DNA from: a virus
Lineage: Duplodnaviria; Heunggongvirae; Uroviricota; Caudoviricetes
Reading direction: 5' to 3' (one strand)
Length of the DNA stretch: 64,000 bases
IMG/VR virus record: IMGVR_UViG_3300031133_000383
Location: 122,635-186,634 of that record
Part shown: positions 1-64,000 of the stretch, one piece after another
Layout: every line of letters begins with the position of its first letter
Numbering within the stretch: the stretch's first letter is position 1
Translations under genes and position numbers: made by a program
Notes under the pieces: model-generated
What the model saw: the letters and a program-made list of their open reading frames with translations, nothing else
What the model was told of the DNA's origin: nothing
The model's database searches: none

Positions 1-28
1 TTGACAACAATGGCTTGAATGATATTCT
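1..28 (+). promoter_or_regulatory. sigma70-type promoter
   Basis: TTGACA(1-6)-N16-TATTCT(23-28), upstream of GGAG SD and ATG 52. Confidence 0.55.
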
Positions 29-51
29 TCTACTATTGGAGATTATCATTT

Positions 52-504
52 ATGAGAAAACGACTATTTTTGTTGGCTTTTTTTAGTTTATTGTCATTAA
101 ATAGTTTGGCAGAAGAGTTTGAAAAACCCTATATTTATCATGTGTATTCAAAAGATCAATCTTTAGATGTGACTTTTCATCGAAAATTTAATAAGCCTTA
201 TGATGTTGGGGTTATCAGTGTTTTCAATACACCAGAGTGCCCAATCGATGGCAATCATAACATGGCAAAACTAACTATAATTCCTCTAACGGCCAATGAT
301 ACAGTTATTAGCAGTCTTATTATTCTTAATGAACAAAAAACAGTAAATTCAAGAATATTTACTAGTCAAAAAAACATATGTAAGGCATTTTCTGGTGTAT
401 CATCCAATTCAGCAATTTATTTTTATATGCATTCTGATCTCAACACAGAAAATTACTTTGAACTACCCGATGGTAATGTAGTCTATATCCAGATTAATCA
501 TTGA
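52..504 (+). CDS. hypothetical exported protein
   Basis: ATG 52 preferred over 19 (GGAG SD); signal-peptide-like MRKRLFLLAFFSLLSLNSLA. Confidence 0.75.
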   Translation: MRKRLFLLAFFSLLSLNSLAEEFEKPYIYHVYSKDQSLDVTFHRKFNKPYDVGVISVFNTPECPIDGNHNMAKLTIIPLTANDTVISSLIILNEQKTVNSRIFTSQKNICKAFSGVSSNSAIYFYMHSDLNTENYFELPDGNVVYIQINH

Positions 505-1250
505 ATCAAATATTGACTGTTACAACCTTAAATGGTATAATACCGCTTATAAAATATGACTTATCGTTGAGGATGATTGTGAAACAAAAAAATTTTTTAT
601 TCCTAAAAAAAATATTTTTAAACTTATTGACTCAATTTAAGTTTGTAAATGTTGATATCAAAAAAATAAAGATTAATTTGGTATCATCTGATGAGCAGAA
701 AGACCATCTTGTGATTTGTGTAAGTGGTATGATGGTTGCACAGGTTGATTTAACATTTGTTAACCATGATATAGAAACAAATTATATATTAAAGAAAAAG
801 ATCCACAATATTAGAATAACATTGGTTAGTTCCTTAATACAAAATTATGACAATATGTTTAGTGGGTTAACAAAACAATATTTATATAATATCAGTATTG
901 ATGATGTTAACCATATCAACATTGGACTCACATTGGACTATAGATTATGTTATAGTATTCGTTCAAAAACAGACAAGCGTGAAGTACAAGATCTTCATAT
1001 ATTGATGACTCGTGATCATAATATCAAAGGAGCCTGTGGGCTAACCAACCTACCTACAAGAGATAGTGTATGTGAGCCTCTAGCATGGAATCGGGCTGCT
1101 ATTGATGAGATTGTGATTCTTTATTTAATCAATGCCAATAACCCTGAGCTTTATAATGCTTTATTTCCAACCTTTGATATAAATCTCGATTTGAATGACA
1201 TTGTTGATCTTTTAAACTGCTTGAAAACTCTAGAGATGGCATCTTACTGA
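501..1250 (+). CDS. hypothetical protein, C-terminal MxxPhi motif family
   Basis: 249 aa, TTG start overlapping upstream stop; ends LKTLEMASY. Confidence 0.75.
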   Translation: MNQILTVTTLNGIIPLIKYDLSLRMIVKQKNFLFLKKIFLNLLTQFKFVNVDIKKIKINLVSSDEQKDHLVICVSGMMVAQVDLTFVNHDIETNYILKKKIHNIRITLVSSLIQNYDNMFSGLTKQYLYNISIDDVNHINIGLTLDYRLCYSIRSKTDKREVQDLHILMTRDHNIKGACGLTNLPTRDSVCEPLAWNRAAIDEIVILYLINANNPELYNALFPTFDINLDLNDIVDLLNCLKTLEMASY

Positions 1251-1396
1251 TTATTTGATACTATTTGTCCATTGATTTAAACCGCATATCAAAAGATACT
1301 TGAAATTATTGTTTTATTCATTAAATATTATTTAAATACATTTGAATTTTTTATTTTTAAATATACAATGAATATTTAATTATGAAGGAGTTTCAA

Positions 1397-1747
1397 ATGT
1401 TTACTAAATTATTCTTAGGTCTTTCACTTCTCACCTGCTCAGCCATTTCGTATGCAGAAGAAATACAAGAAGATCCCATTCAGACTGAGCTTCGAGATCC
1501 CACAGATAAATGCTATTTTAATGCCGATCAGTTTAATTTTAATGGTATATTTGTTGACCATGATCAATCAACTAGCTATGTGTATGGTAGCAATATTATT
1601 TATTACAACCATAAGGGTGAAGCCAAAGAGCCTGATAGTATGTATAAAGGCGATCTAAAAGAGTCTGATGAAGATGGCGACACTTATGAAATATGCATAA
1701 AGAAAAATGCTAATGTATATAAGCTGGAAGAAACTCATAATAAATAA
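1397..1747 (+). CDS. hypothetical exported protein
   Basis: AAGGAG SD before ATG 1397; signal peptide ending SYA; acidic mature part. Confidence 0.75.
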   Translation: MFTKLFLGLSLLTCSAISYAEEIQEDPIQTELRDPTDKCYFNADQFNFNGIFVDHDQSTSYVYGSNIIYYNHKGEAKEPDSMYKGDLKESDEDGDTYEICIKKNANVYKLEETHNK

Positions 1748-1769
1748 AAGCCTTTCGACAGGCTTTTTT
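1746..1769 (+). terminator. intrinsic terminator
   Basis: AAAGCCT-ttcgac-AGGCTTT followed by T run, right after stop. Confidence 0.75.
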
Positions 1770-1842
1770 GTTTATAATTTGATTAATTATTTTATTTTTT
1801 ATTCATCATGTGTTACTATCTTATAATATTTTGAGAGTGATT

Positions 1843-2589
1843 ATGTATAATAGAACTATTGGACTAGATAAATTCTATACGGCTGATTTAAATGCCGTTA
1901 TGATTGATTCCTATAACGAAGCAGATGAATTAATAAAACTTAAAAAAATAATTTACTCTAGAAAAAAAGCATTTATACTTTCTGAAAATTACCTTTATCT
2001 TTTAGAGAAATTAGGTTTTACTATTTACACACCTATAGAGAGCGGTAGCGAACTAGATTTAGGTTGTGTTATCAAATTTTTAGATAGTAATAAAATCAGT
2101 ATCAATTATACACATCATTATCAGTTAAAAGGAGAAAAATCTGTCGATCTATTTTTAGACCAGTTCTTTTTTGATAAATCAATAGGAATTCAATTTTATT
2201 ATTTGACTGTTAAGAGTTTTAGTAATTCTTTACATGATCTTGATAGACAGAAATGGCCTTTCTTGATTAAGTTTGAATACAAAGGAGATGTTACTGTAGA
2301 ATTTAAACGTATAGAAAACGGTAGCGAAAAGATAGTGTACAACTATTATAATACAGGTAATACTTTTAAAAGTTATCAAATGACAAATGATTTTTTTATT
2401 TCAGAAATACATTTTTATAAACATCAAGTAAAACAACTCTATTTTAACTGGGATGGCAAAAGTTATTCGTTCTTTGAAATTTGTCAATATTTACCTTACC
2501 TTCAAGATATTGGACAAGATAAAATTGCTAAAGGCAAGTATATAATATCAAAAGATGAAATAACACTAATGAGAATGAATCAATATTAA
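1843..2589 (+). CDS. hypothetical protein, C-terminal MxxPhi motif family
   Basis: ORF (track start 1810; ATG 1843 has GAGAG SD); ends EITLMRMNQY. Confidence 0.75.
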   Translation: MYNRTIGLDKFYTADLNAVMIDSYNEADELIKLKKIIYSRKKAFILSENYLYLLEKLGFTIYTPIESGSELDLGCVIKFLDSNKISINYTHHYQLKGEKSVDLFLDQFFFDKSIGIQFYYLTVKSFSNSLHDLDRQKWPFLIKFEYKGDVTVEFKRIENGSEKIVYNYYNTGNTFKSYQMTNDFFISEIHFYKHQVKQLYFNWDGKSYSFFEICQYLPYLQDIGQDKIAKGKYIISKDEITLMRMNQY

Positions 2590-3551
2590 ATTTCGAGCAT
2601 TTTTAATACTAGTAATGTATTTTCAAATTTTTCTTTGTTTGATATATCGAGTGATAAGTTATAATTTTTTTCAATTCTCTCTTTTATTGTATCGAAAAAC
2701 TGACTTCTAATAAAACCATCTTTTTCTTTTATAAAAATATTTTTTTCAAAACATAATAGGTCACTTCTATTAGAGCCTATGTTTTCATATTTTTTCATCA
2801 TAAACATAAATTTTATTTTCTTTTTGTTTGTTTTTAGATTAATTCTTTTATCGACAATTAATTTAATAATAAAATCTTTCTTTAATGAGTAAGATACAAT
2901 TTTGTCATTTATCAAATAATCAACCAATGTCATTTGATAAGTAAACGTTTCAATTAATTCTTTAATGATCTGACTATTCTTGTATTCGTTGAAAATATAA
3001 TATTTATTGTTTTTGAAAAAAACAGAAATTTCATTTTTAATTTGTAGGATATCTTTTTCTTGCTTGAATTGTATATAATCAGTTGCACCTGTTGCTAAAT
3101 AAATAATATTGACTTTTATATTAAAGTAACCATTTGAATAAGTTCTTTTAAATCTGTACTCACCTATTTGTGCATCAAATATAAGTGTCTTATTCCATGA
3201 TTGCTCCTGTTTTTCTTGTAGAAAATATGTTTTTATAATGGTCAACTCATTCGAATCAAAAAGTACCTTGTCTGATTCATCATCCTTGAAAAAATACCAG
3301 CCTTCATTATGATTAAGTTTAAAACTCAATACAGCGTATTTTTCTCTATTTGCTTCATATTTTAAAAAAGCTAGTTTAAATTTTTGACAGGCAAGATAAG
3401 TTGGATATATATCTGGACAGCAATATTTAAATGTATTTTCATTAATTTTTAATACTCTGGTATTGTTTTCGTCAGGTATTGCAAAGATTCCATTATTAAT
3501 AAAATCTAAATGCATATTCTTGTCCAGATAATGCCTATTGATTAAATTCAA
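2586..3551 (-). CDS. hypothetical protein, C-terminal MxxPhi motif family
   Basis: 321 aa, AGGAG SD; ends TLLVLKMLEI. Confidence 0.8.
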   Translation of the reverse strand: MNLINRHYLDKNMHLDFINNGIFAIPDENNTRVLKINENTFKYCCPDIYPTYLACQKFKLAFLKYEANREKYAVLSFKLNHNEGWYFFKDDESDKVLFDSNELTIIKTYFLQEKQEQSWNKTLIFDAQIGEYRFKRTYSNGYFNIKVNIIYLATGATDYIQFKQEKDILQIKNEISVFFKNNKYYIFNEYKNSQIIKELIETFTYQMTLVDYLINDKIVSYSLKKDFIIKLIVDKRINLKTNKKKIKFMFMMKKYENIGSNRSDLLCFEKNIFIKEKDGFIRSQFFDTIKERIEKNYNLSLDISNKEKFENTLLVLKMLEI

Positions 3552-3681
3552 CTATTTTCTCCTTATACACTAAACATCTATACATAATATTTTCTTTTAT
3601 TTTTTTTAAAAATCAATATTCAATTGGTTTTTATTTATTTTCTTGTTATAATCCAGCATTAATTATTTAGGAGATTAACTA

Positions 3682-5208
3682 ATGTCTAAAATTACAACAG
3701 ATGATTGTAAAAATTTTTTGATGGAACATTATCCTGATTCTGGTAAATCTAAATGGAAACGAGTCAGTAAGTATAAAGATGATGTGGGATTGTGGTGCCG
3801 TGAATTCAATCATCCATCCGTAGGTGATATTACTATTATTGAAAATAATGGAACTTTGTCTTTGAAACAGACGGCTGTGCCAAATCCTATTGACATCAAA
3901 AACAATACAATTATTTTTCGTCAGTTTTCTAAAAAGGATAATACTGATGCAAAACGTTTGATTAAACGTTATATTGGTACTATTTATGGTGAAAATGAAG
4001 AAGATGAAGAAGAAGAAGAATTTATTCCACAGTCTACTCAAAAAGGATATGAAGCAATACCTAATCAAATCAACTACTTTTTTACCTTGTTGGATGAAGA
4101 GTATGAAGACCAAATGAAAAGGATTAATGAAAATAAAGACTATAATGCAAAATTAAACACATTCATACTTTATATTTATCCTAATCAAGAAGAAAATTAT
4201 GATCAGCATATCGGACCTTTGTTGGAAAATTTTTTGGGACCGCAGTTTAGCGAAGATACAGAATGCATTTTTTCTACTTCATTTGATGAGCCGATGTCAA
4301 TTAAAGACTTTGTACAGATGATGTCCAGTAAAGGATTTGTTTATGCATTTCTTGATTCTACTAATCCACAAGATAATGAGACTTGTTTATTAGCTGATAC
4401 CGTTAGGTCACTTGATTTTGTAACAGTTAAAGAAAGTACTATTGTCAAATCAGATGCTGATCTTCCAAAACTTTTTAAAGAATCGGTTGAAAGAGATGAT
4501 GTTGTTTGTTTGAAAGATTTGCTACGTCAAGGACTACCATTGGATACTTTGATTAATCGTATATCCCTACATTCTTATTGTATTGTTAATGACGCTCCAA
4601 ACTGTTTTAAACTTTTAGTCAATAATACACCTAACTTAGCAAAAGGAACTTTACGAGCAACAAATACCGTATGGTCTGATATGATAAATTTTGGACAGCA
4701 ACCTAGTAATTTTAACTATACTGAATATGTCTTTGAGCATGGTAATTTTGATTTTAGAGACGAAAATTATAATTTTAATCTAGACTTTTTGGAACTTATT
4801 ATTTCTCAGCAGTATTTGTTTGAGAAATTTAAATCAAAAAGTAATGATATTTATAGAGCGTTGGCTTGTTTATATTTTTGTATTCAAAACGAAAATATTT
4901 ATAATGTCTCATATATTGCGGAAGAAGCTGACAAAGCAATTGATCAGTATCCAGAAGTTGTAGGTGATTTAATTGATATTTCAATCGCATTTGGTAATAA
5001 TGCTATCAATATTTCTGATACATTGATGCAGAAACTTATTGACTCTGACAGGTTGAAAATTTCAGGTATTCGTTTTGAAGATTATATTATCAGAAGTTTA
5101 GATATTATTAAAAATAATAGACATCATCTTTCTGATTCTGACAAGCATTCTGGTATTCAGTTTTATACAAGCATATTGAAACGTATTCAAGATAAGTCTA
5201 AAATTTAG
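3682..5208 (+). CDS. hypothetical protein with acidic tract and possible ankyrin-like helical repeats
   Basis: 508 aa, AGGAG SD; EEDEEEEE tract; DDVVCLKDLLRQG / NDAPNCFKLLVNN resemble ankyrin helices (weak). Confidence 0.75.
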   Translation: MSKITTDDCKNFLMEHYPDSGKSKWKRVSKYKDDVGLWCREFNHPSVGDITIIENNGTLSLKQTAVPNPIDIKNNTIIFRQFSKKDNTDAKRLIKRYIGTIYGENEEDEEEEEFIPQSTQKGYEAIPNQINYFFTLLDEEYEDQMKRINENKDYNAKLNTFILYIYPNQEENYDQHIGPLLENFLGPQFSEDTECIFSTSFDEPMSIKDFVQMMSSKGFVYAFLDSTNPQDNETCLLADTVRSLDFVTVKESTIVKSDADLPKLFKESVERDDVVCLKDLLRQGLPLDTLINRISLHSYCIVNDAPNCFKLLVNNTPNLAKGTLRATNTVWSDMINFGQQPSNFNYTEYVFEHGNFDFRDENYNFNLDFLELIISQQYLFEKFKSKSNDIYRALACLYFCIQNENIYNVSYIAEEADKAIDQYPEVVGDLIDISIAFGNNAINISDTLMQKLIDSDRLKISGIRFEDYIIRSLDIIKNNRHHLSDSDKHSGIQFYTSILKRIQDKSKI

Positions 5209-6248
5209 TATTTGAGGCTTGATTTCAATTTTTGTTTAGAGTCAATAATCGGGCTTGCCGTTTTGATAGCAAGCTCTTTTTTGTCTTCATGTTTTTGTTT
5301 TATTGCCAATAACGCTTGTAGAGTATAAGCGGCATCATTTCCACTGTTGTGTAAATGAATGAAATCTATGTTGTTATATTTCAATACTTCCATAAGTGAC
5401 ATCTTTTTTTCAGGGATTGCTTTATCAGCAATCAATTGTAAATTATATTGCATCTCTAGTGTATCTAAAACTTGGAAGGTTGTATTTTCGAATTTGAAAC
5501 CACTATTTTGTAATATTGTCATATCAATAGCAAGATCATGGAAAAGCAAATAGTCTGCATCTTTTAAATGGTTTTTTAAAATAGTATTAATTTTTTCCGT
5601 CTGAATATATTGTGTTTGGCCGAATTGAAACTTATTTTGTAAATTTTTTGAGTTTTTAGATTTTATACGGTGCATATCTTCAAAAACATAATGTTCATAA
5701 TAAGTTTTGTCATTATCTTGAATTGCAATTCCTATTTCTGAACATGATTGTAGAGTATAGGGTTTTTTTTCAACAAAATATTCAAAATCAACGGACACTA
5801 TCTTTTTATTCTTTAAAACAACATCCAAATTTCCTTTATTGAGAGCACATTCTTTACTACCGGGATGAGCCTTCTTTTTCATTTCTTTTCTTTCTGCAAA
5901 TTTTTCGACCATTGAGGGTGATTTATTATGAGTAATAAGACAATCAATATACGTTTTATAAGAACTGCAGTGCATTACTTTTATTGAATCATTTAATGGA
6001 ATGCTATCTACTGTGCTAATATCAAAGGTTGTCTTAAATTTTAAAGTAGCCAATAACATTAACTTTTCTGTTTCATTTTCATCAATAAATGTAGTATTTT
6101 TTTTGTTCTTAAATAGATATACATTTTTGACGGAATTAGTATCATAAAGGCCCGCAGGACTAAAAAAACTTTCTACTTCCTTTTTTGATAATTCAGGATA
6201 GTTATTTTTAATATGATTTTTTAAGTTTGATATATAATATAATTTCAT
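5205..6248 (-). CDS. DEDDh 3'-5' exonuclease (Gfd2/YDR514C-like), paralog 1
   Basis: Exo I VDFEY, Exo II HDLAID, Exo III HNSGNDAAYT. Confidence 0.8.
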   Translation of the reverse strand: MKLYYISNLKNHIKNNYPELSKKEVESFFSPAGLYDTNSVKNVYLFKNKKNTTFIDENETEKLMLLATLKFKTTFDISTVDSIPLNDSIKVMHCSSYKTYIDCLITHNKSPSMVEKFAERKEMKKKAHPGSKECALNKGNLDVVLKNKKIVSVDFEYFVEKKPYTLQSCSEIGIAIQDNDKTYYEHYVFEDMHRIKSKNSKNLQNKFQFGQTQYIQTEKINTILKNHLKDADYLLFHDLAIDMTILQNSGFKFENTTFQVLDTLEMQYNLQLIADKAIPEKKMSLMEVLKYNNIDFIHLHNSGNDAAYTLQALLAIKQKHEDKKELAIKTASPIIDSKQKLKSSLKY

Positions 6249-6304
6249 TTTGAATCTCAGTGTATAGTTATATTATAGCAAATATTCAACAAAAATAAAA
6301 TATA

Positions 6305-6331
6305 TAAAAAATCCGCACTAGGCGGATTCTT
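6305..6331 (-). terminator. intrinsic terminator
   Basis: minus strand ATCCGC-ctagt-GCGGAT-TTTTT at stop of 6318-6944. Confidence 0.7.
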
Positions 6332-6944
6332 TATACTGAGTTTTACGGTATTTTTTCCAGCTTTTTATACGGTAATCACTTCTGACACGATCATCCCGAG
6401 TAGTAGGAATATGACCAGCCGTACGTTTAGCCCTGACAGGCACTTCATTTTCATCCAAAAATTCAGCTGCAGTTCTCAATGCAGCGAATGTCTTAGGATG
6501 ACGCCAAAACGAACCATAAGATCTGAATTTACCAGTACCGGGAACAGGACCTTCCCCATTCCATGTATCAAGAGAGCGGCGTATGTAACGACGATCATCC
6601 CATTCTTTTCTTTGTTTAATCGCCAATTCAGCGAATTCTATGATGGTCAAATTTTCACCATATTCATTACGCAAAACAAAATCAGAATATCTTTTCAAAA
6701 AACCATCACCACAAATATCTGCATAGGCTTTTTGGTTAGTTTTACCAGCAATACCAGATGGCTTATTGCCAAAAAAAACTCTTTCACAACTACTTTGATA
6801 CAATCTACGGTTAGGAATGTCAAATTCAAAACCAATACTGTTTTTAATAAAAGAAAAACCCAGTTTTTTGAAAGCAGCTTCTTTGCTTTCATAGGTTTCG
6901 ACAATGCCAGCTTTAGAACACAAGTAAATAACTTCTCTTTTCAT
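6318..6944 (-). CDS. basic hypothetical protein (GPVPGTG...R.PKT...SWK..RK.Q type), paralog of 16322
   Basis: 208 aa, GGAG SD; Arg/Lys-rich C-terminal half ending SWKKYRKTQYKESA. Confidence 0.8.
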   Translation of the reverse strand: MKREVIYLCSKAGIVETYESKEAAFKKLGFSFIKNSIGFEFDIPNRRLYQSSCERVFFGNKPSGIAGKTNQKAYADICGDGFLKRYSDFVLRNEYGENLTIIEFAELAIKQRKEWDDRRYIRRSLDTWNGEGPVPGTGKFRSYGSFWRHPKTFAALRTAAEFLDENEVPVRAKRTAGHIPTTRDDRVRSDYRIKSWKKYRKTQYKESA

Positions 6945-6965
6945 ATAGACTCCAATTAAATTAAT

Positions 6966-7010
6966 TTAATTTTTGTCAATGATTACCTTTTCAGCATATT
7001 TAAAATGCAT
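6966..7010 (-). CDS. putative 14-aa leader peptide MHFKYAEKVIIDKN
   Basis: AAGGAG SD 8 nt before ATG, directly after a consensus promoter; not in ORF track (too short). Confidence 0.6.
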   Translation of the reverse strand: MHFKYAEKVIIDKN

Positions 7011-7035
7011 GATATTGTCTCCTTCTGTAGTGAAC

Positions 7036-7064
7036 ATTATACTTGATACCAAAACCAATATCAA
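7036..7064 (-). promoter_or_regulatory. sigma70 promoter overlapped by an 8-bp inverted repeat
   Basis: minus strand TTGATA-N17-TATAAT; ACTTGATA(7041-48)/TATCAAGT(7059-66). Confidence 0.7.
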
Positions 7065-7132
7065 GTTTTTTCTTATCTTGCATTTTCTATCAATAATTGT
7101 TATATTATTATATAAAACAAGGGAACTTTGTT

Positions 7133-7729
7133 ATGTTAAAATATACATTGGCATTATTATTAAGCCTGAACTCATTCTGCGTATTTGCTAATATTGAAGA
7201 CGAAAAACCTATTTTAAAGCCTAATGTTGAATTACTTGAAACAGACCAAGATCCAGTAGAAGTGTTGGCCTTGAATTCGTCCACATCTATTGTTAGTTTG
7301 CCTTCATCTTTAAAGGCAACCGCTATTGGCTATAACTTTGATTCAAATACAAGTACATTTTCTCAACGTTCTCGTACAGCTTTGGATACTTTTGAAATAA
7401 CGTGTCTGGTAAAACAAGAAACCTTCAAAAGTCAGCCTCAAAGCATAAGCTGTATAACAGAGAATGATGATAACTCTATAAATTTGATTGATGGTACTAA
7501 ATTAATAGCCAGCTTTAAGCCTGCATCTGACATAGATATGGTAGAACTAAATCCCGGCGTCAAACTGGCATCCTTCAATTTTGATATGGATGGTGTTCAA
7601 AAAACGACAACGACTACAAAAATAATGTTGAATACTGATAAGCCACAGATATATGCTATTTTCAGATTTTCTAACAAAGGCAATTCGTGGTCTGGCAAAC
7701 GCTTATTGTTTATAAGAGAACATCGTTGA
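7133..7729 (+). CDS. hypothetical exported protein
   Basis: ATG 7133 after AGGGA; signal peptide ending VFA. Confidence 0.75.
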   Translation: MLKYTLALLLSLNSFCVFANIEDEKPILKPNVELLETDQDPVEVLALNSSTSIVSLPSSLKATAIGYNFDSNTSTFSQRSRTALDTFEITCLVKQETFKSQPQSISCITENDDNSINLIDGTKLIASFKPASDIDMVELNPGVKLASFNFDMDGVQKTTTTTKIMLNTDKPQIYAIFRFSNKGNSWSGKRLLFIREHR

Positions 7730-7835
7730 ATTTATTGGCTTTAAAGTTTTCTGATACCATTTATATTACTTGGTAATGTTGTTTGTCAAATTGTTTTATG
7801 ATATAATAGTTCCTCTGAAACCGTTGGAGCTTTAA

Positions 7836-8726
7836 ATGCAACTACATCACTTATACAAACAGTATGGACAGGATCTTTTTTCATCTAGAGAATTCCAGCA
7901 TATTTGGGATAAAGGAATTGCATTTAGAATTTGCAATAATCGCATTGCAGTCGAAAAAGAAAGTCGAAATTCTAAAGACACCCATAGACGTAATGTTATT
8001 CATTCCAAGCTTCAAGAAACATTCAATTTTGAAACAATAAATAATGAAATTCATCATAAGATAATTCAACAATATTTCATAGCAATGAAAGAAATGTACA
8101 TGTCTGAAACTTTATATATTGTTGAAGACTCTTTAAATTTTGAAGTTGATAGAGTTCGTATTAATAAAAAAAACTCAATTATTGTAAGAAAACACAATGA
8201 TTTAACAAGAAATCATAAAGAGATCTTTAATGAGCGTGTTGTGTTTAATAGAGGCTTTATGGTAGATGAAGATAGTTCTTATGTTCTCTATACTGTCATA
8301 GCAAATCATGGAACTTTTGGAATTGACAATGAACACATGAAATTTTCATACTATGTCAGAAATAATAAATTCTATTTTGTTGCTCCTAAAATTTCAAAAG
8401 ATCGTTCTGCATTATTTGTTATAGATATTGATAAAGTTGAAAAGAATTTGGATATTATTTTAAATTCAATTAAAAAGAAAGTGTTTACGATGTTTTATAA
8501 AAAAGTAGCTGCATCGTTATTTGGCCAAAAATTGAGGTATTCTACACTCAGACCTGTTCACTTGTCTATTATTGATATGTTGGATAAACAACCGATTGGA
8601 CAGTTTTCATATTTTATAAAACATCAAATGGGATTTAATTTTGAAAGTAATGAAAACTTATCAGATAATGAACTATATACTGTATTTAAAAATTACCTAG
8701 CCGCATATCTAATGTTTTATATTTAA
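7836..8726 (+). CDS. hypothetical protein, C-terminal MxxPhi motif family
   Basis: 296 aa, GGAG SD; ends YLAAYLMFYI. Confidence 0.8.
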   Translation: MQLHHLYKQYGQDLFSSREFQHIWDKGIAFRICNNRIAVEKESRNSKDTHRRNVIHSKLQETFNFETINNEIHHKIIQQYFIAMKEMYMSETLYIVEDSLNFEVDRVRINKKNSIIVRKHNDLTRNHKEIFNERVVFNRGFMVDEDSSYVLYTVIANHGTFGIDNEHMKFSYYVRNNKFYFVAPKISKDRSALFVIDIDKVEKNLDIILNSIKKKVFTMFYKKVAASLFGQKLRYSTLRPVHLSIIDMLDKQPIGQFSYFIKHQMGFNFESNENLSDNELYTVFKNYLAAYLMFYI

Positions 8727-8742
8727 AAGGATTCTATATATT

Positions 8743-9501
8743 ATGATTAATGAAATAAACAACGTTCATGAGAAAAGATTAGACAATCTCTTAATGGAAT
8801 TCAATAAATTTTTGCCTTTATTGAAAATTAAAGAATTTAAATTCGCTAAGACATTAAATAAAAGCCAGCCCTTTAAAATAAAAGACAAAAATCAAAATAA
8901 AATTTATTTTAGTTCTTATTGTTATGATTTTTTAGCAGCCCTTGATGAAAATGAAATTATTGCCGATTCATTTAACAATGATTCACCCCAGTTTAATTTG
9001 TCTGCTGTTTATGATGCAATTACTGATAAGGTTGAAGTCAATTCTGTGAAATTTAGATTTATGGATTTAAATGATCCTGTGCTATTTTATTTAATTGATA
9101 GTAATAGTTTATCAATACTTAAACCACTCATCACAGAGATAAGTGAATTCATTTTAGAGAATTCTTCAATTATTGAATATCTGACAGTTCAAGTTAGTTT
9201 TAAGATTGATGGTACATTTGATAATCTCAGTCTGTTTTTTAAATATTATGAATTTAACTATAGTTCAAATAGTCATGAAAATTATTATACTAATAATATA
9301 AGCCTTTATGATAAATTATTGATCAAAGATTATGAATTAAATATAGAAAGAGATTTACGTGATTTTGCTGAAATGACTTTTTTGAGCATTTCTAACCCTG
9401 ATATGTTGGATTTTTTTTCCTGTTCTGATTGGCATGAACTCTGGAATATGTATTCAGAAAACCCAGAATCTATTAAATCTATTTTGGAAATGAATTCATG
9501 A
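8743..9501 (+). CDS. hypothetical protein, MxxPhi motif variant (Met at -3)
   Basis: 252 aa; ends SIKSILEMNS. Confidence 0.75.
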   Translation: MINEINNVHEKRLDNLLMEFNKFLPLLKIKEFKFAKTLNKSQPFKIKDKNQNKIYFSSYCYDFLAALDENEIIADSFNNDSPQFNLSAVYDAITDKVEVNSVKFRFMDLNDPVLFYLIDSNSLSILKPLITEISEFILENSSIIEYLTVQVSFKIDGTFDNLSLFFKYYEFNYSSNSHENYYTNNISLYDKLLIKDYELNIERDLRDFAEMTFLSISNPDMLDFFSCSDWHELWNMYSENPESIKSILEMNS

Positions 9502-9563
9502 TACTTGCGTATTGTAAATAAATTTTTGGTATTAATATTAAATTAGTTAAAGGTGAGTGTAAT

Positions 9564-10223
9564 ATGTTATTATTTTCTAATATTCCTATATTTATAAAAA
9601 AAAATATATATATAAGTGAATTTATTTATTTATCCGCAGCATCTTTTTTTGTTTTTGTTTACATGTCATTGAATCCTGAATCTAGCAGTCTTTTATTATA
9701 CCTTTATTTAATTGCAGGTATCTTACAAACTTTCTTTTTGTTGATAACCCTTTATCTAAAAGAATTTAATATGTATATGCATTCATTATTTAAACATGTA
9801 GCAATTTTTAATATTATGATGATAATATTTTGTATTGTAGCATCTCTTATTTTTGGAAATAAATTTGTTTTCATAGTTTTGATGTTTGGAACTGCCTTAC
9901 CCGCTTTTTTTCTGATTACAATCGTTAATTTACAATTTTTTAATAAACATGATTTTGAATTTTTGAAAGATAGGATGAATGAACATCTAGAGTACCTTAC
10001 AAAAATAAAACATTCTGATTGTGATTGGGTTTTCTATGATAAATCTAAACCTGACATATATTTTTCTCTATATCAAAATATTATTTTTTCGCCTTTTGGT
10101 ATTTATATAAAAGATAGATATATTCTTTATGTATGGTTATATCACTATATGGATGAAAATAATTTAAACTTCAATAATCTAACAGAACAAGACTACCAAG
10201 TAATTGAAATGACGAATTTTTAG
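9564..10223 (+). CDS. membrane protein (about 4 TM) with C-terminal MxxPhi motif
   Basis: hydrophobic N-terminal half; ends DYQVIEMTNF. Confidence 0.8.
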   Translation: MLLFSNIPIFIKKNIYISEFIYLSAASFFVFVYMSLNPESSSLLLYLYLIAGILQTFFLLITLYLKEFNMYMHSLFKHVAIFNIMMIIFCIVASLIFGNKFVFIVLMFGTALPAFFLITIVNLQFFNKHDFEFLKDRMNEHLEYLTKIKHSDCDWVFYDKSKPDIYFSLYQNIIFSPFGIYIKDRYILYVWLYHYMDENNLNFNNLTEQDYQVIEMTNF

Positions 10224-10329
10224 AGAGGACTTAAATAAAAAAACTAAAAGCTAATATAAAATTTCAAATAATCGTAAAAATAAATAATATTTTAAATACA
10301 AGCTACAATTTAACCGATAGAGAAATAAA

Positions 10330-11370
10330 ATGAAATCTTTGAAAAATGAAAAAACCCTCAAACAAATAAAAATAGATAGTTTATTACGTATCAATATTCA
10401 ACCTTCAAATAGCTGTCCTATTATTGATTTACTCTCATACAACCATAAAAATAATGCAATGTTATATGAAATCGATTTTGATACAAAATTGTTAAATATA
10501 GAAAATTACCAATTAATTAATATAACAGACAAATTAAAGTTATGGTCAACTGATATACTAGATTTAGCTTGTGAAACAATTGATAATGTGGAAGACAACG
10601 ACGAGCGAGAAGAAATTAATATACTAATTAATGATTTGAAACAATGTATAAACGATGATAAAACCCATTATCTTTCAATTTTTGATGAACAATTAAAACA
10701 CTTTGTGGAACAATGGACTTTTATTCAGCTTGATTACGATAGTATAGATAACAAGGTCATTTCTGCAAAAAATCGTATTGATAATATTAGAAGTAAAGAA
10801 AACTATCTTGAATCAGATGATGATAACTATGATGCAGAAATTGATACCCATAACCAAGAACTAGATAATGCTCAATATAACTTGTCTGTATTGGAAGGTG
10901 ACCTTGAACAGCTAAAAAGCGATTTTTATTATGATATTGAGACACCTCTTAAATCACTTTTAAATGAATTAACAGCTATACTTGAGTTTACCAGAATGAA
11001 TAATGGATCAATACGTACATTGACAACTGAATTAAAACATTATGTTATCCCGCACCTTTCAAGTGATTATGATTTAACCCAACCTATTGAATACCTAAGA
11101 TCTCTAGAAACTGGTGCATCTGATGAAATATCATTAGGACTGGTTGATGTCTTACATAATGAAGACAGTATTAATAAGATAACTTTTTACTTGAAAGAAC
11201 ACCAAATAATAAATGAATTACAAGTTAAATTGATAAATCAGATAGGTGATATAAATTGCTTGGTTGATATTTTAAAAGAACAAGGTTATAAAATAATACG
11301 TTATTATGATGATTATAAAACTTATATTGAAGCCCATGATTCATTTACAGAAATAAATTTAAGACATTAA
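10330..11370 (+). CDS. acidic coiled-coil hypothetical protein
   Basis: 346 aa; heptad-like segment around residues 140-200. Confidence 0.75.
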   Translation: MKSLKNEKTLKQIKIDSLLRINIQPSNSCPIIDLLSYNHKNNAMLYEIDFDTKLLNIENYQLINITDKLKLWSTDILDLACETIDNVEDNDEREEINILINDLKQCINDDKTHYLSIFDEQLKHFVEQWTFIQLDYDSIDNKVISAKNRIDNIRSKENYLESDDDNYDAEIDTHNQELDNAQYNLSVLEGDLEQLKSDFYYDIETPLKSLLNELTAILEFTRMNNGSIRTLTTELKHYVIPHLSSDYDLTQPIEYLRSLETGASDEISLGLVDVLHNEDSINKITFYLKEHQIINELQVKLINQIGDINCLVDILKEQGYKIIRYYDDYKTYIEAHDSFTEINLRH

Positions 11371-11388
11371 TACTAAAAAAACATGAAT

Positions 11389-11416
11389 AAATAAAGTGGC
11401 CCAAGCCACTTTATTA
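11389..11416. terminator. bidirectional intrinsic terminator
   Basis: AAAGTGGC-ccaa-GCCACTTT between convergent genes. Confidence 0.7.
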
Positions 11417-11420
11417 TCCA

Positions 11421-11822
11421 TTATCTTCTTGGTCCATGACCATTGTTTCCATGGTTGTCAAATCCGCTTCCATTTGGTCTTCCCGGCCCACGATCTGGTC
11501 TATTCCTACCGGGTCTTCCATAATGCTCAAAGTTATGTGGCCTTCCATTGTAATGACCACGAGGTCTATCATTGTAATGATTATTCCAATAGGGTCTTGG
11601 TGGAGCAGGTCTATAGTAAGGTCTTGGATTTACATAAACAGGATAACTTTCGGTATAGATTACCTGTGGACGAGTAACCGTCTCAGTATAAATCATTGAA
11701 CTGCCAGCAGGCACATACTGATAATCGACTGTTTCAGAATAGACAGTATCACTATATGGGTTGACAACACAACCACCTAACATGGCTAAAAAAGGTAATA
11801 CTAGTAAATTTTTCATAGTCAA
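11421..11822 (-). CDS. lipoprotein with Pro/Arg/Gly/His low-complexity tail
   Basis: lipobox LGGC; HYNxRP-type degenerate repeats. Confidence 0.75.
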   Translation of the reverse strand: MTMKNLLVLPFLAMLGGCVVNPYSDTVYSETVDYQYVPAGSSMIYTETVTRPQVIYTESYPVYVNPRPYYRPAPPRPYWNNHYNDRPRGHYNGRPHNFEHYGRPGRNRPDRGPGRPNGSGFDNHGNNGHGPRR

Positions 11823-12020
11823 TCTATTGTTAATTGTTTATATTATATTCCTTATAATTCAAACTTCAAATTCAAAATATGTAAATGTTTTGAAAAGTTC
11901 TATCGATAAATATAACTTGTTTTGAAAATATTTTAGTATACAATACAATAAACACTAAAATATTTTTAGCTTTAAACATTAAGGTTATTGATTTTTATTG
12001 GTTAAACAATAGGGGAGAAA

Positions 12021-12374
12021 ATGAACAAGCCTGCAGTACATAGAAAAAAAAATATAATTGTTGGTATTATCGTTGTCATAGTATTATTTGTTTTTATTGG
12101 TTATACAAGAGAAGCTACTTTTGCTGAAAAAGATGTTGTTATCGATAGTTATAAGCAAGTGACAGTAGATAAAAAGCTAAAAGATATTGCTGTATTGAAG
12201 GATGAGCAAGGCTTTAAATATGAAACTGGTTTTTCATGTTTGAATGGTAGACAACCTGTTGGCTCAAGAATTTCTATTTACACTGAGCAAGATGTTAAAA
12301 CCTATGGATTTTTCTTTAAAACTGAAACTTATAAATCGGTTAAATCAGGTGCTAGTATTTGCATAAAATATTGA
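12021..12374 (+). CDS. membrane-anchored hypothetical protein, probable paralog of 44873
   Basis: GGGGAG SD; one N-terminal TM; two Cys in the soluble part. Confidence 0.75.
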   Translation: MNKPAVHRKKNIIVGIIVVIVLFVFIGYTREATFAEKDVVIDSYKQVTVDKKLKDIAVLKDEQGFKYETGFSCLNGRQPVGSRISIYTEQDVKTYGFFFKTETYKSVKSGASICIKY

Positions 12375-12420
12375 TTTAATATTTTATACATGCTAATATA
12401 TATCATCAGAGGATATTAAC

Positions 12421-12894
12421 ATGTTGAAATCAATCACTAAAATTAACACACAAAACAGTTCTGATTTTTTAACTGGACCTATTCAATTCGGTACTGATTG
12501 GCCGGGAACTTTTTTTACACTTTCTTACATCAATAATCTTGTGGTTAGTCATGATATTGAAGATATACAACCGGTTATTAATGCATTTGATTTTTCAAAG
12601 AACTATATCAATAGTTTCTTAAAGGAATTTATAGAGGTGGGATCATTATTTGAAAATGATGAAAGCTCACAAGACATTGCTTCACGTATACAAATAATTG
12701 AAGTTGATACATTAATGGTAGGTGACAGCACTGTTCAACGTGTTGAAACAGGTATGGTCAATATCAATAATCAAATAGGTTATTTTATTAGAGGCGATAA
12801 TGCAGGATATCTTTTGCAACTATTGTCTATAAAAAAAGACTTGTCACTGGTAGAAAACCAACTTAGATGCTCTTTATCTGGCTGTATCGTTTAA
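12421..12894 (+). CDS. hypothetical protein with internally duplicated motif
   Basis: TGPIQFGTDWPGTFF and RVETGMVNINNQIGYFIRGDNA look like two copies of one unit. Confidence 0.7.
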   Translation: MLKSITKINTQNSSDFLTGPIQFGTDWPGTFFTLSYINNLVVSHDIEDIQPVINAFDFSKNYINSFLKEFIEVGSLFENDESSQDIASRIQIIEVDTLMVGDSTVQRVETGMVNINNQIGYFIRGDNAGYLLQLLSIKKDLSLVENQLRCSLSGCIV

Positions 12895-13653
12895 TCTATC
12901 ATCATAAAAATCAAATATATTCTTTGATATAACACCTTGATTATATTTTTCTTCAAGATCATCTTTGAATGTTGTCTTATTGATTTTTATTAAAGTTTCT
13001 ATATTTTTAATAATGAACTCTTTATTGAATGATTGGTTGTTTATAGAACCTAATGAATTTTTTAAATTTTTATCAATTAGATTTGTTTTATCGTCGTCAG
13101 ACATTATAAAATATTCATTTAATATAAAAGGCCGATTAAATTCATCAAAACATTCATATTGAGATATACAGCCATTAAAAACATCTAAAAATTCTAATAA
13201 CTCATGACTTTCCAATGGAAGAAGATAATCTAAAATATTACTAATACCAGTAGTAGTCATAGTGGTTAACACTGCATGTCCTGTTTGACAGGCTAACAAA
13301 ATATCAGGTATATTTTCATTATTATTTATTTCTTCTATACAGATTATGTTTTGATTTGTTCTGAATGCTGTTTGAATATGTTTATCTAATTCATCTTTTG
13401 ATTCTGACTGCATGGTTCTGATACTTAGATTACTGGGAAATGAACTTGATCTGAAACGATTCGTTTTTTCTAATAAAAGGATTCTTTTAGCAATATTGTG
13501 ATGAAGATAATGATAAATCATAGACCCCATTAATTCAGTTCTATTGTATCCACCAATCACAATAAATCCTGATACTTTCTTAAATATATAGGAATCAAGT
13601 AGTTTTTGAGGTAGTTTTATACTAGTTTTTACATCAATTTGGGGATGAATCAT
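12874..13653 (-). CDS. degenerate PilT/DotB-like P-loop ATPase
   Basis: FRTNQNIICIEEIN and CQTGHAVLTTMTT match the Walker B and His-box regions; Walker A broken (GGYNRT). Confidence 0.65.
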   Translation of the reverse strand: MIHPQIDVKTSIKLPQKLLDSYIFKKVSGFIVIGGYNRTELMGSMIYHYLHHNIAKRILLLEKTNRFRSSSFPSNLSIRTMQSESKDELDKHIQTAFRTNQNIICIEEINNNENIPDILLACQTGHAVLTTMTTTGISNILDYLLPLESHELLEFLDVFNGCISQYECFDEFNRPFILNEYFIMSDDDKTNLIDKNLKNSLGSINNQSFNKEFIIKNIETLIKINKTTFKDDLEEKYNQGVISKNIFDFYDDRLNDTAR

Positions 13654-13777
13654 TTTATATTCCTCTTTTACATCATTATCATAATCATTTTGCTTTAATA
13701 AGTCAATTTCTTATATTTATCTTGTAAGTTATCTATATAAATGATATCATTTATTTTATTTTAATAAGGGGCTTTTT

Positions 13778-15340
13778 ATGAAAAAAATGCAGGAATGGGC
13801 AATTCATACGACACTTGATAATGGATGGGCGACACATCAATTTAATCAGTTTATTTCAAATGCAGATCAATCAGAATTTTTACGTTCTCAGATTCCATTT
13901 TTTTATGCTGTTCAAGCTTTTCCACAAGCATTGTCTAAACTAGCCAGTCAAATTGAAACCAGTGAGCAACGCTGGTTGGTCATTGAAAATCTGTATGAGG
14001 AACACGGACAAGGAAATTTTAAGAAATTCCATACATCAACATTTAAAGAGTTTCTAACAGTATTGGGTTGGAATCAGGAATTATATAGAAATCCATGGGT
14101 TACCGAATGGGTTGATAATGTTTTATCAAAAGACCTATCTGCCGGTGAATATGCTGCTTATCTAGCAGGGATTGAATTTGCTTATGCTCCCATTAGTAAA
14201 ACAATTGCTGACCACATGAACCATTTAGGTTTGATTACTAAACAAAATCACTATGGAAATCATGCTGATCTCGATTGGCTTCATGGTGCTGAATTATTGG
14301 ATGTAGCCTTAAGTCTTTCAGAATCCTATGACAAATTACAGGATGTTTTTAAGCAAGCTCAATATGAATTTTTAGATTTATATTCTCATCTTATCATACC
14401 GACAGCATTTGAAATGAAAGAAATCAATAAAGAAGATATTTCATTTTATTACACTCGCGAAGACAGTGGACCAGAAATATTTGCTGTTTCTAATGCCATT
14501 AATTCAGGAGTTTCAAAACCCTCAATCTTGATGATTGGTTCGGGTGGAGAAACACTTATTGATTTATTGAGTATTCCTAGACCTCTAAATATTGATGTCA
14601 TTGATATGAATTCACATCAATTGGAACTTTGTAAATTTAAAATTTCACAATTATTATCGTTTGATACTTATTCAAATATTGACACTCATTTTTCTGGCAA
14701 GTTTGAAAAGATTTTTTCTCGTATCAGAGAAATTTTCAATTATCAAGGTGAGGATAAGCTTTCTACTTATATTGCAACATCTTCACAAGGACAACAGAAA
14801 CTAAAATACATTGTAAACAACCTGTTTTCCAATGAAAATTTGGCACATGTTTTTAGTGATAGAGCAACAAAATTCTCATCAGAAAGCTTTGCTGATCATT
14901 TTTATAATGTGTTTGTAAAAGCTTGTCAAAATTTCAGACAAAGCCGATCTACAGCAAAAAATATTTTCAATATCATTGATGGTGAAGATATAACGCTATC
15001 AAAACATATGCTAGACGCTTTTAATCTTTATTATCATAATCATTATGTAACTTATACTTTGGGCAATTTTGAAAGTTTAAAGTCAAATGAAAAATATGAT
15101 ATTGTTTCTATCTCAAATATTGGCGACTGGATGCCAATTGAACAGTATAAAGAGTTGTTAGCATCTGTTCGCGAAAAATTGAAACCTAATGGTGTAGTTG
15201 TTGCTAGAAAATTATTAGGCGACTATAGTTTAGAGCAAATTTTACGTGAAAATAGTTTTAAATGTCGTAATATAACTGACAATACTTTCTTTTATTCCGA
15301 AGTCTGCTTGGGATCTTTTGCCGGAAGATCTGGCAATTGA
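13778..15340 (+). CDS. fusion: heme-oxygenase-like diiron oxidase (CADD/PqqC-like) + DUF3419/BtaA-like SAM-dependent transferase
   Basis: ENLYEEHG..H, GIE, HYGNHADLDWLH; C-terminal YTRED, MIGSGGE, IDMNSHQL, SISNIGDWM. Confidence 0.75.
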   Translation: MKKMQEWAIHTTLDNGWATHQFNQFISNADQSEFLRSQIPFFYAVQAFPQALSKLASQIETSEQRWLVIENLYEEHGQGNFKKFHTSTFKEFLTVLGWNQELYRNPWVTEWVDNVLSKDLSAGEYAAYLAGIEFAYAPISKTIADHMNHLGLITKQNHYGNHADLDWLHGAELLDVALSLSESYDKLQDVFKQAQYEFLDLYSHLIIPTAFEMKEINKEDISFYYTREDSGPEIFAVSNAINSGVSKPSILMIGSGGETLIDLLSIPRPLNIDVIDMNSHQLELCKFKISQLLSFDTYSNIDTHFSGKFEKIFSRIREIFNYQGEDKLSTYIATSSQGQQKLKYIVNNLFSNENLAHVFSDRATKFSSESFADHFYNVFVKACQNFRQSRSTAKNIFNIIDGEDITLSKHMLDAFNLYYHNHYVTYTLGNFESLKSNEKYDIVSISNIGDWMPIEQYKELLASVREKLKPNGVVVARKLLGDYSLEQILRENSFKCRNITDNTFFYSEVCLGSFAGRSGN

Positions 15341-15386
15341 TTACCGTAAATATGTCAGTTCTAAATATAGACTATAGGATAACATA

Positions 15387-16193
15387 ATGCATTTTTCAAA
15401 AAAACTACATATTAAAGTTTTAAATCTGAATGATTCGTTGGTTCGAAACAAATACAGTCACCTTCTGATGGAATATGAAAATATTTTCACTTATCCATTG
15501 GGGTCAAGATCTTTTCATATTCGCCATGGTTTTAGTGGTAATTATGACTACTTTTCTTTCTTTGAGCAAATGGGTGAAGTTCACTATATTGTAGCAGAAC
15601 ATGATAGTTGTTTAGTAGCGGCGGGGTGTGCCATATTACGAAATATTAATAACGAAAAAGTGTGGTACTTGTGTGATTTCAAATTAACTCCTGAATATCG
15701 CGGCAAAGGTATTCTTGAAAAGATGTTTAGAAAGTATGTCTTTTCTTTTTATTTGAAATCGCAAAAAATGTTTTTTGTGAACATGAGCACTATTCAGGGC
15801 AATGGTCTTATCAAAAAGGCTTCAAAAATATTCAAGATATTTGGATTAAAAAAAGAAAATCTGTACTTTTTTGAATGGAGTAAGAATGATGTAATACATA
15901 CAGACATAGATTTGACTCAATTTGTTATTTTAACAAATGCTCATAAAAAAGATATTGTAATTGATGATAAATCTTATCCTATTTATCATCTTGTTCAAAA
16001 AAACTCTTATATTGATTTAACAAAATTTGAGAAAATTCATATAAACGACATTTCTGACACGGATACGTTGATGTATTGTGGCGTGAAAAATAGTATCATC
16101 GATCACTTGCTGGTTAATCAACAACCAGCAACTATTGGCAGCTTTGTTTCTCATCGATTTAATACTAGTTTTTTTTCAAGTGCCGAAATCTAA
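15387..16193 (+). CDS. GNAT-family N-acyltransferase
   Basis: motif A WYLCDFKLTPEYRGKGI; 46 nt downstream of the fusion gene. Confidence 0.75.
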   Translation: MHFSKKLHIKVLNLNDSLVRNKYSHLLMEYENIFTYPLGSRSFHIRHGFSGNYDYFSFFEQMGEVHYIVAEHDSCLVAAGCAILRNINNEKVWYLCDFKLTPEYRGKGILEKMFRKYVFSFYLKSQKMFFVNMSTIQGNGLIKKASKIFKIFGLKKENLYFFEWSKNDVIHTDIDLTQFVILTNAHKKDIVIDDKSYPIYHLVQKNSYIDLTKFEKIHINDISDTDTLMYCGVKNSIIDHLLVNQQPATIGSFVSHRFNTSFFSSAEI

Positions 16194-16200
16194 ATTTTTG

Positions 16201-16229
16201 TTGACAATTTTTTGATAACATTAGATAAT
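16201..16229 (+). promoter_or_regulatory. sigma70 promoter
   Basis: TTGACA-N17-GATAAT. Confidence 0.6.
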
Positions 16230-16253
16230 GTAATACTTCAAATAGGAAATTAT

Positions 16254-16307
16254 ATGCAATTTTTAATTATTAAATTATTTTCTGGTATCTTTCGATGTTT
16301 TAACTAA
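16254..16307 (+). CDS. putative 17-aa leader peptide MQFLIIKLFSGIFRCFN
   Basis: AGGAA SD; stop TAA lies at the loop/3' arm of hairpin 16289-16316. Confidence 0.55.
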   Translation: MQFLIIKLFSGIFRCFN

Positions 16308-16316
16308 CATCGGAGG
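16289..16316 (+). promoter_or_regulatory. SD-sequestering hairpin
   Basis: CTTTCGATGTT(16289-99) pairs with AACATCGGAGG(16306-16), 11 bp incl. 2 G-U, covering GGAGG. Confidence 0.65.
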
Positions 16317-16321
16317 TAAGT

Positions 16322-16903
16322 ATGTTTTACACGTATAAGATAAGGTCTTTTGAAGGAAAGTGTTATTATTATTTTTCTAAAGACAGTATATTTAGATTGG
16401 TTGATGATTTTGGAGTTCGTAGTTTTAAACTAGAATTCTGCAATGACTTTATTGTTGGTAGTAAGTCTGGCATCTTACATTCATATCAGAAAAAGCCTCA
16501 CTATTACTATTTTGAAGGTCAAATGTATGAAGACTATGATCATACCCCTGTATATCGTAGTGGAAATTACATTATCAGAAACTATGCAGGACAAATCGTT
16601 GACATTGAAACGTTGGTAGCAGAATATTGTCAGTCTCGAAATATTTACAATAAAAAGAAAAATAAAGCAGTCAAACATAAGGGGTCTAAAAAAAGAAAGT
16701 ATTCTCCAAAAGGAATCAATAGATATTTTTCTGGTATTAAAAATGAATTTTCTCAAAATCTTATTGACGAGTCAGAAGGTTTTGTAAAAATTAGAGGCAA
16801 GAGAAAAAATGCTGTCAAAAGAGACTATGATTATGAATTTTATCGTGAAAATACTAACTCAGTATCATGGAAGTGTACTAATAAAAATAAGCAATGGATG
16901 TGA
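16322..16903 (+). CDS. basic hypothetical protein, distant paralog of 6318
   Basis: IRNYAGQIVDI / IRGKR / SWKCTNKNKQWM parallel LRNEYGENLTI / VRAKR / SWKKYRKTQYK. Confidence 0.75.
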   Translation: MFYTYKIRSFEGKCYYYFSKDSIFRLVDDFGVRSFKLEFCNDFIVGSKSGILHSYQKKPHYYYFEGQMYEDYDHTPVYRSGNYIIRNYAGQIVDIETLVAEYCQSRNIYNKKKNKAVKHKGSKKRKYSPKGINRYFSGIKNEFSQNLIDESEGFVKIRGKRKNAVKRDYDYEFYRENTNSVSWKCTNKNKQWM

Positions 16904-16936
16904 GTCCCTTGCTTTTTTAATAACTCAGAGGCACTA

Positions 16937-17845
16937 ATGACTCATTTATTTTTAAAAAAAATCTACGCAAAGTATTTGACAAAACGTTATAAAGCAACTT
17001 CAAAATCTCACCAAGCTGTATTGTCATTTGGCGAAAGTCGGATAGTCGATTTTGAATGGGTTATTTATCGGCTTTATTTGATAATGCCTTTTGGTAGAAA
17101 AATACAACAATTACGAGCATTTAGAAATGTTTTATCCATGGAGTATGGGGATATTGGTACATTTTCAATATTAATACGATCATCCTTATTTTTATATAAT
17201 TATAGTTTTATAAAAACTCTTAATTTATCTGATGATTATTTTTTGATTGATGAGCAGGAAAGAGTTTTAAATCTGATTTATTTTCTAAGTGGCTATGTGT
17301 TTAATCCCAATAGCACTATACAGAACACTCAACTTCCTCTAAATAAGAACGCCTACAGAAATAGATATTTCAGTTCTTATCATGATGATAAGATGATAAT
17401 GAAAACTATTGAAGATGTTTATAAAGAATTAAGATTGAAATATACAACAAAAGAGCTATTTAATAATAATCCATTATTAGTGGCAAGTCCTTTTTTGATA
17501 CTTAAAAAAAAGGGTGATGTTTTAAAAGGTGTAAATATTAAAATAAAAGAAAGTGATGGTGGACATATTTCCATATTTATATTGAAAAATAATAATGGTG
17601 CTTATTTTTTCAAAATAGAAACTAGTAAAAATGATTTTTCATCCATGTGTAATGATCATTTGGCAGGAAATAATATTTTTCAATATACTCGTTTTATGCA
17701 TAAAATGAAAGAAACAAGCGATTTTTCTGTTATTATAAATGCTATTTCCATGTTTTTTATTAATCATTTTAATCCCTCCTACACATCAAGCAAGCCTTAT
17801 ATGTTGAGAGATAAATACCTTCTTGATATGATCGATTATGATTAA
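16937..17845 (+). CDS. hypothetical protein, MxxPhi motif variant (Met at -5)
   Basis: GAGG SD; ends DKYLLDMIDYD. Confidence 0.75.
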   Translation: MTHLFLKKIYAKYLTKRYKATSKSHQAVLSFGESRIVDFEWVIYRLYLIMPFGRKIQQLRAFRNVLSMEYGDIGTFSILIRSSLFLYNYSFIKTLNLSDDYFLIDEQERVLNLIYFLSGYVFNPNSTIQNTQLPLNKNAYRNRYFSSYHDDKMIMKTIEDVYKELRLKYTTKELFNNNPLLVASPFLILKKKGDVLKGVNIKIKESDGGHISIFILKNNNGAYFFKIETSKNDFSSMCNDHLAGNNIFQYTRFMHKMKETSDFSVIINAISMFFINHFNPSYTSSKPYMLRDKYLLDMIDYD

Positions 17846-17905
17846 TATTTTAATGTACAGACTTGTTCAAACATGATATAATACTGTTCTTTTCAGGGTG
17901 ATAAT

Positions 17906-18535
17906 ATGTTCATAAAAAAGAAATGTTTTTCTAAAATTAAATCAAGCCTTTCATATTTTGGTATTTCACTTTATGATGATTCTATACTGGATGATGAGTT
18001 ATGTTTTAATTATTTATCCAGTTCAATAGGTCCTCTCAAAATCCAGAATATCGAAGATGTTTATATCATTACCCTAGCTGATTATTATCCTAAAGATGGA
18101 GTAATAGTTAACAGTAGGTTAATTAATCCTATATTTGATAAAACAATCAGTATAATTCAGCAGGATATGCAAATCTTTAATGCTGTACTCGGTAACATCT
18201 GGTTTAGTCATACAAATACAGTCAGTCCTATTCAGTTATTAAAGATCTTGTGTGTCAGTCCTTTATTGAAAGTATCTGCTCGTACAAAAGTCAATCAACC
18301 TGAATTTGATGTTCATTTTAGCCTATATGAAACTGTTTATTCTTTAGATATTGGTAATAAACAAAAAATTTCAAAAAGTGATTATTATTTCGGATATAAA
18401 GATTTTAAACTACTTAAAGAATATGGTGATTATCAACAGTTGACCCATGATATAATTGAAGGATATGGTCTTTCAGATGAATTTAACATTGATTTCAGTC
18501 GTCTAGGGGAATTAAAAATAATGGAACTTTATTAA
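17906..18535 (+). CDS. hypothetical protein, C-terminal MxxPhi motif family
   Basis: ends LGELKIMELY. Confidence 0.75.
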   Translation: MFIKKKCFSKIKSSLSYFGISLYDDSILDDELCFNYLSSSIGPLKIQNIEDVYIITLADYYPKDGVIVNSRLINPIFDKTISIIQQDMQIFNAVLGNIWFSHTNTVSPIQLLKILCVSPLLKVSARTKVNQPEFDVHFSLYETVYSLDIGNKQKISKSDYYFGYKDFKLLKEYGDYQQLTHDIIEGYGLSDEFNIDFSRLGELKIMELY

Positions 18536-18654
18536 AGTAATAAAGAAAAAAATCAGAAATTTATAACAGTAAATGTTTAGTATGATTGAAATGTTGTATA
18601 ATATAGCAGGTTCATTTGTGTTTTAATCGCATAAGAATAACAATCAATTTCGGT

Positions 18655-19041
18655 TTATTTTTTTATCAGGTTTCTGCTGCAATAATAATAAAGAGAATCT
18701 TTTTTAATACTCTTGAATCTTATATTATCAGCATCCGACTCTTTAACTCTTGCCAATTTTTCTTTACCATCAAAAAATATGTACTCATTTTCTACTTTCT
18801 TACTATATTTAGGAAAATAACTTGATTCTTTTTTATTGTTTACAGAAAAGTAGTTTTCTGTAATTGTTAAAGATATTTTGGATTTTTTATCTTTTGTGAT
18901 ACAAGACCAGTCTCCAATGAACTTATAATCTTCTGGTTTACCTTCTGTTAAAGCCATATACAATAGGATAGTTATCGTAACGATTGAAAACGCTAACAAA
19001 CTTAAAATTCTTGCATAGTTGATTTGATTATTAAACTGCAT
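18655..19041 (-). CDS. membrane-anchored protein, possible lipocalin-like fold
   Basis: N-terminal TM then FIGDW (GxW) motif. Confidence 0.65.
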   Translation of the reverse strand: MQFNNQINYARILSLLAFSIVTITILLYMALTEGKPEDYKFIGDWSCITKDKKSKISLTITENYFSVNNKKESSYFPKYSKKVENEYIFFDGKEKLARVKESDADNIRFKSIKKDSLYYYCSRNLIKK

Positions 19042-19100
19042 CTATATAGGCTCCTGTACATTCAATATAATAATGGATTAGAGACACAAGTCAATATAAT

Positions 19101-19128
19101 ATAAAAACTCTTCGAAAAGAGTTTTTAT
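19101..19128 (-). terminator. intrinsic terminator of oprH-like gene
   Basis: AAAAACTCT...AGAGTTTTT inverted repeat just past stop. Confidence 0.65.
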
Positions 19129-19143
19129 TCATTTTAAATGCTA

Positions 19144-19749
19144 TTAAAAATGATAATTCAACGCTACATATACTTGCTTGTTATTTTTAAGAGTAGCTGA
19201 TCCTACTTTCTCACTATCGTCTTTAAAATCAACTTTGTTATTGTTGAGCATATATTTAAGACCACCTTCAACTTCAAAGTTTTCGCCTACATTTTGGAGC
19301 AGTCCAACCTGACCACCATAGGTTAAGCCATAGGATCTGTCAGTAGATAAACCACCTGTATTGGTTTCAAGCTTGTTAATGCCCGCTGATACCCCAGCAA
19401 AGGCTCTTGTACCATAGTCATTCAATAAATAAAGATAATCGGCAGATCCAACTAAATTTTCTTGGATCAGTTTATTATGGTGTGCCGCACCTGATGTGTA
19501 ATCATACGATCCGTAGAATCTTCTATCTCCTAAATCTTTACCGGCTCTTACTCCCCATGTATTATCTTTATTGAATATATTATTGAAATCACTATATTCA
19601 AAATTATCTTTTGCGGTTTGACTGCTGGTTACTCTTGACCATGTTTTTCCCGCTGATGCACCTACAAATGTTGAGTCTGCATTGGCTAAACCAATGTAGC
19701 CTATTGAACTAATTGACATAATTGCTGTTGCAAGCATTAATTTTTTCAT
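19144..19749 (-). CDS. oprH: OprH-like 8-stranded outer-membrane beta-barrel
   Basis: signal peptide; TWGVRAG, NKLIQENLVGS, EGGLKY and C-terminal VALNYHF align with recalled P. aeruginosa OprH. Confidence 0.75.
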   Translation of the reverse strand: MKKLMLATAIMSISSIGYIGLANADSTFVGASAGKTWSRVTSSQTAKDNFEYSDFNNIFNKDNTWGVRAGKDLGDRRFYGSYDYTSGAAHHNKLIQENLVGSADYLYLLNDYGTRAFAGVSAGINKLETNTGGLSTDRSYGLTYGGQVGLLQNVGENFEVEGGLKYMLNNNKVDFKDDSEKVGSATLKNNKQVYVALNYHF

Positions 19750-19917
19750 AGACTTTCTTCCTCTTTAAGGGTTGATTTCTAGATATGCTAGCATAAAGAT
19801 TATATAAATCAATAGTTTATCTTTTTTTTCATAATACATTATCTATGGTTTTTTTCTATTTTTACTTTATATAATGAAAAATAATATCATCAAAAATGGA
19901 TTAAAAATCTTAAATAA

Positions 19918-19946
19918 TTGACTATACGGATTCATTTTGATATAAT
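19918..19946 (+). promoter_or_regulatory. sigma70 promoter
   Basis: TTGACT-N17-TATAAT. Confidence 0.75.
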
Positions 19947-19977
19947 TTCAACACTTTATTTATAGGTGGAGAATAGC

Positions 19978-20418
19978 ATGAAACAATCAGAGCAATTTTA
20001 TAGCATGACATTACTCAATTCCACAGGTGATATCACTTTGACATGGGAAAATGCTGAAGACGCTGAGATTAAAGCCATGATTCAGGCAAAGATTGATGCG
20101 GGGTACTGTTTTTTCATTCTTGAGCCAAGAGTCAGCTTTTTGAAAGTTTTGGGTAGCAAAAAGAAAACAATACGTGATATTTCTGAAATTAAAGGGCGTG
20201 AAGTCGTTATGAAAACAAAGGAAAATATGACAGGAAAAGCGGTTCTTAATGATACATTTAATTTAGGTGACGAAGCTTCCGAAAATCTTTTTAGATTGGG
20301 CAGAATCGGCATTGCCAACGTGCCAGAAGACAGTTATAATACAGTACGCAAAACAAAGAATGCCTCAGAAGTCATGAGGAATCATACAGTTGTTGCTCCT
20401 AGAATTGCGGCAGGTTAA
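19978..20418 (+). CDS. hypothetical protein (GDITLTW..GYCFFI type), ends in AAG
   Basis: GGAG SD before ATG 19978 (track start GTG 19966); first gene of a two-gene unit. Confidence 0.75.
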   Translation: MKQSEQFYSMTLLNSTGDITLTWENAEDAEIKAMIQAKIDAGYCFFILEPRVSFLKVLGSKKKTIRDISEIKGREVVMKTKENMTGKAVLNDTFNLGDEASENLFRLGRIGIANVPEDSYNTVRKTKNASEVMRNHTVVAPRIAAG

Positions 20419-20427
20419 GAGGTAGAT

Positions 20428-21738
20428 ATGCCATACAGAGCGAGTCCAGACACAAATTATATCATGGAAGCTTCCTTTGAATTGTTAGAGCAGACGCCTG
20501 ATGTGGCTCATGCTGCTTTCTTTTCAGGCGTAGATCTTGATAATTATTTCGATACATATGATGCTTATTATTCACAAGATGGATCATCAGCATCTATTAA
20601 AAATTTGTGTTCTTCAATGCATGAGTGGACTGATGCTCAGGATGACTTGACTCGTGGTGTAATATTATCTTCCAATATCTATGAAGTGCGTCTACAACTA
20701 GATGAATTGATTACGGGTGTTACAAATGATCTGATTGAAAGTTATCTGCTTAATAATGGCATTCGTGAAGAGTCTGATTCAAATTTTTATTTTACGATGG
20801 GTGAACAAGAAGCTAAAATAAATATTTTTAGTGAACGAGATATTTTATTTCCTGCCAACATAGCCACTGCCATTATGCAAAATAATAGAAGCTATGATTA
20901 TATGCTCTCTTTAAAAAATCGTCTACAAAAGACACTGGAAACGCAAGTTCCACTGTCAGCATTGAAAAAACAATACACTTTAATGAGAGAGAACGCACTA
21001 ATCGGCACTCATTTTACTTTCAATACGGCTGGTTTGCTTGTAGATACAAGTGGTTCAACTCATTACACACCACCAATTCATATCAGTAAGGAAACTGTTG
21101 ATTCTGCCAAAAAGGCTATCAAGAAGGGCGTAAAGAAATTTTCAAATTTGTTTGGTAAAAAAAACATCAACAGTTTTATTAGTGGAGATGGTTTTATTGT
21201 AGAAGGAAAATTATGTAATTGGTTTTTCAAACAAAAAAAGTCAGTTTCATTGTTGACAATGACGCATAGCCCTCTAAAATGTCATATTCCATATCAATTG
21301 ACACTGATGGATAAAAATGATGTGGTTATGGCAGACTGTTGTGTTTATGTAACAGAGAATACACCAATTATCGATCAGCTTATTACAATCATTCTATACA
21401 TTCAGCATGATGAAGAAGAGTTGTTGGCAAATTGTAATTTATTCAATGTTCGTCCAGAAATGGATAGTTCTATTTTGTATCATAATAGTATTTTCAAAAC
21501 TGATGACACCAATAGCCGAATTCAGAATGTTTTTACCACTTCTGAGTATACCAAAGAATTCAACCGGTTAAATACTGCCTATAGATTCCAAGTCAAACAG
21601 TCATTTTCCGATATTATTGGTATTAGATCCGATTTTTTTCAATTCTTGCTGCAAGATTATCGAAACCCTGTTTTAACAGAATCAAATGATATTTATTATT
21701 TGGATCAATTTTCAGGAAGTAAGCTAATTAATTTTTAA
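20428..21738 (+). CDS. hypothetical protein co-transcribed with 19978
   Basis: 436 aa; GAGGT SD 9 nt after upstream stop; CCVYV..NTPIIDQL segment. Confidence 0.8.
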   Translation: MPYRASPDTNYIMEASFELLEQTPDVAHAAFFSGVDLDNYFDTYDAYYSQDGSSASIKNLCSSMHEWTDAQDDLTRGVILSSNIYEVRLQLDELITGVTNDLIESYLLNNGIREESDSNFYFTMGEQEAKINIFSERDILFPANIATAIMQNNRSYDYMLSLKNRLQKTLETQVPLSALKKQYTLMRENALIGTHFTFNTAGLLVDTSGSTHYTPPIHISKETVDSAKKAIKKGVKKFSNLFGKKNINSFISGDGFIVEGKLCNWFFKQKKSVSLLTMTHSPLKCHIPYQLTLMDKNDVVMADCCVYVTENTPIIDQLITIILYIQHDEEELLANCNLFNVRPEMDSSILYHNSIFKTDDTNSRIQNVFTTSEYTKEFNRLNTAYRFQVKQSFSDIIGIRSDFFQFLLQDYRNPVLTESNDIYYLDQFSGSKLINF

Positions 21739-21743
21739 TTTTC

Positions 21744-21772
21744 TTGCTGTTATATGACGATTTTGATATAAT
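21744..21772 (+). promoter_or_regulatory. sigma70 promoter
   Basis: TTGCTG-N17-TATAAT. Confidence 0.65.
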
Positions 21773-21799
21773 CTGTTAGACATATTAGAGGATTTACTT

Positions 21800-22420
21800 A
21801 TGCTTGATAATGTTATGGACAAAGCATCTACACATGATTTTTTTTCAGCAATTTTTAAGAATTATTCGTGCAAATCAGTAAATCAATACATGCTAGAAAT
21901 TGAAACTGACAAGTTTCTAACTAGTGCTCAAATCTTTTTTATTGAAAAAGATCAATACAGTATTTCAGTCAACATGCCTCAGAGCTATGACATCAATACT
22001 GATTCTGATATCAAAGATAGACTGATTAACTTTTCATATTTTCATGATTTGTTTCATGTTAACCCTTTTCTATTTCATTTTGACAAAGTTAAAAAAATTA
22101 TTTTAGAGATCAATAAAAATCAATCAACGTTTAAGCTGTGTTTTGATACGTCTTTTGATGTAAATGCTGTTTTATCAATCTCTGAAAAAAAATCTTATCT
22201 TAGCTTGAATGGTATCATTGTCAAACTTCAAGAAAAAGACAATCTAGATGCTTACTATGATGAAATTTTTAGTAGATTTCTTAAAGACAAAAAATTTTCA
22301 ACCTTGAAAATAAATGGTGTTGAAGCTTGTCGTATTACTGACTTTATGCAGAATGAGCATATTGGCCCCAGAAATATTATGGATGAACATTTGGATATTA
22401 TTAAGATGTTTGATATTTGA
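21800..22420 (+). CDS. hypothetical protein, C-terminal MxxPhi motif family
   Basis: GAGGA SD; ends EHLDIIKMFDI. Confidence 0.8.
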   Translation: MLDNVMDKASTHDFFSAIFKNYSCKSVNQYMLEIETDKFLTSAQIFFIEKDQYSISVNMPQSYDINTDSDIKDRLINFSYFHDLFHVNPFLFHFDKVKKIILEINKNQSTFKLCFDTSFDVNAVLSISEKKSYLSLNGIIVKLQEKDNLDAYYDEIFSRFLKDKKFSTLKINGVEACRITDFMQNEHIGPRNIMDEHLDIIKMFDI

Positions 22421-22503
22421 TGGATAAACATCAACATCTTTCAAATAGTATCTTTTATTTTTTTCAGTATATGTTAAAATAAAACTAAACATATTATATA
22501 AAA

Positions 22504-23994
22504 ATGTCAAAAATTGTCATAGTCCATTCACTGTCTGAAAATAAATTAACACAAGCTATTAAACTTGGAGGTATGCCTCTTCCAAGTATAGCAGCAATGA
22601 ATCCAGATAATGAGTTTACCAGATTTGGGAATATAACGTTTATCGTAAAACCAGAATCAGTTAACCCTAAAGATAAAAAAAATTTATTTTTTGACAGAGA
22701 TATTTTTTCTCAACGTATTCCTACATTATATTACGATGTTGACAAAAAGCAGTTTGATAGTTTTTACAACAAAGTCGAGCAATATATTAAAAACAGACAT
22801 GAATTAAGTACGCTTTTTTCAATGTATGATGTAGATTCTTTACGTAGAAAACCTTCTGAATATATTCAAAATCGTATATTATCTGACTCTATTATCAAAA
22901 TGATGTTTGTCGATACTTTTGATCCATCCTATGAGTTACCTTATAAAAAAGCAAAGTTAGAATCCGATTTATCAAATGACACTATTTTTAAAAATTTCAT
23001 GATATCTCAACGATTAGATATCAAATATGATGATACATTTGCAGTTGAAATAAAATCAGCCATTGAGCGACGTTATTCTTTTTATAAAGATGCTGTAGGA
23101 ACAACTATTGCAAATGATATTAAGCATTCATATGAAAATTCTCTTTTCTCATATGATGGCAAAATAAATACACACTCAAGAGAAATTTTAAATATTATCA
23201 ATGATATTCCAACCTATGCGGATAATGCCTTATCTGTTGATCTTGAATTATTGAGAAAGCAGATAAATTCTATTGTTGAGAATAATCAGCATGCATATAA
23301 AGACTTTGTAGATTCATTAACGGACGGGGTATTTAAAAACCCACATTTAAAAAATGGAAATCGAAAGGTTGAATACACATTAGAAAATATAGAAAAATTT
23401 ATGTTACGTCAAAAAGTAACAGCTATTGAAGAAACATCAGATACCAGTATTGGTAAAATATCTTCGTCTTATGCAACTCAGTTTAAGTCATATGATGAAA
23501 TGATTCATTCGTCATCTATTCTAGATACTATTGAAGATAGAAGTTCTGCTATGGATGTTATTCATAGAGAAATATTCAATCTGACTGAACACATGATGCC
23601 TTATTTTGATGGTTCTCGCTTTTTTGAGGCTCAGGAAAGTTTATCTTTATCATTACATAATATAAAAAATCATGAACAGTTCATTAGTAAATTGAACAGT
23701 AATGGCTTTAATAGTAGTGAAATACCTATGGATTTAATAGATTCAGGATTTAAAATTGTAAATAAAATTAAAAACTTAACAAATCATTATTTTGAGGGAA
23801 AACCACAAAAAGTATTAAATTTTAAAGATTTTTCTGCTGTTGTCTTGCCAGTTAATACATCGCCAGATATTATTGATTATTTAAAACAACATATGAAAGT
23901 TCATCAATATTCAAAGCCTTCTGAAAAAATCGAAATTTTCAAAAAATATTCTTTTGATGAGTCTCCAAAAGTTATTAAAAAAATAAAGCCATAA
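22504..23994 (+). CDS. protein resembling a domain of phage/plasmid large polyvalent proteins
   Basis: IVHSLSENKL..LGGMPLPSIA..FGNITF and YFEGKP..F.AVVLP motifs (recalled similarity, not searched). Confidence 0.6.
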   Translation: MSKIVIVHSLSENKLTQAIKLGGMPLPSIAAMNPDNEFTRFGNITFIVKPESVNPKDKKNLFFDRDIFSQRIPTLYYDVDKKQFDSFYNKVEQYIKNRHELSTLFSMYDVDSLRRKPSEYIQNRILSDSIIKMMFVDTFDPSYELPYKKAKLESDLSNDTIFKNFMISQRLDIKYDDTFAVEIKSAIERRYSFYKDAVGTTIANDIKHSYENSLFSYDGKINTHSREILNIINDIPTYADNALSVDLELLRKQINSIVENNQHAYKDFVDSLTDGVFKNPHLKNGNRKVEYTLENIEKFMLRQKVTAIEETSDTSIGKISSSYATQFKSYDEMIHSSSILDTIEDRSSAMDVIHREIFNLTEHMMPYFDGSRFFEAQESLSLSLHNIKNHEQFISKLNSNGFNSSEIPMDLIDSGFKIVNKIKNLTNHYFEGKPQKVLNFKDFSAVVLPVNTSPDIIDYLKQHMKVHQYSKPSEKIEIFKKYSFDESPKVIKKIKP

Positions 23995-24012
23995 GACAAT
24001 TGTTTAAGTATC

Positions 24013-24039
24013 AAAAGTCAGTTCGCACTGACTTTTTTT
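24013..24039. terminator. bidirectional intrinsic terminator
   Basis: AAAAGTCAGT-tcgc-ACTGACTTTT. Confidence 0.75.
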
Positions 24040-24257
24040 CTTTCTTTTGACAGTTCATCTAGTTTTGTATTCCAGTAATCAATCTCTTTTTCGGAGTCCC
24101 TTACTCTTTTGAGCAAATCATTTTTAGTTTTATATTGGTTAATACCTGATTCAGTTTTTTCCTTTTCTAGAAAAGACAATGATTGTTTTTCAGAAGTAAG
24201 AATAGATAATGTAAATACAATACTGCCTATTATCGCAGTCGATATAAAAAAATTCAT
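24018..24257 (-). CDS. small membrane-anchored coiled-coil protein
   Basis: ATG 24257 after AAGGAC; hydrophobic N-terminus. Confidence 0.6.
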   Translation of the reverse strand: MNFFISTAIIGSIVFTLSILTSEKQSLSFLEKEKTESGINQYKTKNDLLKRVRDSEKEIDYWNTKLDELSKERKKVSAN

Positions 24258-24388
24258 AAAAAGTCCTTGTCTAGTCATCTCTATTTTAACAGTTACACCT
24301 TATCAGGTCAAATAAAAAGACCACTTAAATACCTTGTTTTTAAAGCATTTTTCATATACAATTAACTAAATTAATGAGGGTTTATAAA

Positions 24389-25150
24389 ATGCAAAATTTG
24401 ATTCCAGTTATTGAAGATGTTGTATTCAATGCTACTTTTGCAGATCTACCACGTTTTGATTTTTCCGATAATTCCCGATACATAAAAAACGAAAATAACG
24501 TTCGATTCATTATTCAAGCTTTGGCAGATGACATTCTTTGCGTTAGAGAAGATAAAGAAATTAATATGCAGTTTTATTTTGGAACTAATCATTTTGATAT
24601 CACATTAGGTTTATCGTATCCTTATTTTCATTATAAAGTAACTTTTTCTTTTAATTATGAATACCCTGATTTGAAAAAAAATATTAGAACAATTCTTAAT
24701 AATGAGCTTGATCGTATCATTAATGAGGAAGGTGTTCAATATAGAATTGTAGAAATTGAACCGGCTAAAGGATTTTTCAAAAATTTGGCAATTTTTGAAG
24801 AAGTGTTTGACACACATGGACAATTATATAATCACTTATGTAAATATCCATTTAAATCAGGAACAGGAGAGTCTAAGGATGCGTTTCAATTTTTTACCTT
24901 AATTAAAATGATGAATGGAATCCCTTCCATTTGTTTAAAGTGTCCCATTTTTGAAGTTCTGATTTCACACTATGTTATTCAATTTGATTTTAAAGGGATT
25001 GAACTTAGTTTTAATAATGATTTTCTATATTCCGATAATCGTGTAAACACTATTCGTGAACTTATCATCAACTTGTTTAATTCTAAAAATAATTACAATG
25101 TTACTGCTATTGATAATCTCAAAAGCATTACTGCCATGATTAGCATTTGA
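24389..25150 (+). CDS. hypothetical protein, C-terminal MxxPhi motif family
   Basis: GAGGG SD before ATG 24389; ends LKSITAMISI. Confidence 0.8.
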   Translation: MQNLIPVIEDVVFNATFADLPRFDFSDNSRYIKNENNVRFIIQALADDILCVREDKEINMQFYFGTNHFDITLGLSYPYFHYKVTFSFNYEYPDLKKNIRTILNNELDRIINEEGVQYRIVEIEPAKGFFKNLAIFEEVFDTHGQLYNHLCKYPFKSGTGESKDAFQFFTLIKMMNGIPSICLKCPIFEVLISHYVIQFDFKGIELSFNNDFLYSDNRVNTIRELIINLFNSKNNYNVTAIDNLKSITAMISI

Positions 25151-25214
25151 TTTACAGATGCATTTATTTTTGTTATAATGCAGTTCACATTAAGGCATTT
25201 AAAAGGTAGTTGAT

Positions 25215-25619
25215 ATGATAAATTGCTCTCTTCTTAATACAGTTGACTATGACTCAAATATAAAGGTTTTTATTTATTGGAACCTCACCAGACATATATG
25301 GTCTGTAAAAGCCTTGTCTGGTCCTAGTAGAGGGCGAGTGATTTATCATATGAAAGATGTTGTATTAAAAGATTGTCAATTTAAAGTATCTGAACGTCAG
25401 CGACAATTTATTTTAAAGAATAAACGTAAAGTTGTTCATGCTGGTGTAGTTGGATATCTTTGTAACCATCTTACTGATCATTCAGATGAGTTTATTTCTG
25501 TCACTTATAATCCTTACAAATTTTCGACGTTTGTTAATAAAGAGGATAATGGACAGCCTATATTCAATGCACGTATTGTTTGCATGAGTCATGATAAGAC
25601 TGTTAAAGCCTATCAATAA
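25215..25619 (+). CDS. phage-type conserved hypothetical protein
   Basis: YWNL..HIWSVK, RKVVHAGVVG, VTYNPYK motifs recalled from phage proteins. Confidence 0.7.
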   Translation: MINCSLLNTVDYDSNIKVFIYWNLTRHIWSVKALSGPSRGRVIYHMKDVVLKDCQFKVSERQRQFILKNKRKVVHAGVVGYLCNHLTDHSDEFISVTYNPYKFSTFVNKEDNGQPIFNARIVCMSHDKTVKAYQ

Positions 25620-25637
25620 TATTTAAATAACCAAAAT

Positions 25638-25666
25638 TTGACAAAACTCTATATTTAGGCTACTAT
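25638..25666 (+). promoter_or_regulatory. sigma70 promoter
   Basis: TTGACA-N17-TACTAT. Confidence 0.65.
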
Positions 25667-25693
25667 TGTTGAAATCTATATATGGAGTTTATT

Positions 25694-26491
25694 ATGTATC
25701 GACACGTTATAATGACATTATTTTTATCAATAATCAGTTTTTCTTCATTTGCAGATACCCCAGAAACCTTTCCTCCAACTCCAACATATAAAGAGCAGAT
25801 ACCTCTTTTTTTTGATAGGTTGGGAGCTAATAAAAGTATTCAAATTAGTGGTTTTAGAGAGGATAACTATGATGATATTACATTTGACAAAGTTCCTGTA
25901 AAATCAAATAAATTAGTGCCATTTACAGAAGTATTGAATACTGATATTTCAGAACTTAGAACTTTCAAATATTTTATTAACAGTAATAGAATCATTTCAA
26001 ATACCCTATATTATGGCTATGGAAAAGTTTATAAAGTATCTTATTCTTTTTCAAATAACACAATTTCTAATGACAGTGATGCATACAGTATAAATTATAA
26101 TGATAAGGTTTTAAACCAAATTAAAAGCGATTTGTACACTTATCTGGAAAATACTGGTTATACGGAAAATGATTTTTTCTTGCTAAAATGGGGACGTAAT
26201 ATCAATAAGAAGATGAATGAATGGTTGTATGACATAAAACAAGATAATCTTGAAAATGCCGACTCTAATCTAGAAGTTCCTGATAAGACATTTAAAAGAG
26301 GTGATTATGTTGTCACAGTTCATTCGGGCATCAATAAAGCTTTCACAGTACAATTAACTTTGGCATCAACTAAAGACGAATTTGAAAATATAGAATCTAT
26401 TGATGCAAAAAATAGAGAAAATAAATCAAAAGAAATTGCTGAACAACGCTCTAAGGAAACCATTCAAAATATTATAAGAACAGATAAATAG
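25694..26491 (+). CDS. exported protein, paralog family with 26500 and 62765
   Basis: GGAG SD; signal peptide ending SFA; KVYKV, L..YL...GY. Confidence 0.75.
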   Translation: MYRHVIMTLFLSIISFSSFADTPETFPPTPTYKEQIPLFFDRLGANKSIQISGFREDNYDDITFDKVPVKSNKLVPFTEVLNTDISELRTFKYFINSNRIISNTLYYGYGKVYKVSYSFSNNTISNDSDAYSINYNDKVLNQIKSDLYTYLENTGYTENDFFLLKWGRNINKKMNEWLYDIKQDNLENADSNLEVPDKTFKRGDYVVTVHSGINKAFTVQLTLASTKDEFENIESIDAKNRENKSKEIAEQRSKETIQNIIRTDK

Positions 26492-26499
26492 GCATAGAA

Positions 26500-27132
26500 A
26501 TGTTTAAAAAAATTTTAATTTTTAGTGTCTTATTTTTTTATTCTTTTTTATCGCTAGCTGATGATTTTTCTTTTACAAAAGAAATTTCAACACTTACAAA
26601 GTTGATTGGAGAAAATGAAGAAACTGTTATCGCTTACATGAAAAAAACAAATACGGTCTATACAATTGAAAATATATTGGACAATAATTCAGAAGTTGAC
26701 TTGAACTCATTAAGAAAACTAATATATACATTGCCTTATGATAACCATATTATTGTTGAAATTGATTATAGCCAAAATAAGGTATACTTTGTTAAATTAA
26801 GAATTGCTTATAAAAACAATCTAAAAATCAGTAAAATTGATAAAAATGTACCTAACATTAAAGATGAACAGCAAAAAGCATTAGAAAAAAAGCTGGCTGT
26901 TTTTTTAACTGATCATGGGTGGTCAAAGCGTGAGTTAGTTGCTCTTTTAGGTTTTTCAATTATTTATGAGCAAGATATTTATACATTAAAAATTGAAAAA
27001 GAAAAAGAATTGGAATCAGTGTTGGATATTACAATAAGTACAGATGATTTAACAAACGATTATGAGATGGCTTATCTTATTGAAGAAAAAGCAAACAATC
27101 GCAAAAATAGAAAATTAGAAATATTGCCTTAA
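26500..27132 (+). CDS. exported protein, paralog family with 25694 and 62765
   Basis: signal peptide ending SLA; KVYFV, LAVFLTDHGW. Confidence 0.75.
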   Translation: MFKKILIFSVLFFYSFLSLADDFSFTKEISTLTKLIGENEETVIAYMKKTNTVYTIENILDNNSEVDLNSLRKLIYTLPYDNHIIVEIDYSQNKVYFVKLRIAYKNNLKISKIDKNVPNIKDEQQKALEKKLAVFLTDHGWSKRELVALLGFSIIYEQDIYTLKIEKEKELESVLDITISTDDLTNDYEMAYLIEEKANNRKNRKLEILP

Positions 27133-27161
27133 TTTATATTAACAAATAATAGGACATCATT

Positions 27162-27704
27162 ATGAATAATGAACAAAAGTTGAAATGTAAAGCTATCATA
27201 CACTCTCATGCGGCTGCCGCTGCAGCAGGTAATGCATTTCCTATACCGGGATTAGGTTTGGCAACTGATATGGTAACGATGGCTTCGATGACAATGAGTT
27301 TGTGTGCAGTTTTTGGCGGAAGCATACAAGAAGAGGCTGCAAAATCATTAGCTTTAGCAACATTGAAAAATACAATGCTTTCACAGCCTGTCAAGGTTGT
27401 CTCAAAAGAGCTTTCCAAATTTATCCCCTTTTTAGGTCAGGCAGTAGCACCTACACTATCAGTTGTCATTTTGGAAGCGGCTGGTTGGAATCTGGCTGAT
27501 GATCTTTATGACAAATTCTCAAAAAAACAAGCTCAACGCTTAATTGATGACTATTCATTGAAATTAAATAAAAATGGTAAAAAAGAATATAAATTAACAA
27601 GTGATGAAATAAAAGCAATAGATAAAGCACATGTGATTATTGACTCTGAGCCAAAAGAAAAGTCATTTATTGGAAAAACCATAGACCTTGTTTCAAAAAG
27701 GTAA
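27162..27704 (+). CDS. DUF697-like hydrophobic helical protein
   Basis: IIHSHAAAAAAG..PIPG....D, KFIPFLGQAV pattern. Confidence 0.7.
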   Translation: MNNEQKLKCKAIIHSHAAAAAAGNAFPIPGLGLATDMVTMASMTMSLCAVFGGSIQEEAAKSLALATLKNTMLSQPVKVVSKELSKFIPFLGQAVAPTLSVVILEAAGWNLADDLYDKFSKKQAQRLIDDYSLKLNKNGKKEYKLTSDEIKAIDKAHVIIDSEPKEKSFIGKTIDLVSKR

Positions 27705-27797
27705 TTAGGTATTAATTTTTATTTCTTGTTCTTGCTTGAACTATATCCAGTAAATGCTAAGTTAAGTTATAATCAAATAATTAAAGGATTGATAAAA

Positions 27798-28400
27798 ATG
27801 AAAGGATTTTCTATGTTGAAACTAGCAAGTGTGCTATTTGTACTAGGTTGTTCAATGGGTGTATCACAAGCCAGTGTCTTTATTGGAGGTACTTATGGAG
27901 CAAGTTGGGGTGGAATAAAGAACTCAAGCTATGATCATATGACAAATAATGAGAACTTCGAAAATTCACTCAGCAATGCAGCTACAGCAGGTTTTAGAGT
28001 GGGTGCTGACTTTGAGCAAATTAGGGTATATGGCACTTATGATAGAGCATCACGATATGCCAATGGCGGTGATAATACAATGGAAAATTTGTTGTTATCT
28101 ACTGATTATCTTTATCGCGTAAGTCCTTCCACGCGAGTTTTTATAGGTGTTACAGCCGGAGCCAATCACATGGTCAATGAAGGTGCTGATTATTATGATC
28201 ATGAATACGATGCCTATAGCTATGCATATGGCGGGCAATTTGGTGCTGTTGCAGATTTAAGAAATGGATTTGAATTTGAGGCTGCCTATCGTTATCTAAT
28301 ACATAATAGTATTGATCATGATAGTGATTACAGTAATGATGAATTTCCACAATTGAAATCGTCACAGTATGTTTACTTTGGTTTAAACTATCATTTCTAA
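27798..28400 (+). CDS. oprH: second OprH-like outer-membrane beta-barrel
   Basis: signal peptide; GFRVGADFEQIRVYGTYD, EAAYRYL, C-terminal FGLNYHF. Confidence 0.7.
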   Translation: MKGFSMLKLASVLFVLGCSMGVSQASVFIGGTYGASWGGIKNSSYDHMTNNENFENSLSNAATAGFRVGADFEQIRVYGTYDRASRYANGGDNTMENLLLSTDYLYRVSPSTRVFIGVTAGANHMVNEGADYYDHEYDAYSYAYGGQFGAVADLRNGFEFEAAYRYLIHNSIDHDSDYSNDEFPQLKSSQYVYFGLNYHF

Positions 28401-28417
28401 ATAACGAACTAATATAT

Positions 28418-28441
28418 AAGAGAGCATTCATGCTCTTTTTA
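28418..28441 (+). terminator. intrinsic terminator
   Basis: AGAGCA-ttca-TGCTCT-TTTT. Confidence 0.7.
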
Positions 28442-28486
28442 TATTTTCTATTTTTAGTGTATAATATAAAAAACATATAAAATTTT

Positions 28487-29245
28487 ATGAAAAGAAAAGA
28501 TTTTTTAAAATACTTCGCAACAAAATATCCGAAAGAATATTTATCAGACTATCAATCATTGAGTTTAGATATTGATCTAACAAATGAAGATGATAAAGGT
28601 ACTTTTTGTCTTCTTTACTTGAATTCCATATTTGATGATATTTTTACGGCAATGAAAGCGGATTCATTTAAAATATGTAAAAACATTGTGAAAATTGATT
28701 TTGATTGGGACTATGCAGAAGAATATTCTGATAATGATATTTGGCGATATTCATCTCGAATCAATCTAAATCAGCTTTATGATGAAATTATTTTAAATCA
28801 TAAGATATATGGCAATACAACTACTCTCTATAGATTGGAAGATCTTAATAATAAAGGTCTTTATGATGGAAAAGGCTGGGCTGCGATGGAAAAGTCTACT
28901 GGCTTCCATCCGGGGCCAGAAGAGGACTTATCTTTTGCAAAAATATTTGATTTTAGAAACTATTATATAGAAAACGAATACAAACGTGAATGGAATTTTT
29001 CATTTAAAGATCTAGAACAATTAAAATCATGGGTGGGTGATAAAGCTACATTGGAAAAACTTATTGATTTAAATTTCGTAATTAAAGAAATTTCGATTTC
29101 TGAAAACTGTGTTATAGCTGGAACTCACCAAGCTATTTATAAAAAACATGGTATTATACATGAACAATCACTAGAATTATCTTCCGTATCCAATTTATTT
29201 GAAGTTCCCTCTAAGTTGACAACAAAAAAAATGCCATCTTTATAG
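28487..29245 (+). CDS. hypothetical protein, possible ADP-ribosyltransferase-like C-terminal domain
   Basis: LYRLED..GLY, HPGPEED, FSFKDLEQLKSW; fold call is weak. Confidence 0.7.
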   Translation: MKRKDFLKYFATKYPKEYLSDYQSLSLDIDLTNEDDKGTFCLLYLNSIFDDIFTAMKADSFKICKNIVKIDFDWDYAEEYSDNDIWRYSSRINLNQLYDEIILNHKIYGNTTTLYRLEDLNNKGLYDGKGWAAMEKSTGFHPGPEEDLSFAKIFDFRNYYIENEYKREWNFSFKDLEQLKSWVGDKATLEKLIDLNFVIKEISISENCVIAGTHQAIYKKHGIIHEQSLELSSVSNLFEVPSKLTTKKMPSL

Positions 29246-29406
29246 ATGACATTTTTCCGAGGTATGAAAACAAGATATAAATAAACCGTAAAGTAATGTT
29301 GCTTCTTGGTCTAATTATAAGATACCTCTAATAAGAAGATAAATAAAGGGTGTTTTTACAGATTTTTTTGTAAGTGATTGACTATAGTTAGATGTAAGAA
29401 ATTATT

Positions 29407-29440
29407 TATATTTTATATTTTATATTTTATATTTTATATT
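29407..29440 (+). repeat. heptamer tandem repeat (TATATTT) x4 plus a 6-nt partial copy
   Basis: units start 29407, 29414, 29421, 29428, 29435; runs into -35 TTGCCT of TTGCCT-N17-TATTAT. Confidence 0.9.
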
Positions 29441-29494
29441 GCCTGATAATAAAAATCATGATATTATTAATCAATTATCAGGAGTCCAAAATTA

Positions 29495-30061
29495 ATGTCT
29501 ATACTCAAAAATTACACGCCTAATTATTTCTGTAGTCAATCTCAACTTGAAAACATTATTGCTATAATTCAAAAAGTAATAAACATTACCATTGATAGTG
29601 TAGAGTTTTCTTCAAAATCAAAACTGACTTTTTATTATGGGTCTAATTTTTTTGTAGGTGATCTCAGCTATGACCTTGATCGCCTTTGTCCTAAAGTATC
29701 ATTTTCGAAATATGCCCTTCAAGATTTAATGTTTATTAAAAATTGTGACGATCTTATTAAAAAAGCTCGTGAAAAAATTGAATTGCTGTATTCAAATAAA
29801 CATTATTCCTTTTCGGCCAGAACCAGTCTTTCTTTTAATTTTTATGAACAGGACTTTGAAGGTGTCTATTATGTGTTTAGTTCAGAAGAGTTTAAAAGAT
29901 TTGTATTTACACCGTCAGATCTTGTACCACAGTCTAATTGCTTCTTAAAATTTTTATGCTATAAAGTGGTTTATGATAAGGTAGTTGAGATTGATAACTA
30001 TGAAGATATTTATAAAAATATTGATCAATTGATTAAAGTTCAAGAAATGATTGACACGTAA
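29495..30061 (+). CDS. hypothetical protein, C-terminal MxxPhi motif family
   Basis: AGGAG SD; ends LIKVQEMIDT. Confidence 0.8.
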   Translation: MSILKNYTPNYFCSQSQLENIIAIIQKVINITIDSVEFSSKSKLTFYYGSNFFVGDLSYDLDRLCPKVSFSKYALQDLMFIKNCDDLIKKAREKIELLYSNKHYSFSARTSLSFNFYEQDFEGVYYVFSSEEFKRFVFTPSDLVPQSNCFLKFLCYKVVYDKVVEIDNYEDIYKNIDQLIKVQEMIDT

Positions 30062-30079
30062 TATTATTTAAGATAACAA

Positions 30080-30108
30080 TTGCCATTAAAATTAAATTAG
30101 AGTATAAT
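30080..30108 (+). promoter_or_regulatory. sigma70 promoter
   Basis: TTGCCA-N17-TATAAT. Confidence 0.7.
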
Positions 30109-30133
30109 TTCTTTATATTGAGGAATATTTTCT

Positions 30134-30985
30134 ATGAAAAGTAAATGGCTTTTGGATGACTATATGATTGAAACTTCCTATCACGAAGATATTCGTCTTA
30201 TTTTAAAAAAAATGGGATTTGACTATCACGTTGAGAAATATATTCCTTTTGTAAACGAATTACCTCCTATTCCTTTTACTGAAAACGATTGTGTTGTGTT
30301 ATATGGTTCTATCGGTTTCGTCAAACAACAAATCAAATACAATGCTTCAAGACTTATTCCGGGTGCATATCTTCAAGAAAAGACAATGGAATGTCTAGGC
30401 TATATGCCATTTATGGATCAACCAGAGCTTTTAGCCAATCATAATCATGTATTTACCACTTTTAAAGACCTTATTTATCGAAAAGATTTCTTTTATGACA
30501 TTTTTAATACGAACAAGATTTTTATTCGACCTAACTGTGGACTGAAGACTTTCACTGGATTGCCTATTCATGTTGATGACTTTAATAGTGAAATTAATAG
30601 TTTGAATAAATTGACATCTGTTATTGATAATACTCTAATTTTGGTATCAAATTGCAAAAGTATCACTCATGAATATAGATTTTTTATTGTAAATAGAGAA
30701 GTTGTTACAGGTTCACAATATAAATTAAATGATGAATTAAATATTCAAAAAGGCTATTCTGACGAAGCATATCAAGTTGCTAAACAGATGGCTCTAAATA
30801 AATGGCAACCTGATATTGCCTACGCTTGCGACGTTGGTATTGTAAATGGGATTCCTAAGATTATTGAATTAAATTCATTTTCTTGTTCTGGATTTTATGC
30901 CTGCGACATTATGAATCTTATTAATGCTATTGATCATGTCGCTGTTATGGAATACAATGGTGATATGTCAATCGGAGATATTTAA
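30134..30985 (+). CDS. ATP-grasp protein (R2K/DUF4343-like)
   Basis: FIRP..GLKTFTG, EYRFFIV...VVTGSQY, YACDV, IIELNSFSCSGFYACD. Confidence 0.8.
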   Translation: MKSKWLLDDYMIETSYHEDIRLILKKMGFDYHVEKYIPFVNELPPIPFTENDCVVLYGSIGFVKQQIKYNASRLIPGAYLQEKTMECLGYMPFMDQPELLANHNHVFTTFKDLIYRKDFFYDIFNTNKIFIRPNCGLKTFTGLPIHVDDFNSEINSLNKLTSVIDNTLILVSNCKSITHEYRFFIVNREVVTGSQYKLNDELNIQKGYSDEAYQVAKQMALNKWQPDIAYACDVGIVNGIPKIIELNSFSCSGFYACDIMNLINAIDHVAVMEYNGDMSIGDI

Positions 30986-31179
30986 TGAGAGACTATTCTA
31001 AATTTGCGATTGTCATAATGTTGTATGGATCTACATTAATCGTTACATTCTTTATGTTGTTAGTACTAAAGGTTACAGTTTTTACCACTGCTTTACTATA
31101 CTCTGCTTTTAATCAAGTTTTAATGTTTTCAAAGAAATATAAAAGTTATAAAAAGAAACATATTAATCCCAATTATTGA
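30985..31179 (+). CDS. small membrane protein
   Basis: GGAG SD, start overlaps upstream stop; two hydrophobic stretches. Confidence 0.6.
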   Translation: MRDYSKFAIVIMLYGSTLIVTFFMLLVLKVTVFTTALLYSAFNQVLMFSKKYKSYKKKHINPNY

Positions 31180-31281
31180 GTTGTACAGTGTATCCCATAG
31201 GTTTTGCATTATTCTCGTGTTCTTTCTATGGATAATTGAACTGAGTCATTTGTATCATTTTTTGAATAAGGAGTTTTTAAA

Positions 31282-31653
31282 ATGAAAAACAAAACATATT
31301 ACCTTGGCAAAATGACGTATCACAAGAGAAGCACACAATTTGAATTGCCTTACATTATTGAGGAAAATATAGATAATTTCTCTTTTCTTAAAAATTATGA
31401 AGTCTTTCAGGAAAAAATATCTCACCTGAGTGTTTTTGACGCTTATCTTATTCGTCATGATGAAACAGGAACGGGTGGATTTAATCTTTTTTTCAAATCC
31501 ATTGCATTCAATAAAATGTATTTTATTCAAGTAACAAAAGAGTTTTCTGCTTGCATAGAAAAATCAGAATTAATCAGCAACTTTGTAGGAGATAAAAAAG
31601 ATTTTCTTTTTGAATTCCGAAAAGTTCATGACTTTCAAGTTATAAGTGGTTGA
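31282..31653 (+). CDS. hypothetical protein
   Basis: AAGGAG SD; 123 aa. Confidence 0.7.
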   Translation: MKNKTYYLGKMTYHKRSTQFELPYIIEENIDNFSFLKNYEVFQEKISHLSVFDAYLIRHDETGTGGFNLFFKSIAFNKMYFIQVTKEFSACIEKSELISNFVGDKKDFLFEFRKVHDFQVISG

Positions 31654-31703
31654 TTTATAAGCAATAATAAAATATAAAAAGTGCAAGTTTTTTTCAAAAA
31701 AGC

Positions 31704-31732
31704 TTGCTTTTTTTTGTCCTTTTTTGTATAAT
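31704..31732 (+). promoter_or_regulatory. sigma70 promoter
   Basis: TTGCTT-N17-TATAAT. Confidence 0.7.
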
Positions 31733-31770
31733 TACATGGTCGAATTAACTTGTGAATATGAGGAAAAATC

Positions 31771-33033
31771 ATGATTTTAGACGAAAACATGCTTAAACTT
31801 TATGCAAAAAATGGTTTCAATGTCTTGTTGACCGGTCGTCCGGGTGTTGGCAAGACAGAAATTATTAAAAGTGTCTTTTCTGATACGTTCGGAGAAGATA
31901 AATGGGCTTATTTTTCAGCAGCTACAATGGATGCTTGGGTAGACTTTGTAGGTGTTCCAAAAGCTGTTAAACGCGGAGATAAAGAAGTCCTAGAGCTAAT
32001 TCGTCCTGCACGTTTCGCTGATGATGATGTACAAGCTATTTTCTTTGATGAATTTAACCGTGCTCCTGCTAAAGTACGTAACGCCGTGATGGAGCTTATT
32101 CAATTTAAATCTATTAATGGACGCAAGTTTAATAATCTTAAAGTTATTTGGGCCGCAATTAATCCATTTGATGATGAAGGAACATATGATGTTGAAAAAC
32201 TTGATCCGGCACAGCTTGATCGTTTTCAAATCCAGATTGAAGTACCCTATAAGCTTGACCGTAGTTATTTGAAAAAGAAGTATGGTTCACTTTCTACACC
32301 GTTTGCAGAATGGTGGTTGTCACTTAAAGAAGAACTTCGTTATAAAGTTTCTCCACGACGTTTGGAAGATGCTATTCGAGTACATAATGTAAGAGGCAAC
32401 TTGGAACATGTTTTGTTGAAAGAAACTAATATTATAGATCTTCGTAATCGTATTGCAAATCTTTCATTGGATGATGAATGGAAAGATGTGTTGGATATGA
32501 ATGCCAGTGAACGTACCACTTTCTTTCATAACATTGGAAATGTAAGTAAATTTGAATCTTTTATTATGAAAAATTTTAAAAATTTTGTTGCTTATATTCC
32601 ACATGACTATTTGATTAGTCAATTAGAAACCAAGCAATTGTCATGGGTTGATGCTTCTTTGGATGTCATTGATTCTATTCCAAAAGAAGTAGTTGCCACT
32701 ATGGAGAAAAGTCATAAGTGTGGTTTTTCCGATGCTCTCAAATCACTGAAAGGTGGGCTTCCTAATGGTATGAAATTGGATTTGAAAGGTAAAAATATTG
32801 TGATCACAGGCACCTTTCAGAAACGTTATAAAGATGGCGTATTGAATAGGCAGGAAGTTGAAAGTTTGCTGATTAGAATCGGAGCGACTGTTCAAAAAAG
32901 TGTTAATGGACAAACTGATGTGTTAATCAACTCTGACCCTGATACAGGCACTGTCAAATATCGAAATGCAGTTAAATTTGGCATTCGAATTATAACCGAA
33001 GATGAATTCCATTTGGCTTATGGCTCATTCTAA
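31771..33033 (+). CDS. MoxR-like (AAA_5) ATPase with C-terminal BRCT domain
   Basis: Walker A GRPGVGKT, Walker B IFFDE, QLDRF; GKNIVITGTF..RQEVESLLIRIGATVQKSV..TDVLI..KYRNAVKFGIRIITEDEF is a DNA-ligase-type BRCT. Confidence 0.85.
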   Translation: MILDENMLKLYAKNGFNVLLTGRPGVGKTEIIKSVFSDTFGEDKWAYFSAATMDAWVDFVGVPKAVKRGDKEVLELIRPARFADDDVQAIFFDEFNRAPAKVRNAVMELIQFKSINGRKFNNLKVIWAAINPFDDEGTYDVEKLDPAQLDRFQIQIEVPYKLDRSYLKKKYGSLSTPFAEWWLSLKEELRYKVSPRRLEDAIRVHNVRGNLEHVLLKETNIIDLRNRIANLSLDDEWKDVLDMNASERTTFFHNIGNVSKFESFIMKNFKNFVAYIPHDYLISQLETKQLSWVDASLDVIDSIPKEVVATMEKSHKCGFSDALKSLKGGLPNGMKLDLKGKNIVITGTFQKRYKDGVLNRQEVESLLIRIGATVQKSVNGQTDVLINSDPDTGTVKYRNAVKFGIRIITEDEFHLAYGSF

Positions 33034-33042
33034 AAGTGTTTT

Positions 33043-33072
33043 AAAGAAGGTGTCTACTGGCACCTTCTTTAT
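33043..33072 (+). terminator. intrinsic terminator
   Basis: AAAGAAGGTGTC-tact-GGCACCTTCTTT. Confidence 0.75.
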
Positions 33073-33090
33073 TTACTAAAATATAAAATC

Positions 33091-33119
33091 TTTACTTATC
33101 AATCATTTTTTGATATAAT
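33091..33119 (+). promoter_or_regulatory. sigma70 promoter
   Basis: TTTACT-N17-TATAAT. Confidence 0.6.
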
Positions 33120-33143
33120 AATGGACCAATAGAGGACTTTAAA

Positions 33144-34454
33144 TTGAGTATTAAACGTGAATTTTCCTTCGATGAACAAATTGACATGGCAAATCTATTG
33201 TCAAAACATCATTCTATTTTCCAAACTTTCTGGACAATTGGTAAACCTCTATTCACACATTCAATCAAGACAGCCGCTGTTGGTTTTGATCGTCATGGTC
33301 AAGTTATTTATCTTATTTTAAATCCTGATTTTTGGGATTCTTTGGATATTTATAATCAATCTTTTGTGATTGCTCATGAATGTCTTCATGTTATTTTGAA
33401 TCATGGTAAACGTGGTAATGAATATTCAAATCAAAAAGATGTTAACATTGCACAAGACATTGTTATCAATGAAATGTTAGTAAATGGCTTTGGTTTCAAT
33501 AAATTTCAAATCACTGATTGGAGCAAATATTGCTTCGTTGGTACTGTTTTTTCAAGTGAACATATTATCGAACATCAAATTCACACTCGTGGCTCATTCT
33601 GCTATTATTTAGATTTGATGGCTAAAACTGAAACAAACTCACAACAAGATACAATGGATCAACATCCTTCTGATGGTAATCTTGGAGAACTCGACCCTTC
33701 TATTCAAGACTATATTGATCAAGTTGCCCAATTTGGAAATGAAGCTGCACAAGCAGTCAAAGAAGAAATTGATCATGTATTAAGTGATAGAGAAAAACAT
33801 GACCTAGCTCAAAAGATGTCAGAAGAAATTAATGATGCTAAAAATAAAATGGCTGGCACTATTCCTTTGGGGGACTATATCAGTATTAATCCTAATCCAC
33901 CTAAAAAGAAAAAGAAATGGGAGGAAATTGTTAAGAAACATTTGAGATCTGTTATGAAATATGAAACAGTACAAAAACCATCTTGGATAGGTCGGGATCG
34001 CCGCCATGCGTGTTTGTCAGAGGAATTAATGGCACAAGGTCATTGGAATCAGGAAGTGCCTGTTAAATCAAAATATAAGATTGTCTTCTTTTTAGATTCA
34101 TCCGGTTCCTGTTTGAATTATGCAAAACGTTTTGTTAAAATGCTTCAAAGCATTCCCGATGATACTTTTGATATTGAAGCCTATGCATTTGACTGTAATT
34201 TGTACCCTATTGACCTAAAAACAGGGTATGTTCGTGGTGGGGGTGGTACATATTTTACAATTTTGGATAAAAAAATTAGGGAGATTACACAAAAGAAACG
34301 CCATCCTGATGCCATTTTTGTATTGTCGGATGGTGATGGAAATCAATTTTCACCTGAAAAACCCCATTTATGGCACTGGATTTTAACACCTCATCATAAT
34401 ACCCGATTGATTCCACAAGATTCGCCAAAACATGATATGAAAAATTTTGAATAA
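33144..34454 (+). CDS. DUF2201 protein: HExxH metallopeptidase-like + vWA domain
   Basis: AHECLHVILNH; MIDAS LDSSGS, GGGGT, LSDGD; TTG start with GAGGA SD. Confidence 0.85.
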   Translation: MSIKREFSFDEQIDMANLLSKHHSIFQTFWTIGKPLFTHSIKTAAVGFDRHGQVIYLILNPDFWDSLDIYNQSFVIAHECLHVILNHGKRGNEYSNQKDVNIAQDIVINEMLVNGFGFNKFQITDWSKYCFVGTVFSSEHIIEHQIHTRGSFCYYLDLMAKTETNSQQDTMDQHPSDGNLGELDPSIQDYIDQVAQFGNEAAQAVKEEIDHVLSDREKHDLAQKMSEEINDAKNKMAGTIPLGDYISINPNPPKKKKKWEEIVKKHLRSVMKYETVQKPSWIGRDRRHACLSEELMAQGHWNQEVPVKSKYKIVFFLDSSGSCLNYAKRFVKMLQSIPDDTFDIEAYAFDCNLYPIDLKTGYVRGGGGTYFTILDKKIREITQKKRHPDAIFVLSDGDGNQFSPEKPHLWHWILTPHHNTRLIPQDSPKHDMKNFE

Positions 34455-34464
34455 GAGGCTGCAT

Positions 34465-35049
34465 ATGAGTAACGAACTGGTAGTTGAATTGCAACAAAAA
34501 ATGTTATCTGATATTTTCAGTGAACTTGAAAAAGATAATACTCAATTTATTTTAGACGGTTCTTCTTTTTTTTGTTCAAAAGTCTTAATTGACAAAAATT
34601 CTATATATTTTAATAAAATTTCATTTGAAAATTTGGATACTAACTATTTGAGTATATCTGATAAACCTGATTTTGATTTTATGATCTCTGTAAAACAATT
34701 ACATGCTGCCCCTTCCACTATCCTTTATTTTGAAATATTGAAATCAAAAGAGTCATTTGATTTCGAATGTTATCGAGATTTAGTCATAAAGGCTTTAGGA
34801 AGCTTTATAAATAAAGGTTTATTACAAACTATTACTTTTAAAAATGAAAAGACTATTTCTTATTATGTTACACCTACTCATATTTATGCAACTGATCCAT
34901 TGTACTTTCCTTTTGGTCAAGCATTGCCATCTGAGATCGCTCAATTCTCTTATAAGTACCATGTCAAAAAAATTATTGATGATATTGACATTAGCTTATT
35001 TTTTTACATGCTTGAAAATGCAGAAATGGATGTTACAAATCCAACTTAA
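34465..35049 (+). CDS. hypothetical protein, possible extended MxxPhi variant
   Basis: GAGG SD before ATG 34465; ends YMLENAEMDVTNPT. Confidence 0.7.
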   Translation: MSNELVVELQQKMLSDIFSELEKDNTQFILDGSSFFCSKVLIDKNSIYFNKISFENLDTNYLSISDKPDFDFMISVKQLHAAPSTILYFEILKSKESFDFECYRDLVIKALGSFINKGLLQTITFKNEKTISYYVTPTHIYATDPLYFPFGQALPSEIAQFSYKYHVKKIIDDIDISLFFYMLENAEMDVTNPT

Positions 35050-35062
35050 ATTGTTTGGAAGT

Positions 35063-35085
35063 AAAGCCTTCGAAAAGGCTTTTTA
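35063..35085. terminator. bidirectional intrinsic terminator
   Basis: AAAGCCTT-cgaa-AAGGCTTT. Confidence 0.7.
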
Positions 35086-35466
35086 TTGATTAATCATTTG
35101 GTTTCTTTTTCTAGCTTGTTTAAAGATAATTAATTTTATAACTTCTATTGATACTGTTAAAAACATAGCAATCGTTAAAGCCATGCTTTGTAATAATATA
35201 GGCAAAATGGTAAGACCTATTAAAGTTAACCAAAAAAAAACTTTTAGAAACATTATCTTTTTTGTTTTCACTGTTTTGCTTGCTTGTCTCAACAAATCAT
35301 TCATTCTATTTTCATTAGTAGTGATTTCTTTAAAATATATAACATTCATTACAAGGTTAATAGCAAATAAAGAATAGAATATTATATATACAATAACATT
35401 ACCTTGATCAAAAAAAACCCCAGCCAAACACAGCATCATTATTTCTAATCTATATTTTAAAATCAT
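35083..35466 (-). CDS. membrane protein (3-4 TM)
   Basis: AGGAG SD; hydrophobic segments. Confidence 0.7.
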   Translation of the reverse strand: MILKYRLEIMMLCLAGVFFDQGNVIVYIIFYSLFAINLVMNVIYFKEITTNENRMNDLLRQASKTVKTKKIMFLKVFFWLTLIGLTILPILLQSMALTIAMFLTVSIEVIKLIIFKQARKRNQMINQ

Positions 35467-35553
35467 AACAACTCCTTTCTCGATTAAACCAATAAAATGG
35501 TTGATTTTATTATATTCTAATATATAATATATCTTGTTTATAGGAGAAGTAAA

Positions 35554-35787
35554 ATGAGCACGAACCTAGTACTTGAAAATGATGATATTTTTTGTGGTGA
35601 TACATTTGTAATGACAGTAGACCGTTTTGATACTATTGATATTACAGTAAAGGAAGGAAGATTATATATTAATAATACGTTTGTTAAAGAATTCGCTGAC
35701 AGTGAAACTGCAAGTGGTGCTATTGAGGAACTTATTTCATCATTGAAAACTGAAAGTTTAGACTATGACATTTATATTGCTGCCTAA
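35554..35787 (+). CDS. small acidic protein ending YIAA
   Basis: AGGAG SD; 77 aa. Confidence 0.75.
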   Translation: MSTNLVLENDDIFCGDTFVMTVDRFDTIDITVKEGRLYINNTFVKEFADSETASGAIEELISSLKTESLDYDIYIAA

Positions 35788-35793
35788 ATTATT

Positions 35794-36213
35794 TTAGAAT
35801 GATGCAGCATTTAAATTAATCCATTTGAGTGCTGAATCATTTTCACATTTGCATTCATCTTGTTTTTTCTTCAAAAAATCTTTTATTTGACAGACTTGCA
35901 ATGTCATTTTAACTTGAAATTCATCGCAACTTGATAAAAATTCTACTGATATTTCGTAGCCTTTCGGGGTTTTTATTGATTCTATTACTTTTGCATTGCC
36001 TGAAAATTTTAGCTCATCTACATTTATTTGTATGTTAATTTTTTGATTTCTTTGAAAGGTTTGTGGGCTATTAAAGGTTAAACCATGACAACTTGCTTGC
36101 TGACAAGGGCTTATGTCTTTCGAGTCAATTATTTTTTCTATAGTCAATGGAATACTGTCTGGATGTACTATAAATTTTCTTTCATTAATAAAGCTATGAT
36201 CTAAATTCGACAT
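35794..36213 (-). CDS. PilZ-domain protein with degenerate c-di-GMP motifs
   Basis: ERKFIVHP, HGLTFNSP, KMTLQVCQIK, ALKWI resemble recalled Pseudomonas stand-alone PilZ-domain proteins. Confidence 0.7.
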   Translation of the reverse strand: MSNLDHSFINERKFIVHPDSIPLTIEKIIDSKDISPCQQASCHGLTFNSPQTFQRNQKINIQINVDELKFSGNAKVIESIKTPKGYEISVEFLSSCDEFQVKMTLQVCQIKDFLKKKQDECKCENDSALKWINLNAASF

Positions 36214-36278
36214 GTTAATCTCCTTATATATGAATGCTTTCTAGTATTATTGTACCATGTTTTTTTGTTCCTACAAAA

Positions 36279-36461
36279 TCATATGGCTTCCAGAAAGATC
36301 CTTTCCTTGCATTCTTTATATTCACTTTTCAGTAAACTGCAGCATTTTTTGCAGCTTTCATCAATATTATTACTTTTGATGATTTCCCTTACTGTCAAAT
36401 TGTTTGCTACATCACGATTCAAGTCTGATGTCTTATATCCATTGCATAAACAAATATACAT
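36279..36461 (-). CDS. bfd: bacterioferritin-associated ferredoxin (Bfd-like [2Fe-2S])
   Basis: MYICLCNG...CKKC, four Cys in Bfd spacing; AGGAG SD. Confidence 0.75.
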   Translation of the reverse strand: MYICLCNGYKTSDLNRDVANNLTVREIIKSNNIDESCKKCCSLLKSEYKECKERIFLEAI

Positions 36462-36811
36462 TATTTTCTCCCTGAATCATGTAATTTATTTTATGGTACA
36501 TGAAATAAAAAAATAAATCAATAGGCTGTTGATTTTGTTTTCATCACTGTCAGATTGATCATGATTTGGGAAAAACCATACCTAAATATAGTGCGGAAAT
36601 ACCTATCCATAGGCTGAAAAAATGTTGCACTATTTATGTATAGTCGTTTTACTGGACAGTTCCCATTTCTTGATTAATGAAATAATCTGTAGGCTGATAG
36701 TGTCTATAGCCTTTTTATAAGCATTTTTGTATTATTCATTTTGAATTTTACTGATTATTATTCCAATATTTATACAGATTTTAAAAATTTAGAATATTTT
36801 AAAAAAAGAGG

Positions 36812-36841
36812 TTGACGCAGGATGGTGATTAAGCATATACT
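36812..36841 (+). promoter_or_regulatory. promoter P1
   Basis: A-tract, TTGACG-N18-TATACT. Confidence 0.75.
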
Positions 36842-36900
36842 AGGCACCTAGCAACAACAAAAGACTTAAAAAATAAAGTCCAACGAAGTGAAAAAAAAGC

Positions 36901-36930
36901 TTGACGCACGGTTCCTAAATGCAGTATACT
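36901..36930 (+). promoter_or_regulatory. promoter P2
   Basis: A-tract, TTGACG-N18-TATACT. Confidence 0.75.
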
Positions 36931-36999
36931 AGGCACCTAACGAAGACAAAGGACACTTTAATAAAGTCCGATGAAATCACAAAAAGATTAAAAAAAAGC

Positions 37000-37028
37000 T
37001 TGAAGCAAGATAAAAAAATTGATATACT
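37000..37028 (+). promoter_or_regulatory. promoter P3
   Basis: A-tract, TTGAAG-N17-TATACT, then AGGAG SD of 37058. Confidence 0.75.
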
Positions 37029-37057
37029 AACCAAACACACTCGATAGGAGATTCACA

Positions 37058-38323
37058 ATGACTACTACCACCAGCAACATGATTAAAGTTTCACCGAAAG
37101 CCATGCGTAAACATGCTCTTAACTGCATCGCATCCGATACTCCTTTCTTCCTTTGGGGTAATCCGGGTATCGGTAAATCTGAAATCTTGAAGGCTCTCGT
37201 TGAGAAGCTGGGCTACCACTTTGAAGATATTCGTCTGTCTCAAATCGAAAGCGTTGACCTTCGTGGTCTTCCAACTAAACAAGAAGGTGAAAATGGCCAA
37301 GCAACGGTTGCATGGGCAATGCCAGACTTCCTTCGTCGTGCTCGTGAAGCTCGTGCAAATGGTAAGCGTGGTACTGCATTCTTCTTCGACGAATTGAACT
37401 CAGGCTCACCTGCAACTATGGCGGCAGCTTATCAGTTCATTAACGACCGTCGCATTGGTTGCTTCGAACTTCAAGCAGGTGACATTGTGTTTGCTGCTGG
37501 TAACTTGGAATCCGATGGTGGTGTAACCAACTCCATGCCGTTGCCTTTGGCTAACCGTTTCCGTCACTACTGGATGGAAGTTAGTACGCCACAGTGGTTG
37601 GATTATGCTTCTGAGGCTGGCTTGCACCCTTACGTTATCTCTTACTTGTCTATCGGTGCTAACACTGGTAAACTTCAAGATTTCAACGTGGACAAGTTGT
37701 TGGCATCTGACGAGAAAGCGTTTGCTACTCCGCGTTCTTGGAAAATGCTCAGTAAAGGTCTTTATGCTGCATACGGTGGTGGTGTAGAAAAAAGCAAAGG
37801 CTCACAAGGTCTTGATGGTGAGGCGGCTGAATTCAACGTTTACGATGATGAAGACCCTATCAACGAAAACGACATTTCTGTCATCGCTGCATCTTGTGTA
37901 GGCAGTGGTATTGCGGTAGAATTCAGCGGTTTCGTAAAAGAAGGTATGGATTTGCCAAAAGCTCGTGACATTCTTGATGGCAAGAAACAGAATATTGATA
38001 TTAAGAACAAGGCTTCTGCTCAATATTTCATTGCTAACGACTGTTCACATGCCTTGAAAGAAATGAAAGTAAAGGTTGAAAGTATCAAGCAAGAATCAGG
38101 TGATAAATCTGAGCAATTCAAAGATGCTTTGAAAACCTATGTAAAAAGCATGGAGAACTACATTCTCTTTGCAAAAGAATACTTCCAACGTGAATTGTTC
38201 GTATACGGTGTAATTACCGTGATGTTGAAACGCTACAAGGTGGTTCCGCTTCCACAATACATGGACAAAAAAGTCTTTGACTTGCTTGCCACTGAATTCA
38301 ACAAAGCGAAACTGTCAGACTAA
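37058..38323 (+). CDS. MoxR-like (AAA_5) ATPase
   Basis: Walker A GNPGIGKS, Walker B FFFDE, AAGN, LANRF, ATPRSW; GGT/CGT/TTC/AAC-rich codons. Confidence 0.9.
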   Translation: MTTTTSNMIKVSPKAMRKHALNCIASDTPFFLWGNPGIGKSEILKALVEKLGYHFEDIRLSQIESVDLRGLPTKQEGENGQATVAWAMPDFLRRAREARANGKRGTAFFFDELNSGSPATMAAAYQFINDRRIGCFELQAGDIVFAAGNLESDGGVTNSMPLPLANRFRHYWMEVSTPQWLDYASEAGLHPYVISYLSIGANTGKLQDFNVDKLLASDEKAFATPRSWKMLSKGLYAAYGGGVEKSKGSQGLDGEAAEFNVYDDEDPINENDISVIAASCVGSGIAVEFSGFVKEGMDLPKARDILDGKKQNIDIKNKASAQYFIANDCSHALKEMKVKVESIKQESGDKSEQFKDALKTYVKSMENYILFAKEYFQRELFVYGVITVMLKRYKVVPLPQYMDKKVFDLLATEFNKAKLSD

Positions 38324-38354
38324 CACATACGAGTGTGTAATTGGCAAATGCCAC

Positions 38355-38375
38355 GGCCCCGAAAGGGGCTTTTTT
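38355..38375 (+). terminator. intrinsic terminator
   Basis: GGCCCC-gaaa-GGGGCT-TTTTT. Confidence 0.85.
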
Positions 38376-38554
38376 GTTGATTTTCTTAATAATGTTATTA
38401 TTCGTTTAGTAAAAATTTTCGATTGATTGATGAACATCGAGATCTTTACGAAGTTCGGTAAAATATAGTGTTTATTTTAAAATAATCATTGCCTTAGAGA
38501 TATTTTTTTGCTATAATAGCATCACTTAAACAGAATATGAGAGGAAATAAGCAT

Positions 38555-40003
38555 ATGTCATTTCTAAACCGCAAAGAAAAAGAGCAAAGTGAAAAAGGTG
38601 GCGAATTGTCTCCGTTGCTGAAAGCTGTAAAAGAACGTAAAACACCTTATACTGCCGAAGAAGATGAACTTGTTCGTGAAAAAATCTATGTAGCTCGCTC
38701 TAACTTTTTGATGCGTCAACCTTTTTTCGGTATCATGGCAATGAACCTTGAGTTAGTTGATGCATCTAAGTGGTTGCTGACTGCTGCAACGGATGGTAAG
38801 CGTTTCTATTACAATACTGGTTTTTTCCTGTTGTTGGAAGCGGCTGAAATTCAGTTTGTATATGGTCACGAAATCTTGCACGTTGCTTATGATCACTTTG
38901 GTCGCTCTATTGCAACCACTGGCGATTTCAGTCATTATTCAGCTAATGACATGACGTTTGACGAAAAAGTCAAACTGCAAAGTAAATTGGTGAACGTTGC
39001 TGCCGATTATTGTGTAAACCGCGACTTGATTTCTTATAAAATCGGTACAAAAATTCGTGAAGAAGTTATTAAACTTTTCTACGATAAAAAATTCGATGAT
39101 ATGACGATGGAAGAAGTCTACAAGGCGTTGCTGAAAGACAGTAAAGCTGCTGAAAATGGCCAAACTCTTGATGATCACTCTGTTGGTCAAGGTGGTCAAG
39201 GTGAAGGCAATGATAAGCGAGTAGCAGATCCACAAGGTGAAAATGGTAAAGGTGATGGTTCTGAATTCAGCCCTGTTCCGATGACTGCTGAGGAACGTGA
39301 AGAAGTGATGCGTGAATTCAAAGACAAAATGATTAACGCTTATGACCAACAAAAAGAACATGAAAAAGCTCGTAGAGAACAAAACCAAGATGCAGGTAGC
39401 CTGCCTGCTGATTTGGAGCGGTTGATTGATCGTATGCGTCGTCCAGAAATTAACTGGCGTCAATACATCCGTAGTCGTATTACTTCGCTTTTCCGGGAGA
39501 GTGACGATTGGAGCCGCCCTTCACGCCGTTCTTTTGATGGTGATTTCATCATGCCGGGTTTCCGTCAAGTTGAAAAAGTGGATATTCACATTGCAATTGA
39601 CTGCTCTGGTTCCATTGGTGAAGTAGAAATGGCCGACTTCTTGTCAGAAATTTCTGGTATTGCTCAACAATACAAACGTGATTTTACATTGCGAGTTTGG
39701 ACGTTTGACGGCAAAGTGTATCCAGAAAGCTTTAAGGAATATACTCCAAATAACATCCGTACTTTGCCTAAGTATGAGTTCTTTGGTGGTGGTGGTACTT
39801 CATTCCTTGCCAACTGGGCATTCATGCGTGAAAAGCGTATTAAGCCTAAATTGTTCATCATGTTTACAGACGGTTATACAGGTGATGACTTTGGTATTCC
39901 GGGCTACTGTGATACCATTTATGTTGTTAACACTGAGGTCCAAGTGCCTAAAGAGTTTGGTAAAACCATTCGCTATAAGCCACGTTCACAAAATAACACG
40001 TAA
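38555..40003 (+). CDS. DUF2201 protein: HExxH metallopeptidase-like + vWA domain
   Basis: TAATDG, GHEILHVAYDH, AIDCSGS, GGGGTSF, FTDGY; GAGGA SD favours ATG 38555. Confidence 0.9.
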   Translation: MSFLNRKEKEQSEKGGELSPLLKAVKERKTPYTAEEDELVREKIYVARSNFLMRQPFFGIMAMNLELVDASKWLLTAATDGKRFYYNTGFFLLLEAAEIQFVYGHEILHVAYDHFGRSIATTGDFSHYSANDMTFDEKVKLQSKLVNVAADYCVNRDLISYKIGTKIREEVIKLFYDKKFDDMTMEEVYKALLKDSKAAENGQTLDDHSVGQGGQGEGNDKRVADPQGENGKGDGSEFSPVPMTAEEREEVMREFKDKMINAYDQQKEHEKARREQNQDAGSLPADLERLIDRMRRPEINWRQYIRSRITSLFRESDDWSRPSRRSFDGDFIMPGFRQVEKVDIHIAIDCSGSIGEVEMADFLSEISGIAQQYKRDFTLRVWTFDGKVYPESFKEYTPNNIRTLPKYEFFGGGGTSFLANWAFMREKRIKPKLFIMFTDGYTGDDFGIPGYCDTIYVVNTEVQVPKEFGKTIRYKPRSQNNT

Positions 40004-40008
40004 CATTC

Positions 40009-40032
40009 AAGTCGCCTTCGGGCGACTTTTTT
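40009..40032 (+). terminator. intrinsic terminator
   Basis: AAGTCGCC-ttcg-GGCGACTT-TTTT. Confidence 0.85.
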
Positions 40033-40097
40033 ATTGATGTTTTTAAGGCTATGTGTTATAATTTTTTTAGAAATTACTCTTGTACATAGGAAATTTT

Positions 40098-40733
40098 ATG
40101 AAAATCCCTAAAAGTATTCAAAAAAAAATATCAGAAGCATTAATCAATAATTATGATTTTTCAAAAGTGAGTTTTGGAGAAAAATCTCAGCATTATATGT
40201 ATTGTGATTATCAATATCTAAGTATCAAACGCAAACCTAAGATTGGAGCAGTCAAAGATGCTAGCATTTACACTATTTACAGTGAATCATCGAGTGATTT
40301 GAGTAAATGGCTTCCAATCGAATTGGTAGGTGCTGTAAAAGACACCATTCGGACACTCAATGGTTTGAAGTATAATTTCTTGTCAGATTCAGGTCTTAAC
40401 CTTAGTCAAATCAAAATCAGCAATTTGATTATTAATTTTTTTGAAGGGGATATACAAGATCTATCACGTCCTCTTGCTGTTTCTGCTGGTTTTTGGATTA
40501 CAACTAGCAGTGGTATCAAAATAGGTTACTGTGAGGTCTACAAAGACCATATCGTATACAATGGTGACATGGTTAATGATGAAGATTTTCCAAATCTTCT
40601 TGGAAACGATTACACCGCTTTCTTAGCAAAAATCGATGACTCCTTTATTTATGACTATCAAACTAAGACATTTCAGGAAAGAGTTGATGATATTAGGAAT
40701 GTTATGTTGACCAAGGAAATGTTTTCTATTTGA
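40098..40733 (+). CDS. hypothetical protein, C-terminal MxxPhi motif family
   Basis: AGGAA SD before ATG 40098; ends VMLTKEMFSI. Confidence 0.8.
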   Translation: MKIPKSIQKKISEALINNYDFSKVSFGEKSQHYMYCDYQYLSIKRKPKIGAVKDASIYTIYSESSSDLSKWLPIELVGAVKDTIRTLNGLKYNFLSDSGLNLSQIKISNLIINFFEGDIQDLSRPLAVSAGFWITTSSGIKIGYCEVYKDHIVYNGDMVNDEDFPNLLGNDYTAFLAKIDDSFIYDYQTKTFQERVDDIRNVMLTKEMFSI

Positions 40734-40737
40734 ACTA

Positions 40738-40761
40738 AGAAGGCCACGTCAGTGGCCTTTC
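40738..40761 (+). terminator. intrinsic terminator
   Basis: AAGGCCAC-gtca-GTGGCCTT-T. Confidence 0.65.
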
Positions 40762-40909
40762 ATTGAATTTAAATGTATTTTAAAGTCTTCTCTAAATTTA
40801 CATTATATTTTTAAAATTTCAACAAATAATAATTATTTTATTTTCTCATAATCTCTTTTATTTTATGACAATAATGATAATATGATTAAAACAACAATAC
40901 AATAATAAA

Positions 40910-41287
40910 ATGAAAAAAATAATTGGCAGTTCGATGTTGCTGTTATTAGCTGGTTGTTCCGGCAATCCAGTCAACACTACAATGTATAATCTACATGAAA
41001 TCAAAGGTAAAGAGGTTATCTGCTACGAACAAGAAGAAGCCACCAGACTGGTTAAAATGGGGTTTACGGCCAAAGGTAAAGCTCAACAAGCGATTATCCT
41101 TGGTAACTCCGTTAAGCACTCCAAATGCAAGGTGGTCAATGAGCAGGAAGTTAAGAAGACAGGGGACGTTGTTATTTTCCCTATTACTGATGAATTTCCA
41201 GAATCTTTTAGGGGGATAAAAAAGGCTGTCTATAAAGTAAAATACAATGATCAATATTACTGGCTAGTCCCTACTCATCTTGATTAG
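40910..41287 (+). CDS. lipoprotein
   Basis: MKKIIGSSMLLLLAGC lipobox. Confidence 0.75.
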   Translation: MKKIIGSSMLLLLAGCSGNPVNTTMYNLHEIKGKEVICYEQEEATRLVKMGFTAKGKAQQAIILGNSVKHSKCKVVNEQEVKKTGDVVIFPITDEFPESFRGIKKAVYKVKYNDQYYWLVPTHLD

Positions 41288-41335
41288 TAATTATTTTAAA
41301 AACAGGTTATTATAATAACCTTTCAAGAGGTATTT

Positions 41336-41606
41336 ATGAATTTTATATCTATTTCAATGGAATTGTCTATTATTTTGCACTTTCCCATATCCTTGTATTA
41401 TCAATATAGGTTTATTGACAATCTTAAAAATGACCATTATTCATTTAAAAAATTACTACCATTTTTATTGCTGGTATTAGCTTGTATTGATTTTTATTTC
41501 TTTAAACACTCTTGGTTTTTCCAAAAGTGAATATTTAGCAATAGGTGTTGATGTCAAAGATTTGAGGTCAGAACATTTTGAGCTTTTAAAAATGATACAA
41601 ATATGA
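41336..41606 (+). pseudogene. frameshifted small membrane protein of the MxxPhi family
   Basis: track ORF stops at 41530, but the +1 frame continues ...DLRSEHFELLKMIQI* (TGA 41604-06); removing one T from T5 at 41516-20 gives an 89-aa protein. Confidence 0.6.
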
Positions 41607-41637
41607 TATAATACTAAAAATTAAAGGTAAATAAATT

Positions 41638-42189
41638 ATGTTGGAATTCGTAGAAGAATTGATGATAGAAAAAGCCAGTCAAGCACCTGAGATCAAAGGG
41701 TTTGATGGAGATTTTCGTTGGTTATCCAATTTTTATCCAATTGAACCATTTGTGTATGATGGTGTAGCCTATTCAACAACAGAAAACTACTATCAAGCCA
41801 TGAAGACACTTGATAAAGCTGAACGTCAACATATTGCTTCATTGCCACCTAACAAGGCTAAACGCTACGCATCTTCCTACAATAAAAAATTTATATGCCG
41901 TGATGATTGGGACATGATCAAGCTAGAAGTTATGGAATATGCTCTTAGACGAAAATTTTCACAGCCGAAGTTTCAGAAATATCTATTGGCTACCCGAGAT
42001 ATTTATATTGAAGAAACTAACGCTTGGGGAGATATCTTTTGGGGCTGCTCCCTAGCAGGCGAAGGAGCCAACAAATTAGGTTTACTTATTCAGAAACTTC
42101 GTACTGAATTACAAGAAGGTCGCGATTTATCGATATATAAACCTGTTATAGCTCCTTTGCTTAAAAAAAAGTTAAAACCCCTACCTTAG
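41638..42189 (+). CDS. NADAR (YbiA-like) family protein, zero-frame product
   Basis: WLSNFY, TENYYQAMK, DWDMIKLEVMEYALRRKF, EETNAWGDIFWG, NKLGLLI. Confidence 0.9.
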   Translation: MLEFVEELMIEKASQAPEIKGFDGDFRWLSNFYPIEPFVYDGVAYSTTENYYQAMKTLDKAERQHIASLPPNKAKRYASSYNKKFICRDDWDMIKLEVMEYALRRKFSQPKFQKYLLATRDIYIEETNAWGDIFWGCSLAGEGANKLGLLIQKLRTELQEGRDLSIYKPVIAPLLKKKLKPLP

Positions 42190-42235
42190 TAGTCAATAAA
42201 GATCTTGAACGCTTTGATGTTTATGTAGGTAGGGG
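42165..42235 (+). other. candidate programmed -1 ribosomal frameshift element
   Basis: in-frame A_AAA_AAG (42165-71), 6-nt spacer, hairpin 42178-42235 with 20 of 24 positions paired incl. perfect CCCCTACCT/AGGTAGGGG. Confidence 0.75.
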
Positions 42236-42500
42236 ATCAAAATTAGGCAATTCTTTTAGTATTCATACTGGTGAATACACACTGGAAGAATCTATATTTT
42301 TACATTCTTATGAGCGTTCAAAGCAATTGGTATTGGATAAAGAATTTAGATCTTATGTCCTTTCAATAAAAGGTAAAACTTTAGGTTGTTTTTGCAAAAA
42401 ACATCGTTCTGATTCTGACTTATTTGCTCTTGACGATACACCTTGCCATGCAGAGTTTTATGCAAATTGGTTAAACTCTTGGGATGAATTTACAGATTAG
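42168..42500 (+). CDS. DUF4326-like domain in the -1 frame of NADAR (no start codon of its own)
   Basis: hand-translated, stop-free 110 codons: VVNK..FDVYVGRGSKLGN..KGKTLGCFC..PCHA; no in-frame ATG; missing from ORF track. Confidence 0.8.
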   Translation, partial: KVKTPTLVVNKDLERFDVYVGRGSKLGNSFSIHTGEYTLEESIFLHSYERSKQLVLDKEFRSYVLSIKGKTLGCFCKKHRSDSDLFALDDTPCHAEFYANWLNSWDEFTD

Positions 42501-42512
42501 ACTATAAAATTA

Positions 42513-42541
42513 TTGAAAGTGCTGTATTTTATTGCTATACT
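42513..42541 (+). promoter_or_regulatory. sigma70 promoter
   Basis: TTGAAA-N17-TATACT. Confidence 0.65.
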
Positions 42542-42577
42542 TTGCTGATTAACCATATAAATAGGAGCAATATAACA

Positions 42578-42631
42578 ATGATCAGATTTGATCAAGGAAA
42601 TGAGGAACAGTTAAAACCCACTTGTACTTAA
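42578..42631 (+). CDS. 17-aa small ORF or frameshifted remnant (MIRFDQGNEEQLKPTCT)
   Basis: AGGAG SD; flanked by its own promoter and terminator. Confidence 0.4.
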   Translation: MIRFDQGNEEQLKPTCT

Positions 42632-42728
42632 AGCAATTATTGGTAGTAAGGAAAGTTTTATTCTTAAATCTGATTGGGTTTCTAATCTACCATAATCGAT
42701 ATTTGATTTGAATTATTTTATAAACAAC

Positions 42729-42758
42729 AAAAAGTGATTGGCCGTAATCACTTTTTTT
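42729..42758 (+). terminator. intrinsic terminator
   Basis: AAAAGTGATTG-gccg-TAATCACTTTT-TTT. Confidence 0.75.
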
Positions 42759-42840
42759 GCTTAGTTTAAATCTGCTTCAAAACTTTATCAAATGAAAATC
42801 TTGTGTTATAATGGCATTATATGTTAAACAGGATTTTTTT

Positions 42841-43851
42841 ATGAAACTATATAGGCTAGATGCCATTCGTAATTTCGTTGTCTCAAAATTCAACAAGTCT
42901 GAGACTACTCCAGAGACTCGGAAAGAGATTGCAGATTTCTTTTCTCCAAATTATATGATTGATCGTCATGAACTTAAAAATGTATTCTTTGAAAATCATT
43001 ATATGACTTCATTTTTATTAGAAGAAGATATTATTTTAAAACATATCTTGAATTTTAATCTCAAATATAATCAAAACATCAGTTTCAATAAAATTAATCG
43101 TTTTTCAAGTCACTTTGAAGCGACAGATTTTCATACCTATCAAAATCATTCATTTCCTGTCAATTATCAAGCACTGGTTGAGAATCATTACACCAATGAA
43201 AATATTCAAAACTTGGTTTTACTCAAAAAAGAAGCCATCAAACTTGACAAAGAGCGTAAAACTTATTTCCAATCTGTAATGGTTGAAGATTTTCCTAACA
43301 ACTTAAAAGATTCTCGTATTCTCTCATTGGATTTTGAGTACAGTAATGATCATATTTATGAATTCGGTATGAGTATATTCAACAAAGATAAAATCGTTGA
43401 TAAATATTTTATCACTAATTTAAAAACAGGAACAAGAGCCAACCAATTCCAATTCAATTTTGGAGAATCTACAATTGTCCCCATTGACAAAATGGTTAAC
43501 ATGCTTAGACAACAATTGTCACAAGCAGATTATTTACTTTTGCATGGTGGGTATAATGATATTGCATTACTTAATAGATACAATATTGAGCTTGACGAGT
43601 ATCCCAATATTAAAATTATCGATACGTATCACTTATATCCGAAGTATTTTAATAATAATAGCCAATCTAACTCAACGCTTGTCGATTTATTGAATCGTTT
43701 CAATGTTGAACATACACACCTGCATAACGCAGGCAATGATGCTCATTATACTCTAGAGATGCTGTTGGAAATGGATAAAGCCATAAATTCCAATACCGTT
43801 ATAGTAGAAAATGACAACAAGAAAAAAATAAGATCTTCTCAAAAAATATGA
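42841..43851 (+). CDS. DEDDh exonuclease, paralog 2
   Basis: LDFEY, HGGYND, HNAGNDAHYT; start 42841 chosen because paralogs begin MKLY. Confidence 0.8.
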   Translation: MKLYRLDAIRNFVVSKFNKSETTPETRKEIADFFSPNYMIDRHELKNVFFENHYMTSFLLEEDIILKHILNFNLKYNQNISFNKINRFSSHFEATDFHTYQNHSFPVNYQALVENHYTNENIQNLVLLKKEAIKLDKERKTYFQSVMVEDFPNNLKDSRILSLDFEYSNDHIYEFGMSIFNKDKIVDKYFITNLKTGTRANQFQFNFGESTIVPIDKMVNMLRQQLSQADYLLLHGGYNDIALLNRYNIELDEYPNIKIIDTYHLYPKYFNNNSQSNSTLVDLLNRFNVEHTHLHNAGNDAHYTLEMLLEMDKAINSNTVIVENDNKKKIRSSQKI

Positions 43852-44825
43852 AATTATATAGAATTTGTTCAATTAAGGATATCTTCCTGAAAGATTTACC
43901 CACTGCAAAAAGAAAAGAAGCCGCTACATTCTTTCATTTGGAAAATCTATATTCAAATGTTCATCTAAAACATATCTATATGAGCAAAAATCATATCAAT
44001 TCTATTTTAATCGATGAAGATGGTTTATCTAAAATTCAACTTTTGACAAAATTGAAGTTTGGCGTTACTCCCGATATTGATGACATAAGAAATGAAGCTT
44101 GCCCTTTTAATGTAAACACAATTGACAAGTTCACAGTAAATGAACCCGGACAAGTGACTAATATCATCAAAAATCATATGAAACAGGATCATATTCAAAA
44201 AATAATACACCTTAAAAAAGAAGCGTTACGTGAATCAGCTATTAAAAAAGAAATTCTACGTTCAAAAATCTATAATGCACATGATAAAGATTTTATCAAT
44301 AAAAAGACGGTTTCAATTGATTTTGAATATATTAATTTGAATGTATTTGAACTAGGCGTTTCTGTTCACGAAAACGGCATAATTAAGAATTATCATTATT
44401 TGATAAAAGAAAATTATATTCATAAAAAGACAAAGCCTGATTTACAATTTAAATTCAAATTTGGTCAAACTGAAATTATTCCAGAAACAATGATGTCATC
44501 TATTATAAAGCATCATTTAAATAATGCTGACTACTTGCTGTTACACGGTCATAGTAATGATTATTTAATTTTAAGAAAGTATGGTTTAGATTTGGAACAA
44601 GAAGAAAAAATAAAAATCAAAGATACTATTTTATACTATAAAAAATATTTTGAACCCGAACAAGGTGATGCACTGACACTTCAAAAGATGCTGAGAACTT
44701 TCGATATTAAGCCTATCAATATGCACAATAGTGGTAACGATGCAGCATTTACAATGGAACTGTTCATTGAGATGCATAAACGTGTTGAGATTGCATCCAA
44801 GAAGATATACAAACCAGTTGCTTGA
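43848..44825 (+). CDS. DEDDh exonuclease, paralog 3
   Basis: IDFEY, HGHSND, HNSGNDAAFT; ATGA overlap with paralog 2. Confidence 0.8.
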   Translation: MKLYRICSIKDIFLKDLPTAKRKEAATFFHLENLYSNVHLKHIYMSKNHINSILIDEDGLSKIQLLTKLKFGVTPDIDDIRNEACPFNVNTIDKFTVNEPGQVTNIIKNHMKQDHIQKIIHLKKEALRESAIKKEILRSKIYNAHDKDFINKKTVSIDFEYINLNVFELGVSVHENGIIKNYHYLIKENYIHKKTKPDLQFKFKFGQTEIIPETMMSSIIKHHLNNADYLLLHGHSNDYLILRKYGLDLEQEEKIKIKDTILYYKKYFEPEQGDALTLQKMLRTFDIKPINMHNSGNDAAFTMELFIEMHKRVEIASKKIYKPVA

Positions 44826-44872
44826 AATCATTTTATTTGATATAATAGCTCTACATTTTTGGAGAGTACTAT

Positions 44873-45259
44873 ATGTCGATTTTGAAAGAGTCAATGCAAG
44901 CATCTATGTCCAGCAAAGCTTTTAAATGGCTTCTTTTATTGATTGTATTGTTTTTAACTGTGTTTATCTATTTCTTTTCATATGTAATAACCTACAAGGA
45001 AGATGCTACATCCAGTATACTGGTTAATCTTCAAATTATGGCTTTAAAAACCAATACTGATAGTCATAGAGTTTTCTATAAAATTGAAGGCAACGACACC
45101 TTATATTTCGTAGATATTAAAAAGTGTAATCTTAAGCCACGACTGGCTGGTTCTACTATTAAAGCTGAGAAAACTTACTATTCTTACAGTGCAACATTTA
45201 GAACAGGTACATCAAGTCGCCTTGAATCTCCTGAAAATCTGTTTTGTTCAAAAGTTTAA
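44873..45259 (+). CDS. membrane-anchored hypothetical protein, probable paralog of 12021
   Basis: GGAG SD; N-terminal TM; C..(A/V)GS.I and terminal Cys pattern. Confidence 0.7.
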   Translation: MSILKESMQASMSSKAFKWLLLLIVLFLTVFIYFFSYVITYKEDATSSILVNLQIMALKTNTDSHRVFYKIEGNDTLYFVDIKKCNLKPRLAGSTIKAEKTYYSYSATFRTGTSSRLESPENLFCSKV

Positions 45260-45268
45260 GGAGCCTAT

Positions 45269-45751
45269 ATGATCGTATCATTTCCAGATTTTAAAGTAAT
45301 TACTCAACATAAACAATTACTACAACGTGTACAACTTACTGACAGTAAAATAAGTTTGTTTAACAGATACAAGGATCGTACCATATTTTCAGGATGTCAT
45401 TCGACAGATGGTCTTAAACTTTCGAAATCGCGAATGCTGGATATTTTGAGTTATCTTAATAACCCGACAGTGGAACAATGGGATAAAATTTACAAATACC
45501 AAATAATGCCATCCAAATCATTATGGGATGCATGGAATAAATCGGTTATTAAAAAAATTATGTGTGTTAAAGAAACACCAGATTTAAAAGATAAATGGAA
45601 CCGTATTCCTACACCAGATGAATTGGTCAAAGGTATCTATAAACTCAAAACAATAGAATATCGTAAACTCAGTAATTTAAAAGACATAATGGATATGGAG
45701 TTATCTTTATTTGAGTTCAAATATAAAAATTACCTTGCAAAATATGCTTGA
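45269..45751 (+). CDS. conserved-looking hypothetical protein
   Basis: AGGAG SD; PTVEQW, SLWDAW, WNRIPTP Trp pattern. Confidence 0.75.
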   Translation: MIVSFPDFKVITQHKQLLQRVQLTDSKISLFNRYKDRTIFSGCHSTDGLKLSKSRMLDILSYLNNPTVEQWDKIYKYQIMPSKSLWDAWNKSVIKKIMCVKETPDLKDKWNRIPTPDELVKGIYKLKTIEYRKLSNLKDIMDMELSLFEFKYKNYLAKYA

Positions 45752-45800
45752 TTTAATAGTGTTGTTGTGTTAATATTTATCAAATTTTGGGAGGCGGTAC

Positions 45801-46328
45801 ATGAAGCATACACTTCTTTTCATTCTAGCAACATTATCAAATTTTGCAGTAGCATCGCCTTTTGCGAATGATGCTGAAAAATTGAGTACAGTCAAGTACA
45901 TGATTCATGAAGGAACCATTATTGCAGAGTTTGATTACGCCAATGTTGATACTCTACGCAACTTTGAAGATTATGATTTTACCATTGAAAGTGCTCCCTG
46001 CAGTGTATTAGGCGATTACTATACAGCAAGTGATGATAATAATACCGTATACACTATCAAGGTAGGCGATAAAGACTTTCGATTCATGTGCCGTGCCGTT
46101 AGTGGAATGGATAATGAAAAGCGTCGTCTTTATATGTTGGGTTCTGTTTATGACTGCATGAGCCGTCCTTTCAATTTCAGTGATTCTGAATTGGCTGAAT
46201 ACCAGTATTTTGGGTCAATGTGTGAAAAAACGAATAGAGAAAAATTTGCTAAAATAGTAGATTATTCTTACCTTGAACTTTTTCATCCAGATAAATATTT
46301 TAAATTATTGGCTCAAAACACTAATTAA
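45801..46328 (+). CDS. exported hypothetical protein
   Basis: GGAGG SD; signal peptide ending AVA; 4 Cys. Confidence 0.75.
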   Translation: MKHTLLFILATLSNFAVASPFANDAEKLSTVKYMIHEGTIIAEFDYANVDTLRNFEDYDFTIESAPCSVLGDYYTASDDNNTVYTIKVGDKDFRFMCRAVSGMDNEKRRLYMLGSVYDCMSRPFNFSDSELAEYQYFGSMCEKTNREKFAKIVDYSYLELFHPDKYFKLLAQNTN

Positions 46329-46454
46329 AAGAAGCCTATTTTCAGACTAGATTCTTTTTTTGAATAATTCTTTACACAATCTTTTCAATTCGAAGTCTTT
46401 CTTTTTTTTTATATTAAGTTAATATGTCTACTAACAAACCGTAGGAGACATTCC

Positions 46455-46772
46455 ATGAAAAAAGCATTATTATCAATTATCGTTGCTGCTTCAATTCCTT
46501 TCTCAGTAGCATTTGCTGGTGAAGGCCCACGTCATCCACACAAGCAATTTGATGAAAAGTTTGCACAAGAGCTTAATCTATCTGCTGAACAACAAGCCAA
46601 GATTAAAGAGATTAGAGAGAAACATAACAACAGTAGAAAAGCAGAAAGAGCCGAAATCAAGGCTGTATTGACACCTGCTCAACAAACAAAAATGGAAGCA
46701 CTTAAAAAAGATCATCCTCGCCCACCAAAAGGAGAGAATCCTCCAGCAAAACCAGATGTTAAAGTTGAATAA
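46455..46772 (+). CDS. LTXXQ-motif (Spy/CpxP-like) periplasmic protein
   Basis: signal peptide; LNLSAEQQAKIKEI and VLTPAQQTKM. Confidence 0.85.
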   Translation: MKKALLSIIVAASIPFSVAFAGEGPRHPHKQFDEKFAQELNLSAEQQAKIKEIREKHNNSRKAERAEIKAVLTPAQQTKMEALKKDHPRPPKGENPPAKPDVKVE

Positions 46773-46784
46773 TTTAACCATAAT

Positions 46785-46810
46785 AAAATGACCTTCGGGT
46801 CATTTTTTTT
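46785..46810 (+). terminator. intrinsic terminator
   Basis: AAAATGACC-ttcg-GGTCATTTT-TTTT. Confidence 0.85.
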
Positions 46811-46870
46811 GACATAAATATTGTATTTTATTTTTTTTTGTTATAATATTCACTATTCTATGGAGATGTC

Positions 46871-47518
46871 ATGCATAAATTATTAATAAAAGCTTTATCA
46901 TTGAATCAAGATGATATTACTATTGAACATCTAGGTGTTGGTGATATTTTTAAAATAAAAAACCATGGCATTTTAAAAAAGAAACCTTTCAAAGATGTTT
47001 TTCTTTTAAAAAAATTTACTCACCCTATGATTGACGGGATAAAAAAAGACACTATAGCCAGTTACTTATCGTTTGTATATTATTTTAATATATATTTTAA
47101 AGATGCTTATGAACATGAGGTTTTATTACCGCCCACCTATACAGAATTGGCAGAACATTTTGAGATCAACTTTATAAATTCTAATGAATATGAACTTTTT
47201 TATACGATTCAAATGAAATTCAAAGGCGAACATAATTATTCAGATAATCTTTTTATCCGTTATAAATTGGTTGAAGGCAAACCTGTTACATGCACGATTG
47301 ATTTCAATATAGGAGCGACTTCTGGTTTTTATCGTCACTCTTCAAAAATACTCGATTTTGAAATTAATATGAATTATTATTTAGGGCAGCACATTTTTAT
47401 ATTGGCTTTTATTTATAAAAGATTTCTTCCAATTGTTGAAGAAACCTTTGAAAGTTTTGACGATTTTGTGTATAATATTGACGATAATTTAAAAATTCTT
47501 ATTATGCAAACTTTCTAG
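46871..47518 (+). CDS. hypothetical protein, C-terminal MxxPhi motif family
   Basis: GGAG SD; ends NLKILIMQTF. Confidence 0.8.
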   Translation: MHKLLIKALSLNQDDITIEHLGVGDIFKIKNHGILKKKPFKDVFLLKKFTHPMIDGIKKDTIASYLSFVYYFNIYFKDAYEHEVLLPPTYTELAEHFEINFINSNEYELFYTIQMKFKGEHNYSDNLFIRYKLVEGKPVTCTIDFNIGATSGFYRHSSKILDFEINMNYYLGQHIFILAFIYKRFLPIVEETFESFDDFVYNIDDNLKILIMQTF

Positions 47519-47529
47519 GAGATTGCTTT

Positions 47530-48096
47530 ATGCAGTTACAGGCACAAGCACTTGCACAGTTTATGGGCAGTACTGATTATTCTATTGATGGAACCAGCAT
47601 TCATATAAATAATAATAAATTTTCTTTGTTGACATGTGAGACAAATGGCTATACTTTTCGTATTCCTGCCAAATTCAAGCACCCCGATAGATATTTTTTA
47701 GATCATTATATTGATACGATTGCTAACACAATTAATGATTTCTTTGTTGGTTTAGATGCACAGTCATTTCTAAAACAATTTACACAAACTACCTGCATTG
47801 TTGTAAATGCTGATATGCAAGTTAGCTTAAAGTCCATATTTACAAAAAAGAAGCAGAACCTTGTTCTAGCAATTCCCTTATTTGAGCAGCATGAATTAAA
47901 TCATGTTAATTTTAGTATTGAAAAAAATGATTCTCAGTATATAACCTGCATGAAGTCATGGAAGAATAATCATCAGTCACACAATTTAAAGCATTTGTAT
48001 CTTTTATCTAATTTTGAGTATCAAATAAAAAAAATGTTTGGAACACTTGAAAATATTGATAGTTGCAGTGATCTACTTGATATGTATTTTCTTTAA
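47530..48096 (+). CDS. hypothetical protein, C-terminal MxxPhi motif family
   Basis: AGGAG SD; ends CSDLLDMYFL. Confidence 0.8.
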   Translation: MQLQAQALAQFMGSTDYSIDGTSIHINNNKFSLLTCETNGYTFRIPAKFKHPDRYFLDHYIDTIANTINDFFVGLDAQSFLKQFTQTTCIVVNADMQVSLKSIFTKKKQNLVLAIPLFEQHELNHVNFSIEKNDSQYITCMKSWKNNHQSHNLKHLYLLSNFEYQIKKMFGTLENIDSCSDLLDMYFL

Positions 48097-48167
48097 TTTA
48101 ATTGCAATATTCAACACAACTTGTTATAATAGACTCATTAAATATACACACTAATAGGAGATTCAAA

Positions 48168-48362
48168 ATGATTGATAATAATCCGAATATGGTTCATAAA
48201 ATGGGAAATGGTGATATTGTTGCAAGTCTCGATTTTATGGGAAAAATCTGTTGCCGCTTTTATAAAGAAGGCCGACCATTTTATATTGCTCGTTCTCTAG
48301 ATGGTAACGAATCTCGCGAATTTTCTGATAAATCTTCTTACCGTAGAATTTCTGTTGGCTAA
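48168..48362 (+). CDS. small hypothetical protein
   Basis: AGGAG SD before ATG 48168. Confidence 0.65.
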   Translation: MIDNNPNMVHKMGNGDIVASLDFMGKICCRFYKEGRPFYIARSLDGNESREFSDKSSYRRISVG

Positions 48363-48462
48363 GCATGATTGGTAGATAAACCTTATATGAAAATGATCAA
48401 TGATTCACCTTTTCTGTCAGAAAATTTTATAGGCCATTATTGTTTAATGGCTTTGTACACAG

Positions 48463-49194
48463 ATGTCAGGTATTGATATGTTACGCAATGAAGAATTTCT
48501 AGATTATGCTTACAATCAAAATGCAATTTTACATGACAATTTACGTAAAAAATATCGTTATTTAGGTTCAGGTACATTTATCTCAACCTATTATGATTCC
48601 AAAACAAATATGGTCATTAAAGCATTTCGACTTGATGTAATGAATGATTCTCATCATTCCCAAACAATTGCAGAGGATGCTCCTGAATTGTTTTGTGAGC
48701 TATTACAAGATATTCAAGACCAGCCTAAAAAAGTAACTCAAGTTTTAAAAGATTATATTTTCAAGACCAATCTCGACTGGGCTAGATATTGTAAGAAAAA
48801 TCATAAACGAAATATACATCTTCCAAAAGTCTATGATATCAAAATATTACCAGAGTATTTTGCTTATATTATTTATGGTGAACGTCTTTATCCTACAGCC
48901 GCATTAGGAATGAGAGCATCCTATAAGTTTGGTAACTGCTTATGCACAGCAATGACAGAATGTTTGACATCACAATCCAAACTTTCTATTTATTTGTATC
49001 CTGAATATTTTGGACTGCGAAAAGATAACTATTTAAAAAATATGGAATATATTGAAGTTGAAGAATTGAATAAATTATTAAACAAGCTAAGTAAAAAATT
49101 CAACAACTACACGCCTGATTTACATATTAGGAATTTAATGTTCCGAATTGAAGAAAACCAAAAAAGATTGATATTGAATGATCCCTTTTATTAA
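48463..49194 (+). CDS. protein-kinase-fold enzyme resembling phage T7 gp0.7
   Basis: YLGSGTF, VIKAF, HLPKVYDI, DLHIRNLMF, ILNDP parallel recalled T7 LGNGHF, VIKVG, IPNVYDV, DMHSGNIMF, ITDP. Confidence 0.75.
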   Translation: MSGIDMLRNEEFLDYAYNQNAILHDNLRKKYRYLGSGTFISTYYDSKTNMVIKAFRLDVMNDSHHSQTIAEDAPELFCELLQDIQDQPKKVTQVLKDYIFKTNLDWARYCKKNHKRNIHLPKVYDIKILPEYFAYIIYGERLYPTAALGMRASYKFGNCLCTAMTECLTSQSKLSIYLYPEYFGLRKDNYLKNMEYIEVEELNKLLNKLSKKFNNYTPDLHIRNLMFRIEENQKRLILNDPFY

Positions 49195-49276
49195 TGTTAA
49201 TAATATATTTTAATATGATTGATTTATTTCAACATCACGTTAATATATAATTTATCATGACATAAAGGAGATAAAC

Positions 49277-49471
49277 ATGTTTGATGCAATGGGTATTATG
49301 AAATTGGTTCCAAAGGCTAAGCTTCTGGTTAAATTGCTGCAATCTGCAATGACAGAGTATGACCAAAATATCAAAAAATATAATATTAAACCAAACGATA
49401 CACAAGAGTATCATAAATTAAAAAATGAAATCCAAGAAATTATGGAAAAAGACAAGCCAAAAGTTAAGTAA
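49277..49471 (+). CDS. small hypothetical protein
   Basis: AAGGAG SD; terminator-like hairpin at 49497-49521. Confidence 0.7.
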   Translation: MFDAMGIMKLVPKAKLLVKLLQSAMTEYDQNIKKYNIKPNDTQEYHKLKNEIQEIMEKDKPKVK

Positions 49472-49637
49472 TTATGAATTTTGACAAATTCGTTATAAAG
49501 GAACCTCGCGGCTCCTTTTTAAATTATTTCTAGCCTTATAAATGTTTTTGAAATATATTTGTAGTATGAATGTCATTTCAATATCATTGATTTTTACTCA
49601 ATATCTGATAAAATCTATATAACAAAATAGGTGATAT

Positions 49638-50111
49638 ATGAAAAAGTTCATCAAACACATGCTAGATTTTCTTAATAGCAATGAAAAAGATTCAATCAAG
49701 TTTGAAATATTTAATCAATCTAATTCAGAAATTGTCAATTCTTTTGATAATCATATCAAACAATTCAATAATAACGAAAAAGTCAATAGCCTAACTTTTT
49801 CAAGTTTTGGAGCTTTTATTACAGCTTATTCAAAAAAACATCGTACTTATGAATTAACATGTCCCTTTTTTAAGCAAGGTGAAGAAATAGGAACTGCCAA
49901 TATAATCATAGTAATGGAAGCAAATTTAAAAATTTTAGAAAAGATATTTGAAAATAAATTTAAAATTGTTGCGTTCTATGTTGAGCATAACGAAGTGGGT
50001 TGCATTTATGAAAACAAGAAAGGTAATCTAGATTATTTCATAGAAAAGAGTCTTATTGAAATCATTACAATAAAGGATGTCACTGTTGATTTAAGTCTTT
50101 TAGCACTTTGA
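49638..50111 (+). CDS. hypothetical protein
   Basis: AGGTG SD; 157 aa. Confidence 0.7.
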   Translation: MKKFIKHMLDFLNSNEKDSIKFEIFNQSNSEIVNSFDNHIKQFNNNEKVNSLTFSSFGAFITAYSKKHRTYELTCPFFKQGEEIGTANIIIVMEANLKILEKIFENKFKIVAFYVEHNEVGCIYENKKGNLDYFIEKSLIEIITIKDVTVDLSLLAL

Positions 50112-50217
50112 TTTGACCTCTCTATCTCTGTGTTTATCAACGAAAAATGTCATATAAAAATTCATTGATAAACTTGCAGTGGTTTGATATAATAGCTACA
50201 TTCTCAATGGAGGAACT

Positions 50218-50547
50218 ATGAAAATAACACCTTATACTTTTGCTCTTTTAAAAGATGGAAACTACTTTTTTATTGAATCTGTTTCCAAAAGAAGAGTGGA
50301 TTCAAGTACTCTTCCAGATAAAATTATAAAAGGCTATCTTTTAAAAAAATCCGTTGTGTCATTGGATGGGGAAAGTACTAAAAGTATTCTCAATATTAAA
50401 ACAGCTAATTATCAAAAGATTGTTGATTTTTTATTTGCAAGCAGCAAGTGTGAAGAAAATGCTTGGGCCTATGTTTGCGAAATTGATAAAATAATTAAAA
50501 CCAAAGTCGTTGCATTCAGTATTCCTGATGTGGACGTTATTGAATAA
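50218..50547 (+). CDS. hypothetical protein
   Basis: GGAGG SD; 109 aa. Confidence 0.7.
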   Translation: MKITPYTFALLKDGNYFFIESVSKRRVDSSTLPDKIIKGYLLKKSVVSLDGESTKSILNIKTANYQKIVDFLFASSKCEENAWAYVCEIDKIIKTKVVAFSIPDVDVIE

Positions 50548-50559
50548 GGTAATAATAAT

Positions 50560-51012
50560 ATGAAAGAACTAACATTTGCTGTATTCATTGTAAAAAGTAT
50601 TGATGATTTGGATCATCTTTTCATGGCTCATTCAACTGGCAATAAGTTTTGGGATGTACCAAAAGGTGGTGCAGAAGATGATGAAAAAGCAATTGAATCG
50701 GCTCTACGTGAACTTGTAGAAGAGACAGGTATTGTTTTTCAAGCATCAGACTTACTGGATATGGGAATTTTTCAATATAATAGACGTAAACATATGCATG
50801 TGTTTCTTTATACGGGTGATAATTATCCCCGGCCTGATGAATGCTTGTGTACTAGCACATTCACTTGTAACTATACACAGAGAGAACGACCTGAAGTAGA
50901 CGATTTCAAATATGTTCCTTTTAGTGAAGTAACAGAACACTGTGCAAAAAGTTTTAATAATGTATTTGATGTGTTTTTGATTAAATATAATGATATGAAG
51001 GTATATACATGA
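50560..51012 (+). CDS. NUDIX hydrolase
   Basis: Nudix box PKGGAEDDEKAIESALRELVEETGI. Confidence 0.9.
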   Translation: MKELTFAVFIVKSIDDLDHLFMAHSTGNKFWDVPKGGAEDDEKAIESALRELVEETGIVFQASDLLDMGIFQYNRRKHMHVFLYTGDNYPRPDECLCTSTFTCNYTQRERPEVDDFKYVPFSEVTEHCAKSFNNVFDVFLIKYNDMKVYT

Positions 51013-51191
51013 TAAAAAGCTTTGAAAATACATTGAATGATAGTGTCAATAACAATACTACAATTGATTCAAAATTGATGTTGGTACTTAATTATTTAGA
51101 TTCTCATTGTCCTGACAAACTAGAACATTTTGAACAATTTCTGAAAGCTATTCAAGTATCCGAAAAATCTAAAATCACTCCTAGTCTTTGA
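51009..51191 (+). CDS. small hypothetical protein
   Basis: ATGA overlap with NUDIX stop; terminator at 51206-51233. Confidence 0.55.
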   Translation: MIKSFENTLNDSVNNNTTIDSKLMLVLNYLDSHCPDKLEHFEQFLKAIQVSEKSKITPSL

Positions 51192-51277
51192 AATTCAATA
51201 TCTATAAAAACTGGATTGGTTCCAGTTTTTTTTATGCTATACTATAATTATATATCATAACCAAGCCAAAATACAAA

Positions 51278-52303
51278 ATGAAATATTATTCAATGGCATC
51301 CATTAAAAGTCCAATTATGAAAAGACTCAAAACCAAGCTGGATAAACAAGTTTTATCTGCTCTCACTAGTGTTGCATTCATGTATAAAAACATTGAATTA
51401 AAAGATATATATTTATCAGTAGGTAAAGAAATAAGTAATGTATTCAATGAAGATCAAATTGAAAAAATAAATCTTTTTCTAACGATGAAAGATAAAATGT
51501 TTACAATCAGTTCAGATGACATGCAAAAAGCCGAAGTTGCTGTTGATGAACTATATGTTCATCGCTATACAGATTTTAATGATTTGGAGAAATCTAAAAT
51601 TGAAGCAAGTAAAAATGAAATTTATCAATTAGCAAAACAACAGAAAAAACAGGAAAAATACGATAAAAACATCAAACAACAAATTTATGGTACATTAACA
51701 GACTATTCATTGTTATCAAAACCTATGTTGGCATTAGATTTTGAATTCAAACACAGTCAGCAAGATAAATACCACTTTAGTAATATACTAGAAGTTGGCC
51801 TTTCTATTGTAAAGAATAGTTTAATAGAAACGCATCACTACATTATCGAAGAGAATAAAGATTTTAAACAATCAGAATCGTCCAGAGAAAGACAGCACAG
51901 TTTCGCATTTGGACAATCGCAATATGTCTCTTATCACGACTTGCACACTCTACTAAATGTGTATTTTTCAGCAACCACTGCACTTATTGTTCACGATTAC
52001 TCAGCCGAGATTGCTTTTCTTGATCGACAAGGTATTGGATATGAACATCTAAATATTTTTGATACACAAATGTTGTATCGCTATAATTTTAAAGGCAACA
52101 ATGATTCCGATAGTAAGAAACTCTGTCATCTTCTACAAGATCATCGTATTGTATACAAAGATTTACACAATGCTGGCAATGACTCTCAAGCCACTGCTGA
52201 ACTTTTTCAATCTATGTGTAAGAAAATCATCAAGAACTGGCCGCATGCTTTAAAAATTTATGATCCAGTCCAGATCTTGACGAAGATGAATAATGCCATT
52301 TAA
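51278..52303 (+). CDS. DEDDh exonuclease, paralog 4
   Basis: LDFEF, HDYSAE, HNAGNDSQAT. Confidence 0.8.
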   Translation: MKYYSMASIKSPIMKRLKTKLDKQVLSALTSVAFMYKNIELKDIYLSVGKEISNVFNEDQIEKINLFLTMKDKMFTISSDDMQKAEVAVDELYVHRYTDFNDLEKSKIEASKNEIYQLAKQQKKQEKYDKNIKQQIYGTLTDYSLLSKPMLALDFEFKHSQQDKYHFSNILEVGLSIVKNSLIETHHYIIEENKDFKQSESSRERQHSFAFGQSQYVSYHDLHTLLNVYFSATTALIVHDYSAEIAFLDRQGIGYEHLNIFDTQMLYRYNFKGNNDSDSKKLCHLLQDHRIVYKDLHNAGNDSQATAELFQSMCKKIIKNWPHALKIYDPVQILTKMNNAI

Positions 52304-53076
52304 ACCCTGTAAGCTTCCAATAATGCCAGATGATTGGTTTCAAACATAGATTTATCATAATTTTTATTGTCGTAAAATTTTTGTAGTTCTTTTTTCCAAC
52401 AATAGTCAAAGATCAGGCTTCCATAAAAATCATCTATCAAGTTTCTGATGATTTCTTTGTTATCTTCTGTCATTATGGAACTGACTGTATGTGTATCAAC
52501 TTGGTATTTGTTATAAATATGTGAGATGAAGTAAAAGATAATTTCTTTCTCTCGAATACAGTAGGCAATTTTGTAATTATGCCTGTTCTTTAATAGCATG
52601 CTGAAACAATTAATGATATCAACTGATTGCTCAGTTACTTTGAATAATTTGTTAATACAATACTCTTGTGATGTATATGATTTAGAACCCGTTTTTGTCT
52701 TTATGGTATAGACTTCATTTTCAACATGATGTGATGATACAGAAATGTCATTTTTTACAAAATCTTCTTCTTCTTTCGTCAATTTCAAAAATTTATATCG
52801 GTCAAATACGTCAAACATAACATCAATAATTTGTTTTTCAATAGTTTGATTGGGTAGCTGAATGTTATTGCCAAATTTATTCAGAATGAATCTATATTTT
52901 TGATTTTTTGATGTCTGAATACCTTTTGATACATCAGTAATTGATAGACAGAGCGTATCTTTAGACGATAAGTAAGGTACATTCTTAAAAATAGAGACAC
53001 TTCCAACAGCATTTTGAAATTCAGAAGATTTTACCATTTTCTTACCAGTTTTGGCATAAATTTCATTAAGTCTCAC
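52300..53076 (-). CDS. hypothetical protein, MxxPhi motif variant (Ala at -4)
   Basis: AGGAG SD; ends NHLALLEAYRV. Confidence 0.75.
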   Translation of the reverse strand: MRLNEIYAKTGKKMVKSSEFQNAVGSVSIFKNVPYLSSKDTLCLSITDVSKGIQTSKNQKYRFILNKFGNNIQLPNQTIEKQIIDVMFDVFDRYKFLKLTKEEEDFVKNDISVSSHHVENEVYTIKTKTGSKSYTSQEYCINKLFKVTEQSVDIINCFSMLLKNRHNYKIAYCIREKEIIFYFISHIYNKYQVDTHTVSSIMTEDNKEIIRNLIDDFYGSLIFDYCWKKELQKFYDNKNYDKSMFETNHLALLEAYRV

Positions 53077-53201
53077 ATCAATCTCCTATATAGACTGGGT
53101 ATTTTATCATAGGCTTTACTAATAAACAATATTTTTTTTAAGGTCTTTTATTTATTGAATTTTTTGTTATCATGATAGTTATATTCAACAGGAGAATAAT
53201 C

Positions 53202-53441
53202 ATGGCACTATTTTTTATAATTGTTGCATTTTTACTAGGTGTTCCACTTTATTTGGATTATAAAAAAGATCCTGCAAACAATATTGTTACTCGCAGTATT
53301 AATGAAATATCAAGTAATCCAAGTGTGGCTAACATATTAGTGCGTATTAAACCGTATACAGAAAAATATGGTATCCATCCTTTAGTAGCATTGGTGGGTG
53401 GGGTATTATTGTTACTATTTATTATAATCCTCATTCTATAA
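53202..53441 (+). CDS. small two-TM membrane protein
   Basis: AGGAG SD before ATG 53202; hydrophobic ends. Confidence 0.7.
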   Translation: MALFFIIVAFLLGVPLYLDYKKDPANNIVTRSINEISSNPSVANILVRIKPYTEKYGIHPLVALVGGVLLLLFIIILIL

Positions 53442-53452
53442 GTTTTATAACA

Positions 53453-53480
53453 AAAAAAAAGCCCAGCTATGGGCTTTTTT
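53453..53480 (+). terminator. intrinsic terminator
   Basis: AAAAAAGCCCA-gcta-TGGGCTTTTTT. Confidence 0.8.
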
Positions 53481-53569
53481 ATTTATGATATAATTAATTT
53501 CAATATTTTTGTTGTGTTTGAATATCCATTACGTTAAAATAGGTTTACTTATTTCTATGGAGTTAATAT

Positions 53570-53932
53570 ATGTCTATTAAACAAGAAATTTTTCTTTCAC
53601 ACTATCCACAATTAAAATCTGCAATTTTACTGAACCATGACATTGTGTCCCACTATGTGATTTCAGATTATTGGAATAAAGTGTCTAAACATAATATAGC
53701 TAATTTCTACCAATTCGTTTCAGAATTATTTCATCTGGCGAGTCTTCAGGCTCCACAAACTATAAAAGAATTTTTTCAACATCCAGAAATAAAGTTAAGC
53801 TATGATGAAATTCAGCCCACACATTGTTTATATATTTTAGCAAAAGGTTCTTTTAATGGTATTGACTATGAGGTTAAGGCAACCTCTGAACACAAGTACC
53901 ATAAAACACATTATATATTGGATTCTGTTTAA
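53570..53932 (+). CDS. hypothetical protein
   Basis: GGAG SD; 120 aa. Confidence 0.7.
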   Translation: MSIKQEIFLSHYPQLKSAILLNHDIVSHYVISDYWNKVSKHNIANFYQFVSELFHLASLQAPQTIKEFFQHPEIKLSYDEIQPTHCLYILAKGSFNGIDYEVKATSEHKYHKTHYILDSV

Positions 53933-53961
53933 TATAAAAGAGCGAATAATATCGCTCTTGT

Positions 53962-55128
53962 TTATTTTAGTTTTGGCTTTACCATTTTTTTAGCTTCCTT
54001 TTTTGACTCTTGGCTTATTTCATCTAATTGTTTAATCCAATCTCCTTTAATATTAAACTTATCTTTTTGCATATACTCTTTAAGACATTTTATAATATTG
54101 GAAAATGCATTATTTTTACTCACTTCTTTCATATTTTCGTACAAATCATGTGAGCAATTCACCTTTGATGATATAATTGCAGCTTTTGCTATTTCTTCAA
54201 CAATTATCTCGAATAGATTATTTTCAGAATATGTTAATCTTTCTTTTGAATAAGTAAAACCCTTCATTATTGCTTCTTTTGATTGATACCTATATTGTAA
54301 ATTTTCTTCCAATAAAGCAATCTCTTTTTCTGTTTTTGTAGGCATTAAAGTATCAGTTTCTTTATAGCGACGTTTAATAATATTAGATAATTTTTTATTA
54401 TCAAAACCACTAGCATAAATATCGAAATATTGAGCTATTGCAAATTCTGATTGGGCGTCAATTCTGCCATTGTCTGTACGTAATCTTGAAGCTAGTGATT
54501 GCATGAAGAATTGTATATTAGCAGAGTGGTTGTCTAAGAAACCAAACTCAAAAACATTTTTGTCAGCTATTTTTTTTGAAAGATAATATATATCTTTCAC
54601 CATGACATCTATATCAACTTGATTAGCTACTTGAAATTCGGTGCTATCCGTTATAGATTTTAAATGGGTTGATATTTCTTTAATATATTTTTCATCAGAT
54701 TTTTTATGTAAGAGTTTTTTATAATAATTATCCAATTCAAAAAAATAATCATTAAGCTTTTTAAATTGTTCAATTCTCTCTTCTTTTAATTGATTATCAA
54801 TAATTTCAATTGATCCCATATTGAATTTACTAGATTCTATTGATTTATTAAAATAGTCCAACTCAGTTTCTGGTATGTACTGATATACCTTTTTTGCATA
54901 ATTATCTAATTCATTTTTTAGATTCAAGGCGTCATTTTCATTTAATATTTTAGACGCATAAACCAGATCGATAACTTTTTCAAAACCTGAATTTTGAAAG
55001 GTTAGTAAAAAACCTTGAATAGTTTCTGTGTCATATCTAAAAGAGACAAAAACCACTTTTTGATTTTGTTTTTCATTGATTTCATCTTTATTTGATAAAA
55101 ATTCAAGCAACCCGCCTATTTCTTTCAT
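53962..55128 (-). CDS. hypothetical protein, paralog of 57253
   Basis: GFEKV and IAKAAI..VNCSHDLYE shared with 57253; ends KKMVKPKLK. Confidence 0.8.
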   Translation of the reverse strand: MKEIGGLLEFLSNKDEINEKQNQKVVFVSFRYDTETIQGFLLTFQNSGFEKVIDLVYASKILNENDALNLKNELDNYAKKVYQYIPETELDYFNKSIESSKFNMGSIEIIDNQLKEERIEQFKKLNDYFFELDNYYKKLLHKKSDEKYIKEISTHLKSITDSTEFQVANQVDIDVMVKDIYYLSKKIADKNVFEFGFLDNHSANIQFFMQSLASRLRTDNGRIDAQSEFAIAQYFDIYASGFDNKKLSNIIKRRYKETDTLMPTKTEKEIALLEENLQYRYQSKEAIMKGFTYSKERLTYSENNLFEIIVEEIAKAAIISSKVNCSHDLYENMKEVSKNNAFSNIIKCLKEYMQKDKFNIKGDWIKQLDEISQESKKEAKKMVKPKLK

Positions 55129-55262
55129 TTTGAACCTCGTTAGATATTTTCCTTATTATATCATTTTTTATTTTTTTTCAAAGTTATTTTATTATCTATT
55201 CTATTAAAAAATTATTGTCATAAAATTTTTTTTGTGCTATTATTAGCAAAATTGGAATCAAT

Positions 55263-56186
55263 ATGAACATTGAAAAATTTACATCTATCAAAAATTTAGC
55301 AAATCTTTTTATGAAAAAGATCGCTAATGATTTATCTTTATCAACACCTATTAATCCGGGTGTTCTAAGGCATATTGTTGGTCAATCAAGTATGGATAGA
55401 AATTTCTTTTTCAACGAAATACGCAAAGATTATTCTTCTGATGATTTTGAATTGTTCAAGACTTTTATCTATGGGGTGGGTGATTTTAAATTTTCTTTTA
55501 ATGAAAATAAAATGAATTCATTTGATCACTCTAACTGTCATACAGTTTATGATGTTATTCAATCCTATCAAACTGAACTCAGTATAAAAGACGTAGACTT
55601 TACAACTGTATGGGTGTCATTTTTAGACGGTAAAATACGTAAACCTTTAATCTTTTCGACACTGCCAGCTTTCTTGTTGCATGAAGTTTCTAAAATATCA
55701 CAACAAGCAGAAAAAGAAATTATAGAATTTTTTAACAAAAAATCGCCTAAAGACAACAGTGTTATAACACGTCAAATGTTTCATGACTATCATCAAAATA
55801 TTTTATTTGAACTTCAAAATGAGTTTAATCATAGTATTGCCAATATCAATGATACTTTTGCTCTAAAGATTGCACAAAATTTTAAACATGAAAAAACTTT
55901 ATTTGTAGAAAAGGGATTAAACTATCGAACGTATATTTTCCCTAATACAGAACTACAGCATTTAATTAGTATTAATTCATTTTATAATGATTTAGACTAT
56001 TTCAATGTTTTATCTGTAGACGATTTGTTTGAAGCAGTTATAAAGGAATCTGATAATATCAGTAAATCGGTTAAAAAAAGTTTCAATGATTTATTCAAAT
56101 TTCATAAAGATTGTTTGGATAAAGAATTGGCAAACACTCGAAAGTCAACCTACCTTTTAATAACACCAGAAAATAATAATGATTGA
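55263..56186 (+). CDS. hypothetical protein
   Basis: 307 aa ORF with AT-rich codon use like its neighbours. Confidence 0.75.
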   Translation: MNIEKFTSIKNLANLFMKKIANDLSLSTPINPGVLRHIVGQSSMDRNFFFNEIRKDYSSDDFELFKTFIYGVGDFKFSFNENKMNSFDHSNCHTVYDVIQSYQTELSIKDVDFTTVWVSFLDGKIRKPLIFSTLPAFLLHEVSKISQQAEKEIIEFFNKKSPKDNSVITRQMFHDYHQNILFELQNEFNHSIANINDTFALKIAQNFKHEKTLFVEKGLNYRTYIFPNTELQHLISINSFYNDLDYFNVLSVDDLFEAVIKESDNISKSVKKSFNDLFKFHKDCLDKELANTRKSTYLLITPENNND

Positions 56187-56189
56187 AAT

Positions 56190-56213
56190 AAAAAAAAGCT
56201 CCTAGGAGCTTTT
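56190..56213. terminator. bidirectional intrinsic terminator
   Basis: AAAAGCTCC-ta-GGAGCTTTT. Confidence 0.65.
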
Positions 56214-56217
56214 ATCA

Positions 56218-57123
56218 TTAGTTTGAAGCTTTAATGTTGTAATCTTTCTTCAATGCTTCAACAGAATCTGGTGAAAGCAAAAACGTTTGATAAGCATCAG
56301 ATAAAGTCTTTCCTGATATATTTGTAATTTCTATATCCAATTTAGCTTTTTCACTGTTCATTAAATTTAACATTGGCTCTTGTACCTCAGTTGGCAAATT
56401 GGTTGTAATATGCTGTTGAGATTGCTGTTGTATAAATGCTTTTACCTCAGCATCGGTAGCTTCTGGATATTGTGCTTTTATTGAACGCTGTATACCTTGT
56501 TGAAGCAGTTTGTTGTTATCGATGTGAACCACAAATTTTTGCATTTTTGAATCGGTTAATTCAGATAATGCTTTTAGTGTATCATTTTGATCATAAGTTT
56601 TGTTTAGGATAATATCGGTTAGTTTTGTTGTAAATACAGTATAGAATTCTTTGGTATCAGTTAAGTCAACTAAAAATTTTTGAGTCATTGTATTACCTGT
56701 TATTTTCTCTTTGAAGTCGGATCTTGAACTGATGGCTAGTTTCCCACCTCCATGATTGACAAACTTGATCTCATTATCAATAGTAACATCTGTATCATTG
56801 TCTTTTACTTCATAATTATTAAAACTAACTTTTACATTATTGGAAAATATGTTTTCTTTACTATAGAATTTTAGGCCATCAACTTCAAGATCACCTTTCT
56901 GTGAAGAACCCTCAGAAGTAACTGTCATGTCTTTTATTTTCAGAGTACCTGTCAGGATATTGGTAGATACTTGACCCGTAAGACTTGGAGCATCAGGAGA
57001 CTTTGATGTATTCTTGGCATCCAGTGCAGCTTGGATTTTTTCTTCAACTTGATTATTAGCAAAATAGAAAGCCCCTGCTCCTATGATGGCAATCACGCCT
57101 ATTGTTGTTGCTATTTTTTTCAT
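56218..57123 (-). CDS. signal-anchored periplasmic protein (YdgA/DUF945-like, weak)
   Basis: AAAGGAG SD before ATG 57123; MKKIATTIGVIAIIGAGAFYF. Confidence 0.75.
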   Translation of the reverse strand: MKKIATTIGVIAIIGAGAFYFANNQVEEKIQAALDAKNTSKSPDAPSLTGQVSTNILTGTLKIKDMTVTSEGSSQKGDLEVDGLKFYSKENIFSNNVKVSFNNYEVKDNDTDVTIDNEIKFVNHGGGKLAISSRSDFKEKITGNTMTQKFLVDLTDTKEFYTVFTTKLTDIILNKTYDQNDTLKALSELTDSKMQKFVVHIDNNKLLQQGIQRSIKAQYPEATDAEVKAFIQQQSQQHITTNLPTEVQEPMLNLMNSEKAKLDIEITNISGKTLSDAYQTFLLSPDSVEALKKDYNIKASN

Positions 57124-57252
57124 GCTGTCTCCTTTGATTAATTTATAAAGACTATTATTACTTGTTTTCTTAAATAAATCAAGTCCTTGTCTTTTAGATC
57201 GACATTTTATCAACAGTAGTGTATAATGATAAAATAAATCACGGAGATTCAC

Positions 57253-58428
57253 ATGAACCTTGAAGAAACGCTCAAAAATCTAGAATCTAAATATGGTCAA
57301 AAACAAAAGGAGGATGTATATAAACCTTCTAATCATTATATTTCTTTGACTTTCCAAAAAGGTTCTATGCTTGAAAATCTTTTCTTGGCTGATCTGGATG
57401 GTATTGGTTTTGAAAAGGTATTGGAAGGTTCTCGTCAAACCTATTATCATTCTGCTACTTTTGAATACAAAGAAATTGAAAATATTCAAAAACTACTAAA
57501 AAATAAGAAAAATTTGTTACAAAAACCTTACTATGATATCACTTACGATTATGAAAATGTCAAATACAGTGATGTGATAAATTTAGGAAAGGCCAATTTT
57601 ACGCTGTCCATTTACCCTGATAGCGATAGAAAAAACAATATTGAACACAACAAGAAAATGGAAGATTATTACTCTAATCTGGCAAATTTTGAACAAAGGT
57701 TAATGACGAAAGATTTATTCAAAAACGCTTTTTGCTCTAATATGGTTAATACAGTGGTTGCTAATTTTGATACTAGGTCTCTTGTTCCTAATTTTATTAC
57801 TGAGCATCCTGTTCAGTCACTGGTTAATGAAATTTTTGATTTTACACTCAAACTGTGTGGTAGTCATATTATTGATATGCACTCTACTTCTCATGATCAT
57901 CTTTATATGCTGGATCATTCCATTGACAATGACAATACTGAAGCAAAGCATATTATGAACGCATTGAGAGACAAGCCAGATTATAAGTTTTATGATGCTT
58001 TACGTGCTGCCATTTCTGCTCGTTATATGGGAGTAGAGGATATTATTCCTTTGCATAATTACAAGGATATGAAGGTATTGTTTCCTAAAGAATATGACAC
58101 AACACAAGTAGCCAATGAAGATGGCGAAAGTATTGATTATTATTTGTCACGAGATTTCTTGATTGATCGACATGTTTCTCCATTGAATGAATTGACCAAT
58201 TTGATTGCAAAAACGGCTATTCAATATCTTCAAGTCAATAATGCTCATGACTTTCATGAAAAATTAATAGCCAATAATGCTTCAAGCAAAGAAATGGCAA
58301 CTATTGTTGTTGAATTCTTTAATAATCGAGTTGATTGGAGAGAATGGAAAACTGTGTTGAAAGATGAGTTGGTTCGTTCACCTTGTGTACCTATTGTTCA
58401 AATTAAAAGAAAAAATAATAAGCCTTGA
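57253..58428 (+). CDS. hypothetical protein, paralog of 53962
   Basis: GGAG SD; GFEKV, IAKTAI..VNNAHDFHE; ends IKRKNNKP. Confidence 0.8.
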   Translation: MNLEETLKNLESKYGQKQKEDVYKPSNHYISLTFQKGSMLENLFLADLDGIGFEKVLEGSRQTYYHSATFEYKEIENIQKLLKNKKNLLQKPYYDITYDYENVKYSDVINLGKANFTLSIYPDSDRKNNIEHNKKMEDYYSNLANFEQRLMTKDLFKNAFCSNMVNTVVANFDTRSLVPNFITEHPVQSLVNEIFDFTLKLCGSHIIDMHSTSHDHLYMLDHSIDNDNTEAKHIMNALRDKPDYKFYDALRAAISARYMGVEDIIPLHNYKDMKVLFPKEYDTTQVANEDGESIDYYLSRDFLIDRHVSPLNELTNLIAKTAIQYLQVNNAHDFHEKLIANNASSKEMATIVVEFFNNRVDWREWKTVLKDELVRSPCVPIVQIKRKNNKP

Positions 58429-58468
58429 TAAAGGCTTTTACTTATAAAAACTAAGGAGACTATATTAT

Positions 58469-59317
58469 ATGTTAGCAGGCATTATTGGAGATGTTATAGG
58501 TTCAGTATATGAAGGTAGACAATGGACTGTTCATGATCAAGAACTGATACAACCGCTTCCTGTGGATGATAGTAAAAGTCCACTATTATTGAAAAATACC
58601 AAATGGGTACGACCTGAATACTCATGGACGGATGATTCTTTGTGTACGCTAGCTTTATATTCTGCTTTTTTAAACAAACAGAATCCTACTACTGCACTTA
58701 TTTATTTTTGTAAAAAATATGAAACAGAGGCGACTGGTTTTGGCCGTAGCTTCAAGCAATGGATTAAAAATCCTGTGCCTTATCAATCATTTGGAAATGG
58801 CTCAATCATGAGAGTTGGTTTTATTCCCCATCTGAAAATTTCCCTACATGAAAAACTGCATATCGGTGTTGCATACACCAATATTTCCCATAATCATAGT
58901 GATAGTATTAATGCAGTTTTATCATTTATTAAGTTAACACATCAATTGATTAATGGTTCATTTATTGATATGGAAAATAAAAAATTAGTTTTGAAAAATA
59001 TACTGCTTAAAAATGGTTTTTATGAAACAGTTGAAAGTATGCATGCACTTAAAAAATTTGAAATAAATGCAATGACTACTTTTCTTCAAGCCTGTGCTAT
59101 TGTTTATGAAAGTAAAAATTTTGAAGATGTCTTAAAAAATAGTTTTTATGTAGGTGGCGACTCTGATACTTTAGCCTGTGTAGCCTGTAATATTGCAGAA
59201 CATATTTATCCAATACCCGCTCATCTACTTGAATATTCTTTAAAAACCTTTGAAAATTATCCTGAGTTGAATAACTTGATTCAGAGATTTCAGTCTTCTT
59301 GTTGTAAATTGAATTGA
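58469..59317 (+). CDS. ADP-ribosylglycohydrolase (DraG/ARH family)
   Basis: GIIGDVIGS.YE, WTDDS, GNGSIMRV, SHNH, GGDSDT. Confidence 0.9.
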   Translation: MLAGIIGDVIGSVYEGRQWTVHDQELIQPLPVDDSKSPLLLKNTKWVRPEYSWTDDSLCTLALYSAFLNKQNPTTALIYFCKKYETEATGFGRSFKQWIKNPVPYQSFGNGSIMRVGFIPHLKISLHEKLHIGVAYTNISHNHSDSINAVLSFIKLTHQLINGSFIDMENKKLVLKNILLKNGFYETVESMHALKKFEINAMTTFLQACAIVYESKNFEDVLKNSFYVGGDSDTLACVACNIAEHIYPIPAHLLEYSLKTFENYPELNNLIQRFQSSCCKLN

Positions 59318-59377
59318 TAGTATCTATTTTTCAATATTTTTGTTATAATACAGTCTTCTCTATAAAAAGGTATCTGT

Positions 59378-60034
59378 ATGTCATTGATTGATAATTTTGA
59401 AACGTTTAAAAAACATTTGGAATCTAATAAATTATTGATAGTCAATCTTCCTGATTTATTTGAGTGGATTCAATCTTTAGGTTATAAAGAGTTTGTAGAG
59501 AATTCTTTTGAAATTGGATTTTGTTATAATTTTTTTAAAATTGAAGACAATTATATTTCTTATTTGACGTTTGAAAAAGAAAATGATTTTTTTAAAATAA
59601 CAAAAAAAACAAAACTTATTAAAAATGATCAAATCATCTCTTTATTATTGGAAAACTTTGATAGTTTAGCTGTTAATAATCTACAACATCACATGCCAAC
59701 ATTTTCAGACCCGACAGAAATAGAATATAAACAATTACACCAGATTATAAAATGTGGTCAAAAAAATCAAATTTTAAAGAGAGTGACTAAAACCTATACA
59801 GGAGAGTATATTAGATACACTAAAGGTGCTGATAATGATTTCTATGTTTCTCTGATTGTTTTCAAAGAAAATATTGTTGTTTATATAGAATTCATAATCG
59901 ATAATCATGTGATTGATGGTTTTCAATTTATGGATATCATTTCTTTGGGATTGCCTACGATTGACAACTTCGAAGATTTTGAAAATTTAATTAAGCCAGA
60001 AGAACAAGTTATCATTAGAGCACTTTTAATTTAA
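59378..60034 (+). CDS. hypothetical protein, MxxPhi motif variant (Ala at -4)
   Basis: AAGGT SD; ends EEQVIIRALLI. Confidence 0.75.
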   Translation: MSLIDNFETFKKHLESNKLLIVNLPDLFEWIQSLGYKEFVENSFEIGFCYNFFKIEDNYISYLTFEKENDFFKITKKTKLIKNDQIISLLLENFDSLAVNNLQHHMPTFSDPTEIEYKQLHQIIKCGQKNQILKRVTKTYTGEYIRYTKGADNDFYVSLIVFKENIVVYIEFIIDNHVIDGFQFMDIISLGLPTIDNFEDFENLIKPEEQVIIRALLI

Positions 60035-60073
60035 GTTGTTTTTAAAGCAAAAAGTCTACGATTAGTCAGTTAT

Positions 60074-60101
60074 TTGACAAAATAAAAAAATATTATATAA
60101 T
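60074..60101 (+). promoter_or_regulatory. sigma70 promoter of dnaK
   Basis: TTGACA-N16-TATAAT. Confidence 0.7.
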
Positions 60102-60172
60102 TATCTTCAAGATAGTGTTGTCTTCGGAGACACTTCTTAAACCAAACAAATTCTGCCTAAAGGGGGTTTATT

Positions 60173-62074
60173 ATGAGTAAAGTTATTGGTATAGATCTAG
60201 GTACAACAAATTCTTGTGTATCAATTTTCGAAAATGGGAAACAAAAAGTTATTGAAAACTCAGAGGGAGCAAGAACTACTCCATCTATTGTTTCTTACAG
60301 TAAAGAAGGTGAAACGTTAGTTGGGCAACCAGCTAAAAGACAATCTATCACAAATCCAACACAGACATTTTATGCTATCAAACGTTTAATCGGACGTAAA
60401 TTTGATGAATCCGTTGTTCAAAAAGATGTAGATTTAGTGCCTTACACAATTGTTAAGGCTGATAATGGTGATGCATGGGTTGACGTTAAAGGTAAAAAGA
60501 CTTCACCACAACAAATTTCTGCTGAAGTCTTGAAAAAAATGAAAAAGACTGCAGAAGACTATCTAGGTGAACCTGTTACAGAAGCAGTGATTACAGTACC
60601 TGCTTACTTTAATGATAGTCAAAGACAAGCAACCAAAGATGCAGGCCGTATTGCGGGTCTCGATGTCAAACGTATTATCAACGAACCGACTGCTGCAGCT
60701 TTAGCCTATGGAATGGACAAATTGAAAAAAGACAGCACTATTATCGTTTATGACTTAGGCGGTGGTACTTTTGACGTGTCTGTCATTGAAATAGCTGATG
60801 TCGAAGGTGATTCTCAGTTTGAGGTATTATCTACCAATGGCGATACGTTTTTAGGTGGTGAAGACTTTGATAACAAATTGATTGACTATATTGTTTCAGA
60901 GTTCAAAAAAGAAAGTGGTTTTGATATTAAACAAGATCCACTTGCCATGCAACGAGTCAAAGATGCTGCTGAAAAAGCCAAGATTGAATTGTCATCTACT
61001 CAACAAACCGACATAAATCTTCCTTATGTTACAGCGGATCAGTCAGGGCCTAAACACTTGAATATGATTATTACCCGTGCCAAGTTTGAATCTTTGGTCG
61101 AAGATTTGGTTAAAAGAACTTTAGAGCCATGTAAAACTGCATTAAAAGATTCAGGTCTTGATCTTTCTAAAATTGATGAAATCATTTTAGTAGGTGGTCA
61201 AACTCGTATGCCATTGGTACAAAAAGTGGTGGCTGAATTTTTTAACAAAGAACCTCGTAAAGACGTTAATCCTGATGAGGCTGTTGCTATTGGTGCCGCT
61301 ATCCAAGCGGGTGTTATCACAGGCGATGTGAAAGATGTATTATTGTTGGATGTGACTCCATTGACATTGGGTATTGAAACGTTAGGTGGTGTATTTACAG
61401 GATTGATTCCAAAAAATACAACTATCCCTACTAAAAAGACAGAGATCTGTTCAACGGCTGTTGATAATCAAAGTGCTGTTACCATTCACGTATTGCAGGG
61501 TGAGCGAGCAAAAGCTGAAAATAATAAATCTTTAGGTCGTTTCGATTTAAGAGATATTAGCCCAGCACCAAAAGGAGTTCCACAGATTGAAATTACTTTT
61601 GATATTGATGCAAATGGTATATTGAATGTATCAGCAAAAGATAAACTGACAGGAAAAAGTCAGTCAGTTGTTATAAAGGCGAATTCTGGATTAAGTGAGG
61701 ATGAAATCAATCAAATGATTCGTGATGCTGAAAAGAACAAGGCTGATGATGTTAAATTCTCTGAACTGGCAGATAGCCGTAATAAAGCTGACCATATGAT
61801 TCATGAAGCAAAGAAAGTGCTTAATGAACCAGATGTGGCAAGTAATGATAGACTTGAACTTGAAAACGCCATTTCAGATTTGAATTCAGTCTTAAAGACA
61901 GGTTCTAAAGCAGAATTGGATGCTCGTCATTCCAAGCTTGAAAAAGTTTTGCATGATATTGCTAACAAACGTTATCAATCAGGAGCACAGCCACAAGAAT
62001 CATACAAGAATGATGCAGGCAACTCATCTTCACCTGATGATTCAATTGATGCTGAGTTTGAAGAAGTTAAGTAA
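60173..62074 (+). CDS. dnaK: Hsp70 chaperone DnaK
   Basis: [39 protein letters not shown]-terminal DAEFEEVK. Confidence 0.98.
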
Positions 62075-62090
62075 TCATGTAGTTGATGTT

Positions 62091-62117
62091 AAAAAAGCCT
62101 CATAAGAGGCTTTTTTT
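62091..62117. terminator. bidirectional intrinsic terminator
   Basis: AAAAAAGCCTC-ataa-GAGGCTTTTTT. Confidence 0.85.
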
Positions 62118-62132
62118 ATACTTTGATGTTGA

Positions 62133-62702
62133 TTATGATCTAGCTAGTGTAGAATTGGAATAGGCATGGTTACCTGTTACTTCTTCCCCCAACCAGTCAG
62201 GCAATGGAACAGTCTCACCCAATGAAGGGGTTTCAACTTCCGCCAGTTTTAGACCTAGATGTTTACCTTTAAAAATATCAATCTCAAATACATAATTTTC
62301 AATTGGCACCTCATGACGAGTTTTTTCAATAAAAGAATCACATAACGCTTTCAAGTCATTATATTCTTTTTCAGTGAGTCCTTCTAGTGGCTCTACTTCA
62401 ATTTGACTACCTACTACACCAATATCAATTTTCAAAGTGAGAATAAGTTTTTCACCCTTGATACGAATACGAAGCACTTTTTCTTCACGATGAAGATTTT
62501 TATCTAAAAGAATAGACTCTTCTTCGGTTATATTTTTTCGAATAGTGAGAGTGGATGTTGTGATAATCAGTTTGTTAGCACGAGTCTTAATAATAACCTT
62601 GGACAAATCGACATAGCCTTGTTCGATTTCTTCTGTTTTATTAACAGATTTTTTCCAGTCATCATTTTTCAATAGAAATTTACGTTCATTTTCAAAAGCC
62701 AT
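62133..62702 (-). CDS. CYTH-domain (triphosphate tunnel metalloenzyme) protein
   Basis: ENERKFLL, IEQGY, LRIR, IEKTR, EIDIF, LAEVE, WLGEEVTG..YSN. Confidence 0.9.
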   Translation of the reverse strand: MAFENERKFLLKNDDWKKSVNKTEEIEQGYVDLSKVIIKTRANKLIITTSTLTIRKNITEEESILLDKNLHREEKVLRIRIKGEKLILTLKIDIGVVGSQIEVEPLEGLTEKEYNDLKALCDSFIEKTRHEVPIENYVFEIDIFKGKHLGLKLAEVETPSLGETVPLPDWLGEEVTGNHAYSNSTLARS

Positions 62703-62764
62703 AAGTTATACTCCAAGTTGTTTAATTCCAAGAGTATAACGCATTCATGATACTTAGACAACTG

Positions 62765-63331
62765 TTATTTTTCAGTAAGCGTATTGATTTTGTCAGAATA
62801 TTGAGACATTTGTTCTCTAGCAATAGAGTCTTTATGAATCGTGACATTTTTTACGAATTCTTTTGACAGTAAAATCACCGATAAATTCTTGTCTTGTGTA
62901 ATATTAGAAATAGTAATTTCAAAGTTGTCTTTTTCCATAATGATATAATCAGTGGTTGATCGGCTATAACTTTCTTTATAACCATTTGCAGCCAATGAAT
63001 CCTTTACAGCCAATAAAATAGAATATTTTTTGAATTCATTAATTTTATTTTTTGAGTCTGTTTCTGGAAAAATGGTTTCGTATGAATATACTTTGCCATC
63101 AAGTAGTGTGTATACGTACAAAGGATCATCGGCTTGCTGTCCTTTGATTTCAATAATATGCCAACCATCAGTGACCTGTTCAGGATATGTTTGCTCCATC
63201 CAAGCAGGTGCAGAACCATTTAGATATGTTTCATTAGAATAGATGGAAAACTTATTAGGTTCGACTTCATTTGCCATTACAAGATTTGCTACGAAAAAAA
63301 TTAGTGCAGTCATCATAATTTTTTTAATCAT
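62765..63331 (-). CDS. exported protein, paralog family with 25694 and 26500
   Basis: GGAG SD favours ATG 63331; signal peptide ending VMA; GKVYS, L...L...GY. Confidence 0.7.
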   Translation of the reverse strand: MIKKIMMTALIFFVANLVMANEVEPNKFSIYSNETYLNGSAPAWMEQTYPEQVTDGWHIIEIKGQQADDPLYVYTLLDGKVYSYETIFPETDSKNKINEFKKYSILLAVKDSLAANGYKESYSRSTTDYIIMEKDNFEITISNITQDKNLSVILLSKEFVKNVTIHKDSIAREQMSQYSDKINTLTEK

Positions 63332-63403
63332 CAATATAATCTCCATTTTTTTGTTGATATATCCTATACGAATCTAGAATAAAAAACAAGAGGCTTTCGC
63401 CTC

Positions 63404-64000
63404 TTACATATTGTTTTTCAACCGCGATTTGACAGATTTTGGATAACTATCAAGTTTTTCATCAATGTCTTTTTCAAATTTGTTGTTTTGTTTACGCAGT
63501 AATGATTCGGCATCTCTTTCTGCTTTTTTCTTTTCTGCTAAATTTTCCTGATTGTTCAGCATCACTTCCTTGTTATCAAGAATTTTGTTTAACTTTTCAA
63601 TACGAGCAAATAGTTTTTCTCTTTCTAAATAAGCATCTGATGTAGTAATTGCTTTTTTGATATTGTCCATAGCTTTTTCACGAATACTACGAGCTTGTTG
63701 TACCATATTTTCAAGTTCATCAATTTTATATTCTTTCGTTTTTTCTCGCAAAAATTGCTTAACATCTTTACTAGCGTTTTTAAGTGTTTCTTTCAGACTA
63801 AATTCTTGTTCCATAAAAGATTTTGAGAAATGAGATAGTACTTTATCAAAATCAAGGATCTTTTCAGCATTCAATGTTTTATTGAGAGCATTTAAAGTTG
63901 TTTTAAATTCTTCCATTTTCATTGGAATACCATATTTAATTTCGTTCTCTTTATCACCATATTTGATAGATGCTTCAACAGTTTGAGATTCTAGTGTTTT
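63404..64000 (-). CDS. coiled-coil protein, 5'-truncated by the window edge
   Basis: frame stays open from 63922 to 64000 (KTLESQTVEASIKYGDKENEIKYGIP-MKMEEF), so the true start may lie outside the window. Confidence 0.7.
   Translation of the reverse strand, partial: KTLESQTVEASIKYGDKENEIKYGIPMKMEEFKTTLNALNKTLNAEKILDFDKVLSHFSKSFMEQEFSLKETLKNASKDVKQFLREKTKEYKIDELENMVQQARSIREKAMDNIKKAITTSDAYLEREKLFARIEKLNKILDNKEVMLNNQENLAEKKKAERDAESLLRKQNNKFEKDIDEKLDSYPKSVKSRLKNNM

Follow-up and report, generated by a model that had tools for sequence, protein, structure and literature searches.

Does a single constant ending run through the orphan proteins of a very large phage-like genome, and, if so, what is it for? 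The question is raised by a 64,000-nucleotide stretch (the window) of a 437-kb viral metagenomic record: an earlier note, made by reading the letters alone, listed 12 intact ORFs in which a Met stands exactly four residues from the end (position -4), in front of a hydrophobic terminus, on bodies that seemed unrelated. It proposed these endings as a candidate sorting or docking signal read by one hub. We asked how far the pattern extends over the record, whether it belongs to the protein or to the DNA, whether the bodies are truly unrelated, and what might read it.

Methionine at position -4 in the window and in the whole record

All 12 C-terminal strings were found at the ORFs listed. ORFs in the window were called with longest-ORF starts, by which three of the listed starts shift slightly (1843 to 1810, 24389 to 24374 and 40098 to 40080), the C-terminal strings remaining right in every case. 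Met stands at -4 in 14 of the 84 window ORFs, where 1.9 would be expected (binomial P = 8e-9); the hand estimate had been about two. The two extra ORFs, 28487-29245 and 35083-35466 (minus strand), score poorly for the rest of the motif, and their Met is probably due to chance. Over the record as a whole, Met occupies -4 in 102 of 569 ORFs, where some 13 are expected, and the other C-terminal positions give 8-17; enrichment, whose absence the earlier note had named as fatal to its idea, is strong (P = 8e-58). When every residue type was scanned over positions -1 to -15 (20 residues in all), no other signal came near it. Carriers make up 18% of the ORFs of the record – about one in five – and are evenly distributed along the genome.

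The motif is about 15 residues long, its signal extending over -15 to -1: an acidic cap is followed by h-x-[LIV]-[LIV]-[EK]-M-h-x-[IYLF]-COOH. Hydrophobic residues at -6/-7, a charge at -5 and an acidic stretch upstream had all been described from the window, and they hold record-wide, with L/I/V at -7 in 83 of the 102 carriers, E/K/D at -5 in 68, and D/E/N enriched at -11, -12 and -15. The last residue is I, Y, F or L in 11 of the 12 listed ORFs, as had been said. The tail is predicted to form a terminal amphipathic helix of 12-13 residues, the hydrophobic positions of which (-1, -3, -4, -6, -7, -9 and -13) occupy about two thirds of the circumference. The genome is AT-rich, and hydrophobic, Lys/Asn-rich ends are common.

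Members and probable variants from the window are given in Table 1. Five further ORFs had been put forward as variants: the one at 8743, which is a residue short, and the one at 52300, which has Ala at -4, are plausible, those at 16937 and 59378 are weak, and that at 34465 (ORF start 34447) is by motif scoring not a member. A Pfam scan of 10 window carriers gave zero significant matches. Conversely, the recognisable enzymes of the window do not carry the tail, in agreement with the earlier note, and neither does any of the recognisable proteins examined, those of replication and transcription included.

Table 1. Tail carriers and probable variants in the window. Motif scores were computed without the Met column.
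Position	Strand	Length (aa)	Status	C-terminus	Motif score	Remarks
501..1250	+	249	member	...LKTLEMASY	9.4	no significant Pfam family
1810..2589	+	259	member	...ITLMRMNQY	7.6	paralogue at genome 318585-319349
2586..3551	-	321	member	...LLVLKMLEI	6.3	no relatives found in viral contigs
7836..8726	+	296	Met -4 carrier	...LAAYLMFYI	-0.6	context weak
8743..9501	+		probable variant	...SILEMNS	4.5	Met at -3; score when aligned one residue short
9564..10223	+	219	member	...YQVIEMTNF	7.7	membrane segments predicted at 43-61 and 79-97
17906..18535	+	209	Met -4 carrier	...GELKIMELY	-0.9	context weak
21800..22420	+	206	member	...LDIIKMFDI	10.7	
24374..25150	+	258	member	...KSITAMISI		structure-modelled
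29495..30061	+	188	member	...IKVQEMIDT	7.7	last residue Thr
40080..40733	+	217	member	...MLTKEMFSI	2.9	
46871..47518	+	215	member	...LKILIMQTF	4.4	Atlas model confidence too low for use
47530..48096	+	188	member	...SDLLDMYFL	4.0	adjoins member 46871..47518
52300..53076	-		probable variant	...LALLEAYRV	4.2	Ala at -4

The tail is a strictly terminal, protein-level element

An origin of the pattern in chance or composition, or in a DNA or RNA signal at gene ends (a promoter, a terminator or a coupling element), is refuted. Nothing was found in its favour, and beyond the P value for Met at -4, the tail signal lies in codon positions 1-2 and is absent from position 3, no signal was found in the sequence downstream of the stop codon, and the stop-codon mix of carriers resembles that of other genes. 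Carriers are not set apart from the remaining genes by upstream k-mers or extended -10 promoters, and promoter-like motifs are equally frequent in both. The tail is selected at the protein level. It is also confined to the very C-terminus: the motif was matched 51 times at the terminus and, over some 115,000 sequence windows scanned, only twice at a truly internal position. No codon-level identity pointing to recent transfer of a tag cassette was found among the tails.

Sequence and predicted structure of the bodies

Similarity between the bodies of carriers, assessed by phmmer, a deep body-only profile and shuffled Smith-Waterman z-scores, is restricted to small subfamilies; hhalign comparisons between eight subfamily profiles revealed nothing beyond these, and there is one further profile link (E = 4.6e-4). 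Among 22 adjacent carrier pairs, 8 can be seen to be tandem duplicates. The tail is an element common to proteins without detectable sequence similarity. Carriers are nevertheless narrowly distributed in length (interquartile range 213-275 aa), and about seven have 2-4 membrane segments in the N-terminal part; that soluble and membrane bodies both occur, as had been claimed, is seen in the window in carrier 9564-10223, with its two predicted segments.

The AF2 model of ORF 24374-25150 (pLDDT 92) consists of an N-terminal alpha/beta domain (residues ~1-120), a C-terminal alpha-beta-alpha domain (~127-240) and the terminal helix (246-257), with the tail helix and linker at pLDDT 93-96. A second modelled subfamily, unrelated to the first in sequence, shows the same predicted layout of alpha-beta-alpha sandwich plus terminal helix, with moderate pLDDT in the tail (52-68), and both models end in a penultimate helix, a loop and the terminal helix. 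Eight PDB chains are matched by both C-terminal domains, at Z 4-7 (4-6 for the model of 24374-25150); these are middling values, below 8, for an arrangement that is common. Best among the structural matches (Z 4-6.8, with 80-114 residues aligned) are frataxin/CyaY, type III secretion chaperones, the Med17 C-terminal domain, the Fbxo7/PI31 FP domain and the T4 MotA C-terminal domain. With frataxin-like or type III chaperone-like chains – defined by a helix, a 5-6-stranded antiparallel sheet and a helix, both helices lying on one sheet face – both models align at Z 4-6.8, which is below safe fold assignment. There is no sequence similarity to these small sandwiches, and the terminal helix of the carriers falls outside the aligned core. 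Neither model had a significant Foldseek hit in PDB, AlphaFold DB clusters, BFVD or the ESM Atlas. Searching by Atlas features added no information, and Atlas models of carrier proteins are of low confidence. The other 86 carriers, compared with 198 length-matched controls, show a signal for helix between -27 and -38 (P = 0.0025) and one for strand between -60 and -105 (P = 4e-5).

The claim that the bodies are unrelated stands for sequence and is not supported for fold: the two modelled subfamilies share a predicted C-terminal domain, and the rest share periodicity and length. By the same token the outcome that the earlier note regarded as contrary to its idea, full-length homology within one family, is borne out in part, at the level of fold.

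A homodimer model of 24374-25150 scored 0.44 against 0.00 for the best control, a mark that 20 of 30 solved homodimers and 1 of 23 solved monomers attained; contacts agreed between runs at 100%, and partner pLDDT was at least 78. In the predicted symmetric dimer, the C-terminal sandwiches meet through the last strand and the penultimate helix. The interface residues placed with confidence do not include the tail helix, which may nevertheless lie in the interface. Several of the small sandwiches matched above are dimeric protein-binding modules, which is consistent with the predicted dimer.

Conservation of the tail in homologues

For ORF 24374-25150, 38 homologues were found in other metagenomes, at ~14-42% identity. 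Met stands at -4 in 22 of them; two more have it with one extra residue, and six have I/L. Within the subfamily, Met is at -4 in 27 of 33 sequences, Ile at -1 in 24 and L/I/V at -7 in 29. The tail is therefore mostly kept by homologues of this window member in related elements, a retention on which the earlier note had made its idea depend. Ile or Leu replaces Met in some lineages, and a clade of five homologues is without the tail, which shows that the body can exist without it.

Word-index searches with two window members returned only the genome's own proteins, and pattern scans of viral contigs and GTDB genomes, with carriers, the vWA protein and the conserved 778-aa neighbour as queries, returned no relatives. 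Such relatives as were found lie on short metagenomic contigs. No published description of the tail was found in literature searches.

The search for a reader

Of the hubs suggested by the earlier note – a secretion or packaging apparatus, a protease or unfoldase adaptor, or the AAA+/vWA modules of the window – none was recovered as a reader. The 437-kb record contains no match to gp45-type or beta clamps (PF09116, PF00712, and likewise a Phosso clamp query), and no family B polymerase was found in it. PDZ domains (PF13180) have no match in the record; a host reader is possible. The proposal of a secretion apparatus fared no better, VirD4 and VirB4 (PF02534, PF03135) being without a match and no type IV secretion genes being found in the record. 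The same is true there of Gp23, Terminase_6N and tail sheath, and no portal gene was found. The record may be incomplete, since a 604-kb contig carries the same genes. As for the AAA+/vWA modules, nothing specific speaks for them, since hundreds of jumbo phages have such pairs too and Phosso, the one AAA+/vWA jumbo phage checked, has no excess of Met at -4 over 50 kb. The likeness to F-box-type adaptors is not upheld either: neither F-box, PRANC nor BTB was matched by Pfam in 10 window carriers at E up to 0.1. The sole Clp-like match in the record, a weak one, is to a lone ClpP/S49-type protease gene at genome 237188-238132, and no unfoldase partner was found. The ClpP/S49-type protease resembles head maturation proteases. 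The genome also encodes a Prok-RING_4 protein, which nothing ties to the tail family.

Comparison with known systems

The C-terminal epitopes of gp43, gp55 and gp33 in T4-type phages dock on one hub, gp45, are interchangeable, and are joined to the bodies by a divergent, flexible linker (PMC2988020). Phosso, a cultured jumbo phage, has a DNA polymerase that likewise ends in a tail of this clamp-binding type (...FNDLFTF). As here, the T4-type epitopes are short, hydrophobic and acidic and sit at the extreme C-terminus, a resemblance of pattern only. They differ in being found on three or four proteins rather than ~100, in having a flexible tether where a helix and a confident linker are predicted here, and in their carriers, a polymerase and late transcription factors, whereas no recognisable protein of those kinds carries the tail; nor was their hub, a gp45-type or beta clamp, found in the record.

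In the F-box, BTB and ankyrin-PRANC families of poxviruses, giant viruses and Parachlamydiaceae, expanded adaptors share one constant hub-binding module. Like the tail family these are very large, fast-evolving and lineage-specific, and combine a variable part with a short constant module. That module, however, has 40-50 residues as compared with a terminal helix of 12-15, its domains are not matched in the scanned carriers, and we know of no Skp1- or cullin-like hub in the tail-family genome.

Short terminal elements also target proteins to capsids, as do the helix-loop-helix coat-binding domain of the P22 scaffold, the cargo-loading peptides of encapsulins and the sequences of T4 internal proteins. 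These elements, helical in P22, direct proteins to one shell protein, and the tail family too ends in helix-loop-helix. The T4 signal, though, is N-terminal and cleaved, and P22 scaffold binding is mainly electrostatic and involves basic residues, whereas acidic and hydrophobic residues make up the present tail; the record yielded no capsid, portal or terminase gene.

Dot/Icm (type IVB) signals mark hundreds of unrelated orphan effectors of Legionella and Coxiella by a loose C-terminal signal, which resembles the tail in being acidic upstream and in having a hydrophobic residue close to -3 or -4. It is degenerate and disordered and has no invariant residue at a fixed distance, in contrast to Met at -4 in a predicted helix. 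VirD4/VirB4-type genes were not found in the record, and the element looks phage-like rather than bacterial.

What the tail may be for

Being conserved, strictly terminal, selected at the protein level and absent from the recognisable enzymes, the tail has the properties expected of a common interaction handle. We give about an even chance to the reading that the carriers are one huge, lineage-specific, fast-diverging family with a constant C-terminal handle that docks one shared partner. A typical member would have 190-320 residues, arranged as a variable N-terminal part (a small alpha/beta domain or membrane segments), an alpha-beta-alpha sandwich, a short loop and the terminal helix, and only this last helix would keep recognisable sequence: Met at -4, L/I/V at -7, E/K at -5 and a hydrophobic end. 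Helix and free carboxyl end would be recognised together by the one partner, the unbound helix may sit in a groove on its parent domain, and the variable bodies would supply ~100 specificities, most plausibly in host takeover or counter-defence. The argument for a partner in trans is that Met has persisted at a site where Leu or Ile should pack no worse, while all other core positions have drifted beyond recognition; against docking, the confidence of the tail helix and linker in the first model fits a helix packed on its own domain. A more tentative extension of the docking reading, which we rate as possible and no higher, makes the helix a carboxyl-anchored address tag by which one receptor of the phage clade gathers ~100 variable, dimeric, effector-like proteins, for example in the capsid interior (for co-injection with DNA) or at one enzymatic hub. 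This would amount to a phage-encoded sorting system with a proteome-scale clientele.

That the helix is instead purely a structural cap, the last element of one diverged domain family without a separate partner, is a serious alternative that we nonetheless doubt. The helix would pack in its own alpha-beta-alpha groove, as the C-terminal region of frataxin does between its two helices; frataxin/CyaY chains are among the best fold matches, the layout is common across the family, the first monomer model places tail and linker with confidence, and a free tail with so much of its circumference hydrophobic would be sticky. Yet tail confidence is only moderate in the second model, homologues without the tail exist, a constant spacing from the carboxyl end is more typically seen where recognition is anchored at the terminus, and Met is retained in ~100 proteins whose other core residues have diverged beyond detection, although Leu or Ile should serve a cap as well. 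The converse, proposed in the earlier note, has genuinely unrelated cargo proteins labelled by a portable tag, which an adaptor or a machine for secretion or capsid loading would read. The strictly terminal motif with its acidic stretch before a hydrophobic end, the lack of sequence or profile similarity among most bodies, the presence of both membrane and soluble carriers and the tail-less homologues agree with it; the common predicted C-terminal domain and narrow length range, the absence of codon-level identity among tails, the lack of F-box or PRANC in the scanned carriers and the record's lack of VirD4, VirB4, Gp23, Terminase_6N and tail sheath (in what may be a fragment) make it improbable. 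Very unlikely, finally, is a C-terminal degron for the timed removal of ~100 proteins by a host or phage protease or unfoldase. Terminal position, hydrophobic end and the ClpP/S49-type gene would suit one, but the tail is predicted as a structured helix rather than a flexible end, an unfoldase partner was not found, and a charged residue at -5 next to Met is, to our knowledge, unlike known ClpX, Lon or Tsp end signals.

As one family, the carriers would take up close to a fifth of what this very large phage-like genome encodes, unrecognised by any database and with the 15-residue terminal helix as their sole constant feature. Should the helix be a handle, finding its partner would explain ~100 orphan genes at once and provide a rule by which the dark matter of huge phages could be read; if it is only a cap, the family would be a clear case of divergence beyond sequence detection in which a fold and one terminal signature are kept. 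The tail also serves as a practical marker: as an end-of-protein pattern, it picks out members of the clade's repertoire in metagenomes.

A terminal methionine motif across the record

A simple longest-ORF call gave 84 ORFs in the window and 569 in the genome, and recovered all 12 of the C-termini quoted in the earlier note as having Met exactly four residues from the end. The excess over chance that the note had estimated by hand is real: Met stands at position -4 in 14 of the 84 window ORFs vs 1.9 expected (P = 8e-9) and in 102 of the 569 genome ORFs, each other position from -1 to -15 having 8–17 Met. This is the strongest of all residue-by-position combinations, exceeding the rest by over 40 orders of magnitude. 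Of the 102 carriers, about a dozen are chance occurrences, probably including two window ORFs absent from the earlier list (Table). In some 10–15 further proteins Ile, Leu or Ala replaces Met at -4 of the motif, and in a few others the motif is offset by a residue; window ORFs 8743 and 52300 are among these variant forms. Carriers are evenly distributed along the genome.

Information above background at carrier C-termini extends from about -15 to -1. The upstream part is enriched in D, E or N at -15, -12 and -11, with hydrophobic positions at -13/-14, -9, -7 and -6; in the core, Met at -4 is preceded by E or K at -5 and followed by a hydrophobic residue at -3, and the last position (-1) is I, Y, L, F or V. 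At the DNA level the signal is confined to codon positions 1 and 2, and is absent from third positions and from the sequence after the stop codon, and the mix of stop codons is much like that of other genes; selection thus acts on the protein. A position matrix scored without its Met column gave 51 strong matches at C-termini vs only two truly internal matches combining motif and Met among some 115,000 internal windows: the motif is thus tied to the free end.

Largely unrelated sequences, a probable common build

The carrier bodies had been described as unrelated. By sequence this largely holds: 80 of the 102 carriers are singletons by BLASTP, phmmer with tails removed yields subfamilies of five, four and three and several of two, and hhalign among eight subfamily profiles adds one further link. 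A search with a deep profile built from the bodies of one subfamily found nothing beyond its four known members, and alignments between random carriers were no better than those of a carrier with a non-carrier. Among adjacent carrier pairs, 8 of 22 are clear tandem duplicates.

Models, periodicity and lengths, on the other hand, point to a common build. Carrier lengths are narrowly distributed (interquartile range 213–275 aa vs 117–276 for other ORFs). AlphaFold2 models of two sequence-unrelated subfamilies, the window member with 37 homologues (pLDDT 92) and five paralogues near genome 260–345 kb (pLDDT 83), have an identical order of elements: a small N-terminal sheet-plus-helix domain, then one or more helices and an antiparallel sheet of five to six strands, and after these a long helix that a loop joins to the terminal helix. 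When both C-terminal domains were compared exhaustively with 48,161 PDB chains, eight chains were common to the two top-50 lists, among them Med17C, CyaY/frataxin, the Fbxo7 FP domain and the T4 MotA C-terminal domain, with the terminal helix outside the aligned core. Z scores of 4–6.8 are too low for a fold assignment, and the overlap argues that the two modelled domains resemble each other. The remaining 86 carriers were analysed for amphipathic periodicity, with positions numbered back from the C-terminus: relative to 198 length-matched controls they gave a helix signal (P = 0.0025) at -27 to -38 and a strand signal (P = 4e-5) at -60 to -105. As had been noted, carriers include membrane proteins: about seven true members have 2–4 membrane segments instead of the N-terminal part and keep some 100 soluble residues before the tail.

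Conservation in other elements

An exhaustive HMMER search with the window subfamily over 1.84 billion representatives matched 38 foreign proteins. The expectation that homologues keep the tail is borne out in part: 22 of the 38 have Met at -4, two have Met plus one extra residue, Ile or Leu occupies -4 in six, and three are fragments, but five form a clade of about 230 aa that ends before the tail. Genes adjoining the homologues on foreign contigs also bear the tail. The tail shows moderate conservation within the subfamily: of 224 thirteen-residue windows it ranks 35th, with two N-terminal blocks ahead of it, and Met -4 is retained in 27/33, Ile -1 in 24/33 and L, I or V at -7 in 29/33. In three elements, genes of this subfamily adjoin that of a conserved ~780-aa protein, phrog_33734, which is 67% identical between two of them.

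Predicted packing and proposed role of the tail

Modelled as a homodimer, the window member scored 0.44 (best control 0.00) and passed the method's test; 20 of 30 solved homodimers reach this value, as does 1 of 23 solved monomers. Three runs gave 100% contact agreement, with partner pLDDT at least 78. This supports, but does not show, pairing. The modelled interface comprises the last strand (207–217) and the penultimate helix (226–238), and since the terminal helices begin eight residues after the latter they may be close to the dyad. Tail and linker reach pLDDT 93–96 in the better monomer model, and about two thirds of the terminal helix surface is hydrophobic; the helix therefore probably sits in a groove, its own or that of a partner.

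That the tail is purely a structural cap is a serious rival to the reading we favour, in which the terminal helix would be a constant handle read by one shared partner. We favour the handle because Met persists at a site where packing would be equally good with Leu or Ile, the other core positions having all drifted, and because the constant spacing from the carboxyl end is typical of end-anchored recognition. The nearest documented mechanism is that of T4 gp43, gp55 and gp33, whose common hydrophobic-acidic C-terminus docks on the gp45 clamp (PMC2988020). In evolutionary pattern the carriers come closest to expanded adaptor families that share a constant hub-binding module, but nothing found here places them in either group. 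No description of the tail was found in Pfam, PHROGs or the literature searched. A search of the 437-kb record for a clamp, PDZ domain, VirD4 or VirB4 found none, and no candidate reader was identified. The AAA+/vWA modules, earlier suggested as a hub, have no specific support: such pairs are common to hundreds of jumbo phages, and the cultured relative Phosso, the only one checked, has no Met -4 excess in a 50-kb stretch (1/72 ORFs).

The record and its gene content

The single record of 437,043 bp (31% G+C, 87% coding) fits the standard bacterial code well and has 26 tRNA genes, among which ARAGORN predicts one with a CUA anticodon (amber suppressor type) and one with a four-base anticodon (agaa). 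Jumbo myoviruses such as Phosso, Atu_ph07, XaC1 and Rak2-like coliphages (31–36% identity) are its closest cultured relatives when the vWA protein is compared. The window holds two MoxR-type AAA+/DUF2201-vWA pairs, a PBECR5 nuclease, a diiron oxidase-methyltransferase fusion and a DnaK with about 73% identity to a tblastn match, possibly host-derived DNA, in a record labelled Pseudomonas phage Y6; this likeness is a hint of a proteobacterial host, the 31% G+C notwithstanding.

Coordinates of features in the window, the whole record (genome) and other elements
Feature	Location	Remark
Window	genome 122635–186634	
Modelled member of window subfamily	window 24374–25150	plus strand; 258 aa
Met -4 ORF	window 28487–29245	minus strand; rest of motif missing
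Met -4 ORF	window 35083–35466	minus strand; rest of motif missing
DnaK	window 60173–62074	full length
Window-subfamily gene with ~780-aa neighbour	genome 187018–193853	
Same, locus L010 of another element	L010:1457–9996	
Same, locus L016 of another element		
ClpP/S49-type gene	genome 237188–238132	outside window
CUA- and four-base-anticodon tRNAs	genome 375947–376020 and 389162–389237	outside window
Five unusual cargo genes (listed together)	genome 18366–20576, 24221–26173, 85426–87084, 102124–104040, 3029–4927	outside window

Gp23, Terminase_6N, tail sheath, family B polymerase, gp45 and beta clamp have no Pfam match anywhere in the 437-kb record, the largest ORF of which is only 778 aa. A 604-kb contig holds the same proteins, and the record may thus be the non-structural portion of a larger genome. 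A lone ClpP/S49-type gene matches the PHROG 'head maturation protease' (E = 9e-34); its neighbours are tRNA-synthetase-like, NUDIX and MazG-like genes and not a head module. Cargo unusual for a phage comprises a Prok-RING_4 protein, an MFS-acyltransferase fusion, a HAMP-domain methyl-accepting chemotaxis protein, an M3 oligopeptidase and an ART-PolyVal ADP-ribosyltransferase.

Promoter-like motifs of carriers are no different from those of other genes. Extended -10 promoter-like sites (TGNTANAAT) number 362 genome-wide, for example upstream of window genes, and cluster 23–29 bases upstream of the start codons of about a quarter of all genes, a placement suggestive of very short leaders and, throughout the genome, of sigma-70-type transcription by the host.

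Follow-up and report, generated by a model that had tools for sequence, protein, structure and literature searches.

A two-gene cassette joining a heme-oxygenase-like dimetal oxidase, a DUF3419/BtaA-fold domain and an N-myristoyltransferase-like GNAT on a megabase-element relative

Among the heme-oxygenase-like dimetal oxidases (HDOs), CADD uses Tyr27 as a sacrificial residue and Lys152 as the N-donor, and the transfer of a 3-amino-3-carboxypropyl (acp) group by BtaA is, to our knowledge, the sole characterised function of the DUF3419 family. DUF3419 is predictive of DGTS in algae (PMC6642084). The HDOs are defined by an E-H-E-H-D-H dimetal motif, and one of them, FlcE, converts an amino acid into an oxime and CO2 (PMC11363339). 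Enzymes that transfer acp are rare. In molluscs, transfer of acp onto an N-acyl tyrosinol has been demonstrated, with oxidation to a nitrile proposed as a later step, and predicting acp transferases from sequence is difficult (PMC11869996). Finally, N-myristoyltransferases (NMTs) employ their C-terminal carboxylate as the catalytic base (PMC7048800).

The window analysed here is a stretch of 64,000 nucleotides (positions 122,635 to 186,634 of IMG/VR record IMGVR_UViG_3300031133_000383). It carries two ORFs on the same strand, separated by 46 nt, exactly where the original prediction had placed a fusion protein and a downstream GNAT (Table 1). Since the gene upstream of ORF1 is divergent and a strong promoter match precedes the next gene, the cassette is probably limited to ORF1 and ORF2. 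Consensus promoter matches of the class to which the candidate upstream of ORF1 belongs number 23, against 16.6 +/- 3.9 expected. The GC content of ORF1 (0.32) and ORF2 (0.30) compares with 0.31 +/- 0.04 for the element, and variants of ORF1 in another sample comprise 10 synonymous and 4 non-synonymous changes (pN/pS ~0.1). Neither protein has a transmembrane stretch. A single metatranscriptome yielded one contig of 234 nt, too little to demonstrate expression.

Table 1. Features of the cassette and of its surroundings, in window positions
Feature	Position	Strand	Description
Truncated PilT/DotB-like ATPase	12874-13653	-	Walker A not intact; divergent from the cassette
Candidate sigma70 promoter	13722..13750	+	Extended -10; consensus match only
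ORF1	13778-15340	+	520 aa; HDO fused to a DUF3419/BtaA-fold domain
ORF1 N-domain	13778..14398	+	aa 1-207; CADD-like HDO
ORF1 C-domain	14399..15340	+	aa 208-520; DUF3419/BtaA-fold class I SAM-binding domain with helical insert
ORF2	15387-16193	+	268 aa; tandem-GNAT, NMT-like acyltransferase
Promoter match of the next gene	16201..16229	+	11/12; outside the cassette
Protein with PBECR5 nuclease domain	22504-23994

The two domains of ORF1

The N-terminal domain is matched by Pfam Haem_oxygenas_2 (PF14518, E 1e-14, above the cut-off), and the AlphaFold model of ORF1 reaches a pLDDT of 95 and a pTM of 0.92. Its nearest PDB structure is CADD (8va9, Z 22.9, rmsd 2.5, 200 residues aligned), followed by HrmI (Z 20.7), BesC (18.2), FlcD (17.9) and HamA (17.8). 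The metal ligands of CADD (E81/H88/E142/H174/D178/H181) map one to one onto E75/H85/E133/H162/D166/H169 of ORF1, which are invariant in an alignment of 56 full-length homologues of the fusion and kept in 26-27 of 27 sequences spanning all arrangements. The CADD-type pattern noticed at the outset (EE..H, E, H-x3-D-x2-H) thus holds for the six ligands, but the first Glu of EE..H varies. Further residues characteristic of the family are H76, H158, R65 and N71. Combining a modelled seven-helix heme-oxygenase-like fold with the E-H-E-H-D-H motif, the domain is a member of the HDO superfamily, with predicted metal loading and O2 activation. Because its nearest relatives, CADD, HrmI, BesC, FlcD and HamA, differ in chemistry, the reaction is not fixed by this assignment.

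Two closer identities were considered and rejected. Against the CADD pABA synthase model (TIGR04305), ORF1 scores 23.3 bits for a cut-off of 200, and its split relatives 21-82 bits; moreover, neither Tyr27 nor Lys152 is retained, the first position being N23 in ORF1 and Phe in most relatives, the second T142 in ORF1 and variable elsewhere. As for PqqC/TenA, the structural scores are lower and the dimetal ligand set of ORF1 is complete.

The C-terminal domain had been described as DUF3419/BtaA-like, and this assignment is confirmed by a match to DUF3419 (PF11899, E 1.4e-12, 48 bits for a cut-off of 28.2) and by ESM Atlas models of DUF3419 proteins, which superpose over ~290 residues (TM 0.79-0.81, feature score 0.98) and include chlorophyte clusters with the BTA1 architecture (DUF3419 plus methyltransferase). 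The domain displays F223..R-E-D229, S-G-G 255-257, D276-x-N278-x2-Q281, G307-x-F-E310, S-N-x2-D-W 446-451, R477 and D501..Y506. All BtaA-family motif blocks (xED, S-x-G, D-x-N-x2-Q, D-W, R, D..Y) are hence kept, and the subfamily departs from BtaA at two points: R-E-D replaces W-E-D, and S-N replaces L-D ahead of D-W. The PDB matches of the domain included no known DUF3419 structure.

In a tree of 102 DUF3419 domains, whose deep nodes are weakly supported, the 17 BtaA sequences whose genes adjoin btaB group together in a single clade (SH 0.999), and ORF1 lies outside it. The flanks of ORF1 in the window are the PilT-like ORF and the GNAT, with no adjacent or fused btaB, and a BtaB search gave matches at loci L091 and L100-L118 only and none at the trio loci then scanned. 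ORF1 was accordingly rejected as a BtaA-type DGTS synthase proper, and a DUF3419 match alone does not imply DGTS synthesis. The names "pyrroloquinoline-quinone synthase" and "SAM:diacylglycerol acp transferase" given to these proteins in databases are probably wrong. A DGTS-like membrane glycerolipid, with acp transferred onto diacylglycerol, its amine N-acylated instead of trimethylated and the head group or chain oxidised by the diiron domain, would agree with the BtaA/BTA1 fold and motifs, with the predictive value of DUF3419 for algal DGTS (PMC6642084) and with the long acyl chains that NMT-like GNATs accept. We nevertheless regard it as unlikely in view of the separate clade, the missing BtaB neighbour, a shorter helical insert (~300 aa in total versus 390-400 aa in BtaA), the lack of any transmembrane stretch and a gene context in which no sign of phosphate starvation was seen.

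DUF3419 genes adjoin acyl-chain genes in other contexts as well. On plasmids of Xylella and Deefgea, members of a separate DUF3419 clade adjoin a different HDO and a FeeM-like N-acyltransferase, and the SAM decarboxylase SpeD joins this group once, in Deefgea. On the Xylella fastidiosa plasmid pXF-CO33 (NZ_CP135133.1, L090:4646-12406), an eight-gene operon encodes a FeeM/LuxI-like protein, an HDO, a DUF3419 protein, an Asp/Asn beta-hydroxylase, a PaiB/FMN-binding protein, a FemAB-like GNAT, a protein of unknown type and a transferase-family protein. The PaiB/FMN-binding protein belongs to the family of N-N-forming piperazate synthases, and the operon looks like an uncharacterised natural-product cluster of this plant pathogen. 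The Deefgea piscis plasmid group (L092:4547-9067) comprises FeeM-like, HDO, DUF3419, SpeD, ABM monooxygenase and serine hydrolase genes and is flanked by IS elements; a relative (L149:5536-8403) has an HDO, a DUF3419 and a 303-aa gene. From the reading of their ORFs, other non-BtaA DUF3419 clades (L119-L124, L089, L150, L148) also sit in lipid-like contexts, with PEP-synthase-like and kinase-like genes, KAS III/SDR/MBL/CoF synthetase genes, acyl-CoA dehydrogenase, fatty-acyl-AMP ligase and FeeM-like genes.

A plain N-, O- or S-methyltransferase tailoring the product of the GNAT or HDO is the least probable of the readings considered, and in our view highly unlikely. The best PDB matches of the C-domain are indeed small-molecule methyltransferases such as TmtA and OxaG (Z 16-17), accompanied by weak Methyltransf Pfam matches, but PDB methyltransferases (Z up to 17) fit the Rossmann core only, over ~160-170 of ~300 residues, as against ~290 at TM 0.8 for DUF3419 models. 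Furthermore, the SpeD gene adjoining a related DUF3419-HDO operon points to chemistry of the C3-N chain of SAM and not to methylation. With acp transfer as the one reaction characterised for DUF3419, all motif blocks kept and SpeD adjoining the related operon, the C-domain probably transfers acp or aminopropyl and not methyl; its position outside the BtaA clade and its two motif changes count against an acp transfer.

The tandem GNAT encoded by ORF2

The GNAT predicted downstream of the fusion is present, with a PF00583 match (E 1e-5, above the cut-off), but it is not a single small GNAT: its model (pLDDT 91) is two-lobed and NMT-like. Having the GNAT fold and an R-x-x-G acyl-CoA loop (R-G-K-G 105-108), ORF2 belongs to the GNAT superfamily; F43, G63, Y94, D97 and H201 are family residues, and the chain ends at I268. 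Its best structural matches are tandem GNATs and NMTs (Z 11-13). The NMT matches are modest (Z 11.7-11.8, within ~1 of other tandem GNATs), identity to NMT is 7-10% and there is no NMT Pfam match. Residue 268 of ORF2 nevertheless aligns to the last residue, 455, of yeast NMT (2p6e, Z 11.7, rmsd 4.0, 219 residues aligned), and ORF2 is much shorter than NMT (268 versus ~400 aa).

The C-terminal residue is I, V, L or M in 79 of 81 members of the family, mostly within S/T-x-E/D-I, and the other two are apparently frameshifted. The GNAT occupies the last position in each of the five triple fusions, an arrangement which leaves its C-terminal end free. On the strength of these models and alignments, ORF2 would likely use an NMT-like C-terminal carboxylate as its base. 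An Ile-ending tag is found on 62 of the 274 proteins of the element; as a source of the GNAT tail it was rejected, the tail being common across phyla and devoid of Met at -4. In Veronia, a frameshift lies just ahead of the conserved tail (L009:9470-10290), and frameshifted or decayed copies of the cassette were seen at L015 and, with broken DUF3419 and GNAT genes, at L198 and L199.

Distribution of the cassette and the replicon carrying it

A gene-neighbourhood survey of the fusion, suggested with the original prediction, showed that the trio is recurrent. Relatives of ORF1 fall into 89 clusters, nearly all full-length fusions, and a profile search retrieved 111 proteins of the order HDO-DUF3419, 22 of the order DUF3419-HDO and 5 HDO-DUF3419-GNAT triple fusions; a dedicated search for longer GNAT fusions was empty, though the profile search had found these five. 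The three architectures occupy separate parts of the DUF3419 tree (weak deep nodes). In each of the ten full-length loci that were inspected first, among them those of Xenorhabdus, Colwellia, Veronia and Algibacillus, the fusion is followed by the GNAT; culturable holders are Veronia, Algibacillus, Shimazuella and Brevibacillus. Loci anchored on the GNAT have a DUF3419 neighbour in 19 cases out of 21, two of them decayed, with one near-identical pair in which the GNAT stands alone. Split forms occur in two chlamydial MAGs (GNAT, DUF3419, HDO) and in Bacillota, where a gene resembling a second GNAT precedes DUF3419, GNAT and HDO. Of 301 Myxococcota genomes, 11 have the split trio as neighbouring genes, in three orders and with the GNAT in 11/11. 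On giant-virus-like contigs the three genes lie side by side on opposite strands. In total, at least eight gene orders or fusions keep the three activities together, and the holders are Gammaproteobacteria, Myxococcota, Bacillota, Chlamydiota, megabase mobile elements, giant viruses and one eukaryote-like contig. The top viral structure matches are proteins of Yasminevirus and Satyrvirus, and among the named phyla in the Atlas cluster of the GNAT, Nucleocytoviricota is the most frequent.

Some loci deserve separate mention. The eukaryote-like contig (L143, from SRR21609248, 25% GC) is compact, carries DUF3419-HDO plus GNAT together with RPL13e, RPL24e, UDPGP, V-ATPase F and PIP5K genes, and could possibly reflect a transfer into a microsporidian or an amoeba. 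In Colwellia, Algibacillus and marine contigs (L007, L008, L010, L190, L196), the cassette is preceded by a YiiX/C92 permuted papain-like amidase, of a family acting on acyl-amides, and by a divergent XRE regulator, of which only the latter is present in Veronia. HDO-only loci (Saprospiraceae, Providencia and Streptomyces plasmids) were treated as other systems and left out. Among such relatives, Saprospiraceae and other Bacteroidota (L038-L084) hold a related HDO whose conserved operon apparently encodes an ABC transporter and lacks DUF3419 and GNAT. No full-length homologue was found in IMG/VR contigs or INPHARED phages, and PLSDB plasmids gave HDO-only matches.

The source record, classified as viral, is a linear contig of 437 kb with 31% GC and 26 tRNAs. 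On this record, which may be partial, neither Terminase_6N nor MTA nucleosidase (PF01048) had a match, and the only PilT/DotB-like ATPase found is degenerate; its slot is taken by a NADAR gene in two syntenic megabase relatives (L001 and L183). ARAGORN predictions elsewhere on the element (G000:C1) include a tRNA with a CUA anticodon (amber/Pyl-type) and another with a four-base anticodon loop, at 375947-376020 and 389162-389237, and an ART-PolyVal polyvalent protein is encoded at 3029-4927. The best-matching sequencing runs are phyllosphere metagenomes. The genes flanking the cassette are syntenic with a 1.28-Mb contig and the same block recurs on a 1.86-Mb contig, so that the cassette is an inherited part of a megabase-element family. 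A more distant cluster, formed by a Shigella flexneri record and 1.1-1.3-Mb contigs, probably corresponds to the pMEGA megaplasmids (10.1101/2025.09.30.679422); the cassette is not mentioned in the text of that preprint or in its accessible supplements. The location on a mobile element had been rightly predicted, but the cassette is not specific to such elements, as bacterial genome contigs and giant viruses have it too.

The same distribution bears on a modification of macromolecules (a protein N-terminus or side chain, tRNA or DNA) resembling diphthamide, acp3U or phage base hypermodification. In its favour, peptide termini are substrates of NMT-type GNATs (PMC7048800), giant elements and giant viruses with many translation genes commonly carry the cassette, and it has no exporter gene. 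However, no nucleic-acid-binding domain is present, no conserved target or precursor-peptide gene occurs across 35 loci (ORFs of at least 90 aa), the known RNA acp transferases belong to other families (PMC10491745), and ordinary bacteria have chromosomal copies, which makes this reading quite unlikely. Over the same 35 loci and ORF sizes, no fourth gene is common to all and no shared transporter or precursor gene names the acceptor.

The lack of a fourth gene would suit a DUF3419 domain that cyclises or cleaves SAM by itself, to azetidine-2-carboxylate, homoserine lactone or ACC, since such a reaction needs no acceptor; the HDO would then tailor the product and the GNAT acetylate it for self-protection, and SAM depletion could blunt restriction. 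Fused or clustered protective GNATs have precedents, among them MccE, a fused one, and Mpr1. SAM cyclases with a methyltransferase fold also exist (PMC10491745). Even so, we consider this reading very unlikely: resistance GNATs are typically small single domains whereas ORF2 is two-lobed with a fixed C-terminus, the BtaA-type motifs of the C-domain are intact, and protection is a better fit for the second GNAT-like gene of the Bacillota operons. Self-protection in its pure form, which had been raised as an alternative role for the GNAT, loses ground because the GNAT is fused into triple proteins and is retained alongside its partners in giant viruses.

Proposed pathway and comparison with described systems

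The activities of ORF1 and ORF2 very probably serve one shared pathway, given that their genes have fused repeatedly, in three arrangements, and lie next to each other in every order. The three-activity route proposed from the window alone is strongly supported by this recurrent independent fusion and clustering. Our preferred reading of this pathway, N-acylation, acp transfer from SAM and diiron oxidation of the acp end to yield an acylated amino-acid-derived compound, is tentative as a whole and falls a little short of an even chance. The domains, residues, co-inheritance and fusions are observed, and the chemical steps, their order and the acceptor are inferred. The NMT-like GNAT would N-acylate an amine, probably with its own C-terminal carboxylate as base. 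The BtaA-fold domain would then move the acp group of SAM onto an O- or N-nucleophile with release of MTA, and the fused diiron domain would oxidise the product, most plausibly at the alpha-amino-acid end of acp, by N-hydroxylation, which decarboxylation to an oxime or nitrile may accompany. Indeed, the free alpha-amino acid left by acp transfer is the group oxidised by HDOs such as FlcE. Alternatively, N-hydroxylation may come first, with the GNAT closing a hydroxamate. The product would be an acylated amino-acid-derived small molecule or a lipo-amino acid. As the loci share no further genes, the inputs would be common metabolites, namely SAM, acyl-CoA or acyl-ACP, O2 and Fe/Mn, and the pathway would be self-contained. 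The most specific form of this proposal, in which the acp end becomes an oxime, nitrile or hydroxamate in a pathway common to bacteria, giant viruses, megabase elements and a microbial eukaryote, is doubtful; if true, it would represent a new HDO reaction, the first non-DGTS function of DUF3419 and a new class of compounds, used by giant elements against hosts or rivals.

The three folds are known, and their combination matches no pathway found in the literature searched. That literature, mostly outside subscription journals, contained no paper describing the HDO/DUF3419/GNAT trio and none combining heme oxygenase-like enzymes with 3-amino-3-carboxypropyl; judging by title or abstract, the literature naming DUF3419, PF11899 or BtaA-like proteins held none on the trio either. 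Each characterised HDO has brought new chemistry, and here an HDO is joined to an acp-type domain in a single confidently modelled, predicted-soluble protein with a single partner, 2.4 kb in total, so that the full pathway is testable from two genes. That the pathway occurs in several bacterial phyla, in giant viruses and on giant extrachromosomal elements suggests that it is of general use to mobile genomes.

Compared with described systems, the cassette is neither BtaAB nor CADD. The C-domain of ORF1 shares family, fold and SAM-site motif blocks with the BtaA/BtaB (BTA1) pathway to DGTS, but it is HDO-fused and GNAT-paired, lacks BtaB and belongs to a separate clade. CADD (CT610; PDB 1rcw, 8va9) is the closest solved structure to the N-domain and has in common with it the six metal ligands and the motifs of the first helix pair, whereas the ORF1 family has an extra His at the position of CADD Tyr170 and no folate context. 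FlcE/FlcD, HrmI, BesC, RohS, AetD and SznF possess the same fold and metal site and oxidise amino acids or amines, but coupling to DUF3419 is known for none of them and neither substrate nor reaction is transferable to ORF1. ORF2 resembles NMT and other tandem GNATs in its two-lobed fold and in a C-terminus that aligns with the catalytic one of NMT. The microcin C cluster (MccD/MccE) likewise combines a GNAT with an acp transferase and with a step acting on the acp end, but with enzymes of other families, a PLP decarboxylase in place of the diiron oxidase and a peptide-nucleotide substrate. Finally, the bur-ox route to bursatellin and oxazinin in molluscs (PMC11869996) possibly follows the same logic, an N-acylated amino-acid scaffold receiving from SAM an acp group whose end would then be oxidised to a nitrile; its enzymes, an NRPS formylation domain, an isonocardicin-synthase-like ACT and FMO/P450, are non-homologous to those of the cassette, and the resemblance is one of analogy.

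Follow-up and report, generated by a model that had tools for sequence, protein, structure and literature searches.

A leader reading frame and a Shine-Dalgarno-hiding hairpin conserved upstream of an uncharacterised family of basic-tailed phage proteins

The locus and its setting

The window analysed here is a 64,000-nucleotide stretch (positions 122,635–186,634) of the IMG/VR virus record IMGVR_UViG_3300031133_000383, which has 437,043 bases at 31% GC and is 98% complete by CheckV. The record carries 26 tRNA genes, among them a tRNA-Cys and one tRNA with a CUA (amber) anticodon (G000:C1:375947–376020); Sinorhizobium phage Phosso and the genome G001 carry a CUA tRNA as well. TAG makes up 12% of the stops of its long ORFs and CGA 13% of its Arg codons, and neither cysS nor a release-factor gene was found in it. 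DNA near-identical to the record occurs in phyllosphere and dairy metagenomes. A neighbouring gene for an outer-membrane barrel has its sole plasmid match in Pseudomonas, which hints weakly at the host.

A gene for a 193-aa protein is preceded in the window by a promoter, a short leader ORF and a hairpin over the Shine-Dalgarno (SD) sequence of the gene (Table 1). An earlier note on this DNA had described this promoter, a 17-codon leader and an 11-bp stem over GGAGG, and all of them lie where it placed them. Promoter-like sites are frequent by chance in the region (8 seen, 6.3 expected); a similar −35/−10 pair is present at the matching place, upstream of the leader, in 11 of 13 homologous loci. 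No terminator-like site occurs in 16000–17100, and the features of a transcription attenuator of the thrL/hisL type are absent, since the leader has one Cys codon rather than a run of cognate codons and the terminator hairpin is missing.

Table 1. Features of the switch and the two family genes in the window
Feature	Position	Strand	Remarks
Sigma-70-type promoter, TTGACA-17-GATAAT	16201–16229	+	11/12 consensus matches; best of 8 sites in the region
Leader SD	16243–16247	+	AGGA, 6 nt upstream of the leader ORF, from the sequence; leader SD in 14/14 clade loci
Leader ORF	16254–16307	+	17 codons, TAA end; conserved L4, K7, aromatic residue at 9, G11 and [F/Y]-R-C-F-N; synonymous excess, 3-nt indel, stops in the other frames
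Hairpin, 11 bp	16289–16316	+	5′ arm 16289–16299 (leader codons 13–16), loop 16300–16305, 3′ arm 16306–16316; covariation
Candidate pause window, codons F13-R14(CGA)-C15(TGT)	16290–16298	+	C15 16 nt before the SD, the slot of the leader stop in most relatives; geometry table and footprint model
Start-Phe-stop mini-ORF (putative rival element)	16295–16303	+	−1 frame; invariant in the 10 R-C-F-N loci; start-stop equivalents in L019, L027 and L028
Main-gene SD, GGAGG	16312–16316	+	Paired in the hairpin (paired probability 0.99)
193-aa protein	16322–16903	+	Neutral folded N-domain (1–106, pI 6.8); basic, partly extended C-tail (107–193, pI 10.2) ending W-K-x6-Q-W
Copy 1, remote paralogue, with its own leader	6318–7010	−	Gene 6318–6944; 14-codon leader 6966–7010, leader stop 15 nt before the SD

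The stem consists of 9 Watson-Crick and 2 G-U pairs closed by a 6-nt loop and covers the entire GGAGG. The leader stop, which had been placed inside the stem, in fact straddles it, with AA in the 3′ arm and T in the loop; it lies 7 nt before the main SD and 14 nt before the main ATG. Taken alone the hairpin is modest (z −1.86, with equally good folds in 9 of 200 shuffles). The local energy of −13.3 kcal/mol is at about the 1st percentile for the genome. When the 171 genes of the 437-kb record with an SD and an upstream gap of at least 70 nt are taken as background, an SD-led leader reaching the initiation region is found in 7 and an SD-hiding hairpin in 7; the window gene is the only one that has both.

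The 8-mer ATGTTTTA occurs twice, 27 nt apart, once in the 5′ arm (16295–16302) and once at the main start (16322–16329). In four homologous loci (L015, L016, L021 and L022) GGAGGT precedes each copy of the 8-mer, as if the initiation region had been duplicated.

Conservation of the leader and the stem

Searching 1.84 billion representatives returned 10 proteins related to the window protein at 28–47% identity, and a metagenome scan added loci. The clade considered here comprises the window and 13 loci whose upstream DNA was read (n = 14); kinship among them (97% between L017 and L026, 72–81% among L015, L021 and L022) leaves about 9 independent lineages. No further members were obtained by tblastn of the window protein against phages and plasmids, by tblastn of P0010 against phages, or by locus scans of viral and genome contigs, and two DNA-pattern scans for the leader returned chance matches only, none with a family gene behind it. 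The homologues of L021, L022 and L026 are on metagenome contigs of 0.52, 1.86 and 1.54 Mb (28–33% GC locally). If these contigs were the same kind of element, they would be far larger than known phages; alternatively they may be megaplasmids or chromosomes.

In all 14 clade loci the main SD is covered by a stem, and a leader with its own SD begins 55–72 nt upstream of the main ATG, which bears out the earlier proposal of a conserved translational switch. The gene neighbourhoods differ across the clade. The genes immediately 5′ of the switch in the window (13778–16193), for a haem-oxygenase-like/DUF3419 fusion and a GNAT protein, are syntenic in four loci (52–58% identity) and absent elsewhere. 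Ten leaders contain R-C-F-N, either at the end or internally; in nine of these it is preceded by F or Y. Comparison of the leaders of L017 and L024 outside the stem gives 5 synonymous changes against 2 replacements (pS 0.81, pN 0.08, P ~0.001 over 15 codons), and also a 3-nt indel. Over three independent pairs the synonymous excess has a P of 0.006, and the other two frames of the leader region are interrupted by stops. Judged from this pattern of substitutions, the leader is read as protein and is under coding selection. For the stem, 77% of the cells in an alignment that includes the sequence supplying the structure are paired, against 37–52% with the partner slid, and both sides have changed in 6 of the 11 pairs. 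By this covariation the stem is a real RNA structure.

Control by RNA alone would leave the leader ORF incidental: a hairpin with a U-rich loop could be bound by a protein, possibly the product itself, which is basic, or could melt physically. The loop is indeed nearly invariant in the R-C-F-N loci, with the minority codon AAC in 8 of 10. Such control is very improbable, however, in view of the coding selection, the frame-preserving indels and the leader SD in nearly every member of the family; moreover, the loops of the members that resemble copy 1, the second family gene of the window, are wholly different from those of the clade.

The leaders end at different places. The stop is placed as in the window in 6 clade loci; in 7 the leader stays open beyond the main start, in a different frame from the main gene; and in one locus (L019) the stop occupies the position of the Cys codon of R-C-F-N, referred to below as the slot. 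A fixed leader stop upstream of the main start is present in the window and in the copy-1-like members and absent in the 7 loci. Plain translational coupling, by which any ribosome crossing or ending on the leader would open the stem and regulation, if any, would act at leader initiation through an antisense RNA or the protein itself, agrees with a leader stop 14 nt before the main ATG, as in the window and likewise 5 other loci. It also agrees with the copy-1-like members, whose leader peptides are short and unconserved and where termination in the 5′ arm could alone open the SD. A ribosome at the stop of the IncI rep leader peptide exposes the rep signal in such a way (PMC4705826). Nevertheless, hindrance would be expected where leaders run over the main SD and start, and for coupling there would be no need to keep the residues conserved ahead of the stem. 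With 7 of the 14 leaders continuing in another frame beyond the main start codon, termination-reinitiation cannot serve as a general mechanism. Coupling as a whole is unlikely. In the window's clade the stop of the leader itself is probably not what does the work.

In L019 the codon in the slot is TAG (L019:2977–2979); were it read through, leader and main protein would become one in-frame fusion, and copy 1, L007, L029 and L061 would give such a fusion as well.

The main protein and its family

The predicted structure of the window protein (mean pLDDT 77, pTM 0.47) has an N-domain of hairpins and helices, and its tail, with 24 K/R in 87 residues, is predicted as a disordered stretch and two helices. 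The shortest family members, of 67–83 aa (L042, L059 and L061), are made of the tail only, and therefore the tail is the core of the family. Searches of Pfam, NCBIfam and PHROG with the window protein gave no match, Pfam with the window protein and 10 relatives gave none to the rescue factors ArfA, BrfA and ArfT, and Atlas features and structure, PDB sequence and Foldseek PDB searches returned nothing for the window protein. BFVD returned uncharacterised phage proteins only (best E 7e-4; Aeromonas phage Ah1 and Serratia phage BF). The best VIA-align match, ERH (Z 5.5, rmsd 3.1, 66 residues), is under the level that the tool regards as meaningful and does not establish a new fold. A likeness by eye of the N-terminal hairpin-helix to NUMOD1 found no support in Pfam. 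RNA-library contigs of two studies partially cover the main ORF at a depth of 4–5; silent on level, strand and start, they suggest weakly that it is expressed.

Copy 1, on the opposite strand, passes the leader filter of the genome scan and fails its hairpin filter (SD paired 0.25). Similarity between the two proteins was undetected by BLASTP and by a 3-sequence profile. With profiles enlarged by cultured-phage and megaplasmid relatives, hhalign gave 93.6% (E 2e-7) over 111 columns that include the W-K...Q-[W/Y] tail, and the copy-1 profile, run against the other 929 ORFs of the genome, ranked the window protein first (E 0.001; next 0.24). The earlier note had already pointed to a basic C-terminal region common to both proteins and to a family link. 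The tail pattern is present in the two copies and in no other of 509 ORFs of at least 100 aa, and by the profile comparison the two copies are remote paralogues. Three other ORFs of the genome score weakly against the profile but have no W-K...Q tail and were not accepted as paralogues. Copy 1 and 8 of the 10 remote relatives scanned match PHROG 12793 or 13345, families of unknown function for which neither a function nor a leader is recorded; the window protein matches neither, and PHROG 13345 weakly matches 2 members of the window clade (best E 0.0017).

Leaders of 5–14 codons with an SD-hiding stem precede family members in Phosso, Caulobacter phages CcrPW and Colossus, Brevundimonas phage Kikimora, and Ochrobactrum and Rhizobium phages; the same arrangement, with leaders in this length range, precedes members on Variovorax, Bosea, Rhizobium and Azospirillum plasmids. 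The possibility that homologs lack leaders, raised in the earlier note as a point against its reading, was checked with one automatic rule and is not borne out: an SD-led leader was found in 29 of 31 scored loci, against 7 of 171 genes genome-wide, where the main start was hand-chosen in five loci, the leader chosen by the rule differed from the manual choice in three, and L062–L064, being unclear, were left unscored. Another of its observations, that both leaders begin with M-x-F and end with Asn-TAA, holds for the two copies but not beyond them. The copy-1 orthologues end in Tyr, several leaders have no M-x-F and the stops are at non-equivalent positions; as shared signals these features are coincidental.

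The 17 copy-1-like loci have their leader stop, UAG being the commonest, inside or beside the 5′ arm, 13–25 nt before the SD in the 15 with a placeable SD. F-R is common before this stop, which is explained by pairing with the SD, because the F-H of L060 carries a compensatory change. A resemblance of V/I-D-K in the copy-1 leader to ErmBL is not conserved in the wider relatives, and an enrichment of queuosine codons at the last leader codon, in ~4 of 10 lineages, was not convincing. In Kikimora (L038:651–1298) the family gene (~672–986, +) is unannotated and the record calls an opposite-strand ORF instead. It follows three tRNA-Ser genes; L061, judged by eye from its sequence, is the other member directly behind tRNA genes. 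Literature searches of open-access text found no description of the family, and the switch is real, conserved and apparently undescribed.

Modelled position of the ribosome on the leader

The slot lies 14–17 nt before the SD in the clade and contains TGT in 11 loci and TAT, CAT and TAG in one each, with CGA before it in 12 of 14. Across the family it is occupied by UAG, UAA, UGA, UGU, CAU or UAU. According to a footprint model, the SD is covered when a ribosome stands at the stop of the window leader. A ribosome with any of codons 12–15 in its A site removes the stem, raises the accessibility of the SD from 0.01 to 0.28–0.46 and leaves 4–13 nt between itself and the SD. The small gap for a stalled ribosome, 4–10 nt in the model, is tighter than in some known attenuators. 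Because of the slot and stop geometry in the clade and the footprint model, the feature conserved across the family is the position of the ribosome and not the end of the leader. The locus thus has a translated uORF with its own SD, as indicated indirectly by sequence, a stem between leader and SD, and, in the model, a stem-opening position that spares the SD, as an attenuator should.

We consider it likely that a ribosome delayed at codons 13–15 opens the SD, whatever the cause of the delay, and we infer that its dwelling at the slot is conditional. Known arrest motifs (R/K-x-R/K, RAPP-like, Pro-stop) do not occur in the leader, and the aligned leaders contain no conserved R/K-x-R/K or penultimate Ala, Ser or Thr. 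The invariant CGA-TGT-TTT is compatible with a constraint at the nucleotide level, which counts against a stall.

The delay may have a narrow cause, the shortage of one charged tRNA, either Cys-tRNA at UGU or Arg-tRNA(ICG) at CGA, as in other amino-acid-sensing leaders of this phage. For instance, the leader of tyrS (G000:C1:242915–242965, outside the window) ends CGA-TAT-stop just before its anti-SD, its CGA being outside the stem; CGA thus stands ahead of the cognate codon, and an Arg(CGA)-then-codon design recurs in the window leader. The prevalence of TGT in the slot (11/14) and of CGA before it (12/14), the share of CGA among Arg codons, the tRNA-Cys of the genome and, in L017, a gene for Cys-tRNA synthetase that follows the homologue at a distance of 2.2 kb and in the same orientation (L017:6816–8192) are in line with such sensing, and rbfL offers a precedent for the sensing of a rare Arg codon (PMC13009471). 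The leader has only a single Cys codon, however; three clade members have His, Tyr or stop in the slot, where the copy-1-like members all have a stop; the CGA is also fixed by pairing with the SD; cysS was not found in the genome, and no Cys-related function is visible in the protein. We rate single-tRNA sensing as rather unlikely. The varied content of the slot, with three stop and three sense codons, points to a general signal rather than to one amino acid.

Recoding is a further possibility, by initiation at the hidden start-Phe-stop ORF, by a −1 slip on the Phe codon into the stop of that ORF, or by read-through of UAG through a suppressor tRNA of the phage. A start followed by a stop within two codons is found 16–17 nt before the SD in 13 of 14 loci, with GGAG(G) 9–10 nt before it in five; F-R-C-F-N-stop in the window mirrors F-R-UAG-x-x-stop in Phosso, and the window genome, Phosso and G001 have the CUA tRNA. 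Yet such a start arises with any Cys codon after A or T, the window has no good SD for the mini-ORF, other members use UAA or UGA, and a partial scan of the tRNA clusters of the UAG-leader phages CcrPW and Kikimora did not find a CUA tRNA. A strict link between UAG leaders and suppressor tRNA fails, with the CUA tRNA in 2 of 4 phages, and recoding or mini-ORF control is quite improbable.

Proposed mechanism and comparison with known systems

The explanation placed first, to which we give nearly an even chance, is a general switch activated by stalling and responding to delayed A-site function. On the promoter-driven mRNA the hairpin, supported by computation and covariation, would keep the main gene silent. 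Ribosomes load on the leader, as its coding selection indicates, and in normal passage would open the stem only briefly. A ribosome held with codons 12–15 in the A site would strip the 5′ arm and free the SD for a second ribosome; the geometry follows from the model and the stall is presumed. The likeliest held state would have Arg(CGA) in the P site with the Cys codon waiting. In the wider family, mostly with a stop codon in the slot, the delay would be slow termination. Candidate inducers are antibiotics that target the ribosome, host defences acting by tRNA destruction or by a block of termination, and starvation. From within the exit tunnel, the residues conserved ahead of the stem may modulate the pause, and the induced protein would bind ribosomes or RNA through its basic tail and help phage translation continue.

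In ermC/ermB, cat-86 and cmlA, arrest of a ribosome on the leader unmasks an SD held in a stem, and cat-86 and cmlA have a single-hairpin layout. The window switch resembles them in an SD-masking stem to be opened by a leader ribosome, and cat-86 and cmlA also in the single hairpin, but the gene downstream is not a resistance gene and arrest motifs are not conserved. Arrest at the stop codon itself occurs in msrDL (PMC12121999). Unlike the ermC, cat-86, cmlA and msrDL leaders, those of the present family have a stop or a sense codon in the same slot. In toiL-topAI of E. coli, pairing between a translated uORF and the RBS that follows it is repressive; ribosomes moving normally along the uORF break the hairpin only for a moment, and stalled ones lift the repression (PMC12121999). 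The likeness lies in a short translated uORF that pairs with an RBS, toiL responding to several translation stresses. However, toiL starts 139 nt upstream, its pairing is long-range and it controls a toxin-antitoxin pair, whereas the window has a local hairpin, a slot ~16 nt from the SD, an undescribed phage protein and a putative stall. Similarly, in the IncI/IncB rep leader and R1 tap, leader translation and a ribosome at a fixed stop open a downstream initiation signal (PMC4705826). A pseudoknot or antisense RNA as in IncI/IncB rep is not seen here, and half of the clade lacks the stop but has the peptide. The class of mechanism is thus already known, and the present case is a variant of translational attenuation on an uncharacterised family.

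Genes behind ribosome-stall leaders usually fix or exploit the stall, such as resistance factors, synthetases and parts of the translocase. The rescue factors ArfA, BrfA and ArfT, small basic proteins with little folded structure, are produced when ribosomes become stuck, and ArfA and BrfA are controlled through non-stop mRNA and tmRNA. The shortest members of the present family are of the same size; however, there is no sequence match, control here is by a leader, and most members have an extra N-domain. Since distant relatives in many large phages and megaplasmids retain the switch, the family is probably expressed in response to stalled translation. Its size and charge, its control and its surroundings suggest, tentatively, that the product most likely binds ribosomes or RNA and so aids phage translation; a translation inhibitor or a DNA-binding protein is a less likely alternative. 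The earlier note had likewise suggested action on ribosomes or RNA, perhaps with feedback on translation. More speculatively, the family may be a translation-stress module in which the leader times the A-site wait and switches on a basic-tailed ribosome factor that restores or shields phage translation against antibiotics or host defences that target tRNA or termination.

An uncharacterised family retains the switch at 25–45% protein identity; its members occur on plasmids of 0.7–1.9 Mb and in cultured phages, both jumbo and T4-like, that infect Sinorhizobium, Caulobacter, Brevundimonas, Ochrobactrum and Agrobacterium. The cultured phage-host pairs make the family readily testable, and the inducer of the switch offers a direct route to its function. 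The exchange of stop and sense codons at one geometric slot is a natural experiment on the evolution of such switches.

Other genes of the record

A 496-aa protein (window 22504–23994) contains a PBECR5 domain, a barnase/colicin E5/RelE-like nuclease (E 5e-17). On the minus strand at window 12874–13653 lies a degenerate T2SSE-type ATPase, a homologue of which is close to the family gene in L014, L017 and L026. The strongest SD-hiding hairpin of the background scan (−16.6 kcal/mol), with no leader detected, belongs to a 115-aa gene elsewhere in the record (G000:C1:294242–294589).

Follow-up and report, generated by a model that had tools for sequence, protein, structure and literature searches.

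A probable −1 ribosomal frameshift links NADAR to DUF4326 in an uncultured jumbo phage and its relatives

Results

The window analyzed here is a stretch of 64,000 nucleotides, bases 122635-186634 of a 437-kb IMG/VR virus record (IMGVR_UViG_3300031133_000383; GC 30.9%, completeness ~98%). Its source is an uncultured jumbo phage. The junction region that we describe spans positions 41638-42500 of the window and belongs to a syntenic block with the gene order DUF2201/vWA protein, two small open reading frames (ORFs), NADAR, a small ORF, and two DEDDh-exonuclease-like paralogs. These tandem paralogs (42811-43851, 346 amino acids; 43848-44825, 325 amino acids), whose counterparts in syntenic relatives carry Pfam DEDDh_C, keep their synteny with the NADAR locus in most relatives. 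The features of the region are as follows.

41585..41612, plus strand: candidate sigma-70-like promoter 5' of NADAR (TTTAAA, 16 nt, TG-TATAAT; 10 of 12 matches in a consensus scan)
41638..42189, plus strand: zero-frame ORF for a YbiA-like NADAR enzyme (P0001; Pfam), 183 amino acids, ending in KKKLKPLP
42162..42164, plus strand: TAA of the −1 frame directly 5' of the heptamer, closing that frame
42163..42170, plus strand: homopolymer run of eight A (A8), without indels in the contigs of three runs
42165..42171, plus strand: slippery heptamer A_AAA_AAG, in the X_XXY_YYZ phase of the NADAR frame (zero-frame codons AAA AAA AAG)
42165..42500, plus strand: start-less −1 frame ORF with a DUF4326 domain (Pfam, dN/dS), 111 codons plus a stop at 42498-42500
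42172..42177, plus strand: spacer of 6 nt between heptamer and stem
42178..42235, plus strand: candidate stimulatory stem-loop of 58 nt with a perfect 9-bp base (folding)
42187..42189, plus strand: zero-frame stop TAG, five sense codons past the heptamer

The −1 frame is closed by the TAA at 42162-42164, and a shift is thus possible only between 42165 and 42189. The −1 ORF has no ATG, GTG, or TTG before 42327. The computed trans-frame product, a NADAR-DUF4326 protein, has 287 amino acids. An earlier, sequence-only reading of this DNA had proposed the heptamer at 42165-71, a 58-nt hairpin six nucleotides downstream, an open −1 frame that lacks a start and encodes a DUF4326-like domain, and two products, a 183–amino acid NADAR and a fusion of about 287. 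Each of these proposals agrees with what we find: an A8 run read as AAA AAA AAG, 20 base pairs on a perfect 9-bp base, 111 codons with a Pfam DUF4326 match, and products of the predicted sizes. The promoter is a weak candidate, as the consensus scan matched the region no more often than it matched shuffled sequences. The single RNA run found, metatranscriptome X14, has contigs over 41677-41947 only, upstream of the junction.

Three runs have Logan contigs that reproduce the A8 run without indels: the likely source (depth ~318), a dairy metagenome, and one more, the last two with 1 and 4 single-nucleotide polymorphisms (SNPs) of their own. This evidence comes from contigs rather than raw reads, in which form minority A9 variants are invisible. 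The recurrence of one assembly artifact in three data sets is unlikely.

In the crude ATG-to-stop gene set of the 437-kb phage, the longest ORF encodes 779 amino acids, which is unusually short for a jumbo phage and may reflect split genes or the crude ORF calling. ARAGORN detects 26 tRNAs in the genome. Among its calls outside the window are a tRNA with anticodon CUA, of the amber-suppressor type and labeled “Pyl” (genome positions 375947-376020), and a tRNA-like gene with the four-base anticodon “agaa” and an undetermined amino acid (389162-389237), which may decode quadruplets, be a degenerate tRNA, or have been miscalled. Given the CUA tRNA and the TAG that ends NADAR, we considered a recoding of TAG. 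We rejected it because coding density across the genome is unchanged with TAG as sense rather than stop (0.816 versus 0.811) and because the zero-frame continuation is not conserved.

The zero-frame product matches the Pfam NADAR family (PF08719) over residues 26-159, with 66.6 bits against a cut-off of 35.1 (E = 4e-18). Its closest solved structure is Escherichia coli YbiA (2b3w; E = 3e-16, aligned residues 25-158). The −1 ORF matches DUF4326 (PF14216) over its residues 11-97, with 38.7 bits against a cut-off of 25 (E = 1.7e-9), and its Cys-x-Cys and Cys-His residues (C75, C77, C94, and H95) do not vary among 54 sequences. Modeled with AlphaFold (pLDDT 94.5), the −1 ORF has its first strand at ORF residues 8-11, which would leave no room for a downstream start.

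Structural comparison links the DUF4326 model only weakly to other proteins. Foldseek returned no match in the PDB at E up to 0.001. In VIA-align, weak matches were obtained to the NADARs 8bau (Z = 4.7), 2b3w (Z = 3.7), and 8bat (Z = 2.5) and to the C-terminal domain of RapZ (Z = 3.9), with a dual-specificity phosphatase reaching only Z = 2.1; the best matches include neither rhodanese nor phosphatase folds. Although the top structural matches are NADARs, profile-profile comparison assigns a probability of just 0.3% to DUF4326 as a divergent NADAR. DUF4326 has been proposed as a member of the rhodanese-phosphatase superfamily (PMC9503650).

A protein search with the 183–amino acid NADAR recovered 13 further clusters of 183 to 192 amino acids (58 to 80% identity), all of which end a few residues past a Lys run. 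Only two long forms occur among the relatives, P0002 (286 amino acids) and P0017 (285 amino acids), and these carry NADAR and DUF4326 in one frame. P0002 sits in a locus that is syntenic with the window. At the DNA level, nine split lineages were compared together with both fused ones, and a metagenome scan added four more split lineages, the sources being independent assemblies from Logan, ENA, NCBI, and JGI. Two of the lineages lie on contigs far larger than the 437-kb phage: L036 (JGI contig Ga0308158_10000001, 1.86 Mb) and L039 (Ga0247725_1000001, 1.54 Mb), which could be chimeric or concatenated assemblies, or something else. A single run, SRR31860671, contains both a fused lineage (L018, P0002, A10) and a split one (L024, P0005, A7); fused and split forms therefore coexist in one community. 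Scans of IMG/VR with the NADAR protein, the DUF4326 ORF, and a DUF4326 alignment yielded no close relative (matches of at most 43% identity). Phages in GenBank also yielded none, the best match being an in-frame fusion in Erwinia phage UCB24 at 33% identity.

The split layout is conserved in all 14 split lineages, comprising the window and 13 others, which are phylogenetically related, so that the counts given here are not counts of independent events. The 13 others share 54 to 70% identity with the window in the DUF4326 part. In every one of the 14, DUF4326 is intact in the −1 frame and the shift is needed at the same place. The motif AAAAAAG is invariant (14 of 14) and is read in the zero frame as NNA AAA AAG in 13; the junction codons of L027 are AAA AAA AAA G, that is, A_AAA_AAA. 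The A-run comprises six nucleotides in L026, L031, and L040, seven in L022, eight in the window and L032, and nine in the remaining eight lineages. The zero-frame stop always follows the site after four to six sense codons. In four of the lineages (the window, L026, L027, and L032), the −1 frame has a stop immediately before the run, which pins the entry point to the A-run. Trans-frame products across the split lineages measure 285 to 294 amino acids and match the in-frame fusions P0002 and P0017.

Pairwise comparison of the split lineages gives a median dN/dS of 0.21 for the −1 ORF, at a saturated dS of about 1.6 to 2, and a dN/dS of 0.12 for the NADAR part. These comparisons indicate that the −1 ORF is under purifying selection. 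The junction is the part of the gene with the lowest synonymous diversity. In every split lineage, gene callers annotate the 183–amino acid NADAR alone, missing or truncating DUF4326. Thus, the domain is under-counted in phage surveys.

As an internal control, we compared the NADAR site with every other in-frame A_AAA_AAG heptamer in the crude gene set (57 in the 437-kb genome, this one included). It comes first for downstream minimum free energy (MFE; −23.1 versus −18.5 for the next), for the longest Watson-Crick stem starting 3 to 10 nt downstream (9 versus at most 7), and for the length of the −1 ORF as ranked (109 versus at most 45 codons). The heptamer alone is not diagnostic, and the NADAR site is singular among the 57. 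That the 56 other sites are tolerated suggests that the heptamer by itself may shift only weakly in the host. The phage encodes tRNA-Lys(UUU) and no tRNA-Lys(CUU), which fits the known basis of A_AAA_AAG slipperiness. In the 30 nt 5' of the run, inspected in 12 lineages, we saw no conserved GGAG/AGGA-type motif of the kind that serves as a Shine-Dalgarno–like stimulator. Searching 42050-42350 against Rfam at E up to 10 matched no frameshift-element family (e.g., the DnaX element).

The hairpin at 42178-42235 forms 20 pairs, with 42178-42186 and 42227-42235 making up its perfect, GC-rich 9-bp base. Its MFE is −23.1 kcal/mol (z = −3.4), and 1 of 200 shuffled sequences folds as well. When the 9-bp stem is scored over the 14 lineages, 75% of cells pair, versus 28 to 49% with the 3' arm slid by one to three columns, a control that is biased toward the window as the source of the tested structure. 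The covariation score of the stem is reached by 3 of 500 shuffles. The strongest single case is L040 (A6; 56% identity in DUF4326), where an 11-bp perfect stem in the same register includes two compensatory pairs (z = −5.3); the stems of L027 and L031 also still pair despite their different sequences. Codon choice at stem positions is unusual as well: ACC is used in 10 of 11 lineages, compared with 15% of Thr codons genome-wide, and AGG in 7 of 12, compared with 6% of Arg codons. RNAalifold found no consensus structure for 10 junction sequences.

In all six lineages with A6 to A8 runs, the two arms form a duplex of −11.3 kcal/mol or stronger. The duplex is weak (−4.7 to −7.9) in six others, all of them among the eight A9 lineages and placed on three separate branches. 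With 6 of the 14 split lineages thus lacking a strong stem, the stem is not an obligatory part of the signal. We read this as the pattern of a real stimulator that may become dispensable once the run is long, a reading drawn from a small sample of related lineages. The sequence-only reading had looked to homologs for either a kept heptamer with a covarying stem or an in-frame fusion. Both outcomes occur, with the heptamer kept in 13 of 14 and two relatives fused in frame. Conservation of the stem is partial: it recurs with compensatory changes, and its weak versions are all in A9 lineages.

Discussion

We consider it likely, on comparative grounds, that a dnaX/IS3-type programmed −1 ribosomal frameshift allows this gene to make both NADAR and NADAR-DUF4326. 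The characteristic features of such signals are present: a heptamer in phase, a start-less coding −1 ORF, a 3' structure in the window, and a conserved layout. The canonical heptamer, the 6-nt spacer, the GC-rich stem, the position of the site in an inter-domain linker, and the start-less downstream ORF are shared with −1 ribosomal frameshifting in dnaX and the IS3 family (reviewed in PMC5009743). The intact −1 layout, the dN/dS, and the absence of room for a start codon together argue against sequencing error, a recent pseudogene, and independent initiation, and point to expression of DUF4326 by recoding at the A-run. A −1 shift at A_AAA_AAG with a 3' stem-loop was the core proposal of the sequence-only reading, and it now has strong comparative support from the layout in 13 further lineages, from purifying selection, and from compensatory changes in the stem.

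Under the proposed mechanism, ribosomes translating in the NADAR frame would reach the inter-domain linker, where two tRNA-Lys would occupy AAA in the P site and AAG in the A site. A fraction would slip back by one base, aided by the GC-rich stem-loop 6 nt downstream. Unshifted ribosomes would stop five codons on and release a free NADAR of 183 amino acids, and shifted ribosomes would continue in the −1 frame to produce the 287–amino acid NADAR-DUF4326 fusion. The site would thereby set the ratio of free NADAR to two-domain enzyme. Our comparisons show the layout and its conservation, selection on the −1 ORF, and a stem that is partly conserved and covaries; from these we infer that ribosomes rather than RNA polymerase do the slipping, and we likewise infer the efficiency of the frameshift and its function.

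The main rival is transcriptional slippage, in which RNA polymerase adds one A to some mRNAs and standard translation of these yields the fusion. Transcriptional slippage does make fusions in Thermus dnaX and in some IS elements, and jumbo phages may use their own RNA polymerases, with possibly different fidelity. The window has an A8 run and 8 of the 14 split lineages have A9. Runs of this length could support slippage, possibly by a phage RNA polymerase, although the homopolymer length associated with it (~9 or more A or T) is reached in the eight A9 lineages and not by the A8 of the window. The loss of a strong stem in six of the eight A9 lineages is also what would be expected if a long run works without a ribosomal stimulator. 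However, three lineages have A6 runs and one has A7, and known bacterial polymerases do not slip appreciably on runs this short. It is the short-run lineages that have the strongest stems, at a spacing typical of ribosomal frameshifting, and a downstream mRNA hairpin with compensatory changes plays no role in slippage by a polymerase. As an account of the whole clade, transcriptional slippage is therefore unlikely, although it may contribute in A9 lineages.

A second alternative is that NADAR and DUF4326 are two separate genes, the latter being started at a noncanonical codon or by termination-reinitiation past the NADAR stop. Such arrangements have precedents: in the distant phage L008, NADAR is overlapped by a separate DUF4326 gene that has its own ATG, and stand-alone DUF4326 proteins of ~105 amino acids exist. 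We regard this as very unlikely for the split lineages, where the stretch from the heptamer to the first predicted strand contains no ATG, GTG, or TTG and no near-cognate codon that is conserved. No Shine-Dalgarno–like motif was seen, and in four lineages the −1 stop directly 5' of the heptamer ties entry to the A-run.

It is scarcely credible that the gene is decaying, with DUF4326 severed by a recent one-base deletion and left as a pseudogene remnant that gene callers miss or truncate for want of a start: all 14 split lineages, which span the deepest node of the tree, have an intact −1 ORF in which neither stops nor indels were seen, its dN/dS is ~0.2 (at saturated dS), and it retains catalytic-looking invariant residues (two Cys and Cys-His). 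Equally remote is a homopolymer error that hides an A9 and hence a plain in-frame fusion like P0002; the window does derive from a metagenome assembly and its syntenic relative is fused in register by one extra A, but the contigs of the likely source and of two SNP-distinct runs all read A8 without gaps, and the −1 layout recurs in 13 other lineages sampled by many projects, some of them with A6 or A7 runs, which are not prone to such errors. An A9 in place of A8, which the sequence-only reading had named as fatal to its proposal, did not appear in these independent assemblies, judged from contigs.

One element of the sequence-only reading does not hold. It had contrasted a Lys-tailed NADAR with a tail-less fusion as “differently addressed” forms, but both products contain KKK, which is encoded 5' of the shift; they read KKK+LKPLP in the zero frame and KKK+VKTPT... 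in the trans-frame. The four to six residues of the zero-frame tail are not conserved as protein, being LKPLP in the window and SKSQP, RKPQP, NPRP, and others elsewhere. From this comparison, the tail looks like a by-product of the overlapping −1 codons.

We built a maximum-likelihood tree of 16 full-length products (14 split and 2 fused). Each in-frame fusion falls within a different split clade: L016 (A10) is placed beside L021 and L039 (A9), and L035 (A12) beside L032 and L040. This separate nesting indicates that the split state is ancestral for the clade and that the fusion protein is the functional product. The sequences indicate that in-frame fusions arose independently twice, by one-base insertions. 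The nearest NADAR outgroup checked, P0018 (172 amino acids), has no DUF4326 downstream, and this comparison therefore does not reveal how the layout originated.

In the A10 fusion of L016 (5525-5560), the +1 frame still encodes the former short tail, KKKSKSQP followed by a stop. The loss of one A in the transcript, or a shift, would regenerate the short NADAR, and fused lineages may still make both products.

It is possible, if doubtful, that two recoding solutions are interchangeable in this clade. Lineages with A6 to A8 runs would use a selected stem; those with A9 would have let the stem decay on three branches, relying instead on a more slippery run or on transcriptional slippage; and those with A10 or A12 would have fixed the fusion. 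If this is true, the phage clade is a natural series of frameshifts that have been tuned, replaced, and resolved. Selection would then have set the ratio of short to long forms of an anti-defense enzyme lineage by lineage, and the phage tRNA-Lys(UUU) might modulate it. More broadly, the family offers a natural series of NADAR alone, separate genes, frameshift-coupled genes, and fused genes, with a possible trade-off between run length and stem strength.

NADARs of several subfamilies remove ADP-ribose from DNA guanine by hydrolysis, and those of phages (AdfN) defeat the DarTG1 defense (PMC11543638, PMC11125620, PMC11825919). For DUF4326, which occurs in jumbo phages in repeated fusions with NADAR, Macro, and SLOG domains, a role in processing ribose-linked phosphates has been predicted (PMC9503650, PMC7824862). 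Judged from this published work, the likely function of the products described here is the removal or processing of ADP-ribose adducts or their derivatives as a counter-defense. The frameshift may thus set the dosage of a counter-defense enzyme pair in giant phages.

Fusions of NADAR and DUF4326 have already been noted by Iyer et al. in 2022 (PMC9503650) and 2021 (PMC7824862). In-frame phage fusions (P0002 and P0017, and that of Erwinia phage UCB24) have the same domains, order, and linker, with 285 to 286 amino acids. Ordinary translation of these gives only the fusion, whereas the form in the window can also release free NADAR. Our literature searches on frameshifting in NADAR or DUF4326 and on jumbo phage frameshifts returned no report of a frameshift in phage NADAR or DUF4326 genes.

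A close parallel is E. coli dnaX (tau/gamma), which has the identical heptamer A_AAA_AAG, tRNA-Lys(UUU), a stem-loop ~6 nt downstream, and two products in a fixed ratio. The two differ in outcome: the dnaX shift leads to a stop almost at once and hence to a shorter protein, whereas the NADAR shift adds a whole domain. They also differ in that dnaX has an upstream Shine-Dalgarno–like stimulator, of which none was seen at the NADAR site. Such a stimulator is present in dnaX and IS911 and is not obligatory. No Rfam frameshift element matched, which makes the NADAR site an analog of the dnaX element rather than a homolog.

The site also resembles OrfAB of the IS3 family (IS911, IS150, and IS3), which also combines A_AAA_AAG with a 3' structure and has a downstream ORF without effective initiation of its own. 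There, too, the shift fuses two modules, and the unshifted product is shorter and, in the IS3 family, functional alone. The difference lies in the setting, with transposases of bacterial mobile elements in one case and an ADP-ribose–processing pair of uncultured jumbo phages in the other. The tail chaperone gpG/gpGT of phage lambda is likewise a conserved phage −1 shift that adds a C-terminal extension, in a layout that is kept where the sequence diverges. Its heptamer, by contrast, is G_GGA_AAG, it needs no stimulatory structure, and its role is structural rather than enzymatic.

The mechanism proposed here is of a known kind; what is new is the gene family, together with its natural series of states. 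To our knowledge, apart from dnaX, IS elements, and tail chaperones, few genes of bacteria or phages have a conserved programmed frameshift. Each new conserved case is a test bed for the rules of recoding, and that of NADAR sits in an ADP-ribose–processing module.
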